Shown: in pieces, positions 1 through 64,000 of the stretch
How the letters are laid out: each line of letters opens with the position of its first letter
Position numbering within the stretch: the first letter of the stretch is position 1
IMG/VR virus record: IMGVR_UViG_3300049460_000128
Location: 1 to 64,000 of that record
Direction: 5' to 3' (one strand)
DNA length: 64,000 nucleotides
Notes under the pieces: model-generated
Told to the model about the DNA's origin: nothing
The model's input: only the letters and a program-made list of their open reading frames with translations
Database searches by the model: none
Position numbers and translations under genes: made by a program

Positions 1-58
1 CACAAACTTTACAGGTATTGAATTGCATAACCGACTCCGTTTTGTTTACCATGTATCA

Positions 59-87
59 AGTATAAGTTCAAATGAACCACAAATCAA
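59..87 (-). promoter_or_regulatory. sigma70-type promoter with spacer operator motif
   Basis: Minus strand TTGATT-17 nt-TATACT; spacer ends GGTTCATTTGAACT. Confidence 0.75.
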
Positions 88-100
88 CTTTTATTTGCTT

Positions 101-451
101 TTACAGGCGGGCCGCTTCTTCAGCGGTTTCCACCTTGTAGCAGAGTGGCAACGGTTCGCCGTTCTCGCCCTTGCAGAAGTCGTCATGGCGATTGGCATGG
201 CTCAGCATTTCAGCACAACCACGGCAGTAGAATTTCATGCTACCACGATTGTACCAGGTAGCTGATGCTGGCCGCAGGCATGCGCTATAGAAGCAGGTGC
301 CGCCATAAAGGCCAGCATCGGCCGGCTTCTTAGGCCGCTCATAGCGCAACGTGTCTTCACTTTTGGGAACCGACGCCCTGGAATTGTAGGAGGACTTGGT
401 GGATTTGGATTTTACTTTGACGAGCTTGCCGTTTACGGTAGTGTATGCCAT
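101..451 (-). CDS. hypothetical Cys-rich protein
   Basis: 116-aa ORF with CxxxxC and CxxC; TAATG overlap with upstream gene. Confidence 0.7.
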   Translation of the reverse strand: MAYTTVNGKLVKVKSKSTKSSYNSRASVPKSEDTLRYERPKKPADAGLYGGTCFYSACLRPASATWYNRGSMKFYCRGCAEMLSHANRHDDFCKGENGEPLPLCYKVETAEEAARL

Positions 452-660
452 TATTGTTCGTATGCCAGGATGGCGAGAGGTTTATCACCCAGCACAGTTG
501 GCTGGCCTTTGATTGCATTTGCGAGTTCATTGCGTGCCGAATCTTTCATCGACAGTTCACCCATTACCTGCGAGCGTGCCGTCTCGATATCACTTGCGAC
601 CGCAATAAAGCGGCCAATATCAGTGTCCCACAGGTAGACCGTCAAAGCATTGGTTGCCAT
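451..660 (-). CDS. hypothetical protein
   Basis: Start reassigned to MATNAL (ATG at 660, preceded by GGAGG). Confidence 0.75.
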   Translation of the reverse strand: MATNALTVYLWDTDIGRFIAVASDIETARSQVMGELSMKDSARNELANAIKGQPTVLGDKPLAILAYEQ

Positions 661-682
661 ATTTCCTCCAAGTAGATACCAC

Positions 683-711
683 ATTATAGGTTCAAATGAA
701 CCAAAGATCAA
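683..711 (-). promoter_or_regulatory. sigma70-type promoter with palindromic operator
   Basis: TTGATC-17-TATAAT; spacer contains GGTTCATTTGAACC. Confidence 0.8.
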
Positions 712-712
712 C

Positions 713-737
713 AAAAAAGCCACACTAGGTGGCTTTT
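713..737 (-). terminator. intrinsic terminator
   Basis: AAAAGCCAC-CTAGT-GTGGCTTTTTT on minus strand. Confidence 0.75.
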
Positions 738-757
738 AGGATCACACGCTGGTACCA

Positions 758-905
758 GTGACATGAAACCTTTACGCGCCAGAGCACCATTTCTGGTAGG
801 TCTACACTTGGGCACTCCGGAGCTCGTGCGCTTCTCCGGATAGGTTGATAGGACTATCTCAACAGCAGGCGATTTACGGTGTCCACCGCCACGTTTCCGT
901 GTCAC
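758..905 (-). ncRNA. candidate structured ncRNA
   Basis: Intergenic; closing helix GTGACACGGAAAC/GTTTCATGTCAC with several internal hairpins. Confidence 0.5.
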
Positions 906-947
906 CTAACCGCATGGTAATACGTCTGGTACTACCATGCAAGCTTT

Positions 948-1505
948 TTAGTCAGCATCAAAAGCACTGACGTATACTGGGCGACCCACCAGCTTAACCA
1001 GTTCCGCTGAAGCAGTTGCACGATCAAAACGGTTGCGGATACGTGGGTTGGTGCTGAACGTGTAACCGGTGCCCATGTGGCCGGGCTGGTATTGGTACGA
1101 CTTGCCAGCTTGCAGATCTGCAACGATCTTATTAAGGTCTTCTGGAGTGAAGAAACGCTTGGCAGGGCCCAGGTTGAATTCGCGGGAATTTGCCAGACGT
1201 GCTTGAGCAGCTTTGACACGCTCGATTTGTTCAGGAAGCTCTTTGGCGATAGCCGCGGCAGTATCGATATAAAAGCTATCATCGTGGCCACGGCGGCTGA
1301 ACGTGAATTCTTTGCCTTGTGCTTTGTACTTGGTATCGCAGCTTGGCGCACGATCGTTGCCGTTCCAGAAGCTGAATACGACGCTCATACCTTCGCCTTC
1401 GCGGATAAACAGCATGACGTCTTCCTCGCCGGGAATCACCATTCCGTTGTATTGTGGAGCCAGAGTTTGCAGTAGGGCAGTTACTTGATCACGAAAAGTT
1501 GTCAT
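948..1505 (-). CDS. hypothetical protein
   Basis: 185-aa ORF, AGGAGG RBS, upstream promoter. Confidence 0.8.
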   Translation of the reverse strand: MTTFRDQVTALLQTLAPQYNGMVIPGEEDVMLFIREGEGMSVVFSFWNGNDRAPSCDTKYKAQGKEFTFSRRGHDDSFYIDTAAAIAKELPEQIERVKAAQARLANSREFNLGPAKRFFTPEDLNKIVADLQAGKSYQYQPGHMGTGYTFSTNPRIRNRFDRATASAELVKLVGRPVYVSAFDAD

Positions 1506-1530
1506 ATTACCTCCTGTTTATCATGTTCGT

Positions 1531-1559
1531 ATGATAAGTTCATTTGGTGTTTTAGTCAA
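1531..1559 (-). promoter_or_regulatory. sigma70-type promoter, operator in reverse orientation
   Basis: TTGACT-17-TATCAT; spacer ends ACACCAAATGAACT. Confidence 0.7.
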
Positions 1560-2077
1560 GCATCTCGCTCGAAAAGGATGACTTCCGGATGACGTGCTGC
1601 GGCAGCAGTCATCATCCGACGCAGATACAATTCGCCGTCGGGTTCATAACGAGAATTCGAGATGTTTCGTTTGCTGGACTTAGCATATTGGAACAATGCC
1701 TCAACGATCGCTTTGGAGACACCGCCCTGCTTGTATTCATCATGGGTGCTAATGTAGCCCACACCGATGGAATTTTCATGCCAAACAGTCGTCTCTGATA
1801 TGGCCGCAACGCCGACCAATTGCTCACCGCGTAAAGCCGCAAAATAGGTACGACTTTGAGTGTTCAGGTTGTGACGATTGAAGTTCCAGATATGATCGCC
1901 GACGTCAGCGTCGCGAAGGATGTAAAGGTCTTCGTAGGTCTTAATGATGCGAACTTCAATTGGCTTAGCCCAGTTCGCATCAACTTCACGTTGCCGTGCT
2001 TGCGCCTCAGTGCCGTGTTCTGGACAGTCTGGATCTTCAGCGATCCAAGGGCCACCAATAATATAGCATTCGCACAT
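1556..2077 (-). CDS. GNAT-family acetyltransferase with N-terminal Cys/His motif
   Basis: LVGVAAI...YISTHDEYKQGGVSKAIVEAL (acetyl-CoA motif A-like); N-term CEC...CPEHG. Confidence 0.7.
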   Translation of the reverse strand: MCECYIIGGPWIAEDPDCPEHGTEAQARQREVDANWAKPIEVRIIKTYEDLYILRDADVGDHIWNFNRHNLNTQSRTYFAALRGEQLVGVAAISETTVWHENSIGVGYISTHDEYKQGGVSKAIVEALFQYAKSSKRNISNSRYEPDGELYLRRMMTAAAARHPEVILFERDA

Positions 2078-2099
2078 GATTCCTCCAAAAGTTGATTAC

Positions 2100-2128
2100 A
2101 TTGTACGTTCATTTGGGCCATTAATCAA
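2100..2128 (-). promoter_or_regulatory. sigma70-type promoter, operator in reverse orientation
   Basis: TTGATT-17-TACAAT; spacer ends GGCCCAAATGAACG. Confidence 0.7.
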
Positions 2129-2354
2129 CTTCTGGTTGAGGCTCAGGGACCAGCAAGTGTGCAAAACGCAACTTGAACAACGTGGAGGCAGCGTCATTGC
2201 CATTAATGCAAATGGGAAATATCATTTCAAAATTAACTCGAGCCGTCCACCAGTCAATTTCTTCACTGGTAGGTTGGGATTCAAACCAGTTATATATTTC
2301 TGGGTTAAATACATGCCAGCTGTCAACTGACAGATAAAATTTATTGATTGCCAT
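2121..2354 (-). CDS. small hypothetical protein (C-terminal FxL family)
   Basis: 77 aa ending DAASTLFKLRF. Confidence 0.6.
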   Translation of the reverse strand: MAINKFYLSVDSWHVFNPEIYNWFESQPTSEEIDWWTARVNFEMIFPICINGNDAASTLFKLRFAHLLVPEPQPEVD

Positions 2355-2365
2355 ATTGATGATGT

Positions 2366-2389
2366 AAAAAAGCCGCCCGAAGGCGGCTT
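2366..2389 (-). terminator. intrinsic terminator
   Basis: AAGCCGCC-TTCG-GGCGGCTTTTTT on minus strand. Confidence 0.85.
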
Positions 2390-2395
2390 AGCGGA

Positions 2396-2507
2396 TACCA
2401 CAGTGAGGCGCCACTCTCAAAGGGGGTGCGTGTCAAGGAGTCTTCGTACGCACCACCAGACGAAATGTTTCAACCCCAGCACTTAGGCTCGTCACACCAC
2501 TATAGTA
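2396..2507 (-). ncRNA. candidate structured RNA (3' UTR or sRNA)
   Basis: Closing helix TACTATAGTG/CACTGTGGTA, internal GGTGCGT/ACGCACC helix, followed by terminator. Confidence 0.4.
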
Positions 2508-2516
2508 ACAGGTATA

Positions 2517-3257
2517 TCAAGCGAGGTCACGAGCTTTGCGGATATTTTCCGCACAGTCCATGAATTGTTGATACAGCTTTGGATTACGGAAGGCTTCGAT
2601 CTCGCACAGACGAATTGCAATCTCGATGTTCGCCTTGGAATCCAGTTCAGCCGCTGCTGGGGTGGCGAAGCTTGCTACCGGGTCGTTTTCCTTAGGCTTG
2701 ACGCCCATCTGGAATGGAACGCGGTTTTCAAACGGCTTAACCACCAGTTGTGTGATCTTGGCATCGGCTGCCCAGTAGCAATAGCCCGCACCTGGATTAC
2801 CAGGCTGGATTTGCTTGCGTTGGATCAACTTGTCGTTGGTGAGGTCTGCCAAAATACCAGTTGCCGTTTCCTTAGCACCGTGGCCCAGGAGTGCAAACTT
2901 GGTACGAATTCGCATTGACGTGATACCGGGATTTGTTTCGATCAAGTCCAAGATGAAATCAACTTTCTCTTGGGCTTTGTTTTTGATTGCAAGTTGAGCA
3001 TCCGAGATACCACCGGGCAATTCAATACGATCGTTGTTGTACCAGAAGTAATAACCCTTGTGGAGCTTGTCGGCGTCGATCGGCACACGATAGAAAGTTT
3101 CGGTCTCGACCAAGCGAGCGATCAAGCTATTGACGCGATTCTTGAGCTGTTCGGTCAATGGTTCGTCGGTGGCGCCGCAGCGTATATCGAACGAAGTTTG
3201 GCCTGGGTTTGCTTTCACGTAGTCGATGATTTTCGACTTCAGGGTTGTGGAGTCCAT
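2517..3257 (-). CDS. putative DNA-binding protein with two winged-helix-like repeats
   Basis: Repeats IIDYVKANPGQTSFDI and ILDLIETNPGITSMRI, each followed by GYxxW. Confidence 0.65.
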   Translation of the reverse strand: MDSTTLKSKIIDYVKANPGQTSFDIRCGATDEPLTEQLKNRVNSLIARLVETETFYRVPIDADKLHKGYYFWYNNDRIELPGGISDAQLAIKNKAQEKVDFILDLIETNPGITSMRIRTKFALLGHGAKETATGILADLTNDKLIQRKQIQPGNPGAGYCYWAADAKITQLVVKPFENRVPFQMGVKPKENDPVASFATPAAAELDSKANIEIAIRLCEIEAFRNPKLYQQFMDCAENIRKARDLA

Positions 3258-3337
3258 TGTTTCTCTTAGTTAGTGTTGAACAATTGGTGCCAGTCTATAC
3301 TGGCATTGTGCCAAACACCAAAACTAAGATTTCAACT

Positions 3338-3694
3338 TCATGCAGAAACTTCGTCTGCCCAGTCACCCGACAACGTGGCACCCTTGCGACCAAGCGGGGA
3401 ACGCTCCAAAACGCCGTCTGGCTTGACCCATGCCACACAGTTGTCCAAAGCTACACCGAAGGCGACTTTGTCTTGGGCGCGACTGGTTACGACACGGATG
3501 ATATCCCAGCCAAGCTTATATAGCTTTGCGAAGGTTGCAATTTGCTGATCGGTGGCGAGGTTTTGCATTTTATCTTCGCAGATCCACGCAAAGCGAGCAT
3601 TGATGCCCTGGCTACCGCGCACCATATCATGCGTGAGTGCGGTGATAGACAGTTTATCTTCGCGGCTTACCTTGAATGCAATGCGTTGTGCCAT
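3338..3694 (-). CDS. hypothetical protein
   Basis: Start MAQRIAF with GGAG RBS, downstream of promoter. Confidence 0.7.
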   Translation of the reverse strand: MAQRIAFKVSREDKLSITALTHDMVRGSQGINARFAWICEDKMQNLATDQQIATFAKLYKLGWDIIRVVTSRAQDKVAFGVALDNCVAWVKPDGVLERSPLGRKGATLSGDWADEVSA

Positions 3695-3723
3695 TTGTTG
3701 CTCCGTGTCTTTAACGTAAAAAC

Positions 3724-3752
3724 ATGATAGCACCAAATGAATCAAAGGTCAA
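3724..3752 (-). promoter_or_regulatory. sigma70-type promoter with operator motif
   Basis: TTGACC-17-TATCAT; spacer ends GATTCATTTGGTGC. Confidence 0.7.
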
Positions 3753-3796
3753 CAAAAAGGCCCACCGAAGTGAGCCTCTATTGACTGGTTACCAGA

Positions 3797-4825
3797 TTAC
3801 TTATTGTTGACCGCCAGGTAATGGCACAGTGGAATCATTTCATTCCAGGTTTCGGCAATACCTGCCAGCGTAGTGCTTTTGCCTTTTTTGGCCGAGAATT
3901 CTTTCGTCCAGTCATGGATTTCACCGTTTACCGCATCGAAGCCTTCCTGCTCTTCCATCACGTTGCGCAGTGCATCCTTGGCGATATACCGGCAGTTGGA
4001 CAGGTTGGTGAGGTCGGCAGTAGTGCGTTGTTCGACCATGGTGAATTTGTTGCCCTCGATAGTGTACTTGGCGTTCTGGCCTAGGTTGCTGATGGTAAAC
4101 AGCACTGCCAGCAGATCAATTTCGGGATTGGTCATACGTCGATCAGCTTTTTTCAAAGCTGCCATCTTATCAGTTGTAATTTCGCCGACCTTGCGAGCTT
4201 TTTGCACAAGATCGTACCAGGCTTGCTGCACTTCAGGTTTCAAGGCCGATGCAAGCTGACCTTCACGCGGGTACAGATTGATGCCAGTGTGGCTTGGTGC
4301 TTCTTTGTGGTAAACGTTCAGGGCGATATGCGTGCGATGGAATTCAATCGTACCGCGCAGCGTGCCATCGGCCGAATCACCTACCGCCCGAGTTTCGTAA
4401 GATGGTTCCAGGTTCAGGCCCGCAAAATCGAAGCCGGCGAATATCTCGGCCGCAAATGCGTTCGCCTTGATGTTCCAATTACGGCCATATTCGATCATGG
4501 CGTGTTGTTGAGCCACATAAGCGGCCAGTGCGTCGATGTCACGTTCGAGCGATTGTGGATTACCGCGCTGGTTCGAGAATTCTTTTGTGTCGACCAACAT
4601 AGCCTCCAGGCCTTTGTTAACCGTTTCTTCGTAGACGATGCCATCCATTTTGGTGGGAATATCGTTATGCTGGACCTCTACAGTCACGTTATACGGCAAT
4701 TGATACGTTTCTGGGTAGCGAGTACCAAACAGACTTGCGGTTTTAGCTGACATCGGCTCCTGGTTCAGTTTTTTGAAGAATGCGGTCAGGATGTCTGCTT
4801 GTGCTTGGGTCAGATTTGGGATCAT
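3797..4825 (-). CDS. hypothetical protein
   Basis: 342-aa ORF with own promoter and terminator. Confidence 0.85.
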   Translation of the reverse strand: MIPNLTQAQADILTAFFKKLNQEPMSAKTASLFGTRYPETYQLPYNVTVEVQHNDIPTKMDGIVYEETVNKGLEAMLVDTKEFSNQRGNPQSLERDIDALAAYVAQQHAMIEYGRNWNIKANAFAAEIFAGFDFAGLNLEPSYETRAVGDSADGTLRGTIEFHRTHIALNVYHKEAPSHTGINLYPREGQLASALKPEVQQAWYDLVQKARKVGEITTDKMAALKKADRRMTNPEIDLLAVLFTISNLGQNAKYTIEGNKFTMVEQRTTADLTNLSNCRYIAKDALRNVMEEQEGFDAVNGEIHDWTKEFSAKKGKSTTLAGIAETWNEMIPLCHYLAVNNK

Positions 4826-4857
4826 GTTTTACTCGCTAGTGCGTTTAAGATGTTCCT

Positions 4858-4886
4858 ATTATAGATTCAAATGAACCATTAATCAA
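4858..4886 (-). promoter_or_regulatory. sigma70-type promoter with operator motif
   Basis: TTGATT-17-TATAAT; spacer ends GGTTCATTTGAATC. Confidence 0.8.
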
Positions 4887-4887
4887 C

Positions 4888-4911
4888 AAAAAAGCCACCC
4901 GAAGGTGGCTT
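4888..4911 (-). terminator. intrinsic terminator
   Basis: AAGCCACC-TTCG-GGTGGCTTTTTT on minus strand. Confidence 0.85.
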
Positions 4912-4929
4912 CTTGAATCAAGTATTTGA

Positions 4930-5574
4930 TTAAGCTGGGTCTGTTACCGTTACCGCGATAGTAGCAGTCACGGTATTCAGTGCAGTGCTCGTGATCGTAA
5001 TCGTTGCCGAACCAGCAGCTACCGCAGTCACCAGACCGCTTGCTGATACAGTTGCAAAGCCAGTTGCGGACGACGTGTAGGTGACAGTCTGAACAGCACC
5101 AGCCGGAACAACCGAGGCAGTGATCTGACTGGTGTCACCGACCACCAGAGTCATAGTGGCTGGTGAACGTGTGATGCTAGTTGGAGCAGGTGGTGGGGTT
5201 GGTACCACTTCCAGAGCTGCTTGAGTTGCCGATGCCGAACCAAGAGTCCACGACAGAGTTGAGCCATCAGTTGTGTTGCACGAAGCCGACATCAGTTTCG
5301 ATACGTAACGAACAGTGCTCGATGCATCAGTGATCTGGATGGTTGCTTGACCAGCAGCCAACGAGGTTGCTTGTGCGGTGGTGACCACGAGGTCAACGGT
5401 GAACATGTTTGTGCCGTCAGCGGTAACCAGGTACTTGACTGGACCCAGTTGCTTGACGATGTAGCCGGTTACGACTGCGGTGCCGTTATGGAAACGAACA
5501 CGAATTTTACCTGGCTCTGCGCCAAAGTTTGAGTTGTTGATTGGACGACCCATAAGTATCTCCTGAAAAGCCAT
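4930..5574 (-). CDS. virion protein with C-terminal Ig-like (Big_2) domain
   Basis: TLVVGDTSQITASVVP...VTYTSS...ATVSASGLVTAVAAGSATITIT; TAAATA late-type motif upstream. Confidence 0.8.
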   Translation of the reverse strand: MAFQEILMGRPINNSNFGAEPGKIRVRFHNGTAVVTGYIVKQLGPVKYLVTADGTNMFTVDLVVTTAQATSLAAGQATIQITDASSTVRYVSKLMSASCNTTDGSTLSWTLGSASATQAALEVVPTPPPAPTSITRSPATMTLVVGDTSQITASVVPAGAVQTVTYTSSATGFATVSASGLVTAVAAGSATITITSTALNTVTATIAVTVTDPA

Positions 5575-5630
5575 TTCGCAATGACATGATTATGAGGTAT
5601 TTATGACTTTTCAGTGAATCGTCGCTGAGG

Positions 5631-5858
5631 TTATTTGCCCACAAATCCTTCGGCTTTGATGGCCATACGTTCACGCCCCATAGCCTTCAGGAGACGATCG
5701 GCGCAGGAATGATGCAGCTCAACTTGATAGTGTGTGTGACGGCCAATAGTCGCCGTCGCGGAGGAGATCACCTGCCCATGGAATTCTGGTACCGGACTGT
5801 TATTGGCGATGGTCTCGATAGGATGACCACATGCGTCGCAAATGACTTGGATTGCCAT
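5631..5858 (-). CDS. small Zn-binding hypothetical protein
   Basis: MAIQVICDACG...HHSC; AAGGA RBS. Confidence 0.65.
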   Translation of the reverse strand: MAIQVICDACGHPIETIANNSPVPEFHGQVISSATATIGRHTHYQVELHHSCADRLLKAMGRERMAIKAEGFVGK

Positions 5859-5866
5859 GATATTCC

Positions 5867-6004
5867 TTAGTCGACTAGATGATAGGTGAAATAGATATGA
5901 CTGCCGTTTTGGCGTGTCATTTTGCGAGTGCGAGGATGTGCAAGACCACCCAGGGTACAAAAGTACAAGTAGGTGATTTGGTTTGCTGTCGTGCAAGGCA
6001 TCAT
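5867..6004 (-). CDS. 45-aa hypothetical protein (not in ORF track)
   Basis: TAAGGAG RBS then MMPCTTANQITYLYFCTLGGLAHPRTRK...; directly after promoter. Confidence 0.6.
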   Translation of the reverse strand: MMPCTTANQITYLYFCTLGGLAHPRTRKMTRQNGSHIYFTYHLVD

Positions 6005-6025
6005 GCGCTCCTTAATAGATGTTCC

Positions 6026-6054
6026 ATTATAGAGCCACATGAACGAAAAATCAA
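6026..6054 (-). promoter_or_regulatory. sigma70-type promoter with operator variant
   Basis: TTGATT-17-TATAAT; spacer ends CGTTCATGTGGCTC. Confidence 0.7.
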
Positions 6055-6188
6055 CTATTGTCTTTCCCTCGATTCGTCTTGATGATGAACCAGAAATTCA
6101 GTCCACACGTTAGTACCAGGGCAATTGTTGCCACCGTGACTTGGAAAACTACGCCCGCGCACTCGGCCATCATTACTTGAATTTCCAT
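6051..6188 (-). CDS. small membrane protein
   Basis: MEIQVMMAE..., one hydrophobic stretch, GGAG RBS. Confidence 0.5.
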   Translation of the reverse strand: MEIQVMMAECAGVVFQVTVATIALVLTCGLNFWFIIKTNRGKDNS

Positions 6189-6247
6189 ACAAGTGTCTCC
6201 TGTTATTTTCCACCAATATAGCATGATATGGTATTTAGAAGACAAAT

Positions 6248-6275
6248 AAAAAAGCCCGCCGAAGCGAGCTTTTTT
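6248..6275 (-). terminator. intrinsic terminator ending the tmRNA operon
   Basis: AAAAAAGCTCGC-TTCG-GCGGGCTTTTTT. Confidence 0.85.
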
Positions 6276-6280
6276 GAGAC

Positions 6281-6606
6281 TTGGATGATGAGGTATGTCT
6301 CTACCCCCACCGTTTAGGCTGCTACAGCCTGACGGAACGAAGAATCGTTTGCATTTACAACGTGCCGACTTTTATTTTCGTGAATCATCGACTTTCACGT
6401 GTTGTCATCTTCGGCTTATTCACCCTGTCGAAACCAGGTCAGGCCCATCATATAAGATTCTCTCGCTTACGTCTCGCGGGATACTGCGCTTTATCCTGAT
6501 AGTGGCCAGCGAAGTTTATCATGCGCTGCTGGTCTAACCTACCGAAAATCTATATGGTGGACCTGTGGGGAATCGAACCCCAGTCCAGAATGCCTCTACG
6601 TCCAAA
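6281..6606 (-). ncRNA. ssrA: tmRNA, circularly permuted (two-piece)
   Basis: Acceptor piece ...GGACTGGGGTTCGATTCCCCACAGGTCCACCA ends at 6555; coding piece starts GGGCCTGACCTGGTTTCGAC at 6446; G3:U70 pair; tag ORF 6352-6314 = ANDSSFRQAVAA*. Confidence 0.92.
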
Positions 6607-6668
6607 TCTGTCAGTTGCCTGACCACAACAATGTAATGCGCCTATCAGGCGGGGTAAGCCCCGTCATC

Positions 6669-6750
6669 AATGCGTATTGGTTAGAATACGTTTCCCCTGT
6701 GACCGCTCGAAGTGTCACCCCTGTACTCAGTACCCTAACCAATAAACATT
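6669..6750 (-). ncRNA. candidate small structured RNA
   Basis: Long closing helix AATGTTTATTGGTTAG/CTAACCAATACGCATT with two inner hairpins. Confidence 0.5.
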
Positions 6751-6759
6751 TGCAAAATC

Positions 6760-6898
6760 GTTTAAGCGTGAAGGGAGTCGAACCCTTGAGCGCCCTGCCG
6801 CTACGTTACCGTAGTGTCTGACTCGAACAGACCACTAGGCTCTCCATGCTCTAGTATGTACTCAACCGGGAGATGCCTACCACCCACTGGACCTAAAC
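6760..6898 (-). ncRNA. tRNA-like RNA with two T-loop hairpins
   Basis: 7-bp closing stem GTTTAGG/CTTAAAC; GTCTG-TTCGAGT-CAGAC and GGG-TTCGACT-CCC hairpins. Confidence 0.6.
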
Positions 6899-6936
6899 TT
6901 TTTGCTGGTGACACATTACTGCATCACCAAGACCAC

Positions 6937-6965
6937 AGTATATGGCAATCCATACATGCGGTCAA
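6937..6965 (-). promoter_or_regulatory. sigma70-type promoter of the ncRNA/tmRNA operon
   Basis: TTGACC-17-TATACT. Confidence 0.75.
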
Positions 6966-6984
6966 GCATTATTTACCACTTTGT

Positions 6985-7890
6985 TTAATTCATATGCGAA
7001 TAATCATCTGCCATATGAGTGCGCAGCTTCTTCAAAGCCGCCACCTCAATCTGACGAACACGTTCGCATGAAATATTGTACTTGTCTGCCATCGCCCGCA
7101 ACGGCACACCAGCCCCTTCATCATTTACCAGGAAACGTTGCTCGATGATATACTGCTCGCGTTCGTTCAACTTTTCCATGTACTTCTGGAGGCCGGTTGT
7201 CTGAAGTTCAACCATACGCATACTGGACAATACGTTGGTGGGTTCCAGCGTGTCGTCACTCAGATAATGGTATACGAAGTCATCCATATCAGCACTGTCA
7301 AGGAACTGATTGGTTGGAGGCACATCGATGGAGCTATCACCGCCACGCATACGCATTTCAACTTCACGCACGTCTTCTGGTCTGACCTCCAACGCATCAG
7401 CGGCCCATTTGATCTGTTCTTCGGTCATGCTGCGCCCTACTTCCAAACGACTACGCAGGTTGAAGAACAGCTTGCGATGAGCTTTGGTAGTGAAGCTTTT
7501 CACTATGCGAGAATTGCGAATCACATAGTCCATCATCTCTGCTTTGATCCAGGGAATCGCATAGGTGGCAAAACGCACATTCTGGGCGGGATCGAAGCGA
7601 TGAATTGCTTTCATCATTCCAATACTTCCTTCTTGAACTAGATCATCTTGGCTCATGCCGTAGAATTTCAATTGACGGGCTTGGCTCATGACCAAACGCA
7701 TATAGCTATGAGCCAGTGCGTCAATTGCCTTTTGATCATTGTTTCTCACTCGTACCCACAGCGCATCTTCTTGCGGCGGGGTAAGCATGGGAAACCGCAT
7801 GGCGGTGCTATGGTAATTGTCAATGCTGCTGAGGTTTACCGTAACACCAAGGTTCAATGGCTTATTAATACCAGTAGCGTCAAGTTTCAT
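6985..7890 (-). CDS. rpoH: RNA polymerase sigma factor, RpoH (sigma-32) family
   Basis: DLVQEGSIGMMKAIHRFDP, RFATYAIPWIKAE, RpoH box HRKLFFNLR, region 4 ISCERVRQIEVAALKKLR. Confidence 0.9.
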   Translation of the reverse strand: MKLDATGINKPLNLGVTVNLSSIDNYHSTAMRFPMLTPPQEDALWVRVRNNDQKAIDALAHSYMRLVMSQARQLKFYGMSQDDLVQEGSIGMMKAIHRFDPAQNVRFATYAIPWIKAEMMDYVIRNSRIVKSFTTKAHRKLFFNLRSRLEVGRSMTEEQIKWAADALEVRPEDVREVEMRMRGGDSSIDVPPTNQFLDSADMDDFVYHYLSDDTLEPTNVLSSMRMVELQTTGLQKYMEKLNEREQYIIEQRFLVNDEGAGVPLRAMADKYNISCERVRQIEVAALKKLRTHMADDYSHMN

Positions 7891-7919
7891 TCTTATTCTG
7901 CATTATTGTAAGTTCATGC

Positions 7920-7948
7920 AGTATAGAGCAACAATCACTTGACGTCAA
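7920..7948 (-). promoter_or_regulatory. sigma70-type promoter of rpoH-like gene
   Basis: TTGACG-17-TATACT. Confidence 0.65.
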
Positions 7949-7961
7949 TGCCGTATGAATA

Positions 7962-9020
7962 TTACATGCGAGAATTTGCCTCAACGGAGATATAGTTCTT
8001 CTCTTCAGTGGTCCAGCGCACTTTGACGTTCGGGTATTTTGCCTGAATTTCATCAACGATTTTCTGCATCTTGGCACCCCATTCGTCATCCAATTCTTCC
8101 CAGTCGTAGTCTTGTTCGTCACCATCTTCAAGTTCAGCATCGACCGGAATCTGCCAACCACCCCAGTTACGAACCTCGAAACTATAGCCCGTCCCTTCTT
8201 TTGCAATATCACGCCATTCACCAGTATAACCTGAACTATACCCAAGTTTTCCAGACGACATTGCCGATTTCATCAAGGAACGAATCCGTGATAAAACGTC
8301 TTGCATTTCTTGTGGTGATGCTTTGGCGATAGCCTGTGGTTCAGCTTTTGGCTTAGGTGCTTCTACGGGTTTTGGATCAGATTGATCTTTCAAGGCAAGA
8401 TTACCCTTACCATACGATACTCGCCCACGTCCTGGCACCATTTGAGAACTAGTCCATTCCCAACGCCCCAAAGGTTGATTGGTCTCTGGATTATAGTACA
8501 TGATGACTTGATTCTTCTTACCTGAACCATAGCTATGCAATGACGGCAAGTTAGGCGCATCAATATAGGCGATTGGAACATCGCCAAAGGTTTGCTTTAT
8601 AGCATCTTTAAGCTCCCGAATTTCAGTCCAACTGGTATATTCGTTAAATTTTGGATTGGTGGGCAATGGTGGAAGTTCTTTCTTGGGCTCGGGTTTTTGT
8701 TCCACGGCTTTCGGTTCAACTTTAGCTGCTGGTGCTTTCGTCGTTGGCGCCGCTTCTTTGCCTGGTTTCTTCGCAGGCATGAACGGTTCTTTGGCCAAGA
8801 CGTATTTGAATCCACCACCGTCTGGTGTTCGGAAACCCACAATACCAACTTTTGGATCCATGTAGTAAACCGCACCACCAGCTTGTGGCTTGCTTTCTTT
8901 CCACGCGGTAGCGCCCAGCTTACGTATGCCAGCTTCAAATTCAGCTTTGGAGGAGAGGGGATTTGCGAGGTCGAACTTGTTCTTGTAGTTCGCCTCGAGG
9001 ATGATTTGATTGTAACGCAT
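7962..9020 (-). CDS. putative internal head protein (modular, Pro/Ala/Lys linkers)
   Basis: N-term MRYNQIILE; TAAATA upstream. Confidence 0.65.
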   Translation of the reverse strand: MRYNQIILEANYKNKFDLANPLSSKAEFEAGIRKLGATAWKESKPQAGGAVYYMDPKVGIVGFRTPDGGGFKYVLAKEPFMPAKKPGKEAAPTTKAPAAKVEPKAVEQKPEPKKELPPLPTNPKFNEYTSWTEIRELKDAIKQTFGDVPIAYIDAPNLPSLHSYGSGKKNQVIMYYNPETNQPLGRWEWTSSQMVPGRGRVSYGKGNLALKDQSDPKPVEAPKPKAEPQAIAKASPQEMQDVLSRIRSLMKSAMSSGKLGYSSGYTGEWRDIAKEGTGYSFEVRNWGGWQIPVDAELEDGDEQDYDWEELDDEWGAKMQKIVDEIQAKYPNVKVRWTTEEKNYISVEANSRM

Positions 9021-9057
9021 GAAATACTCCCAATTAAGAGAGTATTTATCCGTGGCA

Positions 9058-9249
9058 TCAATCTACTGATTTGATGTTTTTCAATCGTTGCTGCTTGATT
9101 TCTTCTTCACGCTGGATTCCCCAACCGATCATTTGATCAGTAAATGCCTTGCGCATTGCAGGGTTTTCACGGAACTTTTTATCAAATCGCCAGACGAATG
9201 CTCGATAGACGATTTGATAGTCAAACCAGGCAATCAAGCGAGCGATCAT
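9058..9249 (-). CDS. hypothetical protein
   Basis: Start MIARLIAW directly after upstream stop. Confidence 0.6.
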   Translation of the reverse strand: MIARLIAWFDYQIVYRAFVWRFDKKFRENPAMRKAFTDQMIGWGIQREEEIKQQRLKNIKSVD

Positions 9250-9250
9250 A

Positions 9251-9616
9251 TTATGCCACAATGTTGTGACGTTCCATTGCGGCCTGGATGGCATCAAGGT
9301 CAACATGATGCCGTGCAATCGCACGTTTCAGTTCAGACATATACTTGATGTCCCAGAACAGATTGAATTCGTTTGGCAAGTGCGGATCGCGTGCTTGCGG
9401 GAAGTCGTTCAGTTCAGTGCGCGGTTTCCAGGACTTGAATTCGTCCATGGATACAGTATGGCCACCAGCCTCATCGTCGAAGTAATAATGGATGCGTTGT
9501 TTGGCACCATCATAGCCATAGGTCTTTGCAATACGACCACATGGTAGTTCATAAAAAATACCTACGGTATTCATTGTTATCTTTCTTGCCTCTTTGGGCA
9601 TGTTGTAATTCGTCAT
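9251..9616 (-). CDS. hypothetical protein
   Basis: 121-aa ORF in operon. Confidence 0.7.
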   Translation of the reverse strand: MTNYNMPKEARKITMNTVGIFYELPCGRIAKTYGYDGAKQRIHYYFDDEAGGHTVSMDEFKSWKPRTELNDFPQARDPHLPNEFNLFWDIKYMSELKRAIARHHVDLDAIQAAMERHNIVA

Positions 9617-9675
9617 GAGACGTCATGGTTCGTCACCAGTGCGACAAACATTAACGGGATGACCCAAGTGTCAGA

Positions 9676-9960
9676 TTAGTCTCGCCACTCGCCTATACCA
9701 TCCCAATTGGATGATAACACAGTTCTGGCAACTGAGCGAGCTACTGGATGATTGAAACGTGGATCGGATATGATGGCATAGAAGACGTCCTGCATGTCTT
9801 CCAGATTTGGCGGGAGTTGTTGACCGAATTGACGTACTTCGTTTTTGAATTGAGCAATCTGCGCACGATTGTGGGTTTTAAGCACTTCATAATCGCAGAT
9901 CACACACTCCATGAGAATGAAGAAGTCGATGACGTAATATAGACGTTCCTGAGAGATCAC
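9676..9960 (-). CDS. hypothetical protein
   Basis: GTGA overlap with upstream gene. Confidence 0.65.
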   Translation of the reverse strand: MISQERLYYVIDFFILMECVICDYEVLKTHNRAQIAQFKNEVRQFGQQLPPNLEDMQDVFYAIISDPRFNHPVARSVARTVLSSNWDGIGEWRD

Positions 9961-10169
9961 AGTGTAATCAACTCCGTGGTTTCGCCTGTTTTCGGATCAC
10001 GCCACATCACCTTGCTACCAGCGTCTTGGTGGGCAAGGATCGTCGCCTGCAAGGCCAGGGCTTTGCGCACGACTTCGGTGTATGATGATGCTTCGGTTTT
10101 GTCCTTGAGACGTTTTAACCGGTCGTATGCACTTGCGGGTAATTCCAATTGAACACGCGTCTTAGCCAT
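9957..10169 (-). CDS. ribbon-helix-helix (CopG-like) DNA-binding protein
   Basis: MAKTRVQLELPASAYDRLKRLKDKTEASSYTEVVRKAL. Confidence 0.75.
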   Translation of the reverse strand: MAKTRVQLELPASAYDRLKRLKDKTEASSYTEVVRKALALQATILAHQDAGSKVMWRDPKTGETTELITL

Positions 10170-10434
10170 TGTGTTGCTCCGGCCACAATTCATTGATACG
10201 TGCGATGAACAGATCAATGTCGCGGAATACTTCGTCAGGGTTGGAGAAGGCGATGCAGTCTTCTTGACTTGACCGCCACAGTCCATATACGTTCAGGATT
10301 GGGCGATGTGCAATGGTGTATTCTTGCCCATTGTATTGGAAGTCGAAAAACGCCTCAGCATTTGGATCATATGCACCATCGCGTATGATCGTTAAGTGGG
10401 GCAGCTCCGCTTTCAACCTATCATCAATTTTCAT
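10162..10434 (-). CDS. hypothetical protein
   Basis: Start MKIDDRL; the longer ORF start runs into the tRNA-like RNA. Confidence 0.65.
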   Translation of the reverse strand: MKIDDRLKAELPHLTIIRDGAYDPNAEAFFDFQYNGQEYTIAHRPILNVYGLWRSSQEDCIAFSNPDEVFRDIDLFIARINELWPEQHNG

Positions 10435-10449
10435 AACTGCCTTTTTGTT

Positions 10450-10626
10450 AGGCACCCCGGGTGGAATCGAACCACCGACCCTTCGATTAAATATCGACCG
10501 CTCTATCGTCAAAACTATTCAACAGGTCAACAGCGGGACGTCACTCGCTATCTTGCTGTCTAGCCGTTTATTCAATTCCACCGGCGACCGTCGTCACCTT
10601 ATGTGGTACCTCTGAGCTACGGGGCA
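10450..10626 (-). ncRNA. tRNA-like RNA (Lys-UUU-like) with ~110-nt D-loop
   Basis: GCCCCG-TA-GCTC...GAGC, anticodon loop TATTTAA, GGTGG-TTCGATT-CCACC, CGGGGT; ends CCT rather than CCA. Confidence 0.7.
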
Positions 10627-10665
10627 TTGCTTGGTTAAAAGATGATTGCTCATCTCTTGAATTCT

Positions 10666-10826
10666 TGGCGTCAACTGCCGGATTCGAACCGGACGACGGA
10701 ATACACTTTTGACCTCTATGAGGCGGGTATGCCCTTACTTTCACCGTTAGGCTGTCCACTTCTGCCCATGCCATTCAGCAAAGACATATCTGCGGCGTTC
10801 GTTCTGCCAGACTGAACTAAGTCAAC
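10666..10826 (-). ncRNA. tRNA frame with anticodon arm replaced by ~105-nt insert
   Basis: Acceptor GTTGACT/AGTTGAC-G-CCA, D arm GTTC-AGTCTGGCA-GAAC, T arm CCGG-TTCGAAT-CCGG. Confidence 0.75.
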
Positions 10827-10828
10827 AA

Positions 10829-10933
10829 GTATGGCGGGGAATTGAACCTCCAGTCCAAAATGAGCAGCACCATGGCGCCGTTTCACTTGGCCCTAGTTTC
10901 CTAGGCTGCTTCCCAAAGCAGCGTCGACCATAC
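10829..10933 (-). ncRNA. tRNA/tmRNA-TLD-like structured RNA
   Basis: GTATGGT/GCCATAC stem, GGACTGGAGG-TTCAATT-CCCC T-arm, three hairpins including CCTAG-GAAA-CTAGG. Confidence 0.55.
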
Positions 10934-11087
10934 AATGTGGGTTGGAGTAACTTGGCGATTTAATCCGGGACTCTGCATTCTTGCCCGACTTCATGTTTCG
11001 CCACCTGAAAGCTAGTTTGTCTAGTCCTCACCACGGAGTCAATAGTACAGCAAACCACGGAAGTTCGCAACACTATTGACACCACAT

Positions 11088-11939
11088 TCACTTGCGGGGT
11101 TTCTTTATTGCACTGAAAAGTAGCATCAATGCAACACCGGTAAGGAACATCACCCAACTTTCAGGCTCTGGAACAGGAGTCGTAATGGGTGGAGTGACGA
11201 TTGGCGGAACAATCGGTGGAGTAATTACAATGCAGCAACCACCGCCACCACCACCGCCATTGTCGATCGGGCTCCACGGAGTGAATCCGTGCCAACCGTT
11301 ACCGCCAGGATTCACCAATGAATTGTTGGGCTCACCTGAGCCAGTAGTGATACTCCCTGGGGCAACATTTGACGCACCACCACCCCCGCCTCCGCCACCA
11401 CCTTCAGTTGGTTCTGCGGGTTGTTCAGCTTGTGCTTGAGCAACTTCAGCAGTTTCACCACCACCTTTATGTGAACCAGTAGTTACCTGGGTTTCCGGCA
11501 ACCGCTTCACACGGCTGATATTTTGGCAAATAGTTGGTACCAGGATACAAGTTTCGCCCTCGCAGTACACCAATGCTTCCTCTTTACGAGTGGGTGACCA
11601 TTTGTCACGAGTTGTTGCCAGACAGATTTGCGGCTTAGCACTCTTGCCACCAAAGTGCATATCGGTGATGGTCGACTCATATGCGTGGATGCCAGTAATT
11701 CGATCTTTCGTGATGGTCACGACTTCATCGAACTGCTTTTTCTCCAAACGCTGTTTGAACTTAGCCCGCAGTTCAGGCGAAAGATCACGATAATGATCAA
11801 TCGCATTCGAGACGGCGCCCTTGTAGGGATTGACACCTGGGTTGTCCCACGAACAGGTGTCAAGTATTACCGCTTGGGAACTGGCCATGGTCCCCAGGAA
11901 CAAAAGTCCCATCAATGCCTTAAAAAGTTTCATATACAA
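11088..11939 (-). CDS. MHFG-type PEP-CTERM surface protein
   Basis: Signal peptide, CSWDNPG, DMHFGG, Gly-rich linker, C-term VPEPESW + TM helix + KKPRK. Confidence 0.85.
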   Translation of the reverse strand: MYMKLFKALMGLLFLGTMASSQAVILDTCSWDNPGVNPYKGAVSNAIDHYRDLSPELRAKFKQRLEKKQFDEVVTITKDRITGIHAYESTITDMHFGGKSAKPQICLATTRDKWSPTRKEEALVYCEGETCILVPTICQNISRVKRLPETQVTTGSHKGGGETAEVAQAQAEQPAEPTEGGGGGGGGGASNVAPGSITTGSGEPNNSLVNPGGNGWHGFTPWSPIDNGGGGGGGCCIVITPPIVPPIVTPPITTPVPEPESWVMFLTGVALMLLFSAIKKPRK

Positions 11940-12040
11940 TTCCTCAATTGGTTGCCCTATATATCATATGGCGCAATCGAATGGTATATTAAAATTATGC
12001 TAATTCATAAAACCAAATCATCAACTATTTGATATTTGCC

Positions 12041-12069
12041 TTGATCTGGCAACCAAATGAATGTATCAT
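12041..12069 (+). promoter_or_regulatory. sigma70-type promoter with operator motif
   Basis: TTGATC-17-TATCAT; spacer ends CAACCAAATGAATG. Confidence 0.7.
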
Positions 12070-12091
12070 GTATTCATTAACTGGAGGGAAT

Positions 12092-12520
12092 ATGAAAACC
12101 ATCTCGGCAACGGTAACTCAATATCAAGCAGATGACGGCACGCCATTCGACAGCGAAGCGGCATGCAAGCTGTACGAGGATGAACTGAAACGCACCTCCT
12201 ACTGGATCGTGTACTTCAATCCAGACCTCACGGAAGGGCGGGGCACGCAGTATTCCACGGCATTCAGTGTGGTCACGCCATACGGCAAGAGTGATGCGCA
12301 AATGTGGATGACGGACTACTGCATGCAGAAACATGGTCGCCCAGTGGCATTCGTGCAAGGCGCATCGCCATGCCCAAACTGGACTCTGAGTGAGCTCGAT
12401 CGCAAAGCATACGAAGCCCACAAGGCCCGTACTCCTGATCGTTACAACCAGCACACGGTTGGCGTGTTGAAGCTGAAAGGTGACGACAAGCTGCACTACG
12501 CCTTGACCTTGGTCAAATAG
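12092..12520 (+). CDS. hypothetical phage protein
   Basis: GGAGG RBS, MKTISAT...YQADDGTPFDSEAACKLYE...PDLTEGRG. Confidence 0.8.
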   Translation: MKTISATVTQYQADDGTPFDSEAACKLYEDELKRTSYWIVYFNPDLTEGRGTQYSTAFSVVTPYGKSDAQMWMTDYCMQKHGRPVAFVQGASPCPNWTLSELDRKAYEAHKARTPDRYNQHTVGVLKLKGDDKLHYALTLVK

Positions 12521-12524
12521 TCGT

Positions 12525-12552
12525 AAAAAAGCCCCTAGGCTAGGGGCTTTTT
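12525..12552. terminator. bidirectional intrinsic terminator
   Basis: AAAAAAGCCCCTAG-G-CTAGGGGCTTTTT between convergent units. Confidence 0.85.
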
Positions 12553-12555
12553 GTT

Positions 12556-12709
12556 TGGTGGCGAGAGGAGGGGTCGAACCTCCAATGTGCTACACATTGA
12601 CAAATATGCGTGCTCGAGGATCCGGATCCAATTGGCCGCCCTACACTCGTCAACTTAGAACACTCTCCAGCTCATCGGCTGGCGTATCTACCAATTCTAC
12701 TACCCCGCC
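12556..12709 (-). ncRNA. tRNA frame with ~80-nt variable-region insert and 6-nt anticodon loop
   Basis: GGCGGGG/TCTCGCC-A-CCA, D arm with AATTGGTAGA, CCAGC-CGATGA-GCTGG, GGAGG-TTCGACC-CCTCC. Confidence 0.75.
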
Positions 12710-12712
12710 TAA

Positions 12713-13062
12713 AATGTAATGGTGGATGACCGTTGGTGTGCTATTACGCCCAATGCTCAACGGGTCTTGTACGACATCGCGCTTACTCTAATCCCTTTAC
12801 CCTCAGCGCTTACCTAGGGGCCGTTATCCTTCGGCATCCTGTAGTCATGGGCTACGCCCCATAACATGATGACCAATTTCCTGCCAGCTGGGAAATTGTT
12901 GCCATCTTATCGTACAAACTGTACTTGTCCTTCCCCGGTGGATTATGCGCGATGATTGCCACCATCTGAAGCTGGGATCGCTTCCGCCCTTATCCACTTT
13001 GCAACTCTTTAAAGGATGGCTGCTTCTAAGCCCACCTTCCAAAAGTCATCCACCATTACATT
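12713..13062 (-). ncRNA. structured RNA containing a split mimic of 23S rRNA H43/H44 (GTPase-associated centre)
   Basis: Perfect 18-bp terminal helix; GGCTTAGAAGCAGCCATCCTTTAAAGAG (13032-13005) and GCGTAATAGCACAC (12749-12736). Confidence 0.85.
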
Positions 13063-13063
13063 C

Positions 13064-13280
13064 ATGTGCTTTGTTGGGCACCATCCGCCACCCCCATCGG
13101 GTCAGCATCCACAGCGGGATTACTAGGGACTCGAACCCTTCTTCGCTTGACTGTACGGGCCAAGCTAGTACGCTATCATGAACCATCTGCATCACTTACC
13201 GCGAATAGGCGATGTTTCCCGTTCATGCTTCCCAAATTAATGGTTTTTCACGTAGACGACTGATGTCCAACAAAGCACAT
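13064..13280 (-). ncRNA. structured RNA with T-loop hairpin
   Basis: 14-bp closing helix ATGTGCTTTGTTGG/CCAACAAAGCACAT; AGGG-TTCGAGT-CCCT; starts just after promoter. Confidence 0.7.
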
Positions 13281-13287
13281 ACATGAC

Positions 13288-13316
13288 ACTATACTGCTGG
13301 TTCAGCTACCAGTCAA
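13288..13316 (-). promoter_or_regulatory. sigma70-type promoter of ncRNA operon
   Basis: TTGACT-17-TATAGT. Confidence 0.75.
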
Positions 13317-13340
13317 GCATTCTTTTCTGGTAGCTGAACC

Positions 13341-13700
13341 TTAAATGTCCCACGGATTAGCCCAACGCTGATATTTGCGATCATCGATGAAGTCCCGCAG
13401 GTCTGGCTCATAGTCGGGATTCTGGAGGTGACGCACCAGTTCGTGCTCGTTATGAGCCCTTGCCGAATTCTTGCCACCCTTCACAGCATACCAACCATAG
13501 TATTTCTTGCTGTCGCGATGAAAGCGCCAGTAGCCTTCATCCAACTCTTTACCAGTCTTCCAAATGCGTGGGAAAGCCCACACGGTATCATGGCGACCGG
13601 AATTACCATTCCACTCATCTGGGATGGTGGTCAGGTACCTTTTAATGTTGCTGCTGCGCCCGATGCGCTTTTCGCCTTTACGGCGGATGGTTCGACTCAT
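13341..13700 (-). CDS. small basic hypothetical protein
   Basis: MSRTIRRKGEKR...; GGAG RBS inside a hairpin. Confidence 0.75.
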   Translation of the reverse strand: MSRTIRRKGEKRIGRSSNIKRYLTTIPDEWNGNSGRHDTVWAFPRIWKTGKELDEGYWRFHRDSKKYYGWYAVKGGKNSARAHNEHELVRHLQNPDYEPDLRDFIDDRKYQRWANPWDI

Positions 13701-13723
13701 GTTAGATCTCCAGTAATGGTAAC

Positions 13724-13762
13724 CTAACGAGTCGATTTCTCCTTGTATGCGTACACTTTCAT
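13724..13762 (-). CDS. putative 12-aa leader peptide
   Basis: GGAG RBS, MKVYAYKEKSTR-TAG; stop overlaps hairpin covering next RBS. Confidence 0.45.
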   Translation of the reverse strand: MKVYAYKEKSTR

Positions 13763-13808
13763 GTTTCGCTCCAGTTTGCCGCCAATCAGGCTAGCAGGTT
13801 AAAAAAAT

Positions 13809-13942
13809 GCACTGACTTTATCCTCCGCGGCGTATCAATCCTTTCGGACTAACCCACGAATGTGGGTGATCGGCGCGCTGCTATGGTCAACCCATAGTGA
13901 GGTGCTACAAGTCTAGCTTGGGTGGCATAACCTCCCCAGTGC
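13809..13942 (-). ncRNA. candidate structured RNA
   Basis: GCACTG/CAGTGC closing stem followed by U-tract; multiple hairpins. Confidence 0.55.
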
Positions 13943-13947
13943 CAAAG

Positions 13948-14074
13948 TGGATGCTGAATTTACCGCGTATCGACCTAGCTGGCTTACGGGGAGCAACTCA
14001 GTTACTCGCCACCACTGGTCACGTGGTGCAACAATTCTAGCATGGGGCAAACACTACGTCAGCCCCTGCATCCA
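13948..14074 (-). ncRNA. candidate structured RNA
   Basis: TGGATGC/GCATCCA closing stem right after promoter; multiple hairpins. Confidence 0.55.
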
Positions 14075-14083
14075 ACATGTTCA

Positions 14084-14112
14084 ATAATACGGCAAATGGT
14101 TCATTGAGTCAA
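14084..14112 (-). promoter_or_regulatory. sigma70-type promoter
   Basis: TTGACT-17-TATTAT. Confidence 0.7.
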
Positions 14113-14168
14113 GTGAATATTTCAACAATGTTGATAAGATGTTGCTCTGGTGCTGAATAGCCAGTCTA

Positions 14169-14579
14169 ATGGCAATTTTAGGAACTATCATGACTCCCAT
14201 CATTATCTTACTGGTGCTCATCCAGTTGAAACACTACCTCTGCGACTTTCCGCTGCAAACCCAAAATCATCTATCCACGAAGGGCATCTACGGCAATCTG
14301 GGTGGTATCAGCCACAGCGTCAATCATGGACTTGGTACCTATGTGGTGTTTGCCATCATGGGGCTTGGTATGGTTGAAAACAATCTGCAACTAGCGATCA
14401 TCATGGGTTTGATCGATGCTGTGATTCATTATCACATTGACTGGATCAAGACTCGCTTCGGACAAAAGGACATAACGAAAAAATCGTTCTGGAATCAACT
14501 GGGGCTGGATCAATTGGCACATCAACTCACGTATGTGCTGATCATTGGCTTGTATTTTAACGAGATCTTGAAATCCTGA
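14169..14579 (+). CDS. DUF3307-like membrane protein
   Basis: KHYLCDFPLQ...HSVNHG...HYHIDWIK...GLDQLAH. Confidence 0.8.
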   Translation: MAILGTIMTPIIILLVLIQLKHYLCDFPLQTQNHLSTKGIYGNLGGISHSVNHGLGTYVVFAIMGLGMVENNLQLAIIMGLIDAVIHYHIDWIKTRFGQKDITKKSFWNQLGLDQLAHQLTYVLIIGLYFNEILKS

Positions 14580-15061
14580 TTCTGGCTATTTCTGACTAGA
14601 AATCAATCAAGTTTCAAAATACCTACCTGGAGTTTACGACATCAGGTGTTCGATTTCTGACATAATTCTTCAAGAAATGATATTTCGATGATCCTCATCT
14701 TCCTCAAGAAGATCTCTATCATTGGTTATAGTTCGTGAAGACTATAAGGGGTTTGGTATATGGCTAGTATTCCCATATGGCGTATGTGTGATGCCTTAGT
14801 GAGTTGTAGTTGGTTGGTTACCTATCGTAGTTTCAATATCCACCTTATGGGTTTTGTTGGAGTTCGGGATATCAATTATGCTATTCGAGTTTTCTATAAG
14901 GGGTTTGAGGATCGGTTGAGTGGTAGTGGTATTTGTGTAAGGAGTTGTGTATGGGCGGGTGGTCCTTCGTGTGAGTTGATTGTGAGTTTGTGTGGTAGTT
15001 CGAGTATATTGAGTGATGACGAGTGGATTCGGGTAGTATTTTTATTGGGGCGGTAAGAGAT

Positions 15062-15259
15062 ATGATTGCGGAGATTGTGTATCAGAAGTATCGTCATGGT
15101 GATTCGATCAATGATGACGATGTTCTTCGTGGACTTGAGGTTTATTTGAGTGCTCAGGCGGCGTTACGGGGATTTGGTCCTGTGTTTCGTTTGAGTATAG
15201 AGGAGATTGATCGTGTGGTGGTATGGTTGACTGATATTCGTGCAGTGCGACGGTTATGA
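15062..15259 (+). CDS. hypothetical protein
   Basis: MIAEIVYQKY..., weak RBS. Confidence 0.5.
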   Translation: MIAEIVYQKYRHGDSINDDDVLRGLEVYLSAQAALRGFGPVFRLSIEEIDRVVVWLTDIRAVRRL

Positions 15260-15325
15260 CTATGGTTCGTCATAGATCGTCACCAGTGTGTCGTGTAGAT
15301 TTCTTTAGTGTGTTGGGGTAGGGTC

Positions 15326-15601
15326 ATGTTATCTACGGTATGGGAGTTGATTGGTGAGGTTTGGCTGTATTTGTTTTCAATGCCCAGATTAATCGTGTAT
15401 GCGACTATTCCGGTCGCATTTGTGCTTTTGGGTAAATGGTTGTATGACAATCGCCGTATACCGAATTCTATAGTGATTCAGGATATCACATATGGTGCAG
15501 CGTCGTTCAATTGTGTAGTGGTTATGATTAAAGTTGATGGTAAGTGGCGTCCTGCTGTGAGTCAGGACATTGTGCATTTACCGCCTTGGGAGATGAAATG
15601 A
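15326..15601 (+). CDS. hypothetical membrane protein
   Basis: Hydrophobic segment; ATGA overlap with next gene. Confidence 0.55.
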   Translation: MLSTVWELIGEVWLYLFSMPRLIVYATIPVAFVLLGKWLYDNRRIPNSIVIQDITYGAASFNCVVVMIKVDGKWRPAVSQDIVHLPPWEMK

Positions 15602-16074
15602 CAGAAGATCAAATGGTAGTAATAAGGAAAGCTCTTGACAATGATGATATCGAGCTAGTTAACAGCATTGTGGGGCCGTTGTTGGAGATCAATCCCAACG
15701 ATGTTGATGCTTTGTTTCTTCGTTCCACCTATACGATGGGTGATGAGACCGAGGAGGAGTTTGCGCTTCGTACTGTTGCGATGATGACGCGTGCCTGTGA
15801 TTTGGGTTATGCGCCAGCTCAGTACCAGATGGCGGTATGGTTGCATGCTGGTGAGATTATGGCCGCAGATTTAAATCGTTCTGGTCATTTTGCGAAACTT
15901 GCGAGTGATGCCAAGTATCCGCCAGGTATGTTTGAGCATGGGCGGAATGTTTTTCATGGCACACATGGTAATATCAAGGATGAGCGAGCGGGGATTTCTT
16001 TGATTGAAAAAGCGGCAATGATGGGTGATTCTGATGCTGCTTTGTGGATGCTTACCGTGGTATACGACGCGTAA
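15598..16074 (+). CDS. Sel1/TPR repeat protein
   Basis: RACDLGYAPAQYQMA, LASDAKYPPGMFEHG, KAAMMGDSDA. Confidence 0.8.
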   Translation: MTEDQMVVIRKALDNDDIELVNSIVGPLLEINPNDVDALFLRSTYTMGDETEEEFALRTVAMMTRACDLGYAPAQYQMAVWLHAGEIMAADLNRSGHFAKLASDAKYPPGMFEHGRNVFHGTHGNIKDERAGISLIEKAAMMGDSDAALWMLTVVYDA

Positions 16075-16156
16075 TCGTCACCAAACTGTCTAGTGGTGGG
16101 TGTTTAGGGTCTAGGTCATCCACTACCAGACTATCACATGGGTGACATTCTGCCCT

Positions 16157-16324
16157 TTATTGTCTTGCTTTCTTTGCAGTGTCAATCATTCGGTTGAACT
16201 TCTTCAGAATTTCTTCTTTTGTCATTCCAGCATGGAAGCAGGTGGCAGTAGCCGAGTCAAACGTTTCAGCTCTCTTGGCCATTTCTTCCATGACCTCTTG
16301 TTGAGTTAGTTCTCGGTCGGACAT
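16157..16324 (-). CDS. hypothetical protein
   Basis: TAATG coupling, MSDRELT. Confidence 0.6.
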   Translation of the reverse strand: MSDRELTQQEVMEEMAKRAETFDSATATCFHAGMTKEEILKKFNRMIDTAKKARQ

Positions 16325-16608
16325 TATTCTTTGGTTCCTGAAAAATTGATATGAAACTGGCATGGTAGGACTTGTTCTTTGCTCAAGAACAGATCAATGA
16401 AATCCATGTACATATCAACCGCACATTTGGCTGTACATGGGATCAAGTATGTGAGGTGAACAGCCGTCAGTTCTGGATGATCGTATTCGTCGATCATCGT
16501 GGTGACCTGATAGCCTTTCAGTATTTCGTTGGCTGTCTGCATCAAGGCTTTGGCGTGTGTGGAGTCAACCTTGTATTTCTTGAGTGCCTGTTTGAGTTCT
16601 GGGGTCAT
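16324..16608 (-). CDS. hypothetical protein
   Basis: 94-aa ORF, ATGA overlap. Confidence 0.65.
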   Translation of the reverse strand: MTPELKQALKKYKVDSTHAKALMQTANEILKGYQVTTMIDEYDHPELTAVHLTYLIPCTAKCAVDMYMDFIDLFLSKEQVLPCQFHINFSGTKE

Positions 16609-16874
16609 CGCTTGATCTCAGCATGCTTCATTGTTTTGCGTATTGGGGGTGCGCCGCAAGTACGGCATTTTTGACATTCTGCAACCATATCACGATCGCA
16701 TTTGTAGCACCAGAAATAGCCACCTCGTGGGTATCTGGATTTGAATCTATTCACCTTGCGTGTTTGCTCGGTCAGTTCTTTCTTGTAAGCCATATACTGT
16801 CTCCACAACATCCTGTAGGGCGTCATATTCCTGCGCCTCCATGGATTTATTCCAGATATCCATATATGCCTCAT
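16605..16874 (-). CDS. small Zn-ribbon protein (start uncertain)
   Basis: CYKC...CRTC. Confidence 0.5.
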   Translation of the reverse strand: MRHIWISGINPWRRRNMTPYRMLWRQYMAYKKELTEQTRKVNRFKSRYPRGGYFWCYKCDRDMVAECQKCRTCGAPPIRKTMKHAEIKR

Positions 16875-16964
16875 TTGCGTCCTTAAACCCTAGGGCGGTC
16901 GCATAATCGTCTTCGTCGAATGTGTCCATGCCACCATTTTACTTAGTGGAGCCATGATATCAAA

Positions 16965-17282
16965 TTATAGGTTACGCCATTTCCATCGTGAGTTATTGCA
17001 GCCATCTGCGTGTGCTTTGGCATACCAGAGGGCGACATTAAGGCTATTGGTGGAGCTTGGGTCGCCGATCATTGGTGTGAATCTACCTCGACGTTTCGTC
17101 TTATGACGCGTGGCTTGCGAAATGGGATAGAGTTTGTATTCGTACCGGAAACCGTAATAGCCATTGTTGAACATGACTATTTTGACTCCCTTATACATGA
17201 TTGTCTTCATTCGCTTGAACAGTGCGGCCTTGGGCCAAGACCGTTTCTTATAGAGGCGACGAGTAACTAGTTGTTGTCCCAT
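16965..17282 (-). CDS. hypothetical basic protein
   Basis: 105-aa ORF. Confidence 0.55.
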   Translation of the reverse strand: MGQQLVTRRLYKKRSWPKAALFKRMKTIMYKGVKIVMFNNGYYGFRYEYKLYPISQATRHKTKRRGRFTPMIGDPSSTNSLNVALWYAKAHADGCNNSRWKWRNL

Positions 17283-17332
17283 GATGAATTTGATTTTTAA
17301 TAGTCGTAGAAAAGGGCGTTGCCGCCCTTTCG

Positions 17333-17602
17333 TTATTTGCGATCTACCAACGAGCGTTCCAACAATGCCTTAAGACGCAACGTAGTATCTTGATCGAACA
17401 CCGTGGTATCCCAATGTCCGTATTTGCATTTGTAGCCAAACACGTATTTGACGGCTTTCCACACACGGATATACCATGGATCAAAGTCGTTCAAGAATAC
17501 GCTCAAGTACAAGTCACCGTCGTCGGGTTCGTATTGGAAGCGGATAGTATGTTCATCGCTGTGGCAAGAACATTCAATATAGTGGTACTCAGTTTGTTTC
17601 AA
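17333..17602 (-). CDS. hypothetical protein
   Basis: CSCHSDEH...AVKYVFGYKCKYGHWD. Confidence 0.7.
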   Translation of the reverse strand: MKQTEYHYIECSCHSDEHTIRFQYEPDDGDLYLSVFLNDFDPWYIRVWKAVKYVFGYKCKYGHWDTTVFDQDTTLRLKALLERSLVDRK

Positions 17603-17687
17603 TGTTTTCTCCAGCGTGTTGCCCCTCGTCTGAACTATTCAGATTTCTTCGGGGCCACGCATGTGTAGAGATTCGTTCATATTACTC

Positions 17688-17912
17688 CTAGCACCAAGTA
17701 AGGCGGAACAATGCTGCACCTTCTTCGGTTTCAAATTGAAGTTCACCGTGGGGGTCAGACCAATATCGATTGCCTGTGGTCAATATAAGATTTACCCATT
17801 GACCAGGGCGTAGCCGTTTGGTCAGCAAGCTTATATTTTGGGCAGTCAACCATTCGTTGATTGCAACCAGTGTATCATCATCGGTTAAAAAAGTCACGTA
17901 GAACGTTTTCAT
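17688..17912 (-). CDS. small FxLxW-family protein
   Basis: Ends FETEEGAALFRLTWC. Confidence 0.65.
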   Translation of the reverse strand: MKTFYVTFLTDDDTLVAINEWLTAQNISLLTKRLRPGQWVNLILTTGNRYWSDPHGELQFETEEGAALFRLTWC

Positions 17913-17947
17913 GTTTGGCGCATTGGTTATACGCCATCCAATATCAG

Positions 17948-18190
17948 TCAACACCACAAATGACCCCAAGTTAGTTTGAAGAGAGTCAGATCTTCTTCTG
18001 TATAGATGGAAGTTTCAATCATTGGGTTACCACTATTGAAACGAGGACACACTGTAGCTTCTGGCAAATTGACCTTGAACCATTCCATATACTCGCGTGA
18101 TTCTTCCGTTGTGGCGTAGAAAGCCCAAAAGTACCAATATGGCAGATCATTATCGTAAGCTTCTTGATGCCCGTAATTTTTGATCAGCAT
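17948..18190 (-). CDS. small FxLxW-family protein
   Basis: PRFNSGNP...EEDLTLFKLTWG. Confidence 0.7.
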   Translation of the reverse strand: MLIKNYGHQEAYDNDLPYWYFWAFYATTEESREYMEWFKVNLPEATVCPRFNSGNPMIETSIYTEEDLTLFKLTWGHLWC

Positions 18191-19203
18191 TATGGGCATC
18201 CTGGTCTCAACACACTAACGATTTGACCACGAGCTGGCGTCCAACCACTTTTCCAAGAGTTTGTGACGTCACCATCGGAAGGATTATTACCACCACTGCC
18301 AGTTGGTGTTTGATTACCACCCACAAACGAAAACTTACCGTTGTTCGCAGTATAGCAAAAATTCACGTGATGGAAACTCCACAATACCAAGTCGCCGGGT
18401 TGCATATCGGCAATCGCTACTTGCGTCATTCCCAACGATGGGCCTTTAGCAAACATCGCTTGTGCTCCTGCTTCTTTGGCATAGGCGAGGCCGCTTTCTT
18501 TCAAGGCGAAGTTCACAAAGCCCGCACACCAAGCAGTTTGATCTGACAACCATGCGCCGCTTTGTGGGAAGCCCAATGATTTCCAGATGTTCAGGATATT
18601 TTGGTTAGACTGACGACCACCCTGTCCTGATTCACGCCACAAACCATTGGATGCTTCTGCGAGTATCTTTTGCAAGAATGGAACAACCGTTGCGGCATGT
18701 CCGTTGCTACACGTCTTAGGAGGCTCAGGATCGACCATGCCAGTCGTATCTGGAGTACCAGCATAGTTTTCCTTGACGCCGTTTTCGGCAGCGACTGGGT
18801 TCTTGTATGCTGATGGGTTCGAGACATAACTGTTGGTCTTGGCCGTATTCTGCGACTCGACTACTGGATCTGCCTCAACGGGAGGATCAGCTGGTTTAGT
18901 GAATGACTGACTGACGGTCACGGATGAGTCGCCAATATCACGGGTGCCACTACCTTGAAGAATAGTGGCACCGCATGAGAGTGGATCACCCACTCGTGCA
19001 GTTTTGCGCCCATTGGTTAGCGTCAAGCTTGCGGTTGCCGAGATAGTGACAGTACCATGCCCTTTCTTGCTGCATGATGCCGTATCACCATCTCGTGCCA
19101 CACCCTTGCCTTCATCAGTCGTATCTGAGCTAGCGGACGTAATTTGTCCTGTCACTTCAGAGCCGTGACCAATCTGGTCACCCAAACGAGCGACTTTAGG
19201 CAT
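18190..19203 (-). CDS. PAAR-domain spike protein fused to a TIGR02594/CHAP-like Cys peptidase
   Basis: VARLGD, VARDGD, TARVGDPLSCGA; C-term TAWCAGFVN...HHVNF...GGNQ. Confidence 0.85.
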   Translation of the reverse strand: MPKVARLGDQIGHGSEVTGQITSASSDTTDEGKGVARDGDTASCSKKGHGTVTISATASLTLTNGRKTARVGDPLSCGATILQGSGTRDIGDSSVTVSQSFTKPADPPVEADPVVESQNTAKTNSYVSNPSAYKNPVAAENGVKENYAGTPDTTGMVDPEPPKTCSNGHAATVVPFLQKILAEASNGLWRESGQGGRQSNQNILNIWKSLGFPQSGAWLSDQTAWCAGFVNFALKESGLAYAKEAGAQAMFAKGPSLGMTQVAIADMQPGDLVLWSFHHVNFCYTANNGKFSFVGGNQTPTGSGGNNPSDGDVTNSWKSGWTPARGQIVSVLRPGCP

Positions 19204-19538
19204 TACTTGATCAGTGAACCCGCCGAAGCGATTTCAATGCCACTGGTGACAGTCAGGTACTGCTTGGCAGCATCTGCACGAGCTGCGACTGGAGCAGTCA
19301 CCATATGACTACGCAGCACTTCGTAGGTAGTGTGCATGTCGTCGTCGATGCCCATGCTGAATGGGGCAAAGGTGACGGTTGGGTGACCGGTTTCTGGATC
19401 ACGTACCAGCATCAGCACGTATGGGCGTGCCAGTGTGTACACCTCGCCTTCATGTGAGACAACCTTGGTGATGATTTCCTGGCCATTGACCAGTTTTACA
19501 GCTACTACTTCGTTTACGATGGATTTCTTCAACAGCAT
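19203..19538 (-). CDS. Sm-like fold phage protein
   Basis: VVAVKLVNGQEIITK...FAPF...YLTVTSGI. Confidence 0.6.
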   Translation of the reverse strand: MLLKKSIVNEVVAVKLVNGQEIITKVVSHEGEVYTLARPYVLMLVRDPETGHPTVTFAPFSMGIDDDMHTTYEVLRSHMVTAPVAARADAAKQYLTVTSGIEIASAGSLIK

Positions 19539-19551
19539 TTTATTTTCCTTT

Positions 19552-20058
19552 TTACAGCAGACCAGCGGCTTTCAGTACCGCAGTGGCTTTTTCATAGTTA
19601 CCACGAGATACTTCGATGGTAGTCAGGGTTGCTTTGCGAGCAGCGGCAGCGGCTTCACGAGCCACTTGTTCCAGGCGTTCTTGTTCGGCTTCCTCTTCTT
19701 CGCGCTTCTCTTGCAGTTCACGGGCTTTTTCGAGGTCAGATTCAAACATGCCTTCCACGAAGTCGTAGTCGAAGTCGAGCCCGTAACCAGTCAGGTCGTC
19801 GTAATCGAAGCCTGCCAGTTGACGTTCGAATTCAGTACGCACATCAGCACGCACCTTGATGGTCTCGCTGTCGAGACCCAGTTCGTCCAGGTCTACTTCG
19901 TAGCCCAGTTGATCCATGATGTTATCCAGGAAGTCTTCGAACAGCGAGTATGGTACATCCAGGGTCATTTCGCCGTATACGCCGCGTTTTTCACGACGCT
20001 TCAGGTCAGCCAGTACAGCAGCGGTGTCCGGAGCTTGGTCAGTTTTAATTTTTGCCAT
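19552..20058 (-). CDS. acidic hypothetical protein
   Basis: 168-aa ORF. Confidence 0.8.
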   Translation of the reverse strand: MAKIKTDQAPDTAAVLADLKRREKRGVYGEMTLDVPYSLFEDFLDNIMDQLGYEVDLDELGLDSETIKVRADVRTEFERQLAGFDYDDLTGYGLDFDYDFVEGMFESDLEKARELQEKREEEEAEQERLEQVAREAAAAARKATLTTIEVSRGNYEKATAVLKAAGLL

Positions 20059-20122
20059 TTTGTTTTTATTGTAGTGGGTTAAGAGATTGCAAGTATGCTA
20101 GGTAAGACTTGATGCATCAATA

Positions 20123-20395
20123 TTAATGTTGGATGCAAAACAGAAATGCTTCATCATCTGGTACGTTAAGGCCAAACTCAAAGTTCAAAAACGTATGAGT
20201 CTTGCCTTGTGTGCCGTAATGATTGCCACGGTCAATATTTACACATGGATATTTGGCTTGTGGCCACTCTCTACGGAATGATTCACCCATGTATTGAGTG
20301 ACCATATCCTCCACTTCTTCAAGACTTAGGGCCTTGAAGTCAAAGTGGGCGAGTGGTAGCAAGTGATACGTGAATGCGATTTTATGAATGTCCAT
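20123..20395 (-). CDS. hypothetical protein
   Basis: 90-aa ORF, AGGAG upstream. Confidence 0.6.
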   Translation of the reverse strand: MDIHKIAFTYHLLPLAHFDFKALSLEEVEDMVTQYMGESFRREWPQAKYPCVNIDRGNHYGTQGKTHTFLNFEFGLNVPDDEAFLFCIQH

Positions 20396-20489
20396 GAGGT
20401 CCTATTTCTCCTTTGCTGTATGGTAAAGATGACAGAAAGTTAAGTCAAAATAAAAGCCCACCTGAGTGGGCTCGTAAGGTCAACTAGGA

Positions 20490-21491
20490 TTAGAAATCTT
20501 CGTCAAAGCCAACATCACCACCAATACCGATGCTGTATTCAGCAACTGTACGTTCGAAGAAGTTGGTAACAGCTTGCATGTCTTGCAGTTCCATGAATGG
20601 GAACGGATTCTTGACATTGAAGCGTGGTTTCATACCCAGACGTACCGAGCGAATGTCGGCAATGAATTGCAAGTATTGCTTCATGTCAGTCTTGCTCATG
20701 CCTGCAACACCCAGATCCAAGGCATCTTCTGCGAACTGATATTCGCAATCAATAGCTTCGTCCAACATTTCGTTGACTCGTTGTTCCATGCTGGCATCCC
20801 ACAGATCTGGATACTCTGCACGCACGGTATCAACAATCTCAAATGCAACGTTCATGTGGAACGATTCGTCACGGAATACCCAGTTTGTGCCAGAACCCAG
20901 ACCATGCAACAGGCCACGTGAACGCAGGAAGTACACATACGCGAAGGCGCCGAAGAAGAACATGCCTTCGATAACAGCAGCAAATGCGATGAGGTTCAGC
21001 AAGAACTTACGACGGTCGTCTTCTGTGCGGCATTCGTCAATCTCCATAACACTGTCGATGTATTTGAAGCAGAAGTCAGCTTTCTTTTTGATCGACGGAA
21101 TGTTGTTGATTGCATCAAATGCGGCAGCACGTTCGGATTCGTCTTTGATGTATTCATCTAACAGAGTCAAGTAGAATTGAACGTGCAATTGCTCTTCAAA
21201 CAGTTGACGGCCGTAGTACATACGGGCTTCTGGGGAGTTCACGTGCTTGTACAGACTCAACACCAAGTTGTTGCCCACGATGGTGTCACCGGTAGCAAAG
21301 AATGCTACCAAGCGTTTGATGACGTGGAGCTCGGCTGGGGAAACTTTATCACGCAGGTCAGCAATGTCAGTGCTGAACGAGATCTCTTGAACTGACCAGT
21401 TGTTAGCTTGGGCATTGATGAAGTGTTGATAGAATGCTGGGTATTTCATAGGACGCAACGTTAAGTTGAATCCTGGATCTAAGATGGCCAT
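20490..21491 (-). CDS. nrdB: ribonucleotide reductase class Ia beta subunit
   Basis: FFATGD, EEQLHVQFY, IEGMFF, RDESFH, NFFERTVAEY. Confidence 0.95.
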   Translation of the reverse strand: MAILDPGFNLTLRPMKYPAFYQHFINAQANNWSVQEISFSTDIADLRDKVSPAELHVIKRLVAFFATGDTIVGNNLVLSLYKHVNSPEARMYYGRQLFEEQLHVQFYLTLLDEYIKDESERAAAFDAINNIPSIKKKADFCFKYIDSVMEIDECRTEDDRRKFLLNLIAFAAVIEGMFFFGAFAYVYFLRSRGLLHGLGSGTNWVFRDESFHMNVAFEIVDTVRAEYPDLWDASMEQRVNEMLDEAIDCEYQFAEDALDLGVAGMSKTDMKQYLQFIADIRSVRLGMKPRFNVKNPFPFMELQDMQAVTNFFERTVAEYSIGIGGDVGFDEDF

Positions 21492-21524
21492 ATATCTCCT
21501 TTTCTTTCTTATCTTTTAGGGCTT

Positions 21525-22025
21525 TTATTTAGTAAACAGTGTATCGAAGATATCTTCTTCGATTTCATACTCAAGCTCGATTGGTTCCGAGTACTCTCCC
21601 CGCAGGTAAATGGGGAAGTCAGGAACCGGCAAGGTCGAGACGTCGTAGTCTTGGCCAATATCGTAGCTGAGTGAAATGTGTGGTTTGTATTCGTCAAAGT
21701 CGTATGTGGCACCGGCTTCCATTGCTTCTTCGAAGCGTAAGCGCAAGTACGTACTGTCGTAGTGCCACACCAGACAGCGAGCACCGGATGGGGTGTCCCA
21801 GCCCTCAATGATTGAATCGGTAGTGTCTACCGTAATGTCAATCGAGTGGTTGGGTTCAAAGTCATTTACGGGTACCTTGCTGTACACGATTGTGGTGTGA
21901 AAGCCAGGTGACTTGATTGGATTTGGTATATTATAGTCAGCCAGATATTTGGCGATTCTTTGATTTGTTTCGTCATCAAAGTAAGCGGCAACATAGAGGC
22001 CGCTTGATTGTTCTTTGTCACTCAT
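21525..22025 (-). CDS. acb1: anti-CBASS 2H phosphodiesterase (T4 gp57B/Acb1-like)
   Basis: GLYVAA, HTTIVYS and HISLSY 2H motifs, GATYDFDEYKPH, EYSEP. Confidence 0.88.
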   Translation of the reverse strand: MSDKEQSSGLYVAAYFDDETNQRIAKYLADYNIPNPIKSPGFHTTIVYSKVPVNDFEPNHSIDITVDTTDSIIEGWDTPSGARCLVWHYDSTYLRLRFEEAMEAGATYDFDEYKPHISLSYDIGQDYDVSTLPVPDFPIYLRGEYSEPIELEYEIEEDIFDTLFTK

Positions 22026-22034
22026 TAGAGACCC

Positions 22035-22580
22035 TTATTGTTCTTGTTTTAGTCTGAGCAGCATCTGGAATGTCAGATCACATGCCTCATCAAGATCACC
22101 AGTAAGCTCAATCTCCGGAGCTTTCTTCTCGATGGTGTATTGGAGATATTTTTCGTTTGTGAAACCTGGTTCTATACCAACCACCACATTTTTGTGGCCT
22201 TCTTCGCCAATGATTTCACCCAATTCAAACAACGTAGTCAGGCAATAGTTACGCTTGGTGTCAACTGTTTTATTTGCCAGCCATGCCAACTTAACGCCTT
22301 TGCCGCCTGCTCGTGCGATGTGAATATGTTCCCAATCCACCTGTTGATAAAAGGTGTCATCGTCAAAGTCTTTCAAGTCTTTGAACTGTGGTTGTCGGGG
22401 ATTGAATACTACCAATTCCAAGTCTGATGAATCTTGCTGTGCCAGAAACTCCAGACGATTCTTGGCGTATTCTTGCCATTCCCAAGTCCCCAGGATGGGT
22501 CCAATAAGGAATACCGAATATGCGTTGGCGGTATGGGTTGGTTGGAAGTTTGGTGCGTCTACAAAGTAAATTTTTGCCAT
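22035..22580 (-). CDS. nucleoside 2-deoxyribosyltransferase-like protein
   Basis: VFLIGPI...WQ...VFNPR...QVDWE...TLFELG. Confidence 0.75.
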   Translation of the reverse strand: MAKIYFVDAPNFQPTHTANAYSVFLIGPILGTWEWQEYAKNRLEFLAQQDSSDLELVVFNPRQPQFKDLKDFDDDTFYQQVDWEHIHIARAGGKGVKLAWLANKTVDTKRNYCLTTLFELGEIIGEEGHKNVVVGIEPGFTNEKYLQYTIEKKAPEIELTGDLDEACDLTFQMLLRLKQEQ

Positions 22581-22673
22581 ATTGTTTCTCTCTCAGTGTC
22601 ACTATACTAAAATATTTAGCTCACTCAAAATAAAAGCCACCCGAAGGTGGCTCTTTTTTAACTTGCCATCAGA

Positions 22674-25112
22674 TCAAGTGCAGGATTCGCAGATTTCTGG
22701 ATTCTCTGGTGCCTGTTGAACCTGGTTTTCAGTTGCAGCAGTTACCTTGTTGATCTTCGTTGCCGAACGACCACGCAGGTAGTAGGTAGTCTTCAGACCT
22801 TTGCCCCATGCGTACATGTACATGGAACTCAGAACGGCAATACGACGATCTTCCGCAAATTTGTTCAGATCCATGAACAGGTTCAGGGATTGACTTTGGT
22901 CGATGTATGCACCACGTGCAGCAGCATGATCGATGACCACTTTCTGTGGAACTTCCCATACAGTTTTGTACAGTGCGTACAGCTCGGCTGGCAGGTCAGG
23001 AACAGTGGTCAGGCTACCTTCGCTCAGTTTCAGCTGATTGATGGTGTCTTGATTCCAACGACCCAATTTGATCAGATCTTGAACCAGATACTTGTTCACA
23101 GAAACAAACTCACCCGACAGAGTTTCGCGCTTCAGCAGATTGCTCTTCTGAACTTCGATACACTCTTCAGCACCAGTAATTGCCGCGATAGTTACCGTTG
23201 GAGCGATAGCAATCATGAGGCTGTTGCGCAGACCATACTTGGCGATCTCTGCTTTCAAGGCATCCCAACGAGTGGTATCGGATGGAGTAACACCCCACAG
23301 GTCGAATTGCAGTTGACCCTTAGCCGCATGTGTGTGCTCGAAGTCGCGGTGTGGACCGTGTACCTTAGCCAGTTCGCATGAGGTTTTCAAAGCCTGGTAG
23401 TAGATCTCTTCCTGAACTTGTGCCGATAATGCGATCGCTTCTGGGCTTTCAACAGGCAGACGCAGTTGGAAGAACAGATCAGCCAGACCCATCAGACCCA
23501 AGCCAACTGGACGCAGACGTGCATTCGAGGCTTTTGCTTCTGGTACTGGGTAGAAGTTACGATCAATAACACGATCCAGGTATTTCATAGCAGTAGCGAC
23601 ATTCTTGTGCAGCTTGGTAATATCCAGTTTGCCATTTTTCAGGTAACCACGACCAATATTGATCGATCCCAGATTGCACACTGCCACTTCACTACCCTGG
23701 ATTGCCTCGACGTCAAACGAGTCAGGGTTCAAACCAATCACGTTGATGTTACGTTCTACTACTTCCTGTGGAGTCAAGCGCATAAGCTCTTCTCGTGTCA
23801 GGGTGACGTATTTACCGCTTGCTGTAGGCTCGATGATCTCCGTGCAGAGATTCGAGAGGTGAACTACACTACCATTCACTGCACTGTTGCACAGCTGATT
23901 GGAGCGATCTTTGAAGCACATCCAGCCATTACCGGTCTCAGCCAAGGTCTTCATCATACGAGCAAAGATTTTTTGGGCTGGCATCTGTTCATGGTACATC
24001 TTTGCTTCTTCCAGCTCCAAATAGCGAGCCTTGTAAGCATCACCGAACAGGTCGGTCAGCTCTGGTGCAACCGCTGGATCGAACAGACTCCACATTGCAC
24101 CATCTTTCACACGTTCCATGAACAGGTCAGGAACCCAGTTAGCCAAGTTCAAGTTGTAGGCACGCTTCTCTTTCTCGCCCACGTTGTCGCGCAGTTGCAG
24201 GAAGTCCAGGATATCCGGGTGATGCGTTTCCAAGTACACGCAAGCCGCACCTTTACGTTTACCGCCTTGGTTAACTGCCACGATCGAACCCGACAGTTTG
24301 TGCAGCCAAGGGATGACGCCGTTGGATTTGCCATTTGTGCCTTTGATCAATGAACCGCTCGAACGAACGCGCGAGTACGAGAAGCCAATACCACCAGCGA
24401 ACTTACTCAAACGTGCCATGTCTTGGGTACGTTTGTAGATATCACGCAGGTCATCCATTGGCGAATCCAACAGGTAGCATGACGACATCTGGCTGTGTAC
24501 TGTGCCGCTGTTGAACAGGGTAGGCGACGAGTTCATGTACTCCAGGCTTGACAGCAGGTTGTACATTTCAATCACTTCAACGGCATTGTCAGCCAAACCA
24601 GCAGCGACGCGCATGAAGAAATATTGTGGGGTTTCGAACACTTGGCGGTTGGTTGGATGCTTCAACAGGTAGCGATCGTATACGGTTTTAATGCCGTAGT
24701 ATTCGAACAGTTGATCACGTTCTGGCTTGATAGCCGCATTCAGCTTGCGCTTGTTTGCTTGAACGAGGTCCAGGGTTGCTTGACTGATCAGACCGTTGTC
24801 GTAACCAAATTGGATAGACTGGCTGAACGACTCAACGCCTTGTGCTGCGACTTCCTTGGCAACAAAGTTGCTTTGCAGGATGGTGGTCACTTTGTGGAAG
24901 ATAGGATCTTCCAATGCGAAACCCAGGGCAGTTTGGATCGACAACAGATCCAGTTCGCGAGTGCTAACACCGTCATACAGCCCACCTACGGTTTTAATTG
25001 CGATTTTGGTGTAGTCAATCTCACCGAGGTCACCGCAAACTCGTTTCAAACTACCAACGATCTTATCCAGGTTTACTGGTTCAAGTTCACCATTACGTTT
25101 TTTTACGTGCAT
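22674..25112 (-). CDS. nrdA: ribonucleotide reductase class Ia alpha subunit
   Basis: ATP cone (VKKRNG), SPTLFNSG, SSCYL, SNLCTEI, VCNLGS, APT, GLKTTYYLR, C-term CESC. Confidence 0.96.
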   Translation of the reverse strand: MHVKKRNGELEPVNLDKIVGSLKRVCGDLGEIDYTKIAIKTVGGLYDGVSTRELDLLSIQTALGFALEDPIFHKVTTILQSNFVAKEVAAQGVESFSQSIQFGYDNGLISQATLDLVQANKRKLNAAIKPERDQLFEYYGIKTVYDRYLLKHPTNRQVFETPQYFFMRVAAGLADNAVEVIEMYNLLSSLEYMNSSPTLFNSGTVHSQMSSCYLLDSPMDDLRDIYKRTQDMARLSKFAGGIGFSYSRVRSSGSLIKGTNGKSNGVIPWLHKLSGSIVAVNQGGKRKGAACVYLETHHPDILDFLQLRDNVGEKEKRAYNLNLANWVPDLFMERVKDGAMWSLFDPAVAPELTDLFGDAYKARYLELEEAKMYHEQMPAQKIFARMMKTLAETGNGWMCFKDRSNQLCNSAVNGSVVHLSNLCTEIIEPTASGKYVTLTREELMRLTPQEVVERNINVIGLNPDSFDVEAIQGSEVAVCNLGSINIGRGYLKNGKLDITKLHKNVATAMKYLDRVIDRNFYPVPEAKASNARLRPVGLGLMGLADLFFQLRLPVESPEAIALSAQVQEEIYYQALKTSCELAKVHGPHRDFEHTHAAKGQLQFDLWGVTPSDTTRWDALKAEIAKYGLRNSLMIAIAPTVTIAAITGAEECIEVQKSNLLKRETLSGEFVSVNKYLVQDLIKLGRWNQDTINQLKLSEGSLTTVPDLPAELYALYKTVWEVPQKVVIDHAAARGAYIDQSQSLNLFMDLNKFAEDRRIAVLSSMYMYAWGKGLKTTYYLRGRSATKINKVTAATENQVQQAPENPEICESCT

Positions 25113-25153
25113 GAATATTGTTCTCTCTTCTTATTATTGTTTTGGGAATCTAT

Positions 25154-25606
25154 TTATATTTTCGACCACATATCTTGTTTCCATTGATATGCGTACTCGA
25201 CTTCGATATTTGCGTCCAAGTCATGTACTGGAACACATTTGCCGTAACTATAGTTGAGAACAATCAGGTTATCAATTTTGACCACAAAATATTCTGACCC
25301 TAGTGCATCGGCTTCACGAATCATGACCAGTTGCAGGCGTTGTGGATCCCAGCCACTGAAACGCAGGGTTGCTTCAATGCCTACGGCCACACTGTTGATG
25401 CAGTATTGGCCTTCGTAGAGCATCTCCCAGACAGACATCCATTCTTTCGGCGCAGTGGGGTCAATTACCCATCGATCAAATGGGCATTGCTGCCAGAATT
25501 CCGCAACCGCTTGGAGTTGTTCTGCTTCTGGCATAGATGGCAATGAATCTCTAAACTCGCTCCAAGCGGCAAGGCGTTGGGTCGGAGGTAACTTGAAAGA
25601 GTTCAT
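25154..25606 (-). CDS. conserved jumbo-phage hypothetical protein
   Basis: RLAAWSEFR...FWQQCP...W...VLNY. Confidence 0.7.
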   Translation of the reverse strand: MNSFKLPPTQRLAAWSEFRDSLPSMPEAEQLQAVAEFWQQCPFDRWVIDPTAPKEWMSVWEMLYEGQYCINSVAVGIEATLRFSGWDPQRLQLVMIREADALGSEYFVVKIDNLIVLNYSYGKCVPVHDLDANIEVEYAYQWKQDMWSKI

Positions 25607-25627
25607 GGTATTTCCTTTATTGATGGT

Positions 25628-26311
25628 TTATTCTTTCGCTGCTTGTTTGGCATAGAAGAGTTCTACACGCGCCTCCCACATTGCCAAATATTTGTCAAAC
25701 TCTTCGCCTTCGATAACGAAGGTCTTGAACTGTAAATCTCTACTTACCATAAAGATGACCACAGTTCGGATGTCAGTACCGTAGAGGATGTTATGTGACA
25801 ACGCATATGCACATGACTGCAAGAAGTAGTCGGTGATCATGTCTGCGGTTTTCATCTTACTGGCTGTCTTATAGTCAGCGATACAGGGCTTGCCTTGATA
25901 TACGCCGATCAAGTCAGCGGTACCAGCCCAACGTTCAGGATAGTAAAGTGGACTTTCAATGCCCCATACTTCATCCATATGAATCAAGCCGTTGGCGATA
26001 ATGGTGTCGGCCATATTTCGGGCCATTTGACGAACAAGGTTTGAACCCTTTGGGCGATCGATCTCTTGAATATGGCATTCCAAATGTTCGTGCATCAGCG
26101 AACCCAATCCCGTTGCTTCGTCGCGGATTTGATTTGCTCTAGACTCGCCCACAAACTCACGCCAGGCTTGAAGGCCCGCATTGTCTGATGTGCTGGAGAG
26201 GATGGTGGTAACACTTGGGAGTGCGCCAAATGGAGTCACGTAGACGCGTTCTCCTGTTGGCTGTGTGGATCGTTCGAGTGCTTCATAGCAGTAGTGGTTT
26301 TTGATTAACAT
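25628..26311 (-). CDS. PD-(D/E)XK exonuclease
   Basis: LPSVTTIL, GSLMH, AGTADLIG, IADYKT, QSCAYA. Confidence 0.88.
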   Translation of the reverse strand: MLIKNHYCYEALERSTQPTGERVYVTPFGALPSVTTILSSTSDNAGLQAWREFVGESRANQIRDEATGLGSLMHEHLECHIQEIDRPKGSNLVRQMARNMADTIIANGLIHMDEVWGIESPLYYPERWAGTADLIGVYQGKPCIADYKTASKMKTADMITDYFLQSCAYALSHNILYGTDIRTVVIFMVSRDLQFKTFVIEGEEFDKYLAMWEARVELFYAKQAAKE

Positions 26312-26413
26312 GATTATAGGTAAGGTTGGTTAGAGTACAAAATATCTACCAAGTATTTACCTTCATGAAAATCTCATGCCGTCAATAAAAAAGCCCGGGG
26401 TCTCCGGGCTCTT

Positions 26414-26764
26414 TCATTGTGTTGCTGCTTTTATCGCTTGTTTTGTTGCAGTCTTGGCTATCTGACTTTGTTCCTTTTCTGCCTGTTGATCACTGACCGA
26501 TCGTTCAGGCCCAGACAAACTAGGATTCAAGTATATCTTATCGCCCTCAATCTTCTTGATCAAAGGCAATTGATTAGGATCCAGAGCCTGCATGATCAAT
26601 TCACGATCGATGTGAAGACCGCTTGGGATGGTCTTCAGTTTTTGAATGACTTGTTGGAAGGTCACATATTCAACACCACTAGCAGCGATGGGAGTCAACA
26701 TATCCATGATGGATTGCTGGAACCCATCATCTGGACCTTCTGTGATTATTTCATGATATCGCAT
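26414..26764 (-). CDS. putative head-associated protein
   Basis: N-term MRYHEIITE. Confidence 0.65.
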   Translation of the reverse strand: MRYHEIITEGPDDGFQQSIMDMLTPIAASGVEYVTFQQVIQKLKTIPSGLHIDRELIMQALDPNQLPLIKKIEGDKIYLNPSLSGPERSVSDQQAEKEQSQIAKTATKQAIKAATQ

Positions 26765-26767
26765 TGA

Positions 26768-27490
26768 TTATTTGCGACCTGCATATTTGGCCATGAAGCC
26801 ATTTTCCAGGTGACGACCTTCACGTACCAATGCGATGATGTCTTCAGCATCTACACCGAACTGTTGAGCGGTTTCCTGGATCGCATCGATACCTTTCATG
26901 CCATGTTTCATACGCATTACGGTTGCGGCCAACAGGATTTGATCAGGGTCTTCTGATTCACGCAGCATATTGATAGAGCGTGCCTGAATACTTTCCTTCT
27001 TGGCACGATCTGGAGTAGGTGCATCCGAGAAGACGTCATCCAAGTCACCATTCGATACCGCTGGAGCGGCCGGGGCTGCTGGAGTTTCTGGAGCTTCTCC
27101 GCCTGCTTCAGGTGCTGCTGGTTCAGCTGGCGCCGCAGGTGCGGTTGGCAGTTCTTCGCCAGGTACGCCGGCGTTGGTTGCCATATCATTGCCTGAATTT
27201 TCACCCGTAATGACGTTTTGCATCTTATCAATATTTGCGCCAATTTGATCCTTGGCACCTTTAATTGCAGCCACGACGTTCTGCAAGGCAGCGGTGGCAT
27301 CTGCGCTCAGCTGTTGCGAGAATTCAGGGCCAAAGTTCATACGAATGGTATCCAACAATGGCATGATGTTGTTAGCTTCAAGCTTGGCGATTTTTTCGGC
27401 CATATCTTGCAGTGTATCAGTAACGGCTTTTGCGGCCAAAACTGCTTCTGCTTGGTCCATTTCGTTTTCCAAAATGATTTTCTTACTCAT
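26768..27490 (-). CDS. putative head/scaffold protein
   Basis: ILENEMDQAEAVLAAK...; Pro/Ala linker. Confidence 0.65.
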   Translation of the reverse strand: MSKKIILENEMDQAEAVLAAKAVTDTLQDMAEKIAKLEANNIMPLLDTIRMNFGPEFSQQLSADATAALQNVVAAIKGAKDQIGANIDKMQNVITGENSGNDMATNAGVPGEELPTAPAAPAEPAAPEAGGEAPETPAAPAAPAVSNGDLDDVFSDAPTPDRAKKESIQARSINMLRESEDPDQILLAATVMRMKHGMKGIDAIQETAQQFGVDAEDIIALVREGRHLENGFMAKYAGRK

Positions 27491-27762
27491 TACTTTCTCC
27501 TGATGGTTTTTCTGCGTTTAGGCGCGATTTCATATAGGTAGATCCTGAGTGCTTCAGTGATCAATACAAACTTGGTATACTCTCTACTCTGCACGCCTTC
27601 ATACAAGGCATGTTGGCGAAGTTGCTCGTATGATTTCAAAGCATCACTAGCGGCTGCTTCGTCGAGGAAAGCATCCTGTGACATTCCATAGGTTTTCACC
27701 AGTATGTCGACAATCTGTTGTAATTTGCGTTCTGAACTCGAACTAAAATCCGAAACGTGCAT
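27490..27762 (-). CDS. hypothetical late protein
   Basis: TAAATA upstream; TAATG coupling. Confidence 0.7.
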   Translation of the reverse strand: MHVSDFSSSSERKLQQIVDILVKTYGMSQDAFLDEAAASDALKSYEQLRQHALYEGVQSREYTKFVLITEALRIYLYEIAPKRRKTIRRK

Positions 27763-27856
27763 GAAACCTCTACCTGAAAATTATTAGGTATTTATGGTAG
27801 GCGCAAAAGAAAACAGCCAAGTTAACTTGGCTGTTTGAACAATGACTACGGGTGGT

Positions 27857-28522
27857 TTACACCAAATTGTTGATCTGAACAATTTGTGCCTTGTGCTTGA
27901 GAGCCAAGGCACGACTTTCTTGATAACGATCGTCGGCCACACATGCTTCAAACCGATTCTGAGATTCGTTCATGCGGCGGGCTTTGCGTTTGAACAACGC
28001 TGCTTCCTGACGCGCACGAGCGTATTGATCTTCTAGAGTCAACACTTCCATGACGTGACGATGGTTGATGCCCATGTTCTTGTTCAGCATCTTGGTAATA
28101 GCCAGTGCTGATTCATACAAGGTCAGATCACGAGCGATTGGCTCATTGGTCTTCACATTGACGATATCGTATGTTTTGTTGCCTTGATCTTCGTATACCT
28201 TGATTTCCCATGAACCAACTTTGACACCATCTTTGGTACGTTCGGTAACCAGAGCGGTGTGGAATTCACGGTCGGTGTCTTCATTTTCAGTGATGCGTTG
28301 AACACTCATGCTTGCGCCTTGATTAAAGCGTCGCAGGATTTCTTTCATGTCGTCCGTGCCGTCAGTTGACGTACCGAGTTCACGTGACGGAGTAGTAACT
28401 CCATGACTCTGATGTTCAGCGATATAGTCTTGTGCTACATCGTGTTGAACATCCTGATATTCGCCGTTAAGAATGCGGCGAATACGTGCCATTTCTTCGA
28501 TTTCTTTTACTGAAACTGTCAT
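27857..28522 (-). CDS. hypothetical (probable virion) protein
   Basis: 221-aa ORF in late operon. Confidence 0.75.
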   Translation of the reverse strand: MTVSVKEIEEMARIRRILNGEYQDVQHDVAQDYIAEHQSHGVTTPSRELGTSTDGTDDMKEILRRFNQGASMSVQRITENEDTDREFHTALVTERTKDGVKVGSWEIKVYEDQGNKTYDIVNVKTNEPIARDLTLYESALAITKMLNKNMGINHRHVMEVLTLEDQYARARQEAALFKRKARRMNESQNRFEACVADDRYQESRALALKHKAQIVQINNLV

Positions 28523-28744
28523 TTAGAATCTCCCAATATTCTCTAAGCCATTTTGCACATAGTATACTTTGTCGTCGATTTCAAGTCTATTTAAAAGCCC
28601 TCGTGACAACATCTTACATGCAACTTCGACTTCACGTTCGTCAAGCTTTTCTTCCAATAGGCCATCGAGAGCACTATCAAGGATCGTCTGCTCTTCTTCA
28701 GAAATATCGAGACGGAAACCGCCAGCAATTTCAAAGTATCGCAT
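28523..28744 (-). CDS. hypothetical protein
   Basis: MRYFEI...; coupled to neighbours. Confidence 0.7.
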   Translation of the reverse strand: MRYFEIAGGFRLDISEEEQTILDSALDGLLEEKLDEREVEVACKMLSRGLLNRLEIDDKVYYVQNGLENIGRF

Positions 28745-29721
28745 TATTTGCCCGTGATAGAATTGCCCATGCGATCAATCTGCGACATCAAATCAGCCAT
28801 CAGATTACGCACTTCGGCAAACTCGCTTACCTTGATATCACCCAGGCCTGCTTGGATTTGTTTGAACGACATGCGAATGTGTTCCATGGTCGCCCATTCT
28901 GGCAAACTGTTACTGATATCGTGGTTGACTGGTTCTGGAATCTCTTGAACTTCAACATCATTCAACGGAACATCAACGACTGACGAAATCGTCATATCGT
29001 CGTCGCATTGAATGATTGGCATATCCATCTCATCTTCCATCGGTGGACGACCAGCGAGCGTTAGCAGACGCGGCAGCATGGAATCCATGCCGGTCATACC
29101 CATAACACCTTCCTCGATCAGATCGGCGTCGAGGTCAAGGTGTTCCGTATAGTCAGTGCGTCCTTTGTGTTTGCGTTCAGCCTTATCCTGAATCCCTTTT
29201 TTGCTAGGGGTGGCTTTTGGTTGATACTGAGGTAACGCCAAAGCTTTAGCCATTGGGTCACGTGGTTTAGGTACAGGTGTACCTGGTTTTGGTGGTTTCT
29301 GTGCCATGTCTTTAAATGTCTGGAGGTTTGTATCTACTGATGCGCGCAGCTGAGTAACTTTACGGCTCAACTTATATGCGACATCGCGATCTGCGCAATC
29401 TACAACAATCACGTTATTGAGTCTATTGGTATATGGAATATTTTCATCTTCCAACCAATCAACCAATTGATCTTTTGCTGTTTGTGTTTTGAACTTAGCC
29501 GTATATTCCAGACCTTCGTTGGTTTTACGGAAGTAAGCGCTCTCACGGATAGGATCAATGAAGTCAATGATCGATGCCTTATCGCCTTGGCGCACCAAGT
29601 CGTTAAGTTTATAGATGTCGTCAATAGGAATGTTGGCCAGTTTTTCCTGAACTTCATCTTCAGTTTTGCCAGTCAATTTGACGATTGAGTCGATTAGTGA
29701 TTTATCCATAGGTCCCGCCAT
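28744..29721 (-). CDS. hypothetical (probable virion) protein
   Basis: 325 aa; TAAATA upstream. Confidence 0.75.
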   Translation of the reverse strand: MAGPMDKSLIDSIVKLTGKTEDEVQEKLANIPIDDIYKLNDLVRQGDKASIIDFIDPIRESAYFRKTNEGLEYTAKFKTQTAKDQLVDWLEDENIPYTNRLNNVIVVDCADRDVAYKLSRKVTQLRASVDTNLQTFKDMAQKPPKPGTPVPKPRDPMAKALALPQYQPKATPSKKGIQDKAERKHKGRTDYTEHLDLDADLIEEGVMGMTGMDSMLPRLLTLAGRPPMEDEMDMPIIQCDDDMTISSVVDVPLNDVEVQEIPEPVNHDISNSLPEWATMEHIRMSFKQIQAGLGDIKVSEFAEVRNLMADLMSQIDRMGNSITGK

Positions 29722-29784
29722 TTGTTTGGATTATTTAGTCAAAAAAAGAAGGGCCATATGGCCCTTCTTTTTAGCTAAAACAGA

Positions 29785-30198
29785 TTACTGTGCAGTAACA
29801 GTGATCAGAGCAGCCGCAGCAGCCAGATCAGCAGCGTCGCCAGCAGCAACGATTGCAGCAGCCAAAGCAGCTTGCAGACGGGCTACGTCAGCAGCGCCAA
29901 CGTGTTCCAGTGCGAAGGTGAAGCCTTGGGTGTCGCCGTTTGCGTCAGCAGCAGTTACTGGCAGCATGGTCAGGATTACTGGCTGTGCGAAAACGTTAAC
30001 GGTTTGCACGAAGTAGTCCAGACGTTTCTGGCCAGCGGTTTCTTTCTCGATTTCACCAGCATCAACACCGCCAGCTGGCAGAGTTGGGTTAGCGATCAGG
30101 CCTGGTTGAACATCCAGCGAAGTTTTCACTGTGAAGAATTCCAGACGCGAGCCCAGATGACCACCTGCTTTAGCGGTGAGGTAGGTTGGTTTTGCCAT
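29785..30198 (-). CDS. virion structural protein, paralog A
   Basis: LEFFTVKTSLDVQPG...QKRL...AQPVI...FALEH. Confidence 0.7.
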   Translation of the reverse strand: MAKPTYLTAKAGGHLGSRLEFFTVKTSLDVQPGLIANPTLPAGGVDAGEIEKETAGQKRLDYFVQTVNVFAQPVILTMLPVTAADANGDTQGFTFALEHVGAADVARLQAALAAAIVAAGDAADLAAAAALITVTAQ

Positions 30199-30249
30199 AA
30201 TGTATTACTCCAAAATTAAGGTTTAACTTTATTTATGAATGGTTGATAA

Positions 30250-30687
30250 TTACAGTGCGTTATAACGAACGACTGATACGTTATCTGAGGAACCATGGGT
30301 GAAAACGAAGTCCATGACTCCGTTCAACGACTCAGCCAATGATGGTGTAGCACCACTCCAAGCACCAAAGTGCTCAAGGGCGAACTTCATTACATAAACT
30401 GATACTGCACCGGAACCGGCTACTGGTAGATCCGATGGTGCTGTTTCCAATGATACTGGCTCAACACTCACAATGATAGGCTGTGCGCGCAAACCAATAA
30501 CTTCAATCAAAGCATTCAAACGAGTTTGTGATGTAGTCCCGTAAGCACCTGGAGTAATATCCAGCGTCGTACGAATAGTGTAAAAGTCGAGCTTACGACC
30601 GAAAGCTTCACTGTTAGTGGCAGCGTGCTTACGGCCCAATGATTCCACCGAATCAACTGGGACAAAAGGTGATGCTGGTTTTCCCAT
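30250..30687 (-). CDS. virion structural protein, paralog B
   Basis: LDFYTIRTTLDITPG...QTRL...AQPII...FALEH. Confidence 0.7.
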   Translation of the reverse strand: MGKPASPFVPVDSVESLGRKHAATNSEAFGRKLDFYTIRTTLDITPGAYGTTSQTRLNALIEVIGLRAQPIIVSVEPVSLETAPSDLPVAGSGAVSVYVMKFALEHFGAWSGATPSLAESLNGVMDFVFTHGSSDNVSVVRYNAL

Positions 30688-30736
30688 AAAAACTCCTTAC
30701 GAAATTATGTATTCTGTATTTAGTTAAAACTTCACT

Positions 30737-30895
30737 TTATGAACGTTTCAACACTACTGGTTTCTTGGGCTTCTTACTCGTCGTTGTCGGGTTGGTAAAG
30801 AATGGTGCTGCAACGGTAGCCACCGACGCAGATGCAGTGGCGCCCGCAGTTGCGTCTTCTTTGATGACCGGTTTTGTGATTTCGTTATATCTCAT
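30737..30895 (-). CDS. 52-aa protein (not in ORF track)
   Basis: MRYNEITKPVIKEDATAGATASASVA...; ATGA overlap with upstream gene. Confidence 0.65.
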   Translation of the reverse strand: MRYNEITKPVIKEDATAGATASASVATVAAPFFTNPTTTSKKPKKPVVLKRS

Positions 30896-31743
30896 ATTGC
30901 CCTCGGCGGAATAGGTATGTCCATTTCAGTAAGTTGGCGGCAATATAGATCCCATATGAGATCACTACACTGGATCAAGGTGGGATTTTCTCGTATACGC
31001 TTAGCCACTTCTTCGTAACTATTTACGTCTTTTTCCATTACGCCGCACCCAAACAACACTTCGCATATCTGATCAGGATTGTCCCAATGATGTTCACCCA
31101 GATACAATAGCTCTGGGAATAAGGTTGAGAAGTCAGGAGCCACTGCATCGGTCACTCGTACCATTGTTGCAGTAAAGCCATGCCCGTCTTTGCGTGGTGG
31201 GCACCATCTTGCACCATAATGCAAACCAGTATCACTCATGAGTGTATACCCAATTCTAGCCACAACTCGACCATCCCTGATTGCAGTCACACTGAGGGCT
31301 TTTGCGACGGCTTTGATCAGTTGAGTTCTATGACTGCCAGCATAGTTACTAGTTGAGGGATGTGGTGCCCAATTGGTGAATTGCAATAAGGTGGCATTGC
31401 CTATCATGAAGTCAACTTGGCAGAACTTCCGACCCTTTGTATTCGGTATTGCGACCCTACTGTACACTTGGCTGAACTGTGGCTGCACCTTCACGTTATC
31501 TTGACCAAAGGCAGTCTTGAGACGATCAATGAAATCCACGTATGAGTATTCCTTGTGATTGACTGCTAGATCAATATCGCCGCATATTGATTTCTTGCCC
31601 GTACTTCCCAGCAATGTGAAATTGATTGGGTTTACGAGCTTCCGTTTGATAGAGCGAATCACACTGGGAATCAGTGTCGCATCTATGGGTTTTGTGTTGT
31701 TAAATGCGTTACCGCCCATTGATGATTCCATTAAGTTGATCAC
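30892..31743 (-). CDS. nucleotidyltransferase (Pol beta superfamily)
   Basis: MGGNAF, LLGSTGKK..GDIDL, QVDFM. Confidence 0.75.
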   Translation of the reverse strand: MINLMESSMGGNAFNNTKPIDATLIPSVIRSIKRKLVNPINFTLLGSTGKKSICGDIDLAVNHKEYSYVDFIDRLKTAFGQDNVKVQPQFSQVYSRVAIPNTKGRKFCQVDFMIGNATLLQFTNWAPHPSTSNYAGSHRTQLIKAVAKALSVTAIRDGRVVARIGYTLMSDTGLHYGARWCPPRKDGHGFTATMVRVTDAVAPDFSTLFPELLYLGEHHWDNPDQICEVLFGCGVMEKDVNSYEEVAKRIRENPTLIQCSDLIWDLYCRQLTEMDIPIPPRAI

Positions 31744-32638
31744 GAAGACTCAGCACAGCCTCCAGATTTCGTGCGTGAACCCATTCATCCAATGTTGCCG
31801 TCTGTGGGTCAAGCAAGTATGCATCAAAGTGCTGTTGTATTGATGCCAACGCAGCATATGACGCTCCAACGATATCTTGGGTAGAATCTCGTGTGTGTAT
31901 GTCCATGACCGTCATATCGCGCATATACGACGATCTCATCAGTTTGCGACGAAGTCCTTGATTGTGAGTATTAAGTGTGGTGAAGAATGCCCGGTCCACA
32001 AGCTTCAACTGCCAGCCACTGTTATGACGGAATACCAATCCTTCAATTTTAGTTGGACCAAACATCGAAGTTCGTCCACGCACCAGTTTATCCAATAGAG
32101 TTTCGTAATCGTATGCTTCAAGTGACTTGAAGGTATCTAGCCACTCAGATGATGGAATCTCTTTCAGATCGGTCATCTGCCAATCAGTAGTTCTGGTCTT
32201 CTTAATATTGCGAATACCATCATCGGTGCTGGGATATTGGAAGTTTTTGACTTGACCTTCAGCATAGAATCCAATGTCATCAGGGTGAAATACCACGATG
32301 CGATTAACTACCTGGTCGTACTGAATTGTATTGGGATGATTGACTGAAAGGATTTCAGCTTTGATCTCAGCATTGGTGCCGTATGTTGCCACCAATTGAT
32401 CCTCGATTGATTTCAGGAAGGTATGTGCTTCGCGGAAGTCAGTAGTCCAGAAATTGAAATCCCAGCCAGTTGGTTCGTAGACATTGAAACGACCTTGACG
32501 AATTGAAACTTCGCCTTCTTCGATATCAATTTGAAATGTAGAGCCATCCACTTTTTCCTGACATATGAATTCTTCAGGATGTTCAAGGAACAGTTGTTGG
32601 CGCTTTTTGGAGAGTTTGTCGTAATGTAAAATGCTCAT
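31709..32638 (-). CDS. RNA ligase-like covalent nucleotidyltransferase
   Basis: EKVDGS (motif I), IEGLVF (motif IV), LKLVD (motif V). Confidence 0.65.
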   Translation of the reverse strand: MSILHYDKLSKKRQQLFLEHPEEFICQEKVDGSTFQIDIEEGEVSIRQGRFNVYEPTGWDFNFWTTDFREAHTFLKSIEDQLVATYGTNAEIKAEILSVNHPNTIQYDQVVNRIVVFHPDDIGFYAEGQVKNFQYPSTDDGIRNIKKTRTTDWQMTDLKEIPSSEWLDTFKSLEAYDYETLLDKLVRGRTSMFGPTKIEGLVFRHNSGWQLKLVDRAFFTTLNTHNQGLRRKLMRSSYMRDMTVMDIHTRDSTQDIVGASYAALASIQQHFDAYLLDPQTATLDEWVHARNLEAVLSLRDQLNGIINGR

Positions 32639-32674
32639 GTACTTGATAATACATGAGCATTTGTAGATTGCAAA

Positions 32675-33886
32675 TTAAGCTGCTGGTGCTGCTGGTGGCG
32701 TTTGCTCTGGTGCCGCCGCTGGAGTTGCCGCCGCTGGTTTAGGCTTTGCCGGTGCTTTGGGCTTTGCTGCTGGGGCAGGGGCGGGAGTGCGTTTCTTGTA
32801 ATCGTTGAAGGCAGTCTGCATTACCTTACGAGCCAATTCCTGTACCTCAGGATCGGTCGCAGTAACCTGACTGCCTAGATTGGTGCCAGCCGGGAACGCA
32901 TTCATGAGTTCTTTGTCACGATCACTAAACTGAATATCAACACCAGGTGCCGCTGTGCCAGGCTGTTGATTTGCTGCTGGTTGTGCTGGGGCAGCCGCAG
33001 GTTGCGGTGTTGTCGCGGCTGCTGGTGCGGGTGTTTGTGCCTCGCCTGGTGACGATCCAGGAAGTGGCTTACGAGTGACTGGAGCAGCTTGTGCAGGTGA
33101 TTCTTGTTCGGGAGCAGCTTGTTGTGCTGGAGCCGGTTGAGCCTGTGTTGGTTGTTGCGTATTCGAAGACGAACTGGTTGGAGTAATATCAACAGTTTTT
33201 TGAGCTGCTGATTTTGCTTCACCAGATTTCAAAGCACGTTTTGCCAACTGATCGAAGAATTTACGCAGTTCAGAATCTTGAACCACGTCTTCCATTACCG
33301 TTTCAATACTTTCACGAGTAGCTTTCTTGGCCTGAAGCTTGTTCTTCATAGCGATCTGATCTTTGATCTTCTGATCATTCGCTTTGGTGGTGTCATTCTT
33401 AGCCGCCGCATCTTTCTGTGCTTGCGATTGCGGAAATGGTTTACGGGTAGTTTGTTGGGCTGGCTTAGCACTTGCACGGGCGTCACGTGCTTTTTGTGCG
33501 GCAGCATCCAAGTGATCGTTCGCCGATTTTGGTGCTTCAGCGGCAGGAGCTTGACCTGGTGCATTGGCTTGTGGGGCTGCACCATTTGCCGGCCCTACTG
33601 ACGGCGCAATGAACTTTTTCAGTTCGGCGGTTTCGGTAGAGGTAAAGTCTTGGCTGAAACCCATTTTACCCATGAATTGAGTAAAGTTTTGTGCATCGAG
33701 TGGTGAATCAGTTGAGGCTGACCATTCTTTCCATTGCTGGAACATAGCATCACTCAACAGACTGGCCGAAAGCTTGCCCTTAGCAGCGCCACTACCAAGG
33801 GCACCAGCTGCCGCATACGCGCCTTGTTTGGCTTTGGTTACAAGCGAATCCCAAAAGCCTTCAAACAGGATGTGTTCATTTGTCAT
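32675..33886 (-). CDS. Pro/Ala/Gln-rich probable virion protein
   Basis: Start MTNEHILFEG; low-complexity linkers. Confidence 0.7.
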   Translation of the reverse strand: MTNEHILFEGFWDSLVTKAKQGAYAAAGALGSGAAKGKLSASLLSDAMFQQWKEWSASTDSPLDAQNFTQFMGKMGFSQDFTSTETAELKKFIAPSVGPANGAAPQANAPGQAPAAEAPKSANDHLDAAAQKARDARASAKPAQQTTRKPFPQSQAQKDAAAKNDTTKANDQKIKDQIAMKNKLQAKKATRESIETVMEDVVQDSELRKFFDQLAKRALKSGEAKSAAQKTVDITPTSSSSNTQQPTQAQPAPAQQAAPEQESPAQAAPVTRKPLPGSSPGEAQTPAPAAATTPQPAAAPAQPAANQQPGTAAPGVDIQFSDRDKELMNAFPAGTNLGSQVTATDPEVQELARKVMQTAFNDYKKRTPAPAPAAKPKAPAKPKPAAATPAAAPEQTPPAAPAA

Positions 33887-34133
33887 TCTTTGGTTCTCTG
33901 ATTTGACGAATTTTACGGCAGAATTTCTCCGTGTCATCGTTCTTGATTGCACTGAGCAATCGTTTGGTTAAGTCGTCTGCTGTTTCTTTATCGAAACTGT
34001 CTTCCACCAGTTTTATCAAATGGCGAGCACTGGCGATTACTTGTTGCGCACGACCTTCGATAAAGGTGTTTTTGTTTTTGGTAGGCACATAGGTGTTGAG
34101 TTCGTCAACTATGCTTTTGAACTGTTTGTCCAT
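33876..34133 (-). CDS. conserved hypothetical protein
   Basis: IEGRAQQVIASA...RLLSAIK. Confidence 0.75.
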   Translation of the reverse strand: MDKQFKSIVDELNTYVPTKNKNTFIEGRAQQVIASARHLIKLVEDSFDKETADDLTKRLLSAIKNDDTEKFCRKIRQIREPKNDK

Positions 34134-34135
34134 TT

Positions 34136-34402
34136 TTAGCCTCTTAATCTTTCAAGCAAATTTTCAATCATTTCGGCTGCGCGGGACATTCCTGACTCTA
34201 CACCATCAGCAAACTCCCCAGGTTCCGGGTCACGGTAGCTGCGGAGTTTGAAGATGAGTGATCGGATCTGTTCGTCAACTTCAGAATCCAATACTGGTAC
34301 TGAAGCCTCAGTAATCATGATATCCTCGCGAACGATTTGTTCATTTTCGGTAAGCATGATACTGGCAATCTCAATAAAGTTTCTGATTTTTTCGTTGTTC
34401 AT
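34136..34402 (-). CDS. hypothetical protein
   Basis: TAAATA upstream. Confidence 0.7.
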   Translation of the reverse strand: MNNEKIRNFIEIASIMLTENEQIVREDIMITEASVPVLDSEVDEQIRSLIFKLRSYRDPEPGEFADGVESGMSRAAEMIENLLERLRG

Positions 34403-34466
34403 CCGAATTAAAGCAAGGGTTTATGGTCTATTTATGAAGTAATAAACCACGTAATAACTGCTACTA

Positions 34467-35897
34467 TTACTTATTGCGTACCTTGTTCAGGATGTCCATC
34501 ATGTTAGCCCTTACTGCACTCGACTGTGGCATAGGAGCCGTGCCTGCACTTGTGGCTGGCGTATTGGCTACCTGACTCTTTTGTTTCAAGTCTTTGGTAA
34601 TGTCCGCATTCGACTTCACTTCCGTGATATCACGATCTGGATCTGGATCAGTAATCCGCAATGTACGTTGATCGAAGCCCAGTTCAATACGATGGCCCAC
34701 ACATGAAGCTGAACGTGCTTTCAATACTTGCAACTGATACTCACCGCGTTCCTTCATAGCCATACTGGTGTAGATACCAAACACGTTGTCGGCGGTGTTG
34801 ATCTTGGAAATACCACCAGCAATGTGGCTGTGATCAAACTCTTGAGCCTCAACGGAGGCACGATTCAGCTGAGATGCGGTGGCGAACAGCAAGTTGTATT
34901 CACTCGCCAGTGCGCGCAATTCTTCAGCCACGAATTTATCTTTGACGAACATGTCAGACGGATTGATCTTCGCATTGTTGGGATACATCAAATCCAGGTA
35001 ATCGCAGATCACAGCAGTAGGTCGAACCCCAGTTTGAATTTCGTATTCTTTCAGATAGGCTCTGAGTTCGTTGGTAGTAGTACCAGCTTCACTCATCTTC
35101 TTGATCTTGAGGTCACCAGCTTTCTTACCGGCCATACGCACCTTGAGGTCAACCTCATCAATCTTGCGGAATACTTCCTTGGTACCATATCCAGAAACCA
35201 TACTATCCAGACGAGCAGCAACCAGGTTTTCGGCCAACTCAAGCGAGAAGTAGATCACGGTATGACCCATGAATGACCAGTTCAATGCTAAGTTTTGCAG
35301 GAACAAACTCTTACCTGAGCCTGAACCACCAGCGAAGATATTGAGTGCGCCTTTGGTGAAGCCACCATACAGTTTGTCGTCGATTGCTTTCCAGCCTGTA
35401 GAAACCATATCACTACGGTCCAATACTTGTTGGATACGAGTTTTTGGATCATCAAAGTAGCTAGTACCAAGATCAGTCGTAAGCGTGATCGTCAGTGCTT
35501 CTTTGAGCTTGGCTTCATATTCGGCATAACGACCTTCAGTGATGAGATCTGCTGCCTCAAATGACACGTTTTCGATTGCTCGGTGTCGGCAGAAGCCTTC
35601 AATCTCAGCCATAAACCATTCTGAGTGTTGAGGTTGAATATCTTGCACGAGATCAATTGCAACTTTGGTCTCAGCTTTGACTTGATCCGCAGTTGGCAAC
35701 GATCGATACTCGTCGCTGAAGCTCATGATATATCGGACAGCTGGCTTCAGACGATCGTGGAAGTATTCATCTTTGATGATGGATCGCGCCCGGATGAACG
35801 AATTGGGATCGCTCATCATGAAATTCAAGTACAGGGCTTGCAAATCAAGGTCATAGTTCTTGACTTGCTCGCGTTTATTTTTATTGTTTTCGCTCAT
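34467..35897 (-). CDS. replicative DNA helicase (T4 gp41/DnaB-like)
   Basis: GGSGSGKS, SLEL, DYLDL, TASQLNR, KAR. Confidence 0.93.
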   Translation of the reverse strand: MSENNKNKREQVKNYDLDLQALYLNFMMSDPNSFIRARSIIKDEYFHDRLKPAVRYIMSFSDEYRSLPTADQVKAETKVAIDLVQDIQPQHSEWFMAEIEGFCRHRAIENVSFEAADLITEGRYAEYEAKLKEALTITLTTDLGTSYFDDPKTRIQQVLDRSDMVSTGWKAIDDKLYGGFTKGALNIFAGGSGSGKSLFLQNLALNWSFMGHTVIYFSLELAENLVAARLDSMVSGYGTKEVFRKIDEVDLKVRMAGKKAGDLKIKKMSEAGTTTNELRAYLKEYEIQTGVRPTAVICDYLDLMYPNNAKINPSDMFVKDKFVAEELRALASEYNLLFATASQLNRASVEAQEFDHSHIAGGISKINTADNVFGIYTSMAMKERGEYQLQVLKARSASCVGHRIELGFDQRTLRITDPDPDRDITEVKSNADITKDLKQKSQVANTPATSAGTAPMPQSSAVRANMMDILNKVRNK

Positions 35898-36914
35898 TTA
35901 TTTCATCTTTTTTCTTGCTAAATTTATTCTCAACTTGTTGTCAGTCGCGCTATCAATTATGGTTCGTACCGTGTATAACTGGCCATATTTGATTACAGCA
36001 TCGTTGGCGTCCTTTACTTCGTCATCCCATTCTGGGAAACTGACCATCCAGTCATGCTTCAATGCCAAGTCAACCATTTTTTGTCCTGCCTCATCTCGGT
36101 CGGGAAGGACGATGATTTGCTTGCCTGTGTCTTTAAGCCAGTATGCCTGTTGATCTGAAAGCTTTGCACCTTGTGTGGATACTGCATCTATGGCCAGTGC
36201 GTCAAACTGACCCTCGACCAGAACAATAAATTTCCGGTCTTTGTACATGTTGATGTTGTTGAACAGAAAATGGCCTGGTGTATTAGTCATATAGCGCGGC
36301 AGTATCGTGCTATCGATTGCTCGTCCGGTCCAACCAACTATTTTGTTTCTCCAGTAGAATGGTATAATCAACCTACGATTCATACTATTAGTTTTATCAG
36401 GACTCCAATAAAACTCATTGTTACCAAAAACGTGATCGCCACGTGTCATCGCGTAACTGACCACATCCAAGAAATCTGAATCTTCGCATTCCATTGATGC
36501 CCATTGGCTGATTGGCATTGCATCGGCGGGCAATTCAAGTTCAACAAAATTCGGAATGAAGATAGGGCTTTCGCGTTCGATAGCCCCTTCAAAATTTTGT
36601 GATAATTGCCACGCGGTGAAATTCAGCTGTTTGATTTCAAGATCATTCGCGCCAATGTTCTTCAAAAAATGTCTAATGCCCGTACCTATACGAGAACCAG
36701 GCGTCCATCGGCTTTTGAAACCACAATTGAAACAGTTGATAGAAATTGAACCATCGGCAAAGGTCCTAATACCACAGCGCTTCTTGGTATCAGGGCGTGC
36801 TTCGCCTCGGGATAAACACATTGGGCAGTCAATATTGACTGATCCATTAGGTGAGCGTTTTCGCTGACCTGGTAGGAGGTTGATTAGTTTTTGGCTGAGG
36901 AAGTCGTTTTGCAT
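35898..36914 (-). CDS. DNA primase (Zn finger + TOPRIM)
   Basis: CPMC...CFNC, IIPF..GWTGR, VEGQFDA, PDRDEAG, KDAND. Confidence 0.9.
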   Translation of the reverse strand: MQNDFLSQKLINLLPGQRKRSPNGSVNIDCPMCLSRGEARPDTKKRCGIRTFADGSISINCFNCGFKSRWTPGSRIGTGIRHFLKNIGANDLEIKQLNFTAWQLSQNFEGAIERESPIFIPNFVELELPADAMPISQWASMECEDSDFLDVVSYAMTRGDHVFGNNEFYWSPDKTNSMNRRLIIPFYWRNKIVGWTGRAIDSTILPRYMTNTPGHFLFNNINMYKDRKFIVLVEGQFDALAIDAVSTQGAKLSDQQAYWLKDTGKQIIVLPDRDEAGQKMVDLALKHDWMVSFPEWDDEVKDANDAVIKYGQLYTVRTIIDSATDNKLRINLARKKMK

Positions 36915-36982
36915 AATTGATAAGTCTCTAAGGACATGATACGTAGCAGTACCAGTTCTATCAATTTATAAAACGACTTGAT

Positions 36983-37795
36983 TCAGTTCTTGAAGAGCAC
37001 CTTGCTAACGGTGCCCGTATTTGTTGGGTCTGGAATATAGATGAAGCGCACCCACATGAGGCTTCCCTGGAAAGTCATAGCTGTGATACCGGAGACTTGG
37101 TCCAAGGTGATGTTCGCCCCCTCAACATCAAACCAGCCCATATCATCAGTTGGTAGGCTGTTATCCAGACTAGCCTGCACTTTGAACAAGCCCTTAAAGT
37201 TCTGGCTATAAATAGCAACTGTGTGCTGACCCGCACGATTGTCACGTTGGGCGGCTCCTGGTGTGCCGCCTGATACTCGGTAAGGAATACCCGATACTGG
37301 TTGATTGGTTACGCCATATGTTTGATGGGCAAACTGATCATCACCAATCTCGTAGATGTTGTTTGGGGGTGGTAGTGGGCCAGCCTTTACTTCCAGAAAG
37401 CCGTACGATGACCGATTCTGGTCGCAGTAAATAAGGATCTGAGAACCATCTGTTCTCTCAAGTACCAAACTGTATGAGTAGTATGCTTCAGCCCACTCAC
37501 CAATATCAGATGGTGAAATGGTTAAGCGGCAGTGGCCGCGAGCATCGTTGATGACTTGGAGATTTTTTTGCAGTTTGAGGGTTTGGGAATCTGAATCCAC
37601 GACGTACATTACGATCGACTTGTTTGCCAAACTAATTGGCCGACGATCGATATCTTTGAGTAAGAATTCGATTTCATTGGTGACGTTTTTGCTCAGATCG
37701 AAGTCGATGCGGGTTGTGGCGGAGTTGACTCCGGTCGCTCCAGCTCGTGTGATCTGCGTCACTTGCGGTATTTGATAAACAGTAAGACTTGGCAT
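36983..37795 (-). CDS. virion structural protein
   Basis: Beta-rich; TAAATA upstream. Confidence 0.65.
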   Translation of the reverse strand: MPSLTVYQIPQVTQITRAGATGVNSATTRIDFDLSKNVTNEIEFLLKDIDRRPISLANKSIVMYVVDSDSQTLKLQKNLQVINDARGHCRLTISPSDIGEWAEAYYSYSLVLERTDGSQILIYCDQNRSSYGFLEVKAGPLPPPNNIYEIGDDQFAHQTYGVTNQPVSGIPYRVSGGTPGAAQRDNRAGQHTVAIYSQNFKGLFKVQASLDNSLPTDDMGWFDVEGANITLDQVSGITAMTFQGSLMWVRFIYIPDPTNTGTVSKVLFKN

Positions 37796-37875
37796 TGTTG
37801 ACCTCGTTTTTACCTATTTAGCGGAAGCGAAAATTCATTTCACTAAATACACCACGACTATAAGGACTAACCTTC

Positions 37876-38247
37876 ATGAATGAAAAAATACAACAGATCT
37901 TGGATGCGTTTCCGTTCTTGAGTTATGGCGTTTTCGATGGCCGTGACTACTTGGGTATCATCCAAAATTCTGATAACAAACTGCTGTCTATCTATTTACT
38001 AGATATGATCCCAACTGAGGAACTGCGTCAACAATTTCTCAAGTGTGGCGAAGAGTGGTGGTGGTCAAGCAATCGCCAGATTCCGATCAACATCTTTCTG
38101 AAAGATCAGTTTGCAGTTTATCGTCCATACATCAAGCACTTCTCGCGTAAGGACTTCAATCTGGTGCATGGTCATGCCGTAAGCTTGGCTGATACTATTG
38201 CCCGTCGAATCAGAAAGCGTCAGATCACTCTGATCCGTAAGATATAA
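37876..38247 (+). CDS. conserved hypothetical protein
   Basis: FPFLSY...WWWSSNRQIPINIFL; CTAAATAC upstream. Confidence 0.8.
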   Translation: MNEKIQQILDAFPFLSYGVFDGRDYLGIIQNSDNKLLSIYLLDMIPTEELRQQFLKCGEEWWWSSNRQIPINIFLKDQFAVYRPYIKHFSRKDFNLVHGHAVSLADTIARRIRKRQITLIRKI

Positions 38248-38272
38248 TAATGGCACCTTAGGGTGCCATTTT

Positions 38273-38461
38273 TTATGGAAGGGGACAGCCCAACAGCTTG
38301 ATCTTTATTGCCGTCCAATCATCCTCGACTCTGATGTGCCATGAATTAATGTGGCTGTCAGTGATGGGCGGAATGAATTTGAATGGAATTTGATGCTGCC
38401 ATAACCAGTTCCGTACATCCTCGCGTGCGATCCATCCTGAACCAATATTGATGTCGGTCAT
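38273..38461 (-). CDS. small hypothetical protein
   Basis: ATGA overlap; ends DDWTAIKIKL. Confidence 0.55.
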   Translation of the reverse strand: MTDINIGSGWIAREDVRNWLWQHQIPFKFIPPITDSHINSWHIRVEDDWTAIKIKLLGCPLP

Positions 38462-38664
38462 TGATGTAGTTTGAACGGTACATGTTCGACCGTTGCTCCC
38501 CATGCTATTTTAAACATAGTTGCCAAATTCTCATCTGGAATGTCAATCGTTAACCAGCCATGCCATGGAATAAGGGTATAGTCAGTATCGAGAAAATTTA
38601 CAGCCAGCCATGTGTGAATTTCTTGTATAGTTTCAAATGTTCGTATGACCACCTTAAAGATCAT
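38458..38664 (-). CDS. small FxLxW-family protein
   Basis: DENLATMFKIAWG. Confidence 0.65.
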   Translation of the reverse strand: MIFKVVIRTFETIQEIHTWLAVNFLDTDYTLIPWHGWLTIDIPDENLATMFKIAWGATVEHVPFKLHQ

Positions 38665-39064
38665 ACGAACCTCGATAGTAGCCTCGATTCAAGGCAAAAC
38701 ACACCAAATAGTTGTCGGCGTCTCGTTGATCATCAAATGACACCAACATCTCACGTTCCATATGCCAATGATGGGACTGTGCGTTCAATTCTATATTCCA
38801 TCTTGCCGTACAGTTATCCGCGCACCAGTCAATCGTACTATGAATGAATGACTCTTTCTGCACATCATCACTAACAAACGGTTGGGTGACGATTTGGCAA
38901 GCCTTATCGGACCATAACGCAAAACGTCCTGCATTCAATTCCAACTCATTGTCAGCCAAATACATGACTGGCCGCATGAACATATAGCCATTGTACATAC
39001 CACCAATAGCTCTGAGCATTTTACGTTTCGGCAACACTTCAAAGTACGATACCACGTCACTCAT
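38654..39064 (-). CDS. hypothetical protein
   Basis: DWCADNC..RW...FDDQRDA. Confidence 0.65.
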   Translation of the reverse strand: MSDVVSYFEVLPKRKMLRAIGGMYNGYMFMRPVMYLADNELELNAGRFALWSDKACQIVTQPFVSDDVQKESFIHSTIDWCADNCTARWNIELNAQSHHWHMEREMLVSFDDQRDADNYLVCFALNRGYYRGSYDL

Positions 39065-39645
39065 TTTTTGCTCCATGATTTTTCAACAATGGCATTCAGT
39101 TGGACAACAATTGATACCGCATAGGCAACCGCATGGGCCTTCTTGTAGTGATAGCTACCATCAGATGGTCGCTCCCATATTTCGGCATCAATTTCTGCAC
39201 GAGATTTATGTAACAGATGGCGCTTGGCAGGGCGAATCAATGCCAACACCACTGACAAATCTTCAACTGATTTTGGCTTAATGATATTAACGATATCGAA
39301 GTGGCTATGGATGTGGACTAACATCGAAACAATGTCTGGATCATCCAGCAACTCCCATGTTGGCTCCATGGCCAGTAATGTCTCCAGGTGTTCTGAATCT
39401 CGAATGTCGGTGTAAACCGTATTGTTGATGAAGTCCATCTTGAAGTATCCCATATCTTCAGCTTTGAGGTATGTGATACTGGCTTGATCTGTCAGTGGGT
39501 CGACTGGGATATTATGGAAGTACACCCCAGTATTATGTCGTGTGACTTTGCCCTGATGCGACATGGTGGCTGGGATATGTGGCAAAACGCTCAAGGCCGC
39601 GTTGCGGTCCTTGAGATCTATATCGATGTCAGTTTTGAGGGTCAT
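39061..39645 (-). CDS. miniature DnaE (Pol III alpha)-like protein
   Basis: DIDID, HNTGVY, GYFKMDF, LALIRP, YKKAHAVAYA. Confidence 0.8.
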   Translation of the reverse strand: MTLKTDIDIDLKDRNAALSVLPHIPATMSHQGKVTRHNTGVYFHNIPVDPLTDQASITYLKAEDMGYFKMDFINNTVYTDIRDSEHLETLLAMEPTWELLDDPDIVSMLVHIHSHFDIVNIIKPKSVEDLSVVLALIRPAKRHLLHKSRAEIDAEIWERPSDGSYHYKKAHAVAYAVSIVVQLNAIVEKSWSKK

Positions 39646-40126
39646 TCTTGTCAGTGTTGTCAACTACAATTTTAAGACCAGATTTTGGCGCAGCAGGCAA
39701 GGCCAGCATTTGCTTGCGATCCGAAATCATGGAAATATTGAACTCGAAGCTTAGTTCATTGGAGTTGATACGCATCACGCGCATTTGATCCACTGCTGCT
39801 CCGGTTCTCAATTGTATGCAATAGGCCAAGCCCATCAATAAAAAGTACAGGCTTTGGATCAAAGGATTGTTTTCGTCAAAGTGTTCTTTAGCTTTGACCT
39901 TGTTGTCGCGTGATGAAAAGACAGTCAGGATCAGCATCTTGAAGTGCGCAGGTTCAAGTTTACTCCAGGTATCCTTACCAGCAAAGATATCCCATGCTTG
40001 TAGTTCAGTCAAGAGCGGATCTGTACTTTTCCATTTGTCAATCACTGTTTTAAATTGTGATTCATTGAACATCAGGGATGATCGTTTGTTGATAACGTAG
40101 TCATCGATTATGCAACTGGTTGCCAT
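39629..40126 (-). CDS. hypothetical protein
   Basis: AAGGAG RBS; C-term LKIVVDN. Confidence 0.7.
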   Translation of the reverse strand: MATSCIIDDYVINKRSSLMFNESQFKTVIDKWKSTDPLLTELQAWDIFAGKDTWSKLEPAHFKMLILTVFSSRDNKVKAKEHFDENNPLIQSLYFLLMGLAYCIQLRTGAAVDQMRVMRINSNELSFEFNISMISDRKQMLALPAAPKSGLKIVVDNTDKNDPQN

Positions 40127-40134
40127 AAATCTCC

Positions 40135-40467
40135 TTATAGTTTGTCAATTTTGTTATCCAGCTCACGTGCCAGCTTCGTGATATGGTTTGACATCTTGGT
40201 AAGTGCCAATTTCAATTGGCGATTTTCACTGGCTAGCTGATTTACACGAGTTTTCAACGAATCAACTTCCTTGGATATTTCCTGAACATGACCCACCGTC
40301 GGAACAGCAATCGCTTGTTTGTTGATCTTGATGATCGTCACATTGCGACGTGGTTCCAAGCTTTGCTCGTTTACTTGAATCCGTTCTTGGACTTTTTCAA
40401 CTATCTTTTTAGCACCGTCACCACTAAACATAGCAGCAACAATGCGTGAGTCATTTTTGTCAGTCAT
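40135..40467 (-). CDS. coiled-coil hypothetical protein
   Basis: Heptad pattern in C-terminal half. Confidence 0.7.
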   Translation of the reverse strand: MTDKNDSRIVAAMFSGDGAKKIVEKVQERIQVNEQSLEPRRNVTIIKINKQAIAVPTVGHVQEISKEVDSLKTRVNQLASENRQLKLALTKMSNHITKLARELDNKIDKL

Positions 40468-41195
40468 AAACCTGCTTCCTTTAGAAGTTCTCTGATGAAT
40501 TTCACATCTTCTGGGTGTTCCTTCAATTTGCGATCCCAGAATATTGGGGTGACATATTGTTCGATTAAGACCATTTGTTCTTCGGTCATACGACCCAAAA
40601 GATCCATTGCACTATCGGCGGTGTACAGCAACCATGGGCTCAGTCGGCCAGCGCGTATGAGTGCGGTTGCTGAGTTAGTATTGACCTTGCGGAAGAAATC
40701 GTACCAGGGCTCGTTGTTGTCAGTTTCCCACTGCTTCATAATGAGAATGTTACGTTCGAATGCAGCATCAGCGGGTTCACGCTTGGCCAACTCACGAACA
40801 AACTGCTCATATACAAAACCAGCCTCCCAATTTTTCATGGGGACTTCAGCCTTAACCAAAAACTCCACAAAGGCCTCAGGGTTCAACGCCTGGATTTCAT
40901 GCAAATAACGACCGAACCGAATGAAGCCCGTATAGTGCGGACTATCCATAAAGTCCTGATACGTGCGTGGTTTGTTATTGCGATATGACACCTCGTAAAA
41001 CTTCCGAAACACCAAAAAAGCCATACGTGAATACTTGTCGTCCTTATTTAACCAACGACGTTTCTTCTCACAGATGTGATTCAGCAACGTGGTACTTTTT
41101 GAGAATGACTTATTGCAGAATTCACAAGTGTTTTCCGCATCCTCATTTTTTGGTTTTTCGGGCTTTTTCCGGCTTGCTACCAGTTTCTTTGTCAT
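40464..41195 (-). CDS. C2HC zinc-finger conserved phage protein
   Basis: CEFCNKSF..TTLLNHICE. Confidence 0.75.
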   Translation of the reverse strand: MTKKLVASRKKPEKPKNEDAENTCEFCNKSFSKSTTLLNHICEKKRRWLNKDDKYSRMAFLVFRKFYEVSYRNNKPRTYQDFMDSPHYTGFIRFGRYLHEIQALNPEAFVEFLVKAEVPMKNWEAGFVYEQFVRELAKREPADAAFERNILIMKQWETDNNEPWYDFFRKVNTNSATALIRAGRLSPWLLYTADSAMDLLGRMTEEQMVLIEQYVTPIFWDRKLKEHPEDVKFIRELLKEAGL

Positions 41196-41778
41196 AGGTG
41201 TCGAGGGTGGTTTTAAGCTCGTCGTCTGTGGCGCCGGTGGATTTAACGAAGTTTTCAAAGTCGTCTCGATTCATAGAGTTGATTATCATGTTCAGTTCAT
41301 CATCGTTGGCACTTGGATACCATTGAAGGAAAAACTGTTGTAGCTTACTTATCTTTTTGCGCTGTGACATAGCCAGCCATTGATGCCGTTGAACCTTACC
41401 AGATCCACATGCTGCCATCAATTTCCATTGTAAGTCAGGATAATCTTTCAAGTTCCAGAAGTTGAGGTTCATGATCTCGTTTGTGAGGATCAAGTGATAG
41501 TCGCGCATTGGTGAGCTATCAGCCACTGTACTAAACCAACGCATCGCCACCAAGGGTGAGAATGTACTGGCCATTTCTGGAGTCTGCTGATTCAGGTAAT
41601 CAAGATTCTTCAAGTCTGCATTTTTCATCTCATCAAAGATGTCAAGGCCAGGTTTCTTGGCAGGCTTGGTGCCTTTGTTTTTTCCTACATGATCATCGAA
41701 ATCGAATTCAGAATTGTCAACGGTCCAGCCGGAGAACATAAGATTGTCATTTTCGGACGATGTTGATTTTTCACTCAT
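41143..41778 (-). CDS. putative clamp-loader small subunit (gp62-like)
   Basis: FSPLVAMRWFS...YPDLQWKLM...HQWL; context. Confidence 0.5.
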   Translation of the reverse strand: MSEKSTSSENDNLMFSGWTVDNSEFDFDDHVGKNKGTKPAKKPGLDIFDEMKNADLKNLDYLNQQTPEMASTFSPLVAMRWFSTVADSSPMRDYHLILTNEIMNLNFWNLKDYPDLQWKLMAACGSGKVQRHQWLAMSQRKKISKLQQFFLQWYPSANDDELNMIINSMNRDDFENFVKSTGATDDELKTTLDTYDKETGSKPEKARKTKK

Positions 41779-41914
41779 TTGTCATACTCTATGGGGTGAT
41801 TGAATAAATATTTGTACAAGATACTATGGCAAACATGAGTATCAAAATTGTTGTTCCTGAGTCTCCCAAAAACACAGGTGAAAAAGCCCTTGGTTGGTTC
41901 CAAGGGCTTTTTCT

Positions 41915-42124
41915 TTATAGGACTTTCCACGCATCGAACAATCGTCCATCAGGGTGGTAATACACATAGGCGGTATGTGTATGTTGATAAATCGTGCCCA
42001 ACAGGTCATCTGATCGCGGAAAAGGCCAAGCAGTTTTTGCTCCAGGAGTTACGGGCATAAGCTCATCACCAATACACCATTTCTGTGTGACTCCTGGCTG
42101 AGTCACAATCGTTCCTGGCTTCAT
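41915..42124 (-). CDS. hypothetical protein
   Basis: ATGA overlap. Confidence 0.55.
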   Translation of the reverse strand: MKPGTIVTQPGVTQKWCIGDELMPVTPGAKTAWPFPRSDDLLGTIYQHTHTAYVYYHPDGRLFDAWKVL

Positions 42125-42621
42125 ACAATCTTGGTGATGTCCAGCACTTCAGGCAGTTTGTTGATGTCTTTGACAACGAAGATACACAGCGGTGATTCGC
42201 CATCTTCCAATGGAATAGCCAACACATGCCCATACTTCAGCTTAGGGAAGAACCAGTTTACATCTGGGTAGATGTTGACGATTTGAATGTCAAGGAAATG
42301 TGGCATGTAGCCATCTAACGGGTTATACGCAAAGGCGTCAAACTGACGATCGTTGATGTTTTTGAGTTCCAAAACTTCCATGGCACCAGACTCTTTGTCG
42401 CAGATAACAATGCTCCAATCAAGTGGCAATTGAATGCGATATGGGCCCAACTGCAAGTCAGCAGCAGGGCGTGGGAAGTTGTCAAGGAAGATCAGTGGAA
42501 TCCAGTAGAAGTCAACATCTGCGGGGTCACTGTAATCAAGAACACAATAACGAACATCATCGATCTCGTCGGGAATGTTATTCATTGAAAATGAATTGTT
42601 TGAGGGTAAGAGGATATTCAT
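42121..42621 (-). CDS. conserved hypothetical protein
   Basis: 166-aa ORF next to uvsW. Confidence 0.75.
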   Translation of the reverse strand: MNILLPSNNSFSMNNIPDEIDDVRYCVLDYSDPADVDFYWIPLIFLDNFPRPAADLQLGPYRIQLPLDWSIVICDKESGAMEVLELKNINDRQFDAFAYNPLDGYMPHFLDIQIVNIYPDVNWFFPKLKYGHVLAIPLEDGESPLCIFVVKDINKLPEVLDITKIV

Positions 42622-42726
42622 AGAACCTTTTTGTTATGGTTATGACTTGATATTACTTGAAGTGGTATCAGGTATCAATTTCTACCTGATACAGAAAAGA
42701 AAAAGCCCGGAACTTCCGGGCTTTTA

Positions 42727-44271
42727 TCATTCGGCTTTCGCTTTTTTGGCTTCCGCTTTTGCTTTCTTCTCCAATGCTTCAACTACCACATCCTCGACCT
42801 TAGTGGCCGCGCTTCGGTAATCAACCTTGGACAGCGTAATTGGATATTCGGCATCACGATAGAACTCTTTCCGCTTAGTCAAGTGCTTGGCACTGAACTT
42901 CATATTGCTGGTAAGATCCCAGATGTCAACCGCATCCTTATCGTTTGCTTTACGAATACCACGACCGATGGTCTGAATAACCCTCACGAAGCTCTTGCCA
43001 GGCTCAACCATGATTACGTGAAACAATCGAGGTACGTTCAAACCAACCGCAGCCACGCCATATGTTGCAATCAATACTTTGTTGGTTGCCGTTTGGACTT
43101 CCTTGTATTGATCCACACGATCTTGGTTCTTGGTGCCGCCATTCACGAATGCACTATCTGGAATCATGCTTTGGAGCAGTTCACCAGTTTCGATCTTGTT
43201 GACCAGAATTAACGTGTTGCCTTGTTTTGCAATCTCTTGTGTGAGCTTTGCCATCCATTCAATTCGCTTGTAGTCGGTAGTCAGGTACATACTTTCACTC
43301 GCGTAATCGTTGTACTCAACATGACTGTCATCTGTCTGAATAGCATGCACGTGACATTGTGCCAATACACCTTGTTCTTGCAGATCGGATGCACGGATCT
43401 CGCCTACAATCGGTCCAAGGCTTGACAACAGTGTCATCTGCGCGTCTTCTTCCTTCGGAATAGTACCTGTGAGGCCGATTCGAATTGGAATGTGCGCCAT
43501 GGGCCCTACCAGCAATTCTTTTAAAACATTGCCTTTTGCGCTGTGGACTTCGTCGACGATAATTGCCGCAACACCGTCTACCATATCCCAAATCGTGAAC
43601 TCTTCTTCAAGTGCATCCTTGCTGTTTTTCATCAAGGCTGATACGCTTTGCCAAGTACAGATCGTGTGGGTACGACCCAGTTCTTTCCGTTCGCCAAAGA
43701 ACACACCAACGTCAAGGCCTAAGTTCACATAGTCTTCTTCAGTCTGTACCACCAAGCTCTTACTTGGAACGATAACGATCGACCGACCATATTTCTCGGC
43801 AAGGATGGACAGCGTTGCAGTCATCAGCGTTTTACCCGCACCAGTACTGATACTCTGGATACATTGCTGATGCTTCATGTAGCGATTGACTGCATCGACC
43901 TGATAGTCGCGCAGCATGATTGGTTTACCTTCAGCCACGTGACCTTTTGGCCATACGCGATCAGCCAGGAACAGCTCATCAACCTCTTCGAATTCGTAGG
44001 TGATTTGTGGACGCTCATCTTGAATGTCAACTTCGTATCCTTCACCAATTACGATCGGCAACAGAATATCAAGCAGGTTCAAATATGATGCACCACTCAC
44101 TTGGAAGAACGAGATGGTTCCGTCCCATCGACCCAGTTTGAATGCTGGTGTATGACGTGCATGAGGGAGGAAAAATTTCACACTCTCAACCAGTTTACGG
44201 CGAGTGTGAGGATCAAGGTCAACAAACTTAATGTTGACTTGATCAATGATTCGTAATGTACATTTTGCCAT
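42727..44271 (-). CDS. uvsW: UvsW-like SF2 DNA helicase
   Basis: LRDYQ, STGAGKT, DEVH, GLTGT, QTIGRGIR. Confidence 0.9.
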   Translation of the reverse strand: MAKCTLRIIDQVNIKFVDLDPHTRRKLVESVKFFLPHARHTPAFKLGRWDGTISFFQVSGASYLNLLDILLPIVIGEGYEVDIQDERPQITYEFEEVDELFLADRVWPKGHVAEGKPIMLRDYQVDAVNRYMKHQQCIQSISTGAGKTLMTATLSILAEKYGRSIVIVPSKSLVVQTEEDYVNLGLDVGVFFGERKELGRTHTICTWQSVSALMKNSKDALEEEFTIWDMVDGVAAIIVDEVHSAKGNVLKELLVGPMAHIPIRIGLTGTIPKEEDAQMTLLSSLGPIVGEIRASDLQEQGVLAQCHVHAIQTDDSHVEYNDYASESMYLTTDYKRIEWMAKLTQEIAKQGNTLILVNKIETGELLQSMIPDSAFVNGGTKNQDRVDQYKEVQTATNKVLIATYGVAAVGLNVPRLFHVIMVEPGKSFVRVIQTIGRGIRKANDKDAVDIWDLTSNMKFSAKHLTKRKEFYRDAEYPITLSKVDYRSAATKVEDVVVEALEKKAKAEAKKAKAE

Positions 44272-44432
44272 TTGTTATTTTTGTTATGTGGTCTCTTTCA
44301 TGATTCGAATACTCAGCAGACAGCATTATCGTACTGTGAAGTATTTATTGGGTGGGGAGTTTGTTTGATAGAATCAAACATGACACAAACCTGAGTTATG
44401 ATACTTGATAGACTCAGGTTTGCAAAATTGAA

Positions 44433-44669
44433 TTAACGGTATTTGTTGAAGGTGTAGTGCGCGGAAAGTTCATACATGTCTACCTGAAGCTCTTCAGACA
44501 TGCGTCGTACGGCCTCTACTTCGGCTTCGTTTAAGGTAGCGATTACGGTACGATTGGTTGCAGTTTGGGCGCCCATCGAGGCGGCGATGTCCAGTCGCTG
44601 TCGATGCGTGGCAACGACTTCGGGACTATTGAGAAAGCGGGTTTGGGATGAGTTTAAGATGGTTGGCAT
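44433..44669 (-). CDS. hypothetical protein
   Basis: AGGAG RBS. Confidence 0.65.
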   Translation of the reverse strand: MPTILNSSQTRFLNSPEVVATHRQRLDIAASMGAQTATNRTVIATLNEAEVEAVRRMSEELQVDMYELSAHYTFNKYR

Positions 44670-44717
44670 ATGATCTCCTATATGCCAACACTACATGGAT
44701 CACGAGTTGATTACAAA

Positions 44718-45020
44718 TTATTTCTCGCAGTTTTGATAGCCCAAACGAGCCGCCATCTGAAACGGCAAATGGCCATCTAGCATGAATGTGGTCAACTCAG
44801 CCAATTGTGCATCCGAGAGGCGATACCGCGAGTTACAGAGTTCATACAAGGCGTTGTGGGATTGAACTGAGCCAGACTTGTTGCGATGATAATAGGCCAT
44901 GGCTCCCTTCTCAGCAGCCAATTGAATAAGTCTAGCCAATGACAAGAATTCAGGCTCCATACCAGCCTGTATGAAACCCTGCATGTCAGCTGTCGTCAGT
45001 ATGTGTTCATTTTTCTTCAT
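44718..45020 (-). CDS. hypothetical protein
   Basis: Start MKKNEH. Confidence 0.6.
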   Translation of the reverse strand: MKKNEHILTTADMQGFIQAGMEPEFLSLARLIQLAAEKGAMAYYHRNKSGSVQSHNALYELCNSRYRLSDAQLAELTTFMLDGHLPFQMAARLGYQNCEK

Positions 45021-45879
45021 TGTCTTCTTCAAAGAAGTATGCACGCGAGGTCAGCATGTCAACGTTCACATTGAGGATCTTGCCAATTTTCGATGGCAAT
45101 ACTGTTGTCAGACCAAGCCCGGCAACCTGCGACTTATTGGTGTTGTCCGGGGCCAATGCGCGGGCGATGCGATTACTTGAATTGATGGCATCGATCATGG
45201 CAACTACACGTTTTTCCGTTGACCAGTATTTGATACGATTAACTGGCGTATGCAGATCCAAGTAGAAGCCCATCACACAGTAGGGGAATTCTTTGGCAAG
45301 ATTTTCCAATGTGTAGCTCAAACGCGGCTTATTGCGGTGCTGTTGACGCTGACCGTCGTCGTTATTATGCCATACCATGAAATCGTAGTGATGGGGCACA
45401 AAAATCAACACACGATCACGCGCATGGTTTTTCATTGTCATCAATGTCTTGTCGTCCTTGACTACAATGACCTTGGCCGTGATTGGTTGCAGGGGATCAA
45501 CAACTGTCTGATATTCGATACCAAAATGCGGTAGCAGCACTTCCCACATCACACTGTCTTGATCATCCAATATGACAACGTCTCGTCCACTAGACAATGC
45601 CCCAATGAGAACTATTTCGCAAATCTCAAGATCAGTCATGGATCCAATTACCGCACGATAATCAGTATCGGCAATGAACTGCACGACCTCTTGTTGCCTT
45701 GCATTCAGCTCGTGATTGAGATTACCAACTAGCTGTTCTTTGACAAATGCTGGATCCAGCAGGTCGCGAGTTACATGATTCATAATCCGCGGGTCGAGGT
45801 CGACCGGGATGATAGAATTCAGATACGAGAGACGACGTGCCACCTTACCCGACATAGGGATTTTGAAATCCAAATTCAT
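45007..45879 (-). CDS. hypothetical protein (possible degenerate helicase lobe)
   Basis: ELNARQQEVVQFI Q-motif-like, no Walker A. Confidence 0.65.
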   Translation of the reverse strand: MNLDFKIPMSGKVARRLSYLNSIIPVDLDPRIMNHVTRDLLDPAFVKEQLVGNLNHELNARQQEVVQFIADTDYRAVIGSMTDLEICEIVLIGALSSGRDVVILDDQDSVMWEVLLPHFGIEYQTVVDPLQPITAKVIVVKDDKTLMTMKNHARDRVLIFVPHHYDFMVWHNNDDGQRQQHRNKPRLSYTLENLAKEFPYCVMGFYLDLHTPVNRIKYWSTEKRVVAMIDAINSSNRIARALAPDNTNKSQVAGLGLTTVLPSKIGKILNVNVDMLTSRAYFFEEDNEEK

Positions 45880-46544
45880 ACTACTTGGCCGTTCATTAAA
45901 TTGAATACAACATGTGCAAGGAGAGGATTATTACAGATATTCACGTATACTGTTTCTTCATCATCATCCATCACCACGGTACTTGGTTGTGTCTTGCTAT
46001 TCGTACAAAGGGTCAGATACTCAGCAGTGTCATTATCAAAGTTGAATTTGTGACGACGAATAACGTCGAATACGCGCTCAAGGTTATCTTCAACTACGGG
46101 CACAATCCAGATGCGTTGCTCTGGATTCCAGCAGGTATTTGAACCAAGCTGCGACTTTTGATGAATGAATGGTTGCTTGACTGACAGATTGCGCAAATCG
46201 GAAACTACCGTGGGATCACGCTTGAAGCGGAATGCCAGCTTGTTCATTCCCACATAACGTACCTCGCGTGGCACGTTCGTGCTTTGATACGGAGTTCTTT
46301 GGTAGCGGGGATTTTGAATGGCAGCAGTCACATCGTCACGCGAAAGTCGCATGACCTTGGCCAAGCTAGCCAAGTGATTGCTTGCATTCTTGCAAATTAT
46401 TTCACTTTGCTTGGTAGACAACGCATTGCCATTTTGCAGATGTGATGCCACATTGCCAACAAAGTTCGTCAGCCAGTTATCACGAATTGTTTGATTAGCA
46501 ACCAGCAGCGTGAGGCCACGGAGTAAATCTTCTACTGAAGTCAT
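45876..46544 (-). CDS. hypothetical protein
   Basis: ALSTKQ; WNPEQRIWIV HARP-like segment. Confidence 0.7.
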   Translation of the reverse strand: MTSVEDLLRGLTLLVANQTIRDNWLTNFVGNVASHLQNGNALSTKQSEIICKNASNHLASLAKVMRLSRDDVTAAIQNPRYQRTPYQSTNVPREVRYVGMNKLAFRFKRDPTVVSDLRNLSVKQPFIHQKSQLGSNTCWNPEQRIWIVPVVEDNLERVFDVIRRHKFNFDNDTAEYLTLCTNSKTQPSTVVMDDDEETVYVNICNNPLLAHVVFNLMNGQVV

Positions 46545-46618
46545 TGACCTTATCCCAGTTAAAAACGCCACCATAGTATAACATCACAGTGGCGTTTCAG
46601 TGGTATCAGTTTGCCACA

Positions 46619-47953
46619 TTATCCAACATTCACTTGGGCAGCTGGCGTTTCCTGCGAAGCGATGACCTCAGACAGATCAATGATCTTGGGTTCGTATGCT
46701 TTTGTCTTGCCGCTGTCGGATTCGTCACCAGGCACGCTTGCGACAAGTTTGCGCTTAGTGAACGTAGTATCGTTCAAAAGAGCGCGGGATGACAACAGGG
46801 TCAAGTCTGCAACTCGTGCCCAATTACCATGAAGCAAACACAGCTTACCAATCTTCTCTACTGAGCGAATGCTAACCTCACGCAGGTTAAGAAGATTCTG
46901 GGTGAAGTAATCCATGGTCTCTTTCACCTGCGGCGCAGCCAAGCCCAATTTCTCCAACACATCCTTGTCTTTGCACTGGTGCTCAATCCACAAGAACTTG
47001 TCACGCAGCGAGTTCATGGTCAGATCCAGATAATACGTGCGATCCATCAAAGCCCGTAAGTGTTCCGTGAGAGCATTTTCACGCTTACTATCAAGATCAT
47101 CGAAGTTGATATTGGTAATAAAGATGATAGATCCCTTGAATACAAAGCGAGGCGGAGCTTCCATGCGATTGATGTATGGCGAGCTCCAGGTGAGTACGCG
47201 ATCTTTGCCGGAAATGTCCATTGCTTTCTTAAGCAAATTCAACGAGTCCTCGTTCTGCAATACGCTATCGCAGTCGTCAAATACCACGACTGACCGTTCT
47301 TCGGCAGCTTTCCACAAAATATCATACAGACCAGTTGGGCTTACTTTGCCGGAAATGAACTTGTAGCGAAGGTCGAATTGTTCCGCATATTTGGTTTCAT
47401 CTACTGGTTCCAATTTCTCACCCAAGTAGGTGGGAACAAAGTTCAACCGCTTCATAACGTCAGGTTCGTACAAAACATTCATGAGCGAGTTTTCAACACC
47501 CCAGCTTTTACCAACCCCGGGCGGACCACTGATGATAACACTTGTGATGTGACCCTCAGCGGCACTTTGGACCAGATAGTTCATGGTGTCAAAGCGTTCA
47601 GCAATACGAGCCTTAATGTATTCATCGTCGGGTCCATGCAGACTATCAATGAAGTCATCCATTGTGGCATCTGGTGTTTCAACCAATACCGTGGGTGCTT
47701 TCACGATGTGACTGATCTTAGGCAATACTTGCAGCTCGCCTTCCGTCACAGCAAAGTCACTTTCGCCGTTGATGAAGATTTTGAACACTCGTTTGGGAAA
47801 GCCTTTGACTGGCACGCCGTCAACCTGGATATAGCGCCCTTTCTTATTGGTGCCGATAGTGCTGTCAATGAGAGGGAATTGCACATTCAGGATGTCACGG
47901 AATTTTTCCTTACCAGTGCTGAACTTACCGCGATGTACTGTTACTAGTTTCAT
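46619..47953 (-). CDS. AAA-type P-loop ATPase
   Basis: IISGPPGVGKS, VVFDDCD, IIFITN, ALMDR. Confidence 0.88.
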   Translation of the reverse strand: MKLVTVHRGKFSTGKEKFRDILNVQFPLIDSTIGTNKKGRYIQVDGVPVKGFPKRVFKIFINGESDFAVTEGELQVLPKISHIVKAPTVLVETPDATMDDFIDSLHGPDDEYIKARIAERFDTMNYLVQSAAEGHITSVIISGPPGVGKSWGVENSLMNVLYEPDVMKRLNFVPTYLGEKLEPVDETKYAEQFDLRYKFISGKVSPTGLYDILWKAAEERSVVVFDDCDSVLQNEDSLNLLKKAMDISGKDRVLTWSSPYINRMEAPPRFVFKGSIIFITNINFDDLDSKRENALTEHLRALMDRTYYLDLTMNSLRDKFLWIEHQCKDKDVLEKLGLAAPQVKETMDYFTQNLLNLREVSIRSVEKIGKLCLLHGNWARVADLTLLSSRALLNDTTFTKRKLVASVPGDESDSGKTKAYEPKIIDLSEVIASQETPAAQVNVG

Positions 47954-48038
47954 AGACTGTTAGTGTTGGGTTATGGCACCATTAGACAACATGGAGTTGA
48001 ATCATACAAGTCGCAGACATGAATAATCAATGAATAAA

Positions 48039-48410
48039 TCATTTGACTTGCAGTAAGCCATTTAGTTTCAATATGGCCGCGTTTGCATCATCGAGCTGTA
48101 ACCAATATCCGTATCGCCCGTTAGGCTCGTACTTACTGTCGGGGAAGTGGCGGTAATGGTAGTCGTATGGATCCATATCGTGTTCGTGGCCCGCCGTTAT
48201 CGACCATCCATCACCCATTTGTGGCAATCGATAAAGTTCTGAAGTGGCTGGCCCCACGTTAGCAACCAACCACTGCACTAAGGCAATATCACGAGCACTC
48301 ACACGCCAATACCGCCTCTGTTCCTTTGCGTCAAAATCGTAGATGAAGCCAGTCGTGTACCTGAAATTTGGTATTTCAAGTTTTACTGTAGCGTGGTGTT
48401 GTTTTGACAC
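48039..48410 (-). CDS. hypothetical protein
   Basis: WLVANVG...GDGW...DDANAAILKL. Confidence 0.6.
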   Translation of the reverse strand: MSKQHHATVKLEIPNFRYTTGFIYDFDAKEQRRYWRVSARDIALVQWLVANVGPATSELYRLPQMGDGWSITAGHEHDMDPYDYHYRHFPDSKYEPNGRYGYWLQLDDANAAILKLNGLLQVK

Positions 48411-48798
48411 TGTCGATTACCTTCCAACGAAGATCGTGACACAATAGACGAATATAGTGCATGACCAGAATGTTTACTGATTCCATAGTTAGCACCAATT
48501 CGCCGTGGTTATCAGGTCGAACCAATGCAGTGGCTAATTGATCATCCACAAACATTTCTTTGAGACGGATCATCCAGTCTTCTGATATGCACACTAAACA
48601 CTCATAATCTTCACGCCGCGCATGAGCGTTATCGGCCAAGTCTGATATGTTGAGATCGTACATCTTGGTGGCCATCTGATAATAATCTTGAACCTCTTGC
48701 ATGGTTTTATTGCAATAAAATGAGGTCTGCAAACGAGTTACATCCATGGTGAGGCCAATAGTGACAATGTTCGTCAGATCAGTCGTAGAAGTGTCCAT
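48376..48798 (-). CDS. paralog 4 of tandem family (diverged)
   Basis: FYCNKT..V...Y...YDLNI...YIRL...DLRW. Confidence 0.65.
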   Translation of the reverse strand: MDTSTTDLTNIVTIGLTMDVTRLQTSFYCNKTMQEVQDYYQMATKMYDLNISDLADNAHARREDYECLVCISEDWMIRLKEMFVDDQLATALVRPDNHGELVLTMESVNILVMHYIRLLCHDLRWKVIDSVKTTPRYSKT

Positions 48799-49192
48799 AA
48801 CCACCAATGTGAAGAGTTGCTCTGCGATCGTATGCCCGTTTCCACTGCAATTCTGGGTCTGACAAGCTAGCAATAGCCAGGAATATTTCACCATGTTCGT
48901 CAGTGCCAATCTTGTTGTCGGCGTCAACCAAGCTCAAAATCTTTTGGTTATCAGCAAACAGTTCATGGAAAAGATCCATGAAATCATCACTCAAAGTGCT
49001 GTCTTCATAGTCTTCACACTCGCTCGTAATGTCGATGCCATGGGCTTTCATAGCAGCATCGTACAGTTTTTCTACCGTCTGGGTGTCACGATTACACGCA
49101 TAGGTATGATTGACAGTTGAGCCATGCCCATCGCCACCTGGATCGCCCATGACCAGAACGACGCTGTGTTTCAAATCAGCAGTAGTAGCCAT
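48779..49192 (-). CDS. paralog 3 of tandem family
   Basis: GDPGGDGHG...CEDYED...SDPELQW...IGGYG. Confidence 0.8.
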   Translation of the reverse strand: MATTADLKHSVVLVMGDPGGDGHGSTVNHTYACNRDTQTVEKLYDAAMKAHGIDITSECEDYEDSTLSDDFMDLFHELFADNQKILSLVDADNKIGTDEHGEIFLAIASLSDPELQWKRAYDRRATLHIGGYGHFYD

Positions 49193-49595
49193 ATCCGCCC
49201 ACATCGATTGTATTATTGTGCGTGCTTTCTTCTTTCCACACTAGCTCTGGATCCGACAGACGTGCAATCTCCCAGTAAATTTCCACATGAGTATCTAAGT
49301 CGATACGGTTTTCACCGTAACCAGCATCCTCGATCAACTTGAGGATTTCTGGTTGATCTTTGAAGACCTCATTGAACTTGGCCACAAACTCATCGCTGAG
49401 GGTATTGCATTCATATTCCTCGCATTCGTCCACGATGTTGATGCCATATTGCTTGACAGCGTTGCCATACAGTCGACGTACGTCAGCGGCTGAGCGATTG
49501 CATGCAAAGGTTGTACTATCTGATTGTCCATGACCATCGCGACTGGTGTCGCCAGTGTCGATGATGATGGTGTGTTTAAGAGTAGAAGAGTCCAT
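49176..49595 (-). CDS. paralog 2 of tandem family
   Basis: GDTSRDGHG...CEEYE...SDPELVW...VGGYG. Confidence 0.8.
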   Translation of the reverse strand: MDSSTLKHTIIIDTGDTSRDGHGQSDSTTFACNRSAADVRRLYGNAVKQYGINIVDECEEYECNTLSDEFVAKFNEVFKDQPEILKLIEDAGYGENRIDLDTHVEIYWEIARLSDPELVWKEESTHNNTIDVGGYGYYC

Positions 49596-50007
49596 ATCCG
49601 CCTATGTAGTGAGGAGTAATATCAGGTTCAGTGTGAACCCACGTTAAATCGCGATCAATCAAACGAGCAATCATGAAGTACAATTGAACATACGTGGCCG
49701 CATCCAGCCACAAGATGTCAAGCTCGTCTTCATCTGAAGTACCAAAATTTGCATCGTAGATCCTTTGAAAATCAGCATCGTCTTTGAACACTGCTTTGAG
49801 TTGATCGAGAAAGTCATCAATCAACCAATCCGCCTCATGGTTATCGCATTGTTTAGTGAGGTGCAGATCATACATGGCACTGGCCATGGCATAACTGCTA
49901 CGCACTTCATCAATTGTGCGATTGGAGCTATAATGGCGAGTTTCACTTTGGCCATGACCAGTGCCATGTTCTGAGCCGATGCGAAGAGCGATAATATGTT
50001 GTGCCAT
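49576..50007 (-). CDS. paralog 1 of tandem family
   Basis: GSEHGTGHG...IARLIDRDLTW...IGGYG. Confidence 0.8.
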   Translation of the reverse strand: MAQHIIALRIGSEHGTGHGQSETRHYSSNRTIDEVRSSYAMASAMYDLHLTKQCDNHEADWLIDDFLDQLKAVFKDDADFQRIYDANFGTSDEDELDILWLDAATYVQLYFMIARLIDRDLTWVHTEPDITPHYIGGYGLFYS

Positions 50008-50107
50008 TTGATGCTTGTTTGTTTGCGATATCACAGAGTAGTGGGCAAACATGGCAACACAAAATTAAGTTGAAATTACCATAATACTAAATAGGTAATG
50101 AGGATAG

Positions 50108-51049
50108 GTGAAATTTATGAGACGATTGACTAACGACGAATTTGTAACAAATGCCAAACAGGTGTATGCAGACCAATACGATTATTCATTGACCGCATAC
50201 ACGACAATGATTGTCAAAGTCAAAGTACGATGTAAGAAACATGATTACGTTTTTGACGTGGCCCCAGTAAAGCACTTGAGTGGACGTGGGTGCCCAAAAT
50301 GTAAAACTGAAAAAATGTCAATACTGCATAAAATAGACACTACTGAATTTATAAAAAGAGCTCGAGCGGTACATGGCACTGAGTACGACTATACAAATAC
50401 GGTATATGTGAATAGTGCTACCAAAGTTGAAATACGGTGTGTTATACATGGCCCGTGGATGGCATCGCCCAATAATCACACAAGCAAAGCGAATAAATGC
50501 GGGTGCCCATCGTGTGGTCATACAAAAATTTCAACAAGTAAAATCAAAACAACTGACTGGTTTATATCGCAAGCAAAATCAATACACGGCGATAAATTTG
50601 ATTATTCAACTAGTCGGTATGTTGATTGGGCCACCCCTATATCGATTATCTGTCGTATTCACGGAATATTTGAACAAAAAGCCTATCAACATTTCACAAG
50701 CAATGTATGCTGTCCACAATGTACCCCGTCAGTAAGCATTGGCGAAACTGAATGGTTGGACCACATGAATATAGCGCCTGACTTTAGACAAAAACGTCTG
50801 TTCATCAATGGTAGAAACCTGTCAGTTGATGCCATAGACTATCGTACAAATACCATATACGAATACTACGGAGATTATTGGCATGGCAATCCAGAAACCA
50901 CTCACTTAGATAAAATGAATGAACATGCCAATGCTACATTTGGTGAATTATATGCCAAAACTTTAGAACGTGAGAATTTTCTAAAAGCAAATGGCTACAA
51001 CGTTGTAGCCATTTGGGAAAACGATTGGAAGAAGCTCAAGTTACAATGA
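50108..51049 (+). mobile_element. free-standing homing endonuclease (three Zn-binding repeats + C-terminal PD-(D/E)XK/Vsr-like domain)
   Basis: Repeats FI..A..VHG..YDY...C..HG...CP.C; C-term VDA...YEYYGDYWHG...IWE; AT-rich, opposite strand. Confidence 0.8.
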
Positions 51050-51508
51050 AGCGTCTTCTATTCCGGCGATTCTGAGCTTCACGACGTTGGATATTTGGTA
51101 ATGCAAGTATTCAATACCTTTACTGATGCCCAGGAATTTGTTACGCAGCAATGCCACATGATTGATCATCAATGCAAGGTCAACCACTTCAGTATCACCA
51201 GCAGCAAATTTGTCAGCATCACTAGATTTCAATTCACGATCGTATTTTTCCATGTAGAAACGGAAACGGCCAGCTCGAACTTTATCCATACGAATGTTCA
51301 GGTACTTCAAAATAGCTTCGAGCTCTTGAAGCTGATTGAATCGATACTCAGCCATACCAGGAAGCTTTTTGGCCATGACTTCGATACGACCCACGACATC
51401 TAAATCCTCCCTAGCCTCAATGAGTTGTTTCTCATAGTAGGCAAAGCAATCGACCAGGGGAGTTAGATCATCTGGGTCGGCAGTAATTTTATCATACCAA
51501 CCGCTCAT
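51041..51508 (-). CDS. uvsY: UvsY-like recombination mediator
   Basis: RFNQLQELEAIL...YDREL...KLRIAG; next to uvsX. Confidence 0.75.
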   Translation of the reverse strand: MSGWYDKITADPDDLTPLVDCFAYYEKQLIEAREDLDVVGRIEVMAKKLPGMAEYRFNQLQELEAILKYLNIRMDKVRAGRFRFYMEKYDRELKSSDADKFAAGDTEVVDLALMINHVALLRNKFLGISKGIEYLHYQISNVVKLRIAGIEDASL

Positions 51509-51510
51509 GA

Positions 51511-51762
51511 TTAATCCTCTCCCGAGTAACCGTCTTCGTCGTATTCGTCAACCGACTCTTCCACTTCTTCTTCATACAGCGTCTTGTATGCTTCTTCCAA
51601 ATACTTGTCTTCGCCGATCAGATCAGCCATATCTTCGATATCGAAGCCATATTCTTCAAACGCACGTAAATGCTGTTGGGCGATCTCCGCACGTTTTGGT
51701 GCAGGGATGATATCCCGTACAGTTTCCCAAATTTCAGAGATCAGTCTTGCTTCGCTATTCAT
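51511..51762 (-). CDS. small acidic conserved protein
   Basis: 83-aa ORF between uvsX and uvsY. Confidence 0.75.
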   Translation of the reverse strand: MNSEARLISEIWETVRDIIPAPKRAEIAQQHLRAFEEYGFDIEDMADLIGEDKYLEEAYKTLYEEEVEESVDEYDEDGYSGED

Positions 51763-52037
51763 CTTGTTCCTTTTTTATTATCAATGCGGCCGAATGTAAG
51801 GACCGCACACATTGTTGGTGATCCGCAGATCCATACCATTTATGATATCAGCAATGTTTGTCTATGCGTCATTATGCGACATGGCAAATTTACGTCAATA
51901 AACTTTTTGTTCTTTTCATGTCTGGAGGTCAACGAGATCGTCACCAAACACGACTTTGATGTGGAGATGAGGCCAACATCATTCGCCAATAAAAAAGACG
52001 GTAAACGTTTACCGTCTTTCCCATTAAGCAAGTTAGC

Positions 52038-53144
52038 TTAGTTGGCCAGTGCAGCCAAGTCGTCGTCGCTTGGGGCTTCCAGTTCAACGATGCCTTCAGC
52101 AATTACACCATCAGCATCTGCTTCTTGACGAGCATCAAACTCTTGCATCATCTGCATCAACAGTTCATCGCTGATCTGTTTGCGGAAGTGCTTGTGTTCG
52201 ACACCTTTCATGTCAATGTACTTCAGCTTATTGCCGTCCTTCTGGAACACGCCTTTCTGTTCGAAGAACTCAATCAGACCGCTGTATGGGTCCATACCAG
52301 CTTCGTATGGAATCTTGATTTCCATAGTCTCGAATGGCTTGGCGTAACGCGACTTCATGATCTTGATTGCAGCACGAATACCGTTAACTTCAGAAGTCTT
52401 GTTGCCGTCTTCGTCTTCCTTCAGCTTACGTTTGTCCATCGCAACAACGATCGATGCAGCGTAAACGATACCAGCACCACCTGACATTTTTGGATCAGGG
52501 TCAAACATGTCTTGTGACGCGTAGGTGTGGTTAGTTGCGACCATACCAATGTCGTATTCACCGAACATGTTGGTCACGTTTGTAACCAGTGCCTTGAGGG
52601 CTTTTGGCTTACGACCCATGTCGCCCTTCATTTCACCACGTTCGAACTGGTCGACGTCAGTTGCAGTCATCAACATACCCAACGAGTCAACAACGAACAT
52701 GACTTTCGGACGATTTTCCTTCGGCTCGCTTGCGTAGTTGCTCTTGTAGTCTTTCATGAAGTCACTGATGATTTTTGCCACATCATCAATCATGGAAGCG
52801 CTAATACGCAGAATTTTGTCTTCAGCGGTATCAACACCAAGAGCTTTCAACCATGCTTCGTCCAATGCGTTTTCGGTGTCGATCAGCACCACGAAGATGC
52901 CCATCTTTTGAGCTTCGCGTACGACGTTACCCGACGCGATGAAGCTCTTACCAGAACCCGAGGCACCGCCCAGGATGGTACTTTTGCCCAGCGGAATACC
53001 TTTGAAGAAGGAATTGCTGATCAGTTTGTTCAAGCAATAGTTGCCTGTAGGAACCCAAGTTTTTGGGTCATTAAAGCCAGTGCTGATATTCGGGAGTGCT
53101 TTTGTGAGGTCCTTTCGGAATTTACTGAGATCAAGAGGTTTCAT
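52038..53144 (-). CDS. uvsX: RecA/UvsX recombinase
   Basis: GASGSGKS, IDTENA, VVDSLG, TNHTY, SGG, KSR; start MKPLDL. Confidence 0.92.
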   Translation of the reverse strand: MKPLDLSKFRKDLTKALPNISTGFNDPKTWVPTGNYCLNKLISNSFFKGIPLGKSTILGGASGSGKSFIASGNVVREAQKMGIFVVLIDTENALDEAWLKALGVDTAEDKILRISASMIDDVAKIISDFMKDYKSNYASEPKENRPKVMFVVDSLGMLMTATDVDQFERGEMKGDMGRKPKALKALVTNVTNMFGEYDIGMVATNHTYASQDMFDPDPKMSGGAGIVYAASIVVAMDKRKLKEDEDGNKTSEVNGIRAAIKIMKSRYAKPFETMEIKIPYEAGMDPYSGLIEFFEQKGVFQKDGNKLKYIDMKGVEHKHFRKQISDELLMQMMQEFDARQEADADGVIAEGIVELEAPSDDDLAALAN

Positions 53145-53333
53145 TTTTGCCTTGTTATTTTTGTTATAGTGACTCAACTTCAAGTCATGTTTCATGATAG
53201 TGTGGTATCAGCATTCACTCAATATCTTTTCAGATTTTCCTGACAGGTATACCGTGAGGGCAAACATGAAAAACTTGAAGGGATGAAACTCAAAATAACG
53301 GCGAGAGGTTTTCTCGCCGTTATCGTTACCAGA

Positions 53334-54311
53334 TTACTGGTTCAGCGTGCGCTGTTTGATACGCGCCAGGATGTCCTGTGCGTTTGGCTTAGCGCCGTCA
53401 GCTGCTGGAGCCGAAGGAGCTGGTGCTGCTGGTGCTGCTGGAGCATTGTAGCTTGGTGGTACAAAGTGGCTCGAGACCGACTGTGCTGCTGGAGCCGCTG
53501 GGGCACCACCACCATCACCACGTGCGCCGTTTGCACGGTATACCGCGCCGTACGATGCGGTGTCGAATGGACGACCAGCCAGCGAGTCTTCGAACATCGC
53601 TTTGATCATTTCGATACCATCTTTGTCTGGACGGGTGCCCAGGAAAGATTTCAGATCGTACAGACCAAACTGATCAATTGCACCCAGTTCGTCAGCACTC
53701 AAAGCGCGGGTACGCATCGACCACGACGAAGTGCCGTAGTTGGCGTATTCGCCTTTCTTGATTTTTGCCAGTTTGAAGTCACGGCCACCAACGTAGTCGG
53801 TTGGCATGTCTTCCATTTCTGGGTTCATCAACGAGTTCTTGATGATTTCGTAGATCGATGGGTTGATCACGAAACGACGGATTGGATTTTCTGGAACGCT
53901 TGGCTCTTCGAACGGGCTAGCAACCACGAAACCTTGGAACAGGAACGACTTCTTCTTGTAGTAGGTACGTGCCAGGTCTTTCTTGCTGTCATCTTTCCAC
54001 CAAGGACGGATGTGAGCAGTGATCGGGCAAGCATCGCCGAACATGTCAACGCAAGGAACCTGAACTTCAACTGGACGGTCATCGCGACCAACAACGCCCT
54101 GGAAAGGCAGTTTGATGATCTGGCGTTCAACCCAGAAGAAAGTGTTGTCAGGATCTGCGTCAGGCAGGAAACGGATGGAAGCTGAAGTGTTCTCTGGAAT
54201 GTTCCAGAATGGGAAACTAGCGTTATCGCCACTGTAGGCGCCGGTAGTTTTGGTGTCGGTTTTTGCTGCTTGAGCGAGGAGTTTAGCTTGGATTTCTGCC
54301 AACGATGCCAT
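53334..54311 (-). CDS. single-stranded DNA-binding protein (gp32-like)
   Basis: IRFLPD, VPC..MFG..CPI, GRDFKL.K...YANY..S. Confidence 0.9.
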   Translation of the reverse strand: MASLAEIQAKLLAQAAKTDTKTTGAYSGDNASFPFWNIPENTSASIRFLPDADPDNTFFWVERQIIKLPFQGVVGRDDRPVEVQVPCVDMFGDACPITAHIRPWWKDDSKKDLARTYYKKKSFLFQGFVVASPFEEPSVPENPIRRFVINPSIYEIIKNSLMNPEMEDMPTDYVGGRDFKLAKIKKGEYANYGTSSWSMRTRALSADELGAIDQFGLYDLKSFLGTRPDKDGIEMIKAMFEDSLAGRPFDTASYGAVYRANGARGDGGGAPAAPAAQSVSSHFVPPSYNAPAAPAAPAPSAPAADGAKPNAQDILARIKQRTLNQ

Positions 54312-54385
54312 ATGAATTACCTTTTATTGTTATTTTTGTTTTGTTGTTTTTGTGTTTCAGTTTTTACTACAAGATCAAGTATATT

Positions 54386-54958
54386 TTAGTTTTCAGGTTT
54401 CGCAAAATAAAAACTACCATCTTCTCGATAAATTCTTTTCTTACCTGTTGTCGGACATTTCTGTCCTTGACGAGCCAAAGACAATGCATCTTTTTGCTCT
54501 TGAGTATATCGATATCCCTTATTGCTATGCTGCCCAATATGAGTTTGACGTAATTTCTTCTTTGTTTCTTCTGCCACTGGAGCGACCCGGTTATACTTGG
54601 ATCGATCCGCCTTTCTCATCTTCTCTTTTGTTTCTTCGGTATGCTTATGGCCACTAGTGCCTTCTCCGCCATCAGTCAAGTTTCTCAATGGACCCTTGCC
54701 AAGATCTTTTCTACCATATTGCGCAATCAACTCTTTTTCTTTCAAGAATGCCAACTCTTCAGTTAGGTCTTCCAGCAAGTACACAATGCCAGGTTCAAGT
54801 CCGTCTGCACGGATAGCTTTGATGGCACTTTGTTTTGAGTTGCATTCACGATTGGCTGATACAGTTAAATGATTCGTTGCTCGATGACCATGACCTTTCC
54901 CAATATAGAAAATTTCATTATCTTTGCGCGGATCAGTTAAAGCGTAGACGTAAAACAT
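54386..54958 (-). mobile_element. GIY-YIG homing endonuclease with NUMOD3 motifs
   Basis: FYVYAL.DPR...FYIGKG...R; NLTDGGEG; HTEETKEKM. Confidence 0.85.
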
Positions 54959-55254
54959 ACGTTACGATTGATAGTACCTTACGATACTAGATGATGAGAG
55001 AGTTTTCATAAAATTTGCCTATTATTTGTAGTTGTTTGCCAATTGAAGAATTTTCTTCTTCAAATCTATTTAGGAAACCGCATCATATTACATGTGCAGT
55101 TATCGTCTACTTGGCGTTGCAGTTGTCTTAACCACGAATCAATTCTATACAGTCACATCATCTTTCGCAAATTAAATTCTGATTCTTTTTAGATATTTCT
55201 GACACTCAAAAATATGGCCCGGGATCACCGAGCCATATTAAATTCACTACCGTA

Positions 55255-57864
55255 TTACTTGAGGCCAGCCAATGCCTTCATACGTTTGATGTAAGCCAGT
55301 TGCTGCTCTTCACCATTGCGGCCACCGACTTCAATCTCATCTTCCAGACTCTTCTGCTGATCGCGTGGAACTTTAACTACTTGTTCACTTTCTTCTACGC
55401 CAACATCGCCCATCTTGGCTACATGTACCTTGCCGTCATCATCAACGCCAATCACGCCCCAGCCACTATTCTCTTCCATGAAGGCATTTGCAGCAGCATC
55501 AGTATCGAACACGTAGGTGTTGAATACTTTACCCCAAGTCTTATAGGTGCCCTTGGTCAAACCACTACCGGCCGCATCAAAGTAGTCGGTGACGCGTTTA
55601 TCCAGGTAATCTGAAGCAGACAAGCCGTCGTCGCTTTCTTCCATCTGACGATCCTTCCATTGCTGGTATGGATCATGGCTAGAACCATGCAGATCATCAG
55701 CCCCTTCACCAGCATCTGCACAGCCTTGTTCCAACATGGCGCGTTGCTCTGATGTGATCGACTTGGTGATATCTTCGCCTGTGTCATCACGAGTAATCTT
55801 GGTGATATTCACCATAGCACCACTTGGTTCATCGCGGCCGCCATCGTGATATTCGTACGTGTATTCAACAGTAACATCAACATCGTCAGTCTCGTAGTCA
55901 GGATCGTCAACTGGCAGTTCCAATGTCGAATTGCGAACCTTAGCGTGTTCTGCTTCTTCCAACGGTTCTGCGTCATCTTCTGATTCCTTGATTGCCATAC
56001 CAACCTTAGCCAGTTCATTAAAGGCCAAACGGGCAATAGCTTCAATGTCGTCAGCCGTTTTGCCCAATTTGGCAATCATTTTGCTGACCCACTTTTCTAC
56101 AACCGCGTAGGTGAGGTTGGGCAAGCCCATGATCTCGTGAACAACTTTACGGGCAGCACGTTGATCGCTGATTGGTGCTTCTGCGGGACGCATATCTTCG
56201 TCCAATGATTCGTTGGCTTTGTTCCAGATATGACGATCAATTGCTGCTTGATCATTCTCTTCTTTGGCATAGGCCAGATAATCTTGGTAACATTCATCTT
56301 CAACAGTCACGAGATCTGCTGGATTGATTTGACCTTTGATGTCTTCGTTTGTGTCTTGGCGATTTACCGAACGAATAACTGCATAGCTGCCGTCATCGTC
56401 ACCATCAACATCATAGTGAACCACAACATCAATGTCGTCTTCCTCTGAAGTTGAAACCAGGGTCTTCAATTCGAATTGACCATTTTGATCACTCTCGACC
56501 ATTGGAGTATCACATTCAGCCATTTCACTTTCGTCGAAATGTGCGTGGAAGCATTGCGACGTAAGGTTGTATGAGTCAATGACACTCAATTGTTCTGGTT
56601 TGATGGTTTCACCAGTATCCAGACGCGTAACCTCAATCAGTTCGATTGGCGAGTCGTCGCCATTTTCCTGATAGGCATACGTCACTTCGACATTTACCGG
56701 GTGTCCTTCGATGTCCAGAACTGCCTGTGCTTTATCACGAGCCATATCGATAGTTGCTTCGCTACCTTCAGTCATGACGTCGCCATCTTCGCCAATCTCA
56801 CCATCAGCACCATCGGTACTTTCGATTTCTTCTGCTTCAGAGACGTCAGCATCACCAGCACTCATTACCGTAGTGGTGTTGCTTTCTGGTTCATGCTCAC
56901 AGTCATCTTGCGTTGCAGTTGGGAAGCCATACAGGTGTTCACGAGCACGTTTGAAATGTGCATTCATGATCTCACGGTGTTTACTTGATTCATTCATATT
57001 TTTATAATCCACAAATTTACCAATTGACTTCAGCTTTTCAACAAATACATGAACAATTGATTTTTGTTCTTCTTCTGTTTTATCACTGAAATTGGTTTTA
57101 ACTAAAGTTGTTGCACGATCGAGATTGATCGCACCATAATTCTTCATTCTGGCTATCAAGTATGAGGCGTCACGGTCAGCCTCAACATCGACCAACGGGC
57201 CCATAACAACAGGGTGTCGTTTGCGTTTGGCTTCAAGCTTCTGGTACTCAGTAGCTTCATCAACACCCATATTGTCGCCTCGAATATTACGACGAGCAAA
57301 TTGGTGAATCTGTTTGGCTAAAGCCAACTCTTCAGCATGTTTCCGTTGATGTTCGCCAGCTGACATACTAGACGCACGCTCATCGGCAGCGGCCAAAGCA
57401 TGTACGTCTGGGGTTTCATTAACTGGGGTACTGACAAACTTACCATCCAGTTTCAGGTATTTAACGAAACGCAACAGAGTATCGTGAATATCTGGGCGAC
57501 TTTTCTCGCCATCATACTTACGATGTACTAACTTGGTAGCACGGGACAGATTTATTGGCTGATACCTACGCATCTGATCACGCAAGTACAAAGCCGCTTC
57601 TTCATTGGCTTCAGCATGGATAGTTTCATCGTCCATAGCAGCCAATGACAGCTCATCCAACATGCTTTCATTCATCTTGCCTTCAGATGCTAGAATTTCA
57701 GATACACGTTTGGTCACATAGCCCAAATCCTGTGGGCGATGGCCCATCATAGACAAGACACGCATGATCATGCCTTTGACATTGTGAGGAGTGATATCCG
57801 GATATGCGCCGATCTTGTGGGCAATCAATTGTGCGACGTCGTCGTCGCTACCATAATCAATCAT
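55255..57864 (-). CDS. large acidic modular protein, probable internal head protein
   Basis: Repeated modules separated by xxE(S/G/A) motifs; ends KRMKALAGLK. Confidence 0.7.
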   Translation of the reverse strand: MIDYGSDDDVAQLIAHKIGAYPDITPHNVKGMIMRVLSMMGHRPQDLGYVTKRVSEILASEGKMNESMLDELSLAAMDDETIHAEANEEAALYLRDQMRRYQPINLSRATKLVHRKYDGEKSRPDIHDTLLRFVKYLKLDGKFVSTPVNETPDVHALAAADERASSMSAGEHQRKHAEELALAKQIHQFARRNIRGDNMGVDEATEYQKLEAKRKRHPVVMGPLVDVEADRDASYLIARMKNYGAINLDRATTLVKTNFSDKTEEEQKSIVHVFVEKLKSIGKFVDYKNMNESSKHREIMNAHFKRAREHLYGFPTATQDDCEHEPESNTTTVMSAGDADVSEAEEIESTDGADGEIGEDGDVMTEGSEATIDMARDKAQAVLDIEGHPVNVEVTYAYQENGDDSPIELIEVTRLDTGETIKPEQLSVIDSYNLTSQCFHAHFDESEMAECDTPMVESDQNGQFELKTLVSTSEEDDIDVVVHYDVDGDDDGSYAVIRSVNRQDTNEDIKGQINPADLVTVEDECYQDYLAYAKEENDQAAIDRHIWNKANESLDEDMRPAEAPISDQRAARKVVHEIMGLPNLTYAVVEKWVSKMIAKLGKTADDIEAIARLAFNELAKVGMAIKESEDDAEPLEEAEHAKVRNSTLELPVDDPDYETDDVDVTVEYTYEYHDGGRDEPSGAMVNITKITRDDTGEDITKSITSEQRAMLEQGCADAGEGADDLHGSSHDPYQQWKDRQMEESDDGLSASDYLDKRVTDYFDAAGSGLTKGTYKTWGKVFNTYVFDTDAAANAFMEENSGWGVIGVDDDGKVHVAKMGDVGVEESEQVVKVPRDQQKSLEDEIEVGGRNGEEQQLAYIKRMKALAGLK

Positions 57865-57926
57865 ATTAATTCCTTTGAATGGTACAAAAGCCGACTTAAC
57901 GGCCTTTGTACTCTTGTGCAGCTTAT

Positions 57927-60900
57927 TTACTTCTTGATGGCACGAACCGAATTTGGATCAATGTTTAGGCTAGAAGCTTCAAACCATTTTTCCTGACCTT
58001 CGGCTGTTGTAACCAAAGCCTTGGATTCATTGATGCTCTTGCAGAACAGCAATTCACTTTCACCCAGGAGCTTGAAGAATGTGCCAGCAGTCAATGCAAC
58101 AGACTCTTTGACCTTCTTGCTTGCAGCCAGTTCCTTCTTGGCTTTGTCCAACTCAGCCTTGATTTCGTGACGCGCAGTTGGGAAGTCATCGCAGTCAGCA
58201 TACTCTTTCTGGAGTCGTGCCACTTTGTCTTCCAGAGTTTCCTTGCCTTCAGACACTTGTTCGCGTTTCTGCTTGGAGCCTTCCTTGCGCTCTTTATCAG
58301 ACTTCTTCTTGTCTTCGGCATCATCATCCTTACCACGCTTGAATGTCTTGCCTTCAGAAACCATATCACCCAGTTCGGTGTGAACCAGAGCAGCCAAGTG
58401 TGGCACATCAGATTCTGCTTTGTCGACCATAGTCAGGTAACGAGTTACCATTGCTTTGATCTTTGGCATAGTCAGATCAGGAGTGCCCTTGATCTTGTCG
58501 GCGATCTTTTTGGCTGCAACTTCGTCGCTCATACCCATTGCAGCTTCATCGATTGGTTGCTTCTTGGCATCACGTTTCTTCTGGTCGTCTTTCTTCTTGG
58601 CTTTGACGTCCACTTCATCATCGTCATTGCGTTTGAAGCTTTTACCTTCTGATACGCCTGATTTGTACACGCTGCCTTTCTCGCCATCCCATTCACCGAT
58701 ACCCTTGGTCTCGCCGCGTTTGTATGGGTTAGGGCCAACCATAGCATTGCAAGTTTCTTTGTCACCATCAAACCACACAGCAGCGTCGGCTTTCTTTGCA
58801 GCAGCTTTCCAACCAGTATATGTGCCGTATTCGTTTTCGCCCATATGATTTTTAGCTTCAGAGACTTTCTCGCCCAATACTTTAGAGGTGAAGTCAACAC
58901 CCGCGTAACCATTCGCTGCCGAATTGTTCACAGCATTGTTGAGATTCTTGACCAAGGCTGCGATGTTTTTTGGATTCTGGTTGATCTTCGAGTTACCCTT
59001 CTCGTGTGAGTAGCTTGCGCCAACTTCCAACGTGTAGCTATAAGCCTTGAGCAATTCAGCGAGCGTGCCTTCTTGCTTGTAGGTACGATCGCCCTTTGTC
59101 TTAGTGACTTCGTAGCGAGTTTCCTTGCCTTCATTGATTTGAACACTTTCAGTCATGGCCATCAGATCTTTTTCACTGACTTGCAGAACGGTATACGGAC
59201 TGATATCGTTACGATACTTGATCTTGATATCAAATTTCGTTTTACATGGACCATCAACCACCGATCCCTCTTCAGAAAAAGCATACCATCCTGGTTCGGT
59301 TACCTGGTCAATCAGATCTTTCATTGCGCCTTCAGTCAATGACTTCTCAAAGCCAAAGCGGAATGCACCTTCAGTCATAGCTGGTTTGAACTCGAAGCTT
59401 GAACGCATTGTTTTCTTGTCTTCGCCATCGACATTCAGAACCCACTGATCTTTAGGATTAGTAGGCACCGTTACGACAGTTGCAGTCTTACCCTTGTACT
59501 TACCCGCAGTGGTAACAGTTACGGTGTCACCAGCCGTCGGCTCAGGGTCAAATGCTTCGTGAACTGGAGTGGCGTCATAGATTGCTTTCAATTCGCTTAC
59601 CAGTCGTTCTACGCGCTCTGGTGACAGCATGTCAACACAGTCGGCAATCGACTTTTCATTCTTTGGGTCAACGATATTCAGGCACGAGTTCAACACGCTA
59701 TTGAATTCATCGCGACTACCTGGTGCCACACTAGTGTTCATGTGTTCGATGTCGGCAATTTGTGTCGAGTAATCTTGTTTCGGACCATCGTATGGTTTTG
59801 TGAACATACTTGGGCGCAGATCCTCGTCTACTTCTTCGCCTTTATCACGTTGACGCGCTTCTGCGGCAGCTTTGTCAGCTTTCCACTTGATATCTTTTGC
59901 GCGCTTCTTCTCATCAGCAGTGCGATCGATATTACTGGAAGCCAGACGGCTTACCTCATTGTAGGCACGCGAACCCACACGCAGCGCACCTTCATCCATT
60001 ACTGGGTCTTCCGTGCCAGTGATCACGAAACGTTCGTCATTTTCATGGTCAGCAATCCAGTCGTCACGGGCGGCTTCGTCATCGAATTTCTTCTTGAATT
60101 TGCCATTAATACCCATTGTACCAAATACGATCCACTTGTCTTGTGCCACTGGTGGAGCCATGTCTTCCATTGCCATTTCTGGTTCTGCTACATTGACCGA
60201 CATCAGTTGCGGGGCATCGAAATTACGACGTGAGATCTGGAATGGTTTACCAGCCAGCATCACAACATATACGCCGTCAGGATCAGTTGGCACCTTTGCA
60301 ATGACTGCACTCTTACCAAAGTGATCACCACGAGCTGTGATCGTTACCGTGTCACCATCTTCCAGTTTGCCCTGGAATGTTTCTTCAACTGCTTCTTCGC
60401 CAGTATCGCCACTCATGTCGTCGTCTTCGGCAACCGGCTTGCCACCAAACATGTTATCTGGGTCGAACGATTCCAGCCAATTATCAAACTGCTTGATTGC
60501 TGGGTGATTTGAGCACTCGCCCAACGAATGACCTGGCACCTTGAAGCGTACGGTTGCTTCTTCCATATCGTCCATATCTTCGCCCATAACTGCCGAGCCA
60601 ACTTCAGCATCGAGTTCAGTATCCAGCTCGTAGCACCACATACCAAACTCATGGTTAAGCTGTGCTTCTACGGTTGGATCGATTGCTTCGCCGCCGCCGA
60701 AGTGTGGGAAGAAGAAGACCACATAACCCTTCAGGTCGACGCCTTCGATGGTCAATGCTTGGTTGTTTTCAACAAAGTCACTCATGATGCGATCAGTCAA
60801 TTCTGCTGGAGGCATTGCACGAACCAGTGGCGCATCTTCTGGGATTTCAGCTTTGTACATTGGAGTAACATCTTCAGCCAGATCCATACCGTCGCCTTCA

Positions 60901-62030
60901 TCTTCCGACAATGGTTGAGTCAGAGCTTCCAGAGTTACCACGCGGGCAACAGTCGCGATTGCATCTGCATTTACACCTTCGCCCAGCATTTCAGTAACAC
61001 GAGCGACGCGCTCATTGATAGCATCAACATCTTCGCTCAGTTGTTCGCCAGTAACCAAACGGGCTGCTTCTTTCATGTAAGTTTCTACCACATACAGACG
61101 ATCGAACGAACGTTTGAAGCCGTGCATGGATTCAAAAATAGACTTACGCAGTGCCAACACTTGAGTAACTGCTTCTGATACTGGTTGTTCAACTTCACTT
61201 GATGCATGAACTTCAGCATCGTTTTCATCGCACCATTTATTCATGGCCTCTGAGTTCTTGAAGATCTTACGCCATGGTTTGCTGGTGAGACCTTTTACGC
61301 CGTATGCTTCGATTTTTGGTTCTTTCTTCTTTGCTGCTTCCGCGATACCAGGCATCACATTAATGTGACCGGTAACTTGGGCCAGATCGCTGAAGTCACG
61401 GGCCATACGAATGATTTGCGAACCAACTTCATCCGCAAAAGTACCGCCGTTGCTAACGTGTTGAGTCATAGCACGAGCACCGCTCAGCATGTTGACTGGG
61501 AAACGCAGACGTTCACCTTCTTGATTCTCAACGAAAATAGCTTGAATGTGACGACCACGGTCACCAATCACTCGCTCATTTACACGCGCACTGTGGCGCA
61601 CGATCATACGGGCATTTTCCAGCTTGAGGTAAGAGCTCTTGCTTGTGCCGTACAGACCTTCCATAATATTCATGTGATTCTCCTGTTGTTCTTCGATTGT
61701 TGCTTGCATGGCAAAATCTTTTGGTTTGATTTCCTTGTTATATTTCTTCACATGAAACAACAAGTTTGATTGCACGGAAATTGTGCGCAGCGTATCCAAC
61801 AAGCCCTCAACTTGTGAGAGGTTGAATGACGGGCTAAGGTAAAATTTCAATGCACTATTATCGCCATCTTCCACAATTGATACCAAGAGATTATCGCCAA
61901 TCACATACATGCGGCGCGCATCTCCCGGCTCAAACACTCGTGTGCCATTCTCGTCGTAAAGGACGATTTCCTTTTCATACGAACGGAGGATCTGGAAGAT
62001 TTCGGTACTGAAGGCGTTAAAGTCGATCAT
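57927..62030 (-). CDS. very large modular virion/head protein
   Basis: N-term GTSKSSY...IFVEN.EGER.RFP...GARAM.QH; TAAATA upstream; repeated modules. Confidence 0.75.
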   Translation of the reverse strand: MIDFNAFSTEIFQILRSYEKEIVLYDENGTRVFEPGDARRMYVIGDNLLVSIVEDGDNSALKFYLSPSFNLSQVEGLLDTLRTISVQSNLLFHVKKYNKEIKPKDFAMQATIEEQQENHMNIMEGLYGTSKSSYLKLENARMIVRHSARVNERVIGDRGRHIQAIFVENQEGERLRFPVNMLSGARAMTQHVSNGGTFADEVGSQIIRMARDFSDLAQVTGHINVMPGIAEAAKKKEPKIEAYGVKGLTSKPWRKIFKNSEAMNKWCDENDAEVHASSEVEQPVSEAVTQVLALRKSIFESMHGFKRSFDRLYVVETYMKEAARLVTGEQLSEDVDAINERVARVTEMLGEGVNADAIATVARVVTLEALTQPLSEDEGDGMDLAEDVTPMYKAEIPEDAPLVRAMPPAELTDRIMSDFVENNQALTIEGVDLKGYVVFFFPHFGGGEAIDPTVEAQLNHEFGMWCYELDTELDAEVGSAVMGEDMDDMEEATVRFKVPGHSLGECSNHPAIKQFDNWLESFDPDNMFGGKPVAEDDDMSGDTGEEAVEETFQGKLEDGDTVTITARGDHFGKSAVIAKVPTDPDGVYVVMLAGKPFQISRRNFDAPQLMSVNVAEPEMAMEDMAPPVAQDKWIVFGTMGINGKFKKKFDDEAARDDWIADHENDERFVITGTEDPVMDEGALRVGSRAYNEVSRLASSNIDRTADEKKRAKDIKWKADKAAAEARQRDKGEEVDEDLRPSMFTKPYDGPKQDYSTQIADIEHMNTSVAPGSRDEFNSVLNSCLNIVDPKNEKSIADCVDMLSPERVERLVSELKAIYDATPVHEAFDPEPTAGDTVTVTTAGKYKGKTATVVTVPTNPKDQWVLNVDGEDKKTMRSSFEFKPAMTEGAFRFGFEKSLTEGAMKDLIDQVTEPGWYAFSEEGSVVDGPCKTKFDIKIKYRNDISPYTVLQVSEKDLMAMTESVQINEGKETRYEVTKTKGDRTYKQEGTLAELLKAYSYTLEVGASYSHEKGNSKINQNPKNIAALVKNLNNAVNNSAANGYAGVDFTSKVLGEKVSEAKNHMGENEYGTYTGWKAAAKKADAAVWFDGDKETCNAMVGPNPYKRGETKGIGEWDGEKGSVYKSGVSEGKSFKRNDDDEVDVKAKKKDDQKKRDAKKQPIDEAAMGMSDEVAAKKIADKIKGTPDLTMPKIKAMVTRYLTMVDKAESDVPHLAALVHTELGDMVSEGKTFKRGKDDDAEDKKKSDKERKEGSKQKREQVSEGKETLEDKVARLQKEYADCDDFPTARHEIKAELDKAKKELAASKKVKESVALTAGTFFKLLGESELLFCKSINESKALVTTAEGQEKWFEASSLNIDPNSVRAIKK

Positions 62031-62058
62031 TGCTATCCTGGGAAATAATAATATGTTT

Positions 62059-62066
62059 TATTTATC
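62059..62066 (-). promoter_or_regulatory. late-promoter-like TAAATA motif (example of a recurring motif)
   Basis: TAAATA also precedes genes at ~5600, 9045, 27790, 29733, 30232, 30719, 34431, 37816, 63742; resembles T4 TATAAATA. Confidence 0.6.
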
Positions 62067-62091
62067 AATTGAACTGGTAGTTCTACGGATT

Positions 62092-63675
62092 TCACATAAT
62101 TGCAAGAGGCATTGAGTCATCATCTTCTGGACTGACAATCTCTTTCAAGCTTTCGCTGTAATCTTCGTTAAGCCAACCAATAATAGCATCAAGAATACGT
62201 ACCACCAATAAGGTGGCTGAAATCAAATCATCATGTTCGCCACTCTTAGCCGCATAGCTGGCGCCGCTACTTACGAAGTTCTTGAATTGACGAATCAGTG
62301 ATTGACTGTTGACTTGCATACGGCCACTTTCCATCAATGATTTCAGCTTACTGCATGCACTCAGTTTCTTCGCATTGCTGGTGTTCAGACCCTTGCGGAA
62401 ACGACCACGACCCTGTCCAGCCACACGTTTTTCACTCACAAAGATACCTGGGAAGTTATGCTCACCCGTATCTTCAATGATTTGCAGTACAGCTTCGCCG
62501 ATACTGTTGTTTTCAACAGTCCAGAATATCTCAGGCTCTCCTTGTTGTTCTGGATTCTCCAGCAGACTTTGATTCAACATCAACAAGGTTTGCATGAGAA
62601 TTTTGATCTGCCCTCGTGGTGGAGTTTTGTTGTGCTGCCACTCAGCAACTTGAATCATTTCAGGTACTTGAAATACCTGAATAGCCGCATAGTCACCACC
62701 TGTACCCAAACATGGATCCAATCCCAACAGGAAGGTCTTATTTGGTTCAGGCTCGCAGAACCAACGTACTTGACCGGTATAGAATTCTGGTTCGCTGTAA
62801 CGCAGTTGCACCAATGTCAGAGCATCAATTAAGGTCTCGTCATCTGATACGAATTCGCATTCAAATTCCTGTTGGAATCGTGCGGCACCCAAACTGGCGC
62901 GGAATGGTGCAGCCCATGCTTCATCTCGATCTGGGTGACGATCCCACTTGACCTTGATAGGAAAGAAACCATTTGCACCTTCGCCATTTGGCAGCTGATT
63001 ACCAAATTCGTCAGTATTTTGATTTGCTCCACGCCAGATCTTAGCAAATTGGTCTTCGTCATTCTTTGGCGTTGATGTGATAATGCAGCCACCACCAGTA
63101 GCCAGAACAGGCTGAATAGCAGTCCAGAATTCGTTTGCCATACTTGGACGCACGAATGCAAACTCGTCGCAGTACAGAAGGGTAATGGACAGACCACGAC
63201 CAGCATCGGCGGTGGTTGCACGCGCAGTAATGGCCGAACCATTGTCGAATGAGATGGTACCTTTGTTGTACTCCATCACACCAGCTCGTAAATGGTTTGG
63301 GCATTCCTCGTAGCCGTATCGAATACGGTCCATAATCTCCATAGCCTGATTGAACTTATTAGCAGCAATCAGAATCTTGGTGTCTGGGACAAACATTGCA
63401 CGCCACAGCAGATATGCAGCAGCCACGGTAGTTTTACCCATTTGTCGTCCAGTCAATGATACACAGAAGCGATGATTGTGGTACGCTTCAATCATCTCGT
63501 GCTGGAATGGATACAACACGAGTGGAATAGAGCCCTTGATTGGGTGCTGAACTTTCAGGAAATTCTCGATGAAATAAAGTGGATCATCCAGGCATTTTTC
63601 CAGTTCTTCTCGTTGTGTTTTGGTGAAAGGAACCTTACTGTGTCCTTTCTTGGTGAGTTGATACTCGTTAGCCAT
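62092..63675 (-). CDS. terminase large subunit (T4 gp17-like)
   Basis: LYPFQ, GRQMGKTT, YCDEFAF, ITSTP, FQQEFEC, GLDP..G.GGD, HDDL. Confidence 0.95.
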   Translation of the reverse strand: MANEYQLTKKGHSKVPFTKTQREELEKCLDDPLYFIENFLKVQHPIKGSIPLVLYPFQHEMIEAYHNHRFCVSLTGRQMGKTTVAAAYLLWRAMFVPDTKILIAANKFNQAMEIMDRIRYGYEECPNHLRAGVMEYNKGTISFDNGSAITARATTADAGRGLSITLLYCDEFAFVRPSMANEFWTAIQPVLATGGGCIITSTPKNDEDQFAKIWRGANQNTDEFGNQLPNGEGANGFFPIKVKWDRHPDRDEAWAAPFRASLGAARFQQEFECEFVSDDETLIDALTLVQLRYSEPEFYTGQVRWFCEPEPNKTFLLGLDPCLGTGGDYAAIQVFQVPEMIQVAEWQHNKTPPRGQIKILMQTLLMLNQSLLENPEQQGEPEIFWTVENNSIGEAVLQIIEDTGEHNFPGIFVSEKRVAGQGRGRFRKGLNTSNAKKLSACSKLKSLMESGRMQVNSQSLIRQFKNFVSSGASYAAKSGEHDDLISATLLVVRILDAIIGWLNEDYSESLKEIVSPEDDDSMPLAIM

Positions 63676-63743
63676 AAAGCCTCACAAATCAATAGTCGTT
63701 AAAAAAGGCATCATGGATGCCTTTTCATATGGTTGACTTGTAT

Positions 63744-64000
63744 TTAGTCGCTCAATTTCGAGATATACTCAGTCAAGCTAGATTTGAAGTCATTGATCAA
63801 GCCGTTGAAGTGTTGGGCAGCAACCTTACCCTCAACATCGCCATCTTTCATAGCCTGGTTGTACATGCTTTGGATCTTGGTCTTCATCGCGGTCAAGTCA
63901 GCATTCAAGCTGCTAAGGGCGTCAACTGATTGTTGTGATGCACCGAAGAAATTATTCACGGCCACATCTTCGTCAATTGATTGCTCACCGCTTTCCATGA
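63744..64000 (-). CDS. hypothetical protein, probably 5'-truncated by window edge
   Basis: Open frame reaches the window end. Confidence 0.6.
   Translation of the reverse strand, partial: MESGEQSIDEDVAVNNFFGASQQSVDALSSLNADLTAMKTKIQSMYNQAMKDGDVEGKVAAQHFNGLINDFKSSLTEYISKLSD

What the first reader, a model, noticed from the sequence alone, without database searches (positions are those of the whole stretch)
59..12069. Orientation-independent 14-bp operator at a fixed position in eight promoters
Seen: promoters at 59-87, 683-711, 1531-1559, 2100-2128, 3724-3752, 4858-4886, 6026-6054 and 12041-12069 all have TTGAYY-17-TAYMMT. The last 14 spacer bases match GGTTCATTTGAACC or variants (core TTCATTTG, TTCATGTG in one), five forward and three reversed, always centred alike. 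Inference: a site for a dimeric regulator of an early regulon. Candidates in the window are the RHH protein (9957-10169) and the double winged-helix protein (2517-3257).
Basis: partly seen in the sequence, partly recalled or inferred. Interest (0 to 1): 0.6.

Follow-up and report, generated by a model that had tools for sequence, protein, structure and literature searches.

The report
Shared palindromic operator in phage promoters
A giant (jumbo) phage from rhizosphere soil and its relatives carry the same 12-14 bp palindrome (GTTCA-NN-TGAAC) at one fixed place inside dozens of their strong early promoters.

Summary
All eight sites match TTGAYY-17-TAYMMT (10 hits in the window, 0.29 expected), and each carries GGTTCAnnTGAACC-like sequence at spacer positions 4-17, five forward and three reversed.

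The window is the start of a 296.6-kb jumbo-phage contig from a rhizosphere metagenome, about 70% complete. About 20 such promoters occur on the contig. At least 105 occur across five related contigs, and more distant kin have none.

Each half-site is conserved to sequence, the centre dinucleotide varies freely, and mirrored positions show no compensatory covariation. This fits a dimeric protein site and does not fit a stem-loop.

The best candidate is a 74-aa stand-alone LexA-type winged-helix protein:
- It is present in every complete motif-bearing relative.
- Within IMG/VR it occurs only in those contigs.
- It is absent from ten motif-less relatives.
- It lies on a contig found at 100% identity in the same sequencing run as the window.

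Binding, repression and transcription start sites are untested. In type this is a new variant of operator-in-spacer regulons, set in cassettes that resemble T4-type PeSL terminator-promoter units.

The parts
59..87 (-). Sigma70-type promoter TTGATT-17-TATACT. Operator GGTTCATTTGAACT lies at 65-78 (both half-sites perfect). The gene it drives starts at about 29 and runs off the contig start.
683..711 (-). Promoter TTGATC-17-TATAAT. Operator GGTTCATTTGAACC lies at 689-702 (perfect 14-mer palindrome apart from the centre). A terminator hairpin at 715-737 abuts the -35.
1531..1559 (-). Promoter TTGACT-17-TATCAT. Reversed operator ACACCAAATGAACT lies at 1537-1550 (right half-site strong). It drives the 185-aa gene 948-1505, which is conserved in G001, G004 and L259.
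2100..2128 (-). Promoter TTGATT-17-TACAAT. Reversed operator GGCCCAAATGAACG lies at 2106-2119. It drives the GNAT acetyltransferase gene 1556-2077.
3724..3752 (-). Promoter TTGACC-17-TATCAT. Forward operator GATTCATTTGGTGC lies at 3730-3743 (left half-site strong).
4858..4886 (-). Promoter TTGATT-17-TATAAT. Operator GGTTCATTTGAATC lies at 4864-4877. A terminator hairpin at 4889-4914 abuts the -35. It drives the 342-aa gene 3797-4825.
6026..6054 (-). Promoter TTGATT-17-TATAAT. Operator CGTTCATGTGGCTC lies at 6032-6045 (left half-site strong, centre TG).
12041..12069 (+). Promoter TTGATC-17-TATCAT. Reversed operator CAACCAAATGAATG lies at 12050-12063. This is the first rightward transcription unit.
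6937..6965 (-). Sigma70-type promoter without the operator, upstream of the tmRNA gene. Its counterpart is conserved in relative L259.
7920..7948 (-). Sigma70-type promoter without the operator, upstream of the phage sigma-factor gene. Its counterpart is conserved in L259.
9957..10169 (-). It has no homolog in G001-G005.
2517..3257 (-). Homologs occur only in close kin of this contig (L259), not in G001-G005.
6985..7890 (-). Phage RpoD-like sigma factor (Sigma70_r2 plus r4).

Best explanation
**What it is.** The 12-14 bp dyad GTTCA-NN-TGAAC, centred near -19.5 and spanning -26 to -13, is an operator built into most of this phage lineage's strong sigma70-type early promoters.

**Proposed mechanism (inferred).** Host RNA polymerase with its primary sigma factor fires these near-consensus promoters immediately after infection. 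A phage-encoded dimeric DNA-binding protein then accumulates and occupies the spacer. In about a fifth of promoters it also occupies an auxiliary copy at -47..-36. This blocks the polymerase and shuts the early regulon down together. Operator-free promoters, such as those of the regulator itself, the sigma-factor gene and the tmRNA, escape.

**Most likely protein.** It is a 74-aa stand-alone LexA-type winged-helix protein encoded next to a His_Phos_1 gene. It is not in the window. It lies on contig G002 (43087-43311), which occurs in the same sequencing run and is probably another piece of the same roughly 0.5-Mb genome.

**Shown.**
- The motif, its position, its dyad character and its restriction to one clade.
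- The domain identity of the candidate protein and its co-distribution with the motif.

**Inferred.**
- Binding, repression rather than activation, timing, and that G000 and G002 are one genome.
For: **The motif.**
- 10 promoter matches against 0.29 expected, and about 20 motif promoters on the contig.
- 15, 37, 20, 18 and 15 motif promoters in G000, G001, G002, G003 and G004, with consensus TTGAct..ttgTTCAt.TGAa..TAt.AT.
- GTTCAnnTGAAC counts are 5, 24, 5, 2 and 3 against 0.0-0.6 expected in these genomes. The counts are 0-1 in G005, Atu_ph07, Phosso, CBB and PA5oct.

**Dyad character.**
- Left-only, right-only and two-half sites all occur, and the centre varies freely.
- Mirrored positions are no more complementary than column frequencies predict: for example, pair 6/15 shows 46 observed against 53.7 expected, and pair 5/16 shows 37 against 34.3.

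**Second position.** TTCAT lies 12 nt before the -35 in 13 of 104 promoters, with about 30 hits genome-wide against 2 for a control pattern.

**The motif is optional.** Motif-free sigma70-type promoters exist in the same genome and are conserved in L259. The more distant relative G005 has dozens of TTGACA-17-TATAAT promoters without the motif.

**The candidate protein.**
- Pfam LexA_DNA_bind scores 35.4, 38.0 and 25.8 bits against a cut-off of 23.7. The top solved-structure hits are the LexA DNA-binding domain, 1lea at E 3.8e-5.
- Within IMG/VR it is found only in G001, G002 and G004.
- It is absent at E<=1 from nine motif-less relatives and from G005.
- Four further contigs that carry it have 1, 1, 4 and 5 motif promoters within 14-20 kb.
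- Run X1 holds both window 1-6200 and G002 6500-10500 at 100% identity.

**An independent parallel.** In unrelated viral contigs, one consensus promoter with GTTCAATTGAAC in the same spacer register, plus GTTCAGATGAAC just after the -10, drives an XRE-type repressor-like gene.
Against: - There are no expression, start-site or binding data of any kind.
- The motif-bearing genomes form one clade, so the co-occurrence of gene and motif is a single evolutionary event. Many other clade-specific genes share that pattern.
- The LexA-like gene is not on the window's contig. Linking G000, G002 and G003 rests on co-presence in one run, complementary gene content and summed size, not on an assembled join.
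- LexA dimerises through its C-terminal domain, which this protein lacks, so dimer formation is unshown.
- The half-sites are arranged GTTC-N4-GAAC, the inverse of the Gram-positive LexA box GAAC-N4-GTTC (my own knowledge), so no known LexA geometry can simply be transferred.
- In G004 the element is mostly one-sided (GTTCATTTGGTA), with no site passing the 4-of-5 test on both halves. Sister lineages have a different, one-orientation spacer element. Both facts would also fit a factor that reads the promoter asymmetrically.
- L261 and L262 have only one motif promoter each, which is near the background rate.
Confidence: 0.55

Rival explanations
1. PeSL-type stem-loop. The inverted repeat is a structural element (hairpin or cruciform) of a mobile terminator-promoter cassette, as in T4-type phages. 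On this view it is conserved because it attenuates upstream transcription or provides homology for recombinational gene shuffling, and no protein reads its sequence.
For: - The phage belongs to the T4-related jumbo group: a RecA/UvsX-like protein is 62-68% identical to those of Atu_ph07 and Phosso, and UvsY, gp25, gp53 and rIIA/B-like genes are present.
- Real terminator hairpins abut the -35 at 715-737 and 4889-4914.
- The promoters sit in a hyperplastic region of small orphan genes whose content differs strongly between relatives.
- Arbiol et al. [quoted passage not shown]
Against: - No compensatory covariation is seen. Only 1 of 105 sites has a double change that keeps pairing at positions 6/15, and complementarity is at or below the independent expectation at every pair.
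- About half of the sites keep only one half-site, for example GTTCAttTGGTG, and cannot form a stem.
- A 5-bp stem is weak, and separate strong terminators are already present.
- The specific sequence is preserved across genomes whose core proteins are only 50-79% identical, while spacer positions 1-3 and the upstream flank carry almost no information.
- A role as recombination homology is not excluded, but it would not explain the dyad.
Confidence: 0.12
2. Extended core promoter. The spacer element is read by the transcription machinery itself: host RNA polymerase, possibly modified by an injected or early phage factor, or a MotA-like activator. It would then serve to favour phage early promoters, as the extended T4 early-promoter consensus does, rather than to repress them.
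For: - Nearly the whole promoter is conserved, including the discriminator and initial transcribed region (TGAA.ATGGTAAAC), in 105 promoters.
- Sister lineages L246 and L250 have their own conserved spacer (TCACCTATTCTGC, 16-bp spacer, single orientation), so lineage-specific spacers are general in this supergroup.
- In G004 the element is mostly one-sided.
Against: - RNA polymerase and sigma read DNA directionally, yet here the same asymmetric variant occurs in both orientations about one centre: GTTCATTTGGTG at 3724 and CACCAAATGAAC at 1531.
- The -35 and -10 are already near consensus with an optimal 17-bp spacer, so no activator is needed.
- Motif-free sigma70-type promoters work alongside the motif promoters in the same genomes.
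- No MotA, AsiA-type or conserved extra sigma was found in all motif genomes.
Confidence: 0.13
3. The RHH protein (9957-10169) or the tandem winged-helix protein (2517-3257) is the operator-binding regulator.
For: - Both are plausible DNA binders: RHH_1 scores 21.4 bits against a cut-off of 20.5, and AlphaFold2 gives two helix-helix-helix-strand-strand winged-helix units with Foldseek hits to MepR/MarR among others.
- Both lie in the early region.
- Both are conserved in the closest relatives, which also carry the motif.
Against: - Neither has a homolog in G001, G002, G003 or G004, which share the operator. This also holds with family profiles.
- RHH_1 finds only a sub-threshold hit in G001 and none in G004.
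- The best structural matches of the 246-aa protein are tandem winged-helix scaffold proteins (RPC34, RPC62, ESCRT-II, ScpB) that mostly mediate protein contacts.
Confidence: 0.05
4. The WGR-like basic proteins are the binder. These occur as three paralogs per genome (G000 264232-264624, 265126-265518 and 271975-272337), and some carry Lys/Ala-rich tails.
For: - This is the only early-region family shared by G000, G001, G002 and G004.
- The proteins have pI about 10.
- The AlphaFold2 model has pLDDT 84. VIA-align gives Z 6.9 to 2ra8 and Z 5.2-5.7 to PARP1/2/3 WGR domains. Pfam WGR gives 19.3 bits on one paralog.
- Iyer et al. 2021 (PMC7824862) list WGR among predicted transcription-factor domains of a few jumbo phages.
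- The genes sit behind motif promoters, half of them with the auxiliary upstream copy.
Against: - Homologs also occur in Phosso and in seven other jumbo contigs that lack the motif.
- Solved WGR domains bind DNA breaks, not specific sequences (titles of the PDB hits).
- The fold match is modest (Z below 8).
Confidence: 0.08
5. A host-encoded dimeric factor binds the sites.
For: - No regulator is encoded on the window's own contig that is shared with all motif genomes.
- The phage tmRNA matches the betaproteobacterial model, which hints at a common host group.
Against: - A host repressor site in every early promoter would be strongly selected against.
- No known global regulator that I can recall has this box (my own knowledge, not tested).
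- A clade-specific phage protein of a classic operator-binding family co-occurs with the motif.
Confidence: 0.05

Closest known systems
PeSLs (promoter-early stem-loops) of T4-type phages (Arbiol et al. 2010, PMC2839356; Comeau et al. 2014, PMC4122927)
   Same: - Composite terminator hairpin, near-consensus sigma70 early promoter (TTGACA-17-TATAAT), Shine-Dalgarno sequence and start codon, repeated in front of small orphan genes in hyperplastic regions of T4-related genomes.
- In phi1/RB49 the inverted repeats often lie between the -35 and -10.
   Different: - PeSL stems are described by structure (GN-loop-CN; A3-4G3-loop-C3T3-4), not as one specific sequence.
- Here a defined sequence, GTTCA-NN-TGAAC, is kept. 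Single half-sites suffice, there is no covariation, and a candidate binding protein co-occurs.
- Mini-circle formation and recombination were not tested here.
LexA / SOS boxes (LexA N-terminal winged-helix domain, Pfam PF01726; structure 1lea)
   Same: - The candidate regulator matches LexA_DNA_bind above Pfam's threshold and the LexA DNA-binding domain in the PDB.
- LexA is a dimeric repressor of a multi-promoter regulon whose 12-16 bp palindromic boxes overlap promoters (textbook knowledge).
   Different: - The protein is the DNA-binding domain alone, 74 aa. It has no S24 self-cleavage and dimerisation domain, so it would not respond to RecA.
- The box is GTTC-N4-GAAC, not CTGT-N8-ACAG or GAAC-N4-GTTC (my own knowledge).
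- It is encoded by a presumably lytic jumbo phage and aimed at the phage's own early promoters.
Dispersed-operator regulons of phages and plasmids: P1 C1 repressor, mycobacteriophage L5 gp71 stoperators, IncP KorA/KorB/TrbA, P22 Arc at Pant (my own knowledge)
   Same: One small repressor controls many promoters through a short conserved site at a stereotyped place in or next to the -35/-10 elements.
   Different: - Those systems serve lysogeny or plasmid maintenance.
- P1 and L5 sites are asymmetric.
- None uses a LexA-type domain or this sequence.
- Here 50 or more sites may exist per genome in a T4-related jumbo phage.
T4 MotA box and extended T4 early-promoter consensus (PMC2988021 is held in the library; details from my own knowledge)
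   Same: A phage-specific conserved element lies between -35 and -10 in a T4-related phage that relies on host RNA polymerase.
   Different: - The MotA box replaces the -35, is asymmetric and activates.
- Here the -35 is intact, the element is a dyad, and no MotA homolog was found.
XRE-type autoregulated gene in unrelated viral contigs G006-G010
   Same: - The same palindrome (GTTCAATTGAAC) sits in the same spacer register of a consensus promoter.
- A second copy lies just after the -10.
   Different: - There is a single promoter per genome.
- The adjacent protein is a Cro/C1-type HTH with no homolog in the jumbo phages.

Membership tests
Sigma70-type (primary sigma) promoter | -35 TTGACA-like and -10 TATAAT-like hexamers separated by 17 +/- 1 bp | tested here: met
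   All eight sites match in 9-10 of 12 positions with a 17-bp spacer. Enrichment is 10 against 0.29 expected.
Sigma70-type (primary sigma) promoter | Transcription starts about 7 nt after the -10 | not testable with these tools
   No RNA run holds the sequence. An RBS and start codon follow within 20-40 nt at 7 of 8 sites.
Operator of a dimeric DNA-binding protein | Two half-sites in inverted orientation, each conserved to a sequence consensus, about a fixed centre | tested here: met
   GTTCA lies at spacer positions 5-9 and TGAAC at 12-16. Left-only, right-only and two-half sites are all enriched in five genomes.
Operator of a dimeric DNA-binding protein | Conservation is of sequence, not of base-pairing potential | tested here: met
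   No excess complementarity over shuffled pairings at any mirrored pair.
Operator of a dimeric DNA-binding protein | A cognate protein binds it | not testable with these tools
   Only co-occurrence with a LexA-type winged-helix gene could be shown.
PeSL (promoter-early stem-loop cassette) | Terminator or stem-loop joined to a sigma70-like early promoter, an SD sequence and a start codon, repeated in variable regions | tested here: met
   Terminators at 715-737 and 4889-4914 abut the -35. The promoters are repeated in front of orphan genes.
PeSL (promoter-early stem-loop cassette) | The inverted repeat acts as a stem-loop (structure is maintained) | tested here: not met
   About half of the sites cannot pair, and there are no compensatory changes.
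PeSL (promoter-early stem-loop cassette) | Recombination between copies (mini-circles, indels flanked by copies) | not tested
   Gene content between copies differs strongly among relatives, but no breakpoints were mapped.
LexA_DNA_bind (PF01726), for the candidate regulator | Score above Pfam's gathering threshold | tested here: met
   35.4, 38.0 and 25.8 bits against 23.7 for the G004, G001 and G002 proteins. The top PDB hit is LexA 1lea at E 3.8e-5.
LexA repressor (full family) | C-terminal S24 peptidase and dimerisation domain with RecA-stimulated self-cleavage | tested here: not met
   The proteins are 71-75 aa and end right after the wing (alignment A3). The protein is therefore not a LexA, only a LexA-type DNA-binding domain.
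SOS box | CTGT-N8-ACAG or GAAC-N4-GTTC type palindrome | tested here: not met
   The motif is GTTC-N4-GAAC, with the half-sites in the opposite order. The reference boxes are from my own knowledge.
   The domain is met in G000 (21.4 against 20.5 bits), but there is no counterpart above threshold in G001-G004.

The most novel reading that the evidence does not exclude
A lineage of presumably lytic T4-related jumbo phages of roughly 0.4-0.5 Mb runs its whole immediate-early programme, 50 or more promoters per genome, under one global switch. That switch would be a minimal 74-aa LexA-type winged-helix protein with no cleavage domain, binding a GTTCA-NN-TGAAC operator placed in the promoter spacer. 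Sister lineages would have swapped both the spacer element and the factor. If so, 'promoter spacer code plus small cognate factor' is a general, fast-evolving layer of early-gene control, and perhaps of cross-immunity between co-infecting relatives, in giant phages.
Probability: 0.3. Interest if true: 0.75.

Novelty: new variant of a known kind. Interest (0 to 1): 0.58.

Why it matters
How large lytic phages that rely on host RNA polymerase switch off their early genes is known in detail only for T4 (AsiA/MotA, ADP-ribosylation). Jumbo phages of the Rak2 / Atu_ph07 / PA5oct group encode hundreds of orphan early genes, and their control is essentially unstudied.

A single short operator in every early promoter, plus a tiny candidate repressor, gives a directly testable model using gel shift, in vitro transcription and reporter assays. 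None of these needs the uncultured host.

It also offers:
- a sequence tag for finding early genes in metagenomic jumbo-phage contigs;
- a reinterpretation of some 'stem-loops' seen between the -35 and -10 in T4-type promoter cassettes;
- a compact orthogonal repressor-operator pair for synthetic biology.

Tried and rejected
**Near and protein-level searches.**
- Megablast of window 1-8000 against 50,697 phage records gave no match. Protein-level kin are only distant: PA5oct, Rak2-like, Atu_ph07 and Phosso.

**Expression data.**
- There are none. The sole public run holding the sequence is a DNA metagenome.

**Conserved regulator on the G000 contig.**
- Methods: tblastn and phmmer of all ORFs against G001-G005, Pfam scans of about 70 conserved small proteins, and one Atlas look-up.
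- No DNA-binding regulator shared by all motif genomes was found on this contig.

**Pfam families searched in six frames across G000-G005.**
- HTH_3 (searched in G000-G004 only), HU, MotCF, HTH_31, HTH_17, MazE/AbrB and Sigma70_r4: none is shared by all motif genomes.

**G000-only HTH-like early proteins.**
- 273763-274146 (weak Cro/C1-type) and 271298-271858 (HTH_38, E 2.7e-4) are not conserved in relatives.

**The XRE protein of contigs G006-G010.**
- It has no homolog in the jumbo phages.

**The motif in cultured relatives.**
- It is absent from Atu_ph07, Phosso, CBB and PA5oct. The PA5oct paper reports only -35 and -10 boxes (PMC7318152).

**WGR-like family as regulator.**
- It was downgraded because it also occurs in motif-less genomes.

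**Homodimer prediction for a candidate.**

**Literature.**
- Searches for a described palindromic spacer element in jumbo-phage early promoters found nothing relevant.

Full report
**1. What the window is.** The window is the first 64 kb of a single 296,594-bp contig with 46.3% G+C. Its proteins place it among T4-related jumbo phages.
- A RecA/UvsX-like protein is 62-68% identical to those of Agrobacterium phage Atu_ph07 and Sinorhizobium phage Phosso, and about 58-65% identical to Rak2-like phages.
- Ribonucleotide reductase, UvsY, gp25, gp53 and rIIA/B-like genes are present.
- No close cultured relative exists.
- The only public run that holds the sequence is a rhizosphere DNA metagenome, so nothing can be said about transcripts.
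- IMG/VR's CheckV estimate rates the contig linear and about 70% complete.

**2.
- TTGAYY-N17-TAYMMT matches ten times in the window against 0.29 expected.
- The set is larger than reported. A weight-matrix scan finds about 20 members on the contig, clustered at 1-12 kb (minus strand) and 254-285 kb (plus strand), that is, at both contig ends, with two more at 168 and 188 kb.
- Three members have the core one base closer to the -35, and one has a 16-bp spacer.
- The 12-mer GTTCAnnTGAAC occurs 5 times against 0.4 expected, and only two copies lie outside promoters.
- Two of these promoters (683-711 and 4858-4886) are immediately preceded by a strong intrinsic terminator, and nearly all are followed by an RBS and a start codon.

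**3. It is a clade-wide feature.** Pattern scans of IMG/VR recovered four large viral contigs with the same architecture:

| Genome | Size | Relation to G000 | Motif promoters (same criteria) |
|---|---|---|---|
| G000 | 297 kb | the window's contig | 15 |
| G001 | 524 kb | core proteins 50-79% identical | 37 |
| G004 | 424 kb | core proteins 50-79% identical | 15 |
| G002 | 87 kb | fragment rich in orphan early genes | 20 |
| G003 | 113 kb | fragment rich in orphan early genes | 18 |

- A closer relative from another study (L259) has at least 9 motif promoters in 20 kb.
- The pooled consensus is c-TTGAct-..ttgTTCAt.TGAa..-TAt.AT-.tGaa.at.gtaaa.
- In G001 the commonest centre dinucleotide is TA, which makes the core a perfect palindrome, GTTCATATGAAC.
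- The more distant G005 (329 kb) has dozens of TTGACA-17-TATAAT promoters without the motif.
- Atu_ph07, Phosso, CBB and PA5oct lack it.
- Sister lineages found later have a different conserved spacer: TCACCTATTCTGC, a 16-bp spacer, in one orientation.
- The motif is therefore a lineage-specific addition to otherwise ordinary sigma70-type promoters.

**4. Protein site or structure?** The closest described architecture is the PeSL of T4-type phages. It joins a terminator hairpin to a sigma70 early promoter, and stem-loops often lie between the -35 and -10 (PMC2839356, PMC4122927). I tested the structural reading on 105 promoters.
- Mirrored positions are no more complementary than independent column frequencies predict, and double changes that keep pairing are almost absent.
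- Roughly half of the sites retain only one good half-site, yet that half keeps the consensus sequence and its mirrored position. Examples are GTTCATTTGGTG and its exact reverse complement CACCAAATGAAC.
- The centre dinucleotide varies freely.
- Information content is near zero upstream of the -35 and at spacer positions 1-3, so this is not simply recent duplication of whole cassettes.
- A further copy (TTCATTTGGTGC) abuts the -35 at -47..-36 in about a fifth of promoters. A motif-like 14-mer overlapping the -10 and discriminator appears in 14 of 104.
- Motif-free sigma70-type promoters stand in front of the phage sigma-factor gene and the tmRNA, and they are conserved in L259.

Together these point to sequence-specific recognition by a two-fold symmetric protein. 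Given near-consensus hexamers at the optimal spacing, repression by occlusion is more likely than activation. That last step is inference.

**5.
- The RHH protein, the 246-aa protein and the RpoD-like sigma factor have no homolog in G001-G005 by phmmer at E<=10. The same holds for the RHH and 246-aa proteins with family profiles.
- Both proteins are confined to the G000/L259 subclade.

A broad search for a shared regulator on the G000 contig found nothing.
- The only early-region family common to all motif genomes is a basic WGR-like protein with three paralogs per genome.
- It also occurs in Phosso and in seven motif-less jumbo contigs.

Because the contig is incomplete, I then searched DNA-binding families in all motif genomes.
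- A weak Sigma70_r4/HTH_17 signal in G001 led to a 71-75-aa family present in G001, G002 and G004.
- It is a stand-alone LexA-type winged-helix domain: Pfam LexA_DNA_bind at 25.8-38.0 bits against a cut-off of 23.7, and LexA 1lea at E 3.8e-5 in the PDB.
- It always follows a His_Phos_1 gene.
- Within IMG/VR it occurs only in those three contigs.
- It is absent at E<=1 from Atu_ph07, Phosso, CBB, PA5oct and five sister-lineage genomes, and from G005.
- Four further metagenomic contigs that carry it have motif promoters nearby: 5 and 4 in two of them, and only 1 each in the other two.
- Its own promoter is sigma70-like but lacks the palindrome. That fits a regulator which is not switched off by its own product.

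**6. Is that gene in the same phage as the window?** It is not on this contig. However, several facts suggest that G000, G002 and G003 are pieces of one roughly 0.5-Mb genome.
- The contig ends lie inside the early region.
- G002 and G003 share many genes with G001 and G004 but almost none with G000.
- The three lengths sum to 497 kb, close to G001 and G004.
- The run that holds window 1-6200 also holds G002 6500-10500, including the LexA-type gene, at 100% identity on a 13.4-kb contig.

This is plausible but unproven.

**7. Caveats.**
- All motif genomes form one clade, so the gene-motif association is one evolutionary event, and other clade-specific genes share it.
- The protein lacks LexA's dimerisation domain.
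- The box is GTTC-N4-GAAC, the inverse of the Gram-positive LexA box (my own knowledge).
- G004's version of the element is largely one-sided.
- No binding, start-site or timing data exist.
- The homodimer prediction could not be run.

I put about 0.7 on 'operator for a symmetric DNA-binding protein' and about 0.45 on the LexA-type protein being that protein. The combined statement as written gets 0.55, because it names the LexA-type protein only as the most likely binder.

**8. Verdict.** The pattern is real, non-random and conserved. It is best read as a global early-promoter operator set in PeSL-like cassettes. In type it is a new variant of known operator-in-spacer regulons. It is notable for its scale (50 or more sites per genome), for its setting (T4-related jumbo phages that are presumably lytic) and for the minimal LexA-type candidate factor.

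Noticed in passing
window 6223-6647 (-); G000 269178-269696 (+): The phage encodes its own tmRNA (ARAGORN tag ANDSSFRQAVAA; Rfam beta_tmRNA at 87.6 bits and tmRNA_permuted at 93.5 bits) and, elsewhere on the contig, an SmpB protein (Pfam E 5e-55). Together these make a complete trans-translation pair. The betaproteobacterial tmRNA model hints at the host group.
   Followed up: partly
window 6985-7890 (-): A full-length RpoD-like sigma factor (Sigma70_r2 plus r4) is expressed from a motif-free promoter at 7920-7948. It is present in close kin (L259) but absent from G001-G005.
   Followed up: partly
about +4..+18 of the motif promoters, e.g. window 1513-1527 (-); all motif genomes and G005: The leader (G)AACATG(G/A)TAAAC(AA) is conserved between the -10 and the GGAG ribosome-binding site. 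It is also kept in G005, which lacks the palindrome (ACATACACTAACAACAAGGAG). It may be an initial-transcribed or 5'-UTR element independent of the operator.
   Followed up: partly
G000 264163-264627, 265126-265521, 271924-272340 (+): Three paralogous basic WGR-like proteins per genome, some with Lys/Ala/Pro-rich tails. Their leaders are long and conserved and contain a GCTGC...GCAGC hairpin. Homologs are widespread in Phosso-like jumbo phages.
   Followed up: yes
L246, L250 (IMG/VR 3300049044_000033, 3300034072_000926): Sister-lineage jumbo phages have their own stereotyped early promoter: GG-TTGACA-nnTCACCTATTCTGC-TAAAGT-GGTGA...CAGGAGATCGA-ATG. It has a 16-bp spacer and a single orientation. 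In L244, L245 and L247, long inverted repeats (CTGGTGAG...CTCACCAG) bracket the -35.
   Followed up: partly
L226 4178-4620 (-) and identical sites in G006-G010: Unrelated 77-138-kb viral contigs have one promoter, TTGACATGAGGTTCAATTGAACTTATAAT, followed by GTTCAGATGAAC. It drives a 111-aa Cro/C1-type HTH gene. This is the same palindrome in the same register, apparently an autoregulated repressor.
   Followed up: partly
window 738-947 and 2391-2516 (-): Two stretches of about 130-210 nt with no ORF lie between a gene end or terminator and the next gene. They look structured and gave no Rfam hit at gathering threshold.
   Followed up: no
window 10450-11090 (-) and 12559-12709 (-): The first region holds tRNA-like pieces (a T-arm/acceptor-like GGTTCGATTCC) that ARAGORN does not call. 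The second is a 151-nt Rfam tRNA match (31.5 bits), which suggests a tRNA with a long insertion.
   Followed up: no
window 21525-22025 (-); 1556-2077 (-); G000 286942-287871 (-): Three further genes were noticed: an anti-CBASS Acb1 homolog (Pfam E 6e-36), a GNAT acetyltransferase behind a motif promoter, and a tandem-PAS-domain protein conserved in G001 and G004.
   Followed up: no
G000 232099-232110: A perfect GTTCATTTGAAC lies outside a sigma70 promoter, one base before CATAAATA. That sequence resembles the T4-type late promoter TATAAATA and lies upstream of a large structural-looking gene.
   Followed up: no
G000, G002, G003 as wholes: G000 (297 kb, about 70% complete), G002 (87 kb) and G003 (113 kb) have complementary gene content. 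Pieces of G000 and G002 were each found in run X1, G002 at 100% identity; G003 comes from the same IMG metagenome as G002. They are probably fragments of one roughly 0.5-Mb genome that broke at repeated promoter cassettes.
   Followed up: partly

Follow-up and report, generated by a model that had tools for sequence, protein, structure and literature searches.

The minus strand of the 64-kb window analysed here, a part of the 297-kb genome of an uncultured phage, encodes an RNA (RNA3.2, 12718..13057) that, as read from sequence and predicted fold, reproduces the 58-nt L11-binding GTPase-associated centre (GAC), 23S rRNA helices 42-44, on top of a 13-bp stem. The RNA is located in one of four small predicted operons of structured non-coding RNAs. 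The alignments place it in a large RNA family that occurs in phages and mobile tRNA arrays and had not been annotated before; we found no published description of this family. The phage host is probably a betaproteobacterium of the Oxalobacteraceae. The best explanation, which we credit with an even chance, is that the RNA operons supply the GAC-like RNA as a putative decoy or sponge of the factor-binding site, and the other tRNA-framed RNAs as cargos.

In RNA3.2 (folding z-score -4.2), the 13-bp closing helix is formed by 13057-13045 with 12730-12718, and is followed by a helix 42-like UUGG/CCAA pairing. Helix 43 and the junction occupy 13038-13004 (G1062 corresponds to 13032), and helix 44 occupies 12749-12737. 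A 254-nt insertion domain (13003-12750) leaves the fold at the A1088/A1089 bulge. Counted by eye, some 43 of the 47 core bases match a real 23S. The RNA shares with the 23S GAC (E. coli 1051-1108) the loop sequences of helices 43 and 44 and the UUUAAAGA junction, and the U1060·U1078 mismatch, A1077, the G1087-C1102 pair and the covarying triple 1072·(1092-1099) are all kept. Unlike its ribosomal counterpart, the GAC-like RNA is a stand-alone molecule of 115 to ~440 nt, found in tRNA arrays and outside rRNA genes. A domain is always inserted at 1089/1090, position 1101 is A rather than U, with a G·A at 1090'-1101, and helix 42 is a plain covarying stem. As this helix 42 extension lacks a conserved kink-turn, the mimicry probably does not extend to uL10 binding.

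An exact 27-mer matches 26 IMG/VR contigs, and a degenerate pattern retrieves more than 120 IMG/VR contigs among the matches listed; none of the listed matches to either is a real 23S gene. By blastn, the RNA is present without annotation in XacN1, XaC1, pf16, UNO-G1W1, ME3, 4_4572, Milchi, RSP15, GAP32 and CBB, and also in Astolliot, where the match is by blastn alone. The family set comprises 98 distinct copies, and pairs and bases were counted over 99 sequences, one of which duplicates the window copy. The retrieval patterns fixed many helix 43 bases, so that the invariance of these bases is partly a retrieval artefact. Pairs 1055-1104 and 1054-1105 are formed in 99/99 sequences, and the closing helix covaries through all four Watson-Crick pair types. 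Three pairs at the base of the insert are formed in 96/99, 95/99 and 90/99, whereas shifted registers give about 50%. All sequences have U1060, and at position 1078 there are 87 with U and 10 with C among the 99. The triple 1072:(1092-1099) covaries as CCG (64), UUA (29), UUG (4) and CUA (1; n=98). In alignment A5, 94.2% of cells are paired (68.6% when shuffled), and the covariation score of 0.698 compares with 0.195 for shuffled alignments and 0.14-0.18 for slid registers. The family thus appears to keep the rRNA fold, with helices 42-44, the U1060·U1078 mismatch and the 1072·(1092-1099) triple. The copy in L145, one of two related metagenomic phages, has changes in universally conserved junction and helix 44 loop bases (CGAUAAUGAG, GUAGUU), and strict GAC mimicry is therefore not kept everywhere.

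The family is closely associated with tRNA genes. A same-strand tRNA lies within 30 nt of 43/98 members and within 2 kb of 69/98, and tRNAs at the family loci are on the same strand in 624 cases and on the opposite strand in 4. One complete member is found within a chromosomal Acidithiobacillus tRNA array.

The RNA units of the window are spaced by only 2-50 nt, as in tRNA-array transcripts, and would be cut apart by host tRNA-processing enzymes (RNase P, 3' trimming, CCA addition), possibly together with RNase III. The released GAC-like RNA would most likely adopt the fold of the rRNA domain. It would then work off the ribosome, imitating the translation-factor binding site as a decoy or sponge and binding free uL11 and/or a GAC-docking protein. 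The latter might be a RelA-type sensor, a translational GTPase of low abundance, or a toxin or defence effector directed at the GAC. The other tRNA-framed RNAs would be scaffolded cargos. Given the great abundance of uL11 and the major GTPases, the RNA would have to reach high copy numbers for simple titration to work. Catalytic toxins are poorly inhibited by substrate decoys, unless these are tightly bound. Bacterial toxins against helix 44 and the sarcin-ricin loop exist, and Tre23, which ADP-ribosylates GAC helix 44, sets a precedent for GAC-targeting toxins (PMC8661411). ToxI and phage pseudo-ToxI establish in principle that a host toxin can be neutralised by a phage RNA that resembles the toxin's natural RNA partner. 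The GAC-like RNA is not known to counter any toxin or defence system, and the link is hypothetical.

The insert is present at the 1089/1090 bulge in 98/98 members, with a length of 46-358 nt, and is hypervariable, so that it, rather than the GAC core, could be the functional part. The core would then be a stable, self-folding scaffold for an insertion domain with targets unrelated to the ribosomal factor site. The inserts fall into many unrelated classes with conserved sub-motifs of their own, such as CACCCCGNANNNGGUAAGG and GACCCUUAGAGCAUUUG, and the tRNA frames in the same window hold inserts as well, which favours this possibility. However, a scaffold would not need near-identity to rRNA at the exposed factor- and drug-binding bases, and A1067 is kept in 81/99 and A1095 in 95/99 sequences. 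Moreover, the sarcin-ricin-loop 12-mer AGUACGAGAGGA or a loop variant recurs in the inserts of 8 family RNAs from at least three lineages, which a scaffold role does not explain; outside these inserts, the 12-mer occurs only in true 23S genes in the 1.56 Mb of fetched loci. Members with this hairpin would copy both halves of the factor-binding site. We consider the scaffold reading to be distinctly less probable than the decoy, at about one chance in five.

Stringent-response sensors had been suggested in the first-pass annotation as targets of decoy RNAs. Among the RNAs of the region, the GAC mimic is the only possible candidate for such a role. Ribosomal RelA activation is L11-dependent, and relC mutants are relaxed. 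The GAC-like RNA might thus sponge uL11, or form a complex of uL11, RNA and tRNA-like RNA, and so blunt RelA activation and the stringent response when tRNAs are uncharged or cleaved during infection. The conserved L11-binding fold determinants, and the location of the RNA inside tRNA arrays or, in the window, beside tRNA-like RNAs, fit this idea. Nevertheless, we regard it as rather improbable, because uL11 is stoichiometric with ribosomes and tightly bound, which may leave only a small free pool, because the sarcin-ricin-loop hairpins would be unexplained, and because no alarmone-linked phage gene lies nearby. No proteins related to ribosomes, alarmone metabolism or toxins were found adjoining the blocks.

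On the ribosome, contact of the GAC with the tRNA elbow is established. A GAC module that binds phage or host tRNAs by such a contact (A1067) could help as a chaperone, in processing or as a protective cap within the tRNA-array transcript. The close same-strand tRNAs and the mostly conserved A1067 are in line with this, but the GAC on its own is not known to bind free tRNA, and some members, the window copy included, have no canonical tRNA nearby, which makes the proposal quite unlikely. Least credible, and very improbable in our view, is a DNA-level element or relic with no RNA-mimic function, either captured host 23S rDNA with a small intron-like mobile insert or a homing or recombination site: the insert starts after U and ends in G, its excision restores the contiguous rRNA sequence AAAGAGU-GCGUAAUAGC, and some arrays contain HNH endonuclease genes, but the strong covariation in the flanking helices and the insert base implies that selection acts on the RNA, the inserts have neither the size nor the constancy of group I or II introns, with no intron family scoring even at E up to 5, and the opening bases of the insert are paired with its closing ones and not with the 5' exon. 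Phages of unrelated hosts also share a signature particular to the family (A1101, G1089-U, UUUG), and repeated capture is unlikely, since this signature differs from the gammaproteobacterial 23S of the hosts.

Extra-ribosomal RNAs that copy the rRNA site of a ribosomal protein are known from the ribosomal-protein operon leaders (L10, L1, L20, S8). These are cis-acting 5' leaders of the protein's own operon with partial resemblance to rRNA, whereas the GAC-like RNA is an almost base-for-base copy, is phage-borne, lies among tRNA genes and does not precede any ribosomal-protein gene; none of the Rfam leader families matches it. GOLLD and ROOL are large structured RNAs beside phage or prophage tRNA genes, and the T4 tRNA cluster contains the stable RNAs C and D; functional work on these RNAs is recent at most. 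They are similar to the RNAs described here in being stable non-tRNA RNAs in or beside phage tRNA clusters. We know of none that copies an rRNA domain. No sequence or structure match to GOLLD or ROOL was found, and no Tequatrovirus/T4 record was among those listed by blastn for the helix 43 segment.

The four promoter-led blocks of structured RNAs lie between 6247 and 14112 on the minus strand. All elements of the minus-strand RNA clusters that had been described within 8 kb were recovered at their positions. The best sigma-70-type sites (10/12 matches, 17-nt spacer) are located at 6965-6937 (block 1, TTGACC and TATACT), 13316-13288 (block 3, TTGACT and TATAGT) and 14112-14084 (block 4, TTGACT and TATTAT), and ORF-free stretches begin directly after each of them. 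As a class, promoter-like sites are not enriched across the region (18 observed, 16.8 expected). The block 1 promoter (in both L144 and L145) and the block 4 promoter are well conserved in the relatives, and the block 3 promoter is conserved in L145 only at the -35 and part of the -10 element. Terminators were located for block 1 (6275-6248) and, by direct reading of the sequence, for block 3 (12552-12525). ARAGORN detects no canonical tRNA in the whole 64 kb, in agreement with the earlier statement that none of the RNAs is one, and none of the RNAs of the four blocks is a decoding tRNA.

Every block is kept in synteny in the two related metagenomic phages, L144 and L145, except that RNA1.1 is missing from L145. 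Most RNA blocks are more conserved than the neighbouring protein: RNA identity is 77-91% for most blocks, 52-67% for three tRNA-like RNAs and ~45% for block 4, and adjacent protein identity is 62-67%. Each well-aligned RNA shows compensatory pairs, and random decay without covariation was not seen. Folding z-scores of the region's RNAs range from -4.3 to +0.6. Taken together, the promoters and terminators at the edges, a tmRNA that passes the Rfam cut-offs, the absence of canonical tRNAs, and the conservation with compensatory pairs argue that the blocks are operons of stable structured RNAs under host-type (sigma-70-like) promoters. As to the broader proposal that these RNAs are aimed at the translation machinery, two of them do relate to it, the tmRNA and the GAC copy; for 8/10, no Rfam or rRNA similarity points to a target.

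Block 1 comprises three units, of which the first is tRNA-like, the second a hairpin and the third a two-piece tmRNA. RNA1.1 (6760..6936), which is present in L144, has two T-arm-type hairpins (6832-6816 and 6787-6771). RNA1.2 (6669..6750, z-score -4.0) is a long hairpin with two ACAGGGG motifs, and its base pairs show 3 compensatory changes and 0 broken pairs in the three phages. The permuted tmRNA (6247..6645) was identified by both Rfam (RF04321, 93.5 bits with a cut-off of 47; RF01850, 87.6 with a cut-off of 84) and ARAGORN, which places the tag ORF at 6352-6314 with the product ANDSSFRQAVAA. The acceptor piece has its CCA end at 6555, the intervening segment covers 6554-6447, and the coding piece starts at 6446. 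From its sequence, the tmRNA looks functional. tmRNA genes are reported in 2.3% of phage genomes, and 53/133 unique tmRNA structures are two-piece (PMC9004378). Phage two-piece tmRNAs, such as that of the Methylophilales phage Melnitz (PMC9004378), share with the block 1 tmRNA the permuted ssrA, the tRNA-like domain, an acceptor stem with G3·U70 and a tag ending in AA. In contrast to them, the block 1 tmRNA is of the betaproteobacterial type (RF01850), is predicted to be co-transcribed with two other structured RNAs, and has a tag that differs in each of the three related phages, yet is intact.

Block 2 consists of a leader RNA and three tRNA-framed RNAs. Its promoter (11070-11042, TTGCGA, 17 nt, TACTAT, 8/12 matches) is weak but conserved; it was read from the sequence and alignment, and is not in the promoter-scan listing. 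The leader RNA2.0 (10934..11038) is conserved with 84% identity, and its UCGGG/CCCGG helix has compensatory changes in both relatives. Neither the leader nor this promoter had been noted in the first-pass annotation; nor had a hairpin in the spacer at 10637-10658. In RNA2.1 (10829..10933), which is tRNA-like, the acceptor stem is 7 bp long, D- and T-arms and a long variable arm are present, and a GAAA tetraloop stands where the anticodon loop would be. RNA2.2 (10666..10826) has a tRNA-like frame in which CCA is encoded; its insert, roughly 95 nt long, contains the invariant CCUAACGGUGRAAGUAAGGGCAUAC. In RNA2.3 (10450..10626), which is directly followed by a gene starting at 10440, the insert of ~105 nt is a long helix around the invariant GAGUGACGUCCC, and there are 10 compensatory pairs in the three phages.

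Block 3 contains, besides the GAC mimic, a long-helix RNA and a tRNA-like RNA. RNA3.1 (13063..13281, 219 nt, z-score -4.3) has a 15-bp closing helix and an internal T-arm-like hairpin, and 70 pairs compared with L145 show 10 compensatory, 7 one-sided and 0 broken changes. RNA3.3 (12556..12709) has a variable-arm insert of ~80 nt, a 6-nt 'anticodon' loop and an encoded ACCA end; it scores 31.5 bits with the Rfam tRNA model (cut-off 29), and has 10 compensatory pairs.

The idea of scaffolds and cargos is borne out in its architecture, as the RNAs are framed by tRNA-type ends (acceptor stem and T-arm, some with encoded CCA) or by closing helices of 13-15 bp, with variable or conserved cargo in the place of the anticodon or variable arm. 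An acceptor stem and T-arm 'top half' that frames a foreign domain in the place of the anticodon arm is also found in the tRNA-like domain of tmRNA and in bacterial Y RNAs (YrlA, PMC4201824). Here, in contrast to both, several tRNA-framed RNAs are arrayed head to tail like tRNA genes; the cargos are unrelated to Ro-binding stems, and no Rfam Y-RNA model matches the tRNA-framed RNAs. A role as decoys for anticodon nucleases, as had been suggested, is unlikely, since U33 is absent and the anticodon loops have given way to the GAAA tetraloop, have been reduced to 6 nt, or differ between the relatives. In block 4 (13801..14112), the promoter is followed by 276 nt of structured sequence (14076-13801) with a T-run at its end; the block is partly conserved in L145, with 9 compensatory pairs.

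Block 3, the third of four promoter-led stretches of structured RNAs on the minus strand (blocks 1-4), contains an RNA that reproduces the L11-binding domain of 23S rRNA, also called the GTPase-associated centre (GAC; helices 42-44, E. coli numbering). The 5' part of this RNA, RNA3.2 (12718-13057), consists of one strand of a perfect 13-bp closing helix, UUGG/CCAA (helix 42), A1057-GGUG-GGCUUAGAAGCAGCC-AUCCUU (helix 43) and UAAAGAGU. There follow 254 nt, and then GCGUAAUAGC-ACA (helix 44). The loop and junction sequences of helices 43 and 44 (GGCUUAGAAGCAGCC, UUUAAAGA and GCGUAAUAGC) are found at 13038-13004 and 12749-12737, and in a permissive Rfam scan, the stretch corresponding to helix 43 (13000-13038) is matched by the LSU rRNA model. 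In a blastn comparison, the GAC part is 94-97% identical to real 23S rRNA. Very likely, RNA3.2 mimics the structure of the GAC and belongs to a widespread family that is linked to tRNA arrays.

In a blastn search with the window, Xanthomonas phage XacN1 and the Pseudomonas phages UNO-G1W1 and pf16 turned out to carry the same split motif without annotation. In the latter two it lies within tRNA clusters, on the tRNA strand; no tRNA gene was found in the inspected stretch around the XacN1 motif. A short query added ME3, 4_4572, Milchi, RSP15, XaC1, GAP32, CBB and Astolliot, the last as a blastn match only. A true 23S fragment in Paenibacillus phage Pd_22F, which was also matched, was used as a control. 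An exact 27-mer occurs in 26 IMG/VR contigs, and a degenerate pattern has at least 120 matches in this database. None of the pattern matches listed is rRNA, because helix 44 never follows directly 3' of helix 43. The family collected in this way comprises 99 sequences, 98 of them distinct, since one duplicates the copy in the window.

The family differs from the rRNA domain in that the GAC is never a contiguous 58 nt, and is always split by an insert of 46-358 nt (median 169) between G1087-A1088-G1089-U and UUU-G-G1091. The first three bases of the insert can pair with the three bases ahead of UUUG in 96, 95 and 90 of the 99 sequences, with all types of base pairs, compared to about 50% in shifted registers. 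Around the insert, the fold of the domain is kept. The pairs 1055-1104 and 1054-1105 are formed in every sequence (n=99), and beyond them the stem extends over about nine covarying pairs. U1060 is invariant (99/99), the position opposite, 1078, is U in 87 and C in 10 cases, A1077 is kept, and C1102 is present in 98/99 sequences. The tertiary triple 1072·(1092-1099) is CCG in 64, UUA in 29, UUG in 4 and CUA in 1 of the 98 distinct members, the same three-way covariation as documented for the rRNA domain. The invariance of G1087 and A1088 is not informative, as both were fixed by the retrieval pattern; many other positions of helix 43 were fixed as well, and unbiased information comes only from the free positions and the 3' half. 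In an alignment of 25 members with short inserts (A5), 94.2% of the cells of the named structure are paired, against 68.6% after shuffling, with 158 against 49 two-sided changes, and a covariation score of 0.698 against 0.195 for shuffled and 0.14-0.18 for slid alignments. A covariance model (R1) performs well on short inserts, breaks on the 254-nt insert of the window, and does not separate the family from rRNA, as it scores true 23S genes at 47-63 bits. Judged by covariation, the fold-defining features of the L11-binding domain are thus shown to be selected for in a stand-alone RNA within tRNA-type transcripts.

Could the split domain be a ribosomal RNA in disguise? A leader of a ribosomal protein operon can be dismissed, since the neighbours are tRNA genes, tRNA-like RNAs and phage genes without an assigned function, and no Rfam leader matches. 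A group I intron, or captured rDNA, would account for an interrupted rRNA sequence, and was rejected because of the size of the insert, the absence of a model match and the insert's own closing helix. Inserts can be as short as 46 nt, compared to at least about 200 nt for a group I intron, their first bases pair with their own last bases and not, as in the P1 helix of such an intron, with the 5' exon, and the Rfam scan did not report Intron_gpI at E values up to 5. Moreover, unlike the domain in a 23S rRNA gene, the copies are flanked by tRNA or phage genes and not by rRNA sequence. Across hosts, they share the signature A1101, G1089-U and UUUG, which sets them apart from the sequence of the gammaproteobacterial hosts, AAAGAAAGCG, and argues for a lineage of its own rather than for repeated capture of host rDNA.

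The association with tRNA genes is close. A canonical tRNA on the same strand lies within 30 nt of 43 of the 98 distinct members and within 2 kb of 69, and the tRNAs at family loci number 624 on the same strand and 4 on the opposite one. When prokaryotic genomes, one for each species, were scanned with a pattern that does not match ordinary rRNA, 18 loci were obtained. Variant 23S genes account for about half of these, and the others are family members, in tRNA arrays of metagenome-assembled genomes from several phyla and, in one case, of the chromosome of Acidithiobacillus sp. M4-SHS-6. The Acidithiobacillus RNA (L152 3531-3860 (+)) is a complete member, has a closing helix of 17 bp and is located between tRNA-Val and tRNA-Trp of a 38-tRNA array, which shows that the family extends beyond phages.

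The inserts are hypervariable. The insert class of the window (…GACCCGUUGAGCAUUGG) recurs in XacN1, ME3, RSP15, GAP32 and CBB, and a second class (CACCCCGNANNNGGUAAGG) is found in pf16, UNO-G1W1, 4_4572 and Milchi. Milchi carries both classes, in two RNAs arranged in tandem (L033 2430-2670 (+)). A tRNA-Met gene and an HNH endonuclease gene come immediately after these, and a CDS annotated as 'hypothetical protein' overlaps them on the opposite strand. Many of the short inserts (around columns 100-110 of A5) have a hairpin loop GGUAAnAG or GUUAAUAGC, which recalls a second copy of the helix 44 loop.

Alignment of the insert class of the window revealed AGUACGAGAGGA, the universal sarcin-ricin-loop sequence, on a stem within six long inserts. 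Altogether, eight members have such a hairpin in the insert (L039, L043, L046, L060, L061, L142, L008 and L115); in L039, it lies at about 7120-7170 (+), inside the insertion domain. L008 (AGUACGGGAGGA) and L115 (AGUACUAGAGGA) carry GGGA and UAGA loop variants and represent independent lineages with other lower stems, so that at least three lineages with different lower stems have the hairpin. Outside these inserts, all occurrences of the strict 12-mer in the fetched DNA (1.56 Mb) are within true 23S genes. RNA3.2 of the window has no sarcin-ricin motif on a stem (AGUA, GNRA tetraloop closed by C-G, and GA, with bulged G). The class A motif GGGGAAGGACAAGUACAGU could not be made to fit as a relative of the sarcin-ricin loop. 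On the 50S subunit, the binding site for GTPase factors is made up of the GAC and the sarcin-ricin loop, and some family members thus copy both of its halves.

A stand-alone, near-exact copy of a universally conserved functional centre of the ribosome has apparently been overlooked in well-known genomes. Cultured phages with the copy in tRNA clusters include pf16, GAP32, CBB, XacN1, RSP15 and ME3, at least one chromosomal tRNA array has it as well, and its conservation, as seen from covariation, extends to a tertiary base triple. Rfam holds no model for the family. No description of a phage mimic of the GAC or the sarcin-ricin loop was found in the literature covered, which comprised few subscription journals, and the family goes unmentioned in the surveys on tRNA arrays and on structured RNAs of viruses. 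A catalogue of 10,006 viral structured RNA candidates reports no overlap with rRNA predictions, and may contain the family as an unnamed candidate. Judged against Rfam and this literature, the GAC mimic represents a class of RNA that is genuinely new. It is also a natural example of engineering, with a large domain grafted into the GAC fold.

All the elements listed in the first-pass annotation of the window are present. The top three promoter-like sites, at 6965, 13316 and 14112 (-), have 10/12 matches, a 17-nt spacer and an ORF-free stretch behind them. As a class, promoter-like sites are not enriched (18 observed, 16.8 expected), and the weight of the three sites comes from their position and their conservation in relatives. 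The RNA promoters also have an extended motif in common, AATGCTTGAC, upstream of and including the -35 hexamer (6970-6960, 13321-13311 and, in the related phage L145, about 925-940). A site of the same kind (7948-7920), with a TTGAC-type -35, a 17-nt spacer and a TATACT -10, precedes the sigma-factor gene.

From sequence reading, block 1 consists of RNA1.1 (6760-6936), RNA1.2 (6669-6750) and a tmRNA (6247-6645), block 2 of RNA2.0 (10934-11038), RNA2.1 (10829-10933), RNA2.2 (10666-10826) and RNA2.3 (10450-10626), block 3 of RNA3.1 (13063-13281), RNA3.2 and RNA3.3 (12556-12709), and block 4 of 13801-14076, all on the minus strand. RNA3.1 has a perfect closing helix of 15 bp. Folding z-scores, relative to dinucleotide shuffles, are strong for RNA1.2 (-4.0), RNA3.1 (-4.3) and RNA3.2 (-4.2). 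RNA2.3 and block 4 have moderate scores, and those of RNA2.0 and RNA2.2 are close to zero. The spacing of neighbouring units is as narrow as in tRNA arrays, at 2-50 nt, and it is reasonable to assume that RNase P, 3' trimming and CCA addition would release them. A small GC-rich hairpin, GACGGGGCUUACCCCGCC, lies between RNA1.2 and the tmRNA (6640-6668 (-)). It is specific to the window phage and absent from its relatives L144 and L145.

ARAGORN reports a single gene in the 64 kb, a permuted tmRNA ('tmRNA*'), and no canonical tRNA. The tmRNA matches RF04321 with 93.5 bits (cut-off 47) and RF01850 with 87.6 bits (cut-off 84). The acceptor piece is upstream of the coding piece, with the CCA end at 6555, a 108-nt intervening segment and the coding start at 6446. 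The acceptor stem, GGGCCUG/CAGGUCC, is followed by ACCA, and the G3·U70 alanine identity pair and the T-arm are present. The tag ORF (6352-6314) is in frame, with a GCA resume codon and a stop, and encodes ANDSSFRQAVAA*. L144 and L145 each have a permuted tmRNA above the Rfam cut-offs, with tags (ANDNSYKVAAYA and ANDVNANDSSFRQAVAA) that differ, yet are intact. Phage tmRNAs, including two-piece ones, have been documented earlier (PMC9004378), and the tmRNA of the window is another instance of this known type.

RNA2.1, RNA2.2, RNA2.3 and RNA3.3 read as 7-bp acceptor stems with a T-arm and a GTTCRANYC loop. T-arm hairpins were located at 12583-12567 and 10476-10460; the T-stem of RNA2.2 has only 4 bp. 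In RNA2.1, which also has a D-arm, the anticodon loop is replaced by a GAAA tetraloop. In RNA2.2 and RNA2.3, the acceptor, D and T elements are retained, and inserts of about 95 and 105 nt, whose cores are invariant, take the place of the anticodon arm; RNA2.2 has an encoded CCA. RNA3.3 keeps the cloverleaf frame, with a conserved arm of about 80 nt instead of the variable loop, and a 6-nt 'anticodon' loop, CGAUGA (CAUUGCU with A33 and C37 in the relatives). It alone of the four exceeds the Rfam tRNA cut-off (31.5 bits, cut-off 29; 12559-12709, with about 80 extra nt in the variable region). RNA2.1 (24.2) and RNA2.3 (21.7) score below it, and the permissive scan gives weak tRNA-like matches at 10829-10933 and 10460-10517. 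With lengths of 105-177 nt, the four RNAs are longer than canonical tRNAs (70-95 nt). They are not decoding tRNAs, as they lack a 5-bp anticodon stem and a 7-nt loop with U33 and purine 37. The framed RNAs are best described as variants of tRNA-like modules, comparable to the tRNA-like domain of tmRNA and to bacterial Y RNAs.

The first-pass annotation proposed that tRNA ends and long closing helices serve as scaffolds for cargo RNAs, such as decoys for anticodon nucleases. The scaffolds exist, and two of the RNAs relate to translation; the anticodon-nuclease decoys have to be given up, because anticodon loops are missing or not conserved in the tRNA-framed RNAs. Apart from the GAC, the cargos resemble neither rRNA nor any Rfam family. 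RNA1.1, RNA1.2, RNA2.0, RNA3.1 and block 4 match no Rfam family at E values up to 5. In a blastn-short comparison of all window RNAs with real rRNA operons, the GAC part was the sole match, so that the other cargos are not recognisable rRNA mimics. An nhmmer search with each RNA against about 140 fetched loci (about 1.3 Mb) gave generic T-arm matches only, and a 24-base RNA2.2 pattern had no match in a metagenome scan. In 94 fetched loci, there are 218 T-arm-type hairpins (5-bp stem, TTCRANY loop) outside the ARAGORN tRNA and tmRNA calls. tRNA-framed RNAs that are not tRNAs may be common in phage tRNA arrays, and the orphan hairpins, together with the framed cargos, suggest a layer of tRNA-scaffolded RNAs that systematically escapes tRNA finders. 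In Ralstonia phage RSP15, an RNA of about 235 nt directly 3' of the GAC-like RNA (L034 2810-3045 (+)) has a 12-bp acceptor-like helix on a perfect T-arm (GCGGGUUCGAUUCCCGC), a design like that of the tRNA-framed cargo of the window.

The gene order of the window is shared with two Logan contigs, L144 (SRR9616339) and L145 (SRR23826734). In most blocks, the RNAs are 77-91% identical at the nucleotide level, against 62-67% amino acid identity of the adjoining protein. Block 2 as a whole is 86% identical; RNA2.2, RNA2.3 and RNA3.3 singly reach 52-67%, and block 4 about 45%. Random decay without covariation, which would have spoken against functional RNAs, is not what the comparison with the relatives shows. 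In consensus folds of only two or three sequences each, there are 3 compensatory pairs and no broken pair in RNA1.2, 2 compensatory pairs in RNA2.0 (both in the UCGGG/CCCGG helix), 10 in RNA2.3, 10 in RNA3.3 and 9 in block 4; the 70 pairs of RNA3.1 include 10 compensatory, 7 one-sided and 0 broken ones. RNA1.1 is absent from L145. The GAC copy of L145 (1300-1800 (+)) has changes in normally invariant bases, with the junction CGAUAAUGAG and the helix 44 loop GUAGUU, which could reflect decay or a changed specificity. When the whole region was compared with 50,697 phage records by megablast and blastn, only the GAC segment was matched, and the other RNAs had no relatives there. A 12-codon ORF, MKVYAYKEKSTR, at 13724-13762 (-), upstream of a 119-aa gene (13341-13700), is nearly invariant at the nucleotide level, together with its flanks, between the window and L145. 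It may encode a leader peptide or be an RNA element.

What the GAC-like RNA does for its carriers can be approached from its likely fate. It would be excised together with the tRNAs, would fold as the rRNA domain does, and might then act as an off-ribosome decoy of the factor-binding site that binds uL11, a protein docking there, or both. Toxin-neutralising phage RNAs that act by mimicry are known. The Tre23 toxin ADP-ribosylates helix 44, and several toxins act on the sarcin-ricin loop (PMC8661411). We give the decoy model as a whole about an even chance. Against it stand the abundance of uL11 and the main GTPases, the obligatory and variable insert, and the divergence of the L145 copy. Alternatively, the insert, and not the GAC core, could be the real effector. 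More speculatively, and less likely than not in our view, the modular replica of the factor site in phages and mobile tRNA arrays (the GAC, in some lineages with the sarcin-ricin loop), released from tRNA-type transcripts and present alone or as an RNP with uL11, may trap a docking host protein and so represent a new class of RNAs for counter-defence or host takeover. The trapped protein might then be an abortive-infection toxin that targets the ribosome, an alarmone synthetase of the RelA type or a regulatory GTPase, and the neighbouring tRNA-framed RNAs might be further members of the same tool set. If uL11, a GTPase, RelA or a toxin turned out to be bound by the GAC-like RNA, this would introduce a new principle into phage-host conflict, the mimicry of an rRNA domain. 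'tRNA arrays' would then gain a second, non-tRNA function; to our knowledge, they have so far been discussed only as devices for codon supply or against anticodon nucleases. Several laboratory phage-host pairs carry the GAC-like RNA, which makes the model directly testable.

The window is the first 64 kb of the 296,594-bp IMG/VR contig IMGVR_UViG_3300049460_000128, from a large phage with 46% G+C and nearly all genes on the minus strand, among them a class I ribonucleotide reductase and an RpoH-like sigma factor (6985-7890 (-)). No close relative was found among cultured phages, and an IMG/VR search with the sigma-factor protein matched the source contig only. Pfam and PHROGs scans of 20 neighbouring ORFs did not identify ribosome-, alarmone- or toxin-related genes. 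A 283-aa protein (11088-11939 (-)) is homologous to MHFG-family PEP-CTERM proteins; it has two phage homologues, and every other match is to a PEP-CTERM protein from Duganella or Pseudoduganella. The protein may be located at the surface and derive from the host and, together with the betaproteobacterial type of the tmRNA, points to a probable host among the Oxalobacteraceae. Another phage protein (18190-19203 (-)), with a PAAR motif and a weak NlpC/P60 match, may be a tail-tip or cell-wall-piercing protein.

What the first reader, a model, noticed from the sequence alone, without database searches (positions are those of the whole stretch)
6281..6606. Circularly permuted two-piece tmRNA in a phage
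Seen: on the minus strand the 3' acceptor segment (T arm, CAGGTCC-A-CCA ending at 6555) comes before the 5' segment (GGGCCTG at 6446). The two form a 7-bp acceptor stem with G3:U70. The ~108-nt intervening segment has complementary ends (ATATAGATT / AATCTTATAT). The tag is ANDSSFRQAVAA*, and the outer ends can pair (TTGGA..GAGG / CCTC..TCCAA). Known: permuted tmRNAs occur in alphaproteobacteria, some cyanobacteria and a betaproteobacterial lineage. Inference: this is either captured from such a host or an independent phage permutation. The long structured intervening piece may itself be released as an RNA.
Basis: partly seen in the sequence, partly recalled or inferred. Interest (0 to 1): 0.8.

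Follow-up and report, generated by a model that had tools for sequence, protein, structure and literature searches.

The report
Phage-encoded two-piece (permuted) tmRNA gene
A jumbo phage from a rhizosphere sample carries an intact, circularly permuted gene for the ribosome-rescue RNA tmRNA; it belongs to a large, mostly unannotated phage-borne branch of the 'betaproteobacterial' two-piece type, so it is a new member of a known kind, not a new invention.

Summary
ARAGORN calls a permuted tmRNA at 6223-6647 (-), with the tag ANDSSFRQAVAA. Rfam matches tmRNA_permuted (93.5 bits, threshold 47) and beta_tmRNA (87.6, threshold 84). The acceptor stem, G3:U70, the encoded CCA, the 108-nt intervening sequence (IVS) with paired ends and the pairing of the outer ends are all present.

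Contigs from independent samples keep the same gene order, so it is not an assembly artefact. The window is part of a 296.6-kb IMG/VR phage contig. Its nearest cultured relatives infect Rhizobiaceae.

The RNA belongs to the beta-type lineage. It sits among well over 150 distinct viral-contig tmRNAs, and four cultured Xanthomonas and Stenotrophomonas phages carry related ones that are not annotated. In these phages the IVS is mostly 50-140 nt, against 3-4 nt in Rhodocyclaceae. Phage two-piece tmRNAs were already published in 2022.

The IVS closing stem covaries across the family. The IVS interior is swapped freely, and in other phages it carries small membrane-peptide ORFs or tRNA-like elements. 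The window's IVS has no such cargo, and its fold is not unusually stable. Whether it is released as an RNA is untested.

Verdict: a real, probably functional, new member of a known kind.

The parts
6937..6965 (-). Sigma-70-like promoter candidate (TTGACC, 17 nt, TATACT) just downstream of the sigma-factor gene. It is a possible start of the precursor transcript.
   Evidence: Consensus scan, 10 of 12 matches. Two such sites were found and 1.9 were expected by chance, so this is weak evidence on its own.
6646..6932 (-). Structured non-coding leader of unknown role. It contains a T-arm-like hairpin (about 6770-6786) and a possible sigma-32-like motif at 6647-6670.
   Evidence: MFE -104.1 kcal/mol, z = -3.13, 1 of 200 shuffles folds as well. 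No Rfam family matches. It is not a duplicate of the tmRNA. It is about 90-92% conserved in runs X3 and X4.
6555..6636 (-). Acceptor piece; its 5' end is not mapped. It holds the P2 distal strand UGUUGU (6625-6630), the hairpin GUCAG-GCAA-CUGAC (6610-6623), the outer-pairing segment (6593-6609), the P2a strand CAUUCUG (6586-6592), the T arm (6566-6582), the acceptor 3' strand CAGGUCC (6559-6565) and ACCA (6555-6558).
   Evidence: Rfam alignments and coordinates. P2a pairs in 94.9% of cells across 56 unique family combinations, against 33-47% in shifted registers. The variants in run X2 keep the hairpin: GCAA becomes GUAA and U-A becomes U-G.
6447..6554 (-). Intervening sequence (IVS) of 108 nt, removed on maturation. 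The closing stem pairs 6544-6554 with 6451-6462, and the 4-nt leader UGAU (6447-6450) precedes G1.
   Evidence: Across the family, a sequence's own IVS ends give a mean duplex energy of -12.9 kcal/mol, against -5.6 for swapped partners. The relative in run X3 has 5 substitutions and 19 inserted nt in the IVS. The substitutions and 5 of the 6 insertion sites fall in predicted loops or stay G-U compatible; one insertion abuts a weak 3-bp stem.
6248..6446 (-). Coding piece. It holds the acceptor 5' strand GGGCCUG (6440-6446), the D-loop analogue (6428-6439), the P2a strand CAGGGUG (6421-6427), the P2 distal strand ACAACA (6400-6405), the predicted PK1 (6364-6399), the resume codon and tag ORF (6314-6352), the 3' hairpin whose loop pairs with the acceptor piece (6276-6301) and the intrinsic terminator (6248-6275).
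   Evidence: The relatives in run X3 (6357-6446) and run X4 (6248-6316) show no listed differences here, while the flanking DNA differs.
6985..7890 (-). Context only: a phage gene for an RpoH-like sigma factor, directly upstream of the tmRNA locus on the same strand.
   Evidence: Pfam Sigma70_r2 and r4. tblastn gives 38-39% identity to genes annotated rpoH.

Best explanation
This is an intact ssrA gene in the circularly permuted form, carried by a jumbo phage. It belongs to a phage-borne radiation of the 'betaproteobacterial' two-piece tmRNA type.

Inferred mechanism, by analogy with Caulobacter and other two-piece tmRNAs:
1. One precursor is transcribed on the minus strand and ends at the terminator at 6248-6275.
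2. The IVS folds back on itself through its closing stem. This presents the acceptor stem like a pre-tRNA.
3. RNase P cuts before G6446.
4. tRNA 3'-end processing frees the encoded CCA at 6555.
5. The IVS is lost, and the two pieces stay together through the acceptor stem, P2 and the loop-to-leader pairing.
6. Host AlaRS charges the RNA through G3:U70.
7. With host SmpB and EF-Tu, the RNA enters stalled ribosomes and adds ANDSSFRQAVAA, which marks the protein for proteolysis.

For the phage, the likely benefit is more ribosome-rescue capacity while mRNAs are being degraded during infection.

Shown here: the gene's anatomy, its family membership, covariation, conservation in relatives and the permuted gene order in independent samples. 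Inferred: processing, charging, tagging and the benefit to the phage.
For: - Detection: ARAGORN permuted tmRNA with a tag. RF04321 scores 93.5 bits against a threshold of 47, and RF01850 scores 87.6 against 84, matching all 331 model positions.
- Transcription signals: a terminator and a promoter-like site.
- Family covariation: acceptor stems covary with G3:U70 invariant. P2a is 94.9% paired, with 3-6 pair types at six of its seven positions. The closing stem gives -12.9 against -5.6 kcal/mol for swapped partners.
- Outer pairing: two compensatory double changes relative to L014, GGA/UCC to GGG/CCC and GAGG/CCUC to AAGG/CCUU.
- Independent samples: the X3 contig spans the coding 5' end, the IVS, the CCA and the T arm in the same order. 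All listed differences in runs X2, X3 and X4 fall outside the tRNA-like domain, the predicted PK1 and the 3' hairpin.
- Phage context.
- Phage lineage: more than 120 IMG/VR contigs match at an IVS of 90-120 nt. In the scan that ignored IVS length, 66 newly fetched viral loci were permuted and 4 standard. Four cultured phages carry one. In the tree the window sits inside a 19-member clade made up only of viral contigs, with support 0.887.
Against: - There are no RNA data, so processing, charging and tagging are untested.
- The beta_tmRNA score is only 3.6 bits above its threshold, and the model's promoter part does not match.
- The MFE cofold does not reproduce the canonical P2a helix.
- PK1 is predicted only from the sequence and from one hairpin of the Rfam model.
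- No SmpB gene was found among the neighbouring genes I scanned. Only 64 of the 296.6 kb could be read.
- The tree rests on about 270 nt, and its inner nodes are weakly supported (0.15-0.68).
- The host is inferred from protein similarity to phages of Rhizobiaceae and was not shown.
Confidence: 0.8

Rival explanations
1. The phage recently captured the ssrA gene of its current host, a bacterium with a permuted tmRNA.
For: Permuted tmRNAs occur in alphaproteobacteria, and the phage's nearest cultured relatives infect Sinorhizobium, Agrobacterium and Rhizobium. From my own memory, not tested here, the 12-residue tag ending in AVAA resembles alphaproteobacterial tags.
Against: - Within the Rfam clan the beta model is the best match, not the alpha or cyano model.
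- The subfamily motif gave no match in 185,579 species genomes.
- The closest cores are all viral, at most 74% identical. The Rhodocyclaceae genes are 57-60% identical.
- The long IVS with a closing stem is typical of the phage genes. The bacterial beta-type genes have 3-4 nt there.
Confidence: 0.08
2. The permutation arose independently in a phage from a standard one-piece tmRNA.
For: None specific. The IVS is far longer than in bacterial beta-type genes.
Against: The gene matches RF01850 over the model's full length. It also shares lineage-specific parts with the Accumulibacter and Rhodocyclaceae genes: the hairpin between the P2 distal helix and P2a, the 3' hairpin whose loop pairs with the leader, and the same break point.
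Confidence: 0.03
3. The gene is a decoy or a pseudogene. It would bind SmpB or ribosomes without tagging, as proposed for the tRNA-like-domain-only RNA of mycobacteriophage DS6A (PMC4131195).
For: No function has been shown, and no SmpB gene was seen nearby.
Against: The tag ORF is complete, with the usual sequence context before the resume codon and an ...AVAA end. The predicted PK1 and the terminator are intact. Relatives at 90-95% identity show no listed changes in the tRNA-like domain, the predicted PK1 or the 3' hairpin, while the IVS and flanks differ.
Confidence: 0.08
4. In addition to the tmRNA, and not instead of it, the excised 108-nt IVS is a stable RNA with its own function.
For: - The closing stem is conserved with covariation.
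- In other phages the same slot holds ORFs with a Shine-Dalgarno site for membrane-like peptides and tRNA-like elements, far above shuffled controls.
- None of the 9 listed differences of the 95%-identical X2 contig lies in the 93 nt of IVS that it covers.
- The X3 changes avoid predicted stems or preserve pairing.
Against: - The folding energy is ordinary (z = -0.61).
- There is no Rfam match.
- No other locus shares the IVS interior.
- The 24-codon ORF has no Shine-Dalgarno site, and the X3 indels add up to 19 nt, which breaks the frame.
- Up to 3 differences in run X2 were not listed, so their positions are unknown.
Confidence: 0.3
5. The permuted order is an assembly artefact, or bacterial DNA was wrongly joined into a viral contig.
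For: The source is a metagenome assembly.
Against: A contig from run X3, a different sample and study, spans 6357-6599 in the same order. X2 spans 6462-6731. Phage genes lie on both sides within a 296.6-kb contig. More than 100 other viral contigs have the same arrangement.
Confidence: 0.01

Closest known systems
Betaproteobacterial two-piece tmRNA (Rfam RF01850), for example the Accumulibacter and Rhodocyclaceae genes fetched here as L168, L185 and L191
   Same: Same gene order and break point. Shared parts: the P2 distal helix, a hairpin before P2a, the sequence UUCUGGAC before the T arm, CUGGUUUCGACAGGG after the acceptor stem, a tag beginning AND.., and a 3' hairpin followed by a terminator.
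   Different: The IVS is 108 nt with an 11-bp closing stem, against 3-4 nt. The core is only 57-60% identical. The tag has 12 residues, against the 10-residue ANDERFALAA. The bacterial promoter part of the model is absent. There is an extra segment (6593-6609) between the hairpin and P2a. The gene sits in a phage.
Published phage-encoded two-piece tmRNAs: Methylophilales phage Melnitz, pelagimyophages and cyanophages (PMC9004378)
   Same: A complete permuted ssrA gene in a lytic-type phage genome, placed next to a transcription-factor gene. That survey counted 53 of 133 unique phage tmRNAs as two-piece.
   Different: Those are mostly marine, and Melnitz's gene is of the alpha type with a glutamine riboswitch. 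This one is of the beta type, comes from a rhizosphere jumbo phage, and no riboswitch was found.
Unannotated permuted tmRNAs of the cultured phages Stenotrophomonas vB_Sm_QDWS359 and Xanthomonas BUDD, JGB6 and Xoo-sp13
   Same: RF04321 scores 65.7-113.9 bits in these four. Their IVS is long and closed by a stem. The QDWS359 tag ANDSVYAQAIAA has the same length and pattern as ANDSSFRQAVAA.
   Different: Similarity is limited to the tRNA-like domain and the tag, and the IVS is unrelated. From my own knowledge, not tested here, their hosts are Xanthomonadales, which have one-piece tmRNA. The GenBank records show a 'hypothetical protein' or nothing at these sites.
Caulobacter two-piece tmRNA (Keiler, Shapiro and Williams 2000, as cited in PMC9004378)
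   Same: It is the functional precedent: one precursor is cut into an acceptor piece and a coding piece that work together in trans-translation.
   Different: It is of the alphaproteobacterial type, which is thought to be a separate permutation event. Nothing has been tested experimentally for the phage gene.

Membership tests
tmRNA (functional class) | A tRNA-like domain: a 7-bp acceptor stem with G3:U70, a T arm and a 3' CCA | tested here: met
   The stem pairs GGGCCUG with CAGGUCC, the T arm is UGGGG-UUCGAUU-CCCCA, and ACCA is encoded.
tmRNA (functional class) | A tag reading frame that starts at an Ala resume codon, ends in hydrophobic ..AA and is followed by a stop codon | tested here: met
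   The ORF GCA..GCC UAA at 6314-6352 encodes ANDSSFRQAVAA. The sequence before it, UAAAU-GCA-AAC-GA, matches the Rfam consensus.
tmRNA (functional class) | Pseudoknot PK1 upstream of the resume codon | tested here: inconclusive
   Stem 1 (CGUGAA with UUCACG) matches the hairpin in the Rfam model. Stem 2 (GUCGA with UCGGC, 11 nt before the resume codon) was found by inspection only. I did not test it for covariation.
tmRNA (functional class) | Alanylation, SmpB binding and tagging of stalled proteins | not testable with these tools
   This needs biochemistry or genetics. No SmpB gene was found among the 20 neighbouring ORFs scanned.
Permuted (two-piece) tmRNA gene form, Rfam RF04321 | The acceptor 3' half with its CCA lies upstream of the 5' half, with an IVS between them, and the covariance model scores above its threshold | tested here: met
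   93.5 bits against a threshold of 47, matching model positions 1-213. ARAGORN marks the gene as tmRNA*. The same order is seen in independent runs.
Permuted (two-piece) tmRNA gene form, Rfam RF04321 | The precursor is cleaved into two RNAs that stay base-paired | not testable with these tools
   No RNA run that holds the locus was available.
Beta-type two-piece tmRNA, Rfam RF01850 | The covariance model scores above its threshold and beats the alpha and cyano models | tested here: met
   87.6 bits against a threshold of 84, which is marginal. It was the match kept after clan competition.
Beta-type two-piece tmRNA, Rfam RF01850 | Lineage-specific parts: a hairpin between the P2 distal helix and P2a, and a 3' hairpin whose loop pairs with the acceptor-piece leader | tested here: met
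   The hairpin is at 6610-6623 and the loop-to-leader pairing is present, with compensatory changes relative to L014.
Beta-type two-piece tmRNA, Rfam RF01850 | A very short IVS and a promoter directly upstream, as in the bacterial members sampled | tested here: not met
   The IVS is 108 nt, against 3-4 nt in L168, L185, L191, L174 and L246. The part of the model that covers the -35 and -10 elements is unmatched.
Alpha-type two-piece tmRNA, Rfam RF01849 | It is the best-scoring member of the clan | tested here: not met
   It was outcompeted by RF01850 at the same locus. The tool does not show its own score.
Phage-borne long-IVS subgroup (my own working description, not a curated family) | An IVS of tens to hundreds of nt, closed by a stem of about 12 bp that starts at or next to the CCA and ends 4-5 nt (UGAU or UAAU) before G1 | tested here: met
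   The window has an 11-bp stem followed by UGAU. 104 unique IVS show the pattern.

The most novel reading that the evidence does not exclude
In phage-borne permuted tmRNA genes, the IVS may be a cargo slot and not just a spacer. tRNA-processing enzymes would cut out a stem-closed RNA that differs from phage to phage: a mini-mRNA for a membrane peptide of about 24 residues, a tRNA-like element or another structured RNA. On this reading, the window's 108-nt IVS is one such released RNA with a function of its own. I found nothing like this in the papers I could read. The 2025 tmRNA database paper calls a single tRNA inside an IVS 'unique' (PMC11915505).
Probability: 0.3. Interest if true: 0.65.

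Novelty: new member of a known kind. Interest (0 to 1): 0.35.

Why it matters
The gene itself is an ordinary annotation that standard tools recover, and phage two-piece tmRNAs are already published. Three points give it some value.

1. It adds a soil or rhizosphere jumbo phage, probably infecting Rhizobiaceae, to a list dominated by marine phages.
2. It shows that the type of tmRNA a phage carries need not match its host's. Here the gene is beta-type while the host is probably alphaproteobacterial. If my recollection that Xanthomonadales have one-piece tmRNA is right, the related genes in Xanthomonas and Stenotrophomonas phages show the same thing. A phage tmRNA is therefore a poor host marker.
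3. Following this gene exposed a large, mostly unannotated phage family whose IVS is expanded, closed by a covarying stem and swapped freely between relatives. In some relatives the IVS carries small ORFs or tRNA-like elements. That family gives a natural system for studying how permuted RNA genes are processed and whether the excised piece is used.

Tried and rejected
- my first collection pattern had one N too many. It found nothing and wasted a scan.
- no cultured phage matches the locus by blastn at default stringency. Relaxing the E-value found the four cultured phages.
- the sigma-factor gene and two neighbouring genes gave no syntenic relative. The sigma factor is RpoH-like, and the 352-aa neighbour matches only Rhizobium phages.
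- patterns that require the window's own acceptor stem found 22 viral and 16 metagenome loci. None shares the IVS interior.
- the IVS fold is not special.
- the leader is not a duplicate of the tmRNA.
- ARAGORN finds no tRNA in the window's IVS or at 10500-13300.
- across the whole family, a generic duplex test of the leader against the 3' tail was not significant (-10.4 against -9.8 kcal/mol). Support for the outer pairing rests on the window, L014 and L022 only.
- 100 kb of Sinorhizobium phage Phosso hold no tmRNA. I did not scan the remaining 370 kb.
- I considered a formal count of structure pairs but left it out, because it would have needed a long typed structure string. I made the pair counts in scripts instead.

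Full report
**What is there**

On the minus strand ARAGORN reports one permuted tmRNA (tmRNA*) at 6223-6647, with the tag ANDSSFRQAVAA. Rfam gives two matches above threshold. tmRNA_permuted (RF04321) scores 93.5 bits against a threshold of 47. beta_tmRNA (RF01850) scores 87.6 against 84, over all 331 model positions. After clan competition the beta model was kept in preference to the alpha, cyano and standard models.

- T arm at 6566-6582.
- Acceptor 3' strand CAGGUCC at 6559-6565, then A and CCA, ending at 6555.
- A 108-nt intervening sequence (IVS) at 6447-6554.
- 5' strand GGGCCUG at 6440-6446, giving seven pairs with G3:U70.
- P2a, pairing CAUUCUG (6586-6592) with CAGGGUG (6421-6427).
- A P2 distal helix, pairing UGUUGU (6625-6630) with ACAACA (6400-6405).
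- A predicted PK1 at 6364-6399.
- The tag ORF at 6314-6352.
- A 3' hairpin at 6276-6301.
- An intrinsic terminator at 6248-6275.

A sigma-70-like promoter candidate lies at 6937-6965.

**Is the permuted order real?**

The window is part of IMGVR_UViG_3300049460_000128, a 296.6-kb viral contig. Public runs were searched for the locus and their contigs were laid on it.
- The probable source sample, a rhizosphere metagenome, holds the locus whole.
- A contig from a different sample and study (X3) covers 6357-6599 at about 90% identity. It spans the 5' end of the coding piece, the whole IVS, the CCA and the T arm, in the same order.
- Another contig (X2, a plant metagenome, 95% identity) covers 6462-6731.

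An assembly rearrangement is therefore excluded as far as contigs can show.

The differences in these relatives are informative.
- None of the listed differences lies in the tRNA-like domain, in 6357-6446 (the predicted PK1 and P2) or in 6248-6316 (the 3' hairpin and terminator).
- The IVS in X3, the acceptor-piece leader in X2 and the DNA beyond the terminator in X4 all vary.
- The X2 changes keep a hairpin at 6610-6623: its GCAA loop becomes GUAA, still a GNRA loop, and a U-A pair becomes U-G.

This is the pattern expected of a gene under selection.

**Context and host**

The window encodes a large terminase, a virion structural protein, a class I ribonucleotide reductase, DnaB-type and other helicases and a UvsX-like recombinase. 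It is a phage.
- The terminase is closest to Sinorhizobium phage Phosso (62%) and Agrobacterium phage Atu_ph07 (55%).
- A neighbouring 352-aa protein matches only Rhizobium phages.

The host is therefore probably in the Rhizobiaceae. This is an inference. Directly upstream of the tmRNA lies an RpoH-like sigma-factor gene. No integrase or SmpB gene was seen among the neighbours.

**Where it comes from**

Phage-encoded two-piece tmRNAs are already in the literature. A survey of 18,146 phage genomes found 133 unique tmRNAs, of which ARAGORN called 53 two-piece, mostly from marine phages (PMC9004378). The 2025 tmRNA database lists 79 unique bacteriophage sequences (PMC11915505).

I looked for relatives with DNA patterns.
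ARAGORN called 115 of them permuted tmRNAs, mostly with tags like ANDExFALAA.
- A pattern that ignores IVS length also hit the limit. Among its newly fetched viral loci, 66 were permuted and 4 standard. Their IVS ranged from 4 to 211 nt, mostly 50-140.
- The same pattern in 185,579 species genomes gave mostly standard tmRNAs (73) and only 9 permuted ones. Five of those (two Accumulibacter, one Rhodocyclaceae and two MAGs of unresolved affiliation) have an IVS of 3-4 nt.
- The sampled viral genes match RF01850, where they reach its threshold, and never the alpha or cyano models.

The viral genes share lineage-specific parts with the Accumulibacter and Rhodocyclaceae genes: a hairpin between the P2 distal helix and P2a, and a 3' hairpin followed by a terminator. 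The phage genes are therefore homologous to the beta type. An independent permutation is not supported.

A recent capture from a host is not supported either.
- The window's core is at most 74% identical to any other sequence, and its best matches are all viral. The Rhodocyclaceae genes are 57-60% identical.
- In a FastTree of 160 unique cores the window sits inside a 19-member clade made up only of viral contigs, with support 0.887. The inner nodes are weak.
- A motif specific to the window and its nearest structural relative, L014, is absent from all the species genomes and from all other viral contigs.

Four cultured phages carry related permuted tmRNAs that their GenBank records do not annotate: Xanthomonas phages BUDD, JGB6 and Xoo-sp13, and Stenotrophomonas phage vB_Sm_QDWS359. 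The tag of the last, ANDSVYAQAIAA, resembles the window's.

**Structure tests across the family**

- Acceptor stems covary (GGGCCUG, GGGCCAG, GGGGAUG, GGGGGUG, GGGUGCG and others, each with its complement), while G3:U70 never changes. My locus filter required a paired stem, so only the variety of pairs counts as evidence here.
- P2a, which was not part of any filter, is paired in 94.9% of cells over 56 unique combinations, with 3-6 pair types at six of its seven positions. Shifted registers give 33% and 47%.
- The IVS ends form a stem of about 12 bp in nearly all members. A sequence's own ends give a mean duplex energy of -12.9 kcal/mol, against -5.6 for swapped partners. The stem starts at or next to the CCA and ends 4-5 nt (UGAU or UAAU) before G1. 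The window fits this: an 11-bp stem with one bulge, followed by UGAU.
The window has UUUGGA-CGUA-GAGG against CCUC-AUCA-UCCAAG. L014 has UUUGGG-AGUA-AAGG against CCUU-GUUC-CCCAAG. That makes two compensatory double changes. L022 has a similar arrangement. A generic test across the whole family was not significant.

**The intervening sequence**

The fold of the window's IVS is not unusually stable (z = -0.61). It has no Rfam match, and no other locus shares its interior. Its 24-codon ORF lacks a Shine-Dalgarno site, and the X3 indels add up to 19 nt, which breaks the frame.

Mild support for a conserved structure comes from two observations:
- In X3, the substitutions and five of the six insertion sites fall in predicted loops or keep pairing; the sixth insertion abuts a weak 3-bp stem.
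- None of the nine listed differences in X2 lies in the IVS. Up to three further differences were not listed.

Across the family the interior is swapped freely while the core stays similar. The source sample itself holds a second permuted tmRNA with a different 90-nt IVS. In other phages the slot holds recognisable cargo. Among 140 unique IVS:

| Feature | Observed | Shuffled interiors, mean | Shuffled interiors, max |
|---|---|---|---|
| ORF of at least 18 codons behind a Shine-Dalgarno site | 46 | 18.5 | 28 |
| Membrane-like peptide of 23-35 residues | 11 | 0.26 | 2 |
| ORF that stops exactly at the UGA of the conserved UGAU | 15 | 2.0 | 9 |
| Internal T-arm-like hairpin | 7 | 0.1 | 1 |

ARAGORN also calls tRNA-like genes inside two of these IVS.

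**Mechanism**

The anatomy, the family membership, the covariation and the conservation are shown. The rest is inferred from what is known of two-piece tmRNAs (Keiler et al. 2000, as cited in PMC9004378; PMC11915505).
1. One precursor is transcribed.
2. RNase P cuts before G6446.
3. tRNA 3'-end processing exposes the CCA at 6555.
4. The two pieces are held together by the acceptor stem, P2 and the loop-to-leader pairing.
5. Host AlaRS charges the RNA through G3:U70.
6. The RNA enters stalled ribosomes with SmpB and EF-Tu.
7. ANDSSFRQAVAA is added to the stalled protein, which is then degraded.

The benefit to the phage, more ribosome rescue during infection, is a hypothesis shared with earlier papers (PMC7162821, PMC9004378).

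**Verdict**

This is a real and probably functional gene. It is a new member of a known kind, with moderate to low interest in itself. The family-level behaviour of the IVS is the more interesting lead.

Noticed in passing
Loci L283, L297, L330, L338, L339, L374, L004, L016, L022, L082, L363 (inside the tmRNA IVS of each): The IVS of other viral permuted tmRNA genes holds an ORF behind a Shine-Dalgarno site for a membrane-like peptide of 23-35 residues, for example MNDNLNSLAIGVVIVLIVFALVLL. Most stop at the UGA of the conserved UGAU just before G1, and the Shine-Dalgarno site lies in the closing stem. The count is 11 of 140 unique IVS, against 0.26 in shuffles. Another group (L002, L009, L011, L012, L042, L066, L088, L098) encodes MKYTALCPSCF..KHKCF and reads on into the tmRNA 5' end.
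   Followed up: partly
L101 and L114 (IVS); also L050, L107, L342, L375, L132: There are tRNA-like elements inside the IVS. ARAGORN calls tRNA-like genes in L101 and L114, with the closing stem serving as the acceptor stem. Seven IVS hold a T-arm-like hairpin, against 0.1 in shuffles. The 2025 tmRNA database paper describes one such case as unique (PMC11915505).
   Followed up: partly
window 6646-6932 (-): A structured leader lies between the sigma-factor gene and the tmRNA (z = -3.13). It has a T-arm-like hairpin at about 6770-6786, matches no Rfam family and is not a copy of the tmRNA. The motif TTGATG..CCCCGCCT at 6647-6670 loosely resembles a sigma-32 promoter, but it also forms a hairpin.
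   Followed up: partly
window 6985-7890 (-): The phage encodes an RpoH-like (heat-shock type) sigma factor, 38-39% identical to genes annotated rpoH, directly upstream of the tmRNA. This puts two protein-quality-control functions side by side.
   Followed up: partly
window 12555-12712 (-): A tRNA-like RNA has a 7-bp acceptor stem, an anticodon-type arm, a T arm, an encoded CCA and a structured insert of about 80 nt in the variable-arm position. Rfam tRNA scores it 31.5 bits, but ARAGORN misses it, even in intron mode. ARAGORN finds no ordinary tRNA anywhere in the 64 kb.
   Followed up: partly
window 13004-13040: A 37-nt stretch is identical to an unannotated spot between tRNA genes of Pseudomonas phage UNO-G1W1 and nearly identical to phage pf16.
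   Followed up: no
L122 (1441-1892), L123 (about 1477-1820), L124 (1447-1864), L125 (1441-1849): The cultured Xanthomonas phages BUDD, Xoo-sp13 and JGB6 and Stenotrophomonas phage vB_Sm_QDWS359 carry permuted tmRNAs. Their GenBank records do not annotate them, and some are overlapped by 'hypothetical protein' CDS.
   Followed up: yes
L028 (IMGVR_UViG_3300022719_000284, 210 kb): A contig classed as viral holds a bacterial class A RNase P RNA (155 bits), a standard tmRNA (140 bits) and about 17 tRNAs within 7.8 kb. It is either a phage that encodes RNase P RNA or a misclassified bacterial contig.
   Followed up: no
L378:33533-34001 (Sinorhizobium phage Phosso): The closest cultured relative carries a GOLLD RNA (186.6 bits) with a nested tRNA, in a gap of its annotation. 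It also encodes ClpP and a Clp ATPase.
   Followed up: no
L004, L009, L011, L012, L022, L052, L058, L082, L088, L098 (tag regions): Some viral permuted tmRNAs encode unusually long tags of 26-34 residues, for example ANADTFDFSAMSFTGNTVSGKSKVALAA. Several look like an extra peptide fused in front of a normal AN(D/E)..ALAA tag.
   Followed up: no
run X1, record 2 (laid on window 6428-6451 and 6555-6585): The probable source metagenome holds a second permuted tmRNA with a near-identical tRNA-like domain but a different 90-nt IVS. This is direct evidence that the IVS is exchanged between close relatives.
   Followed up: no
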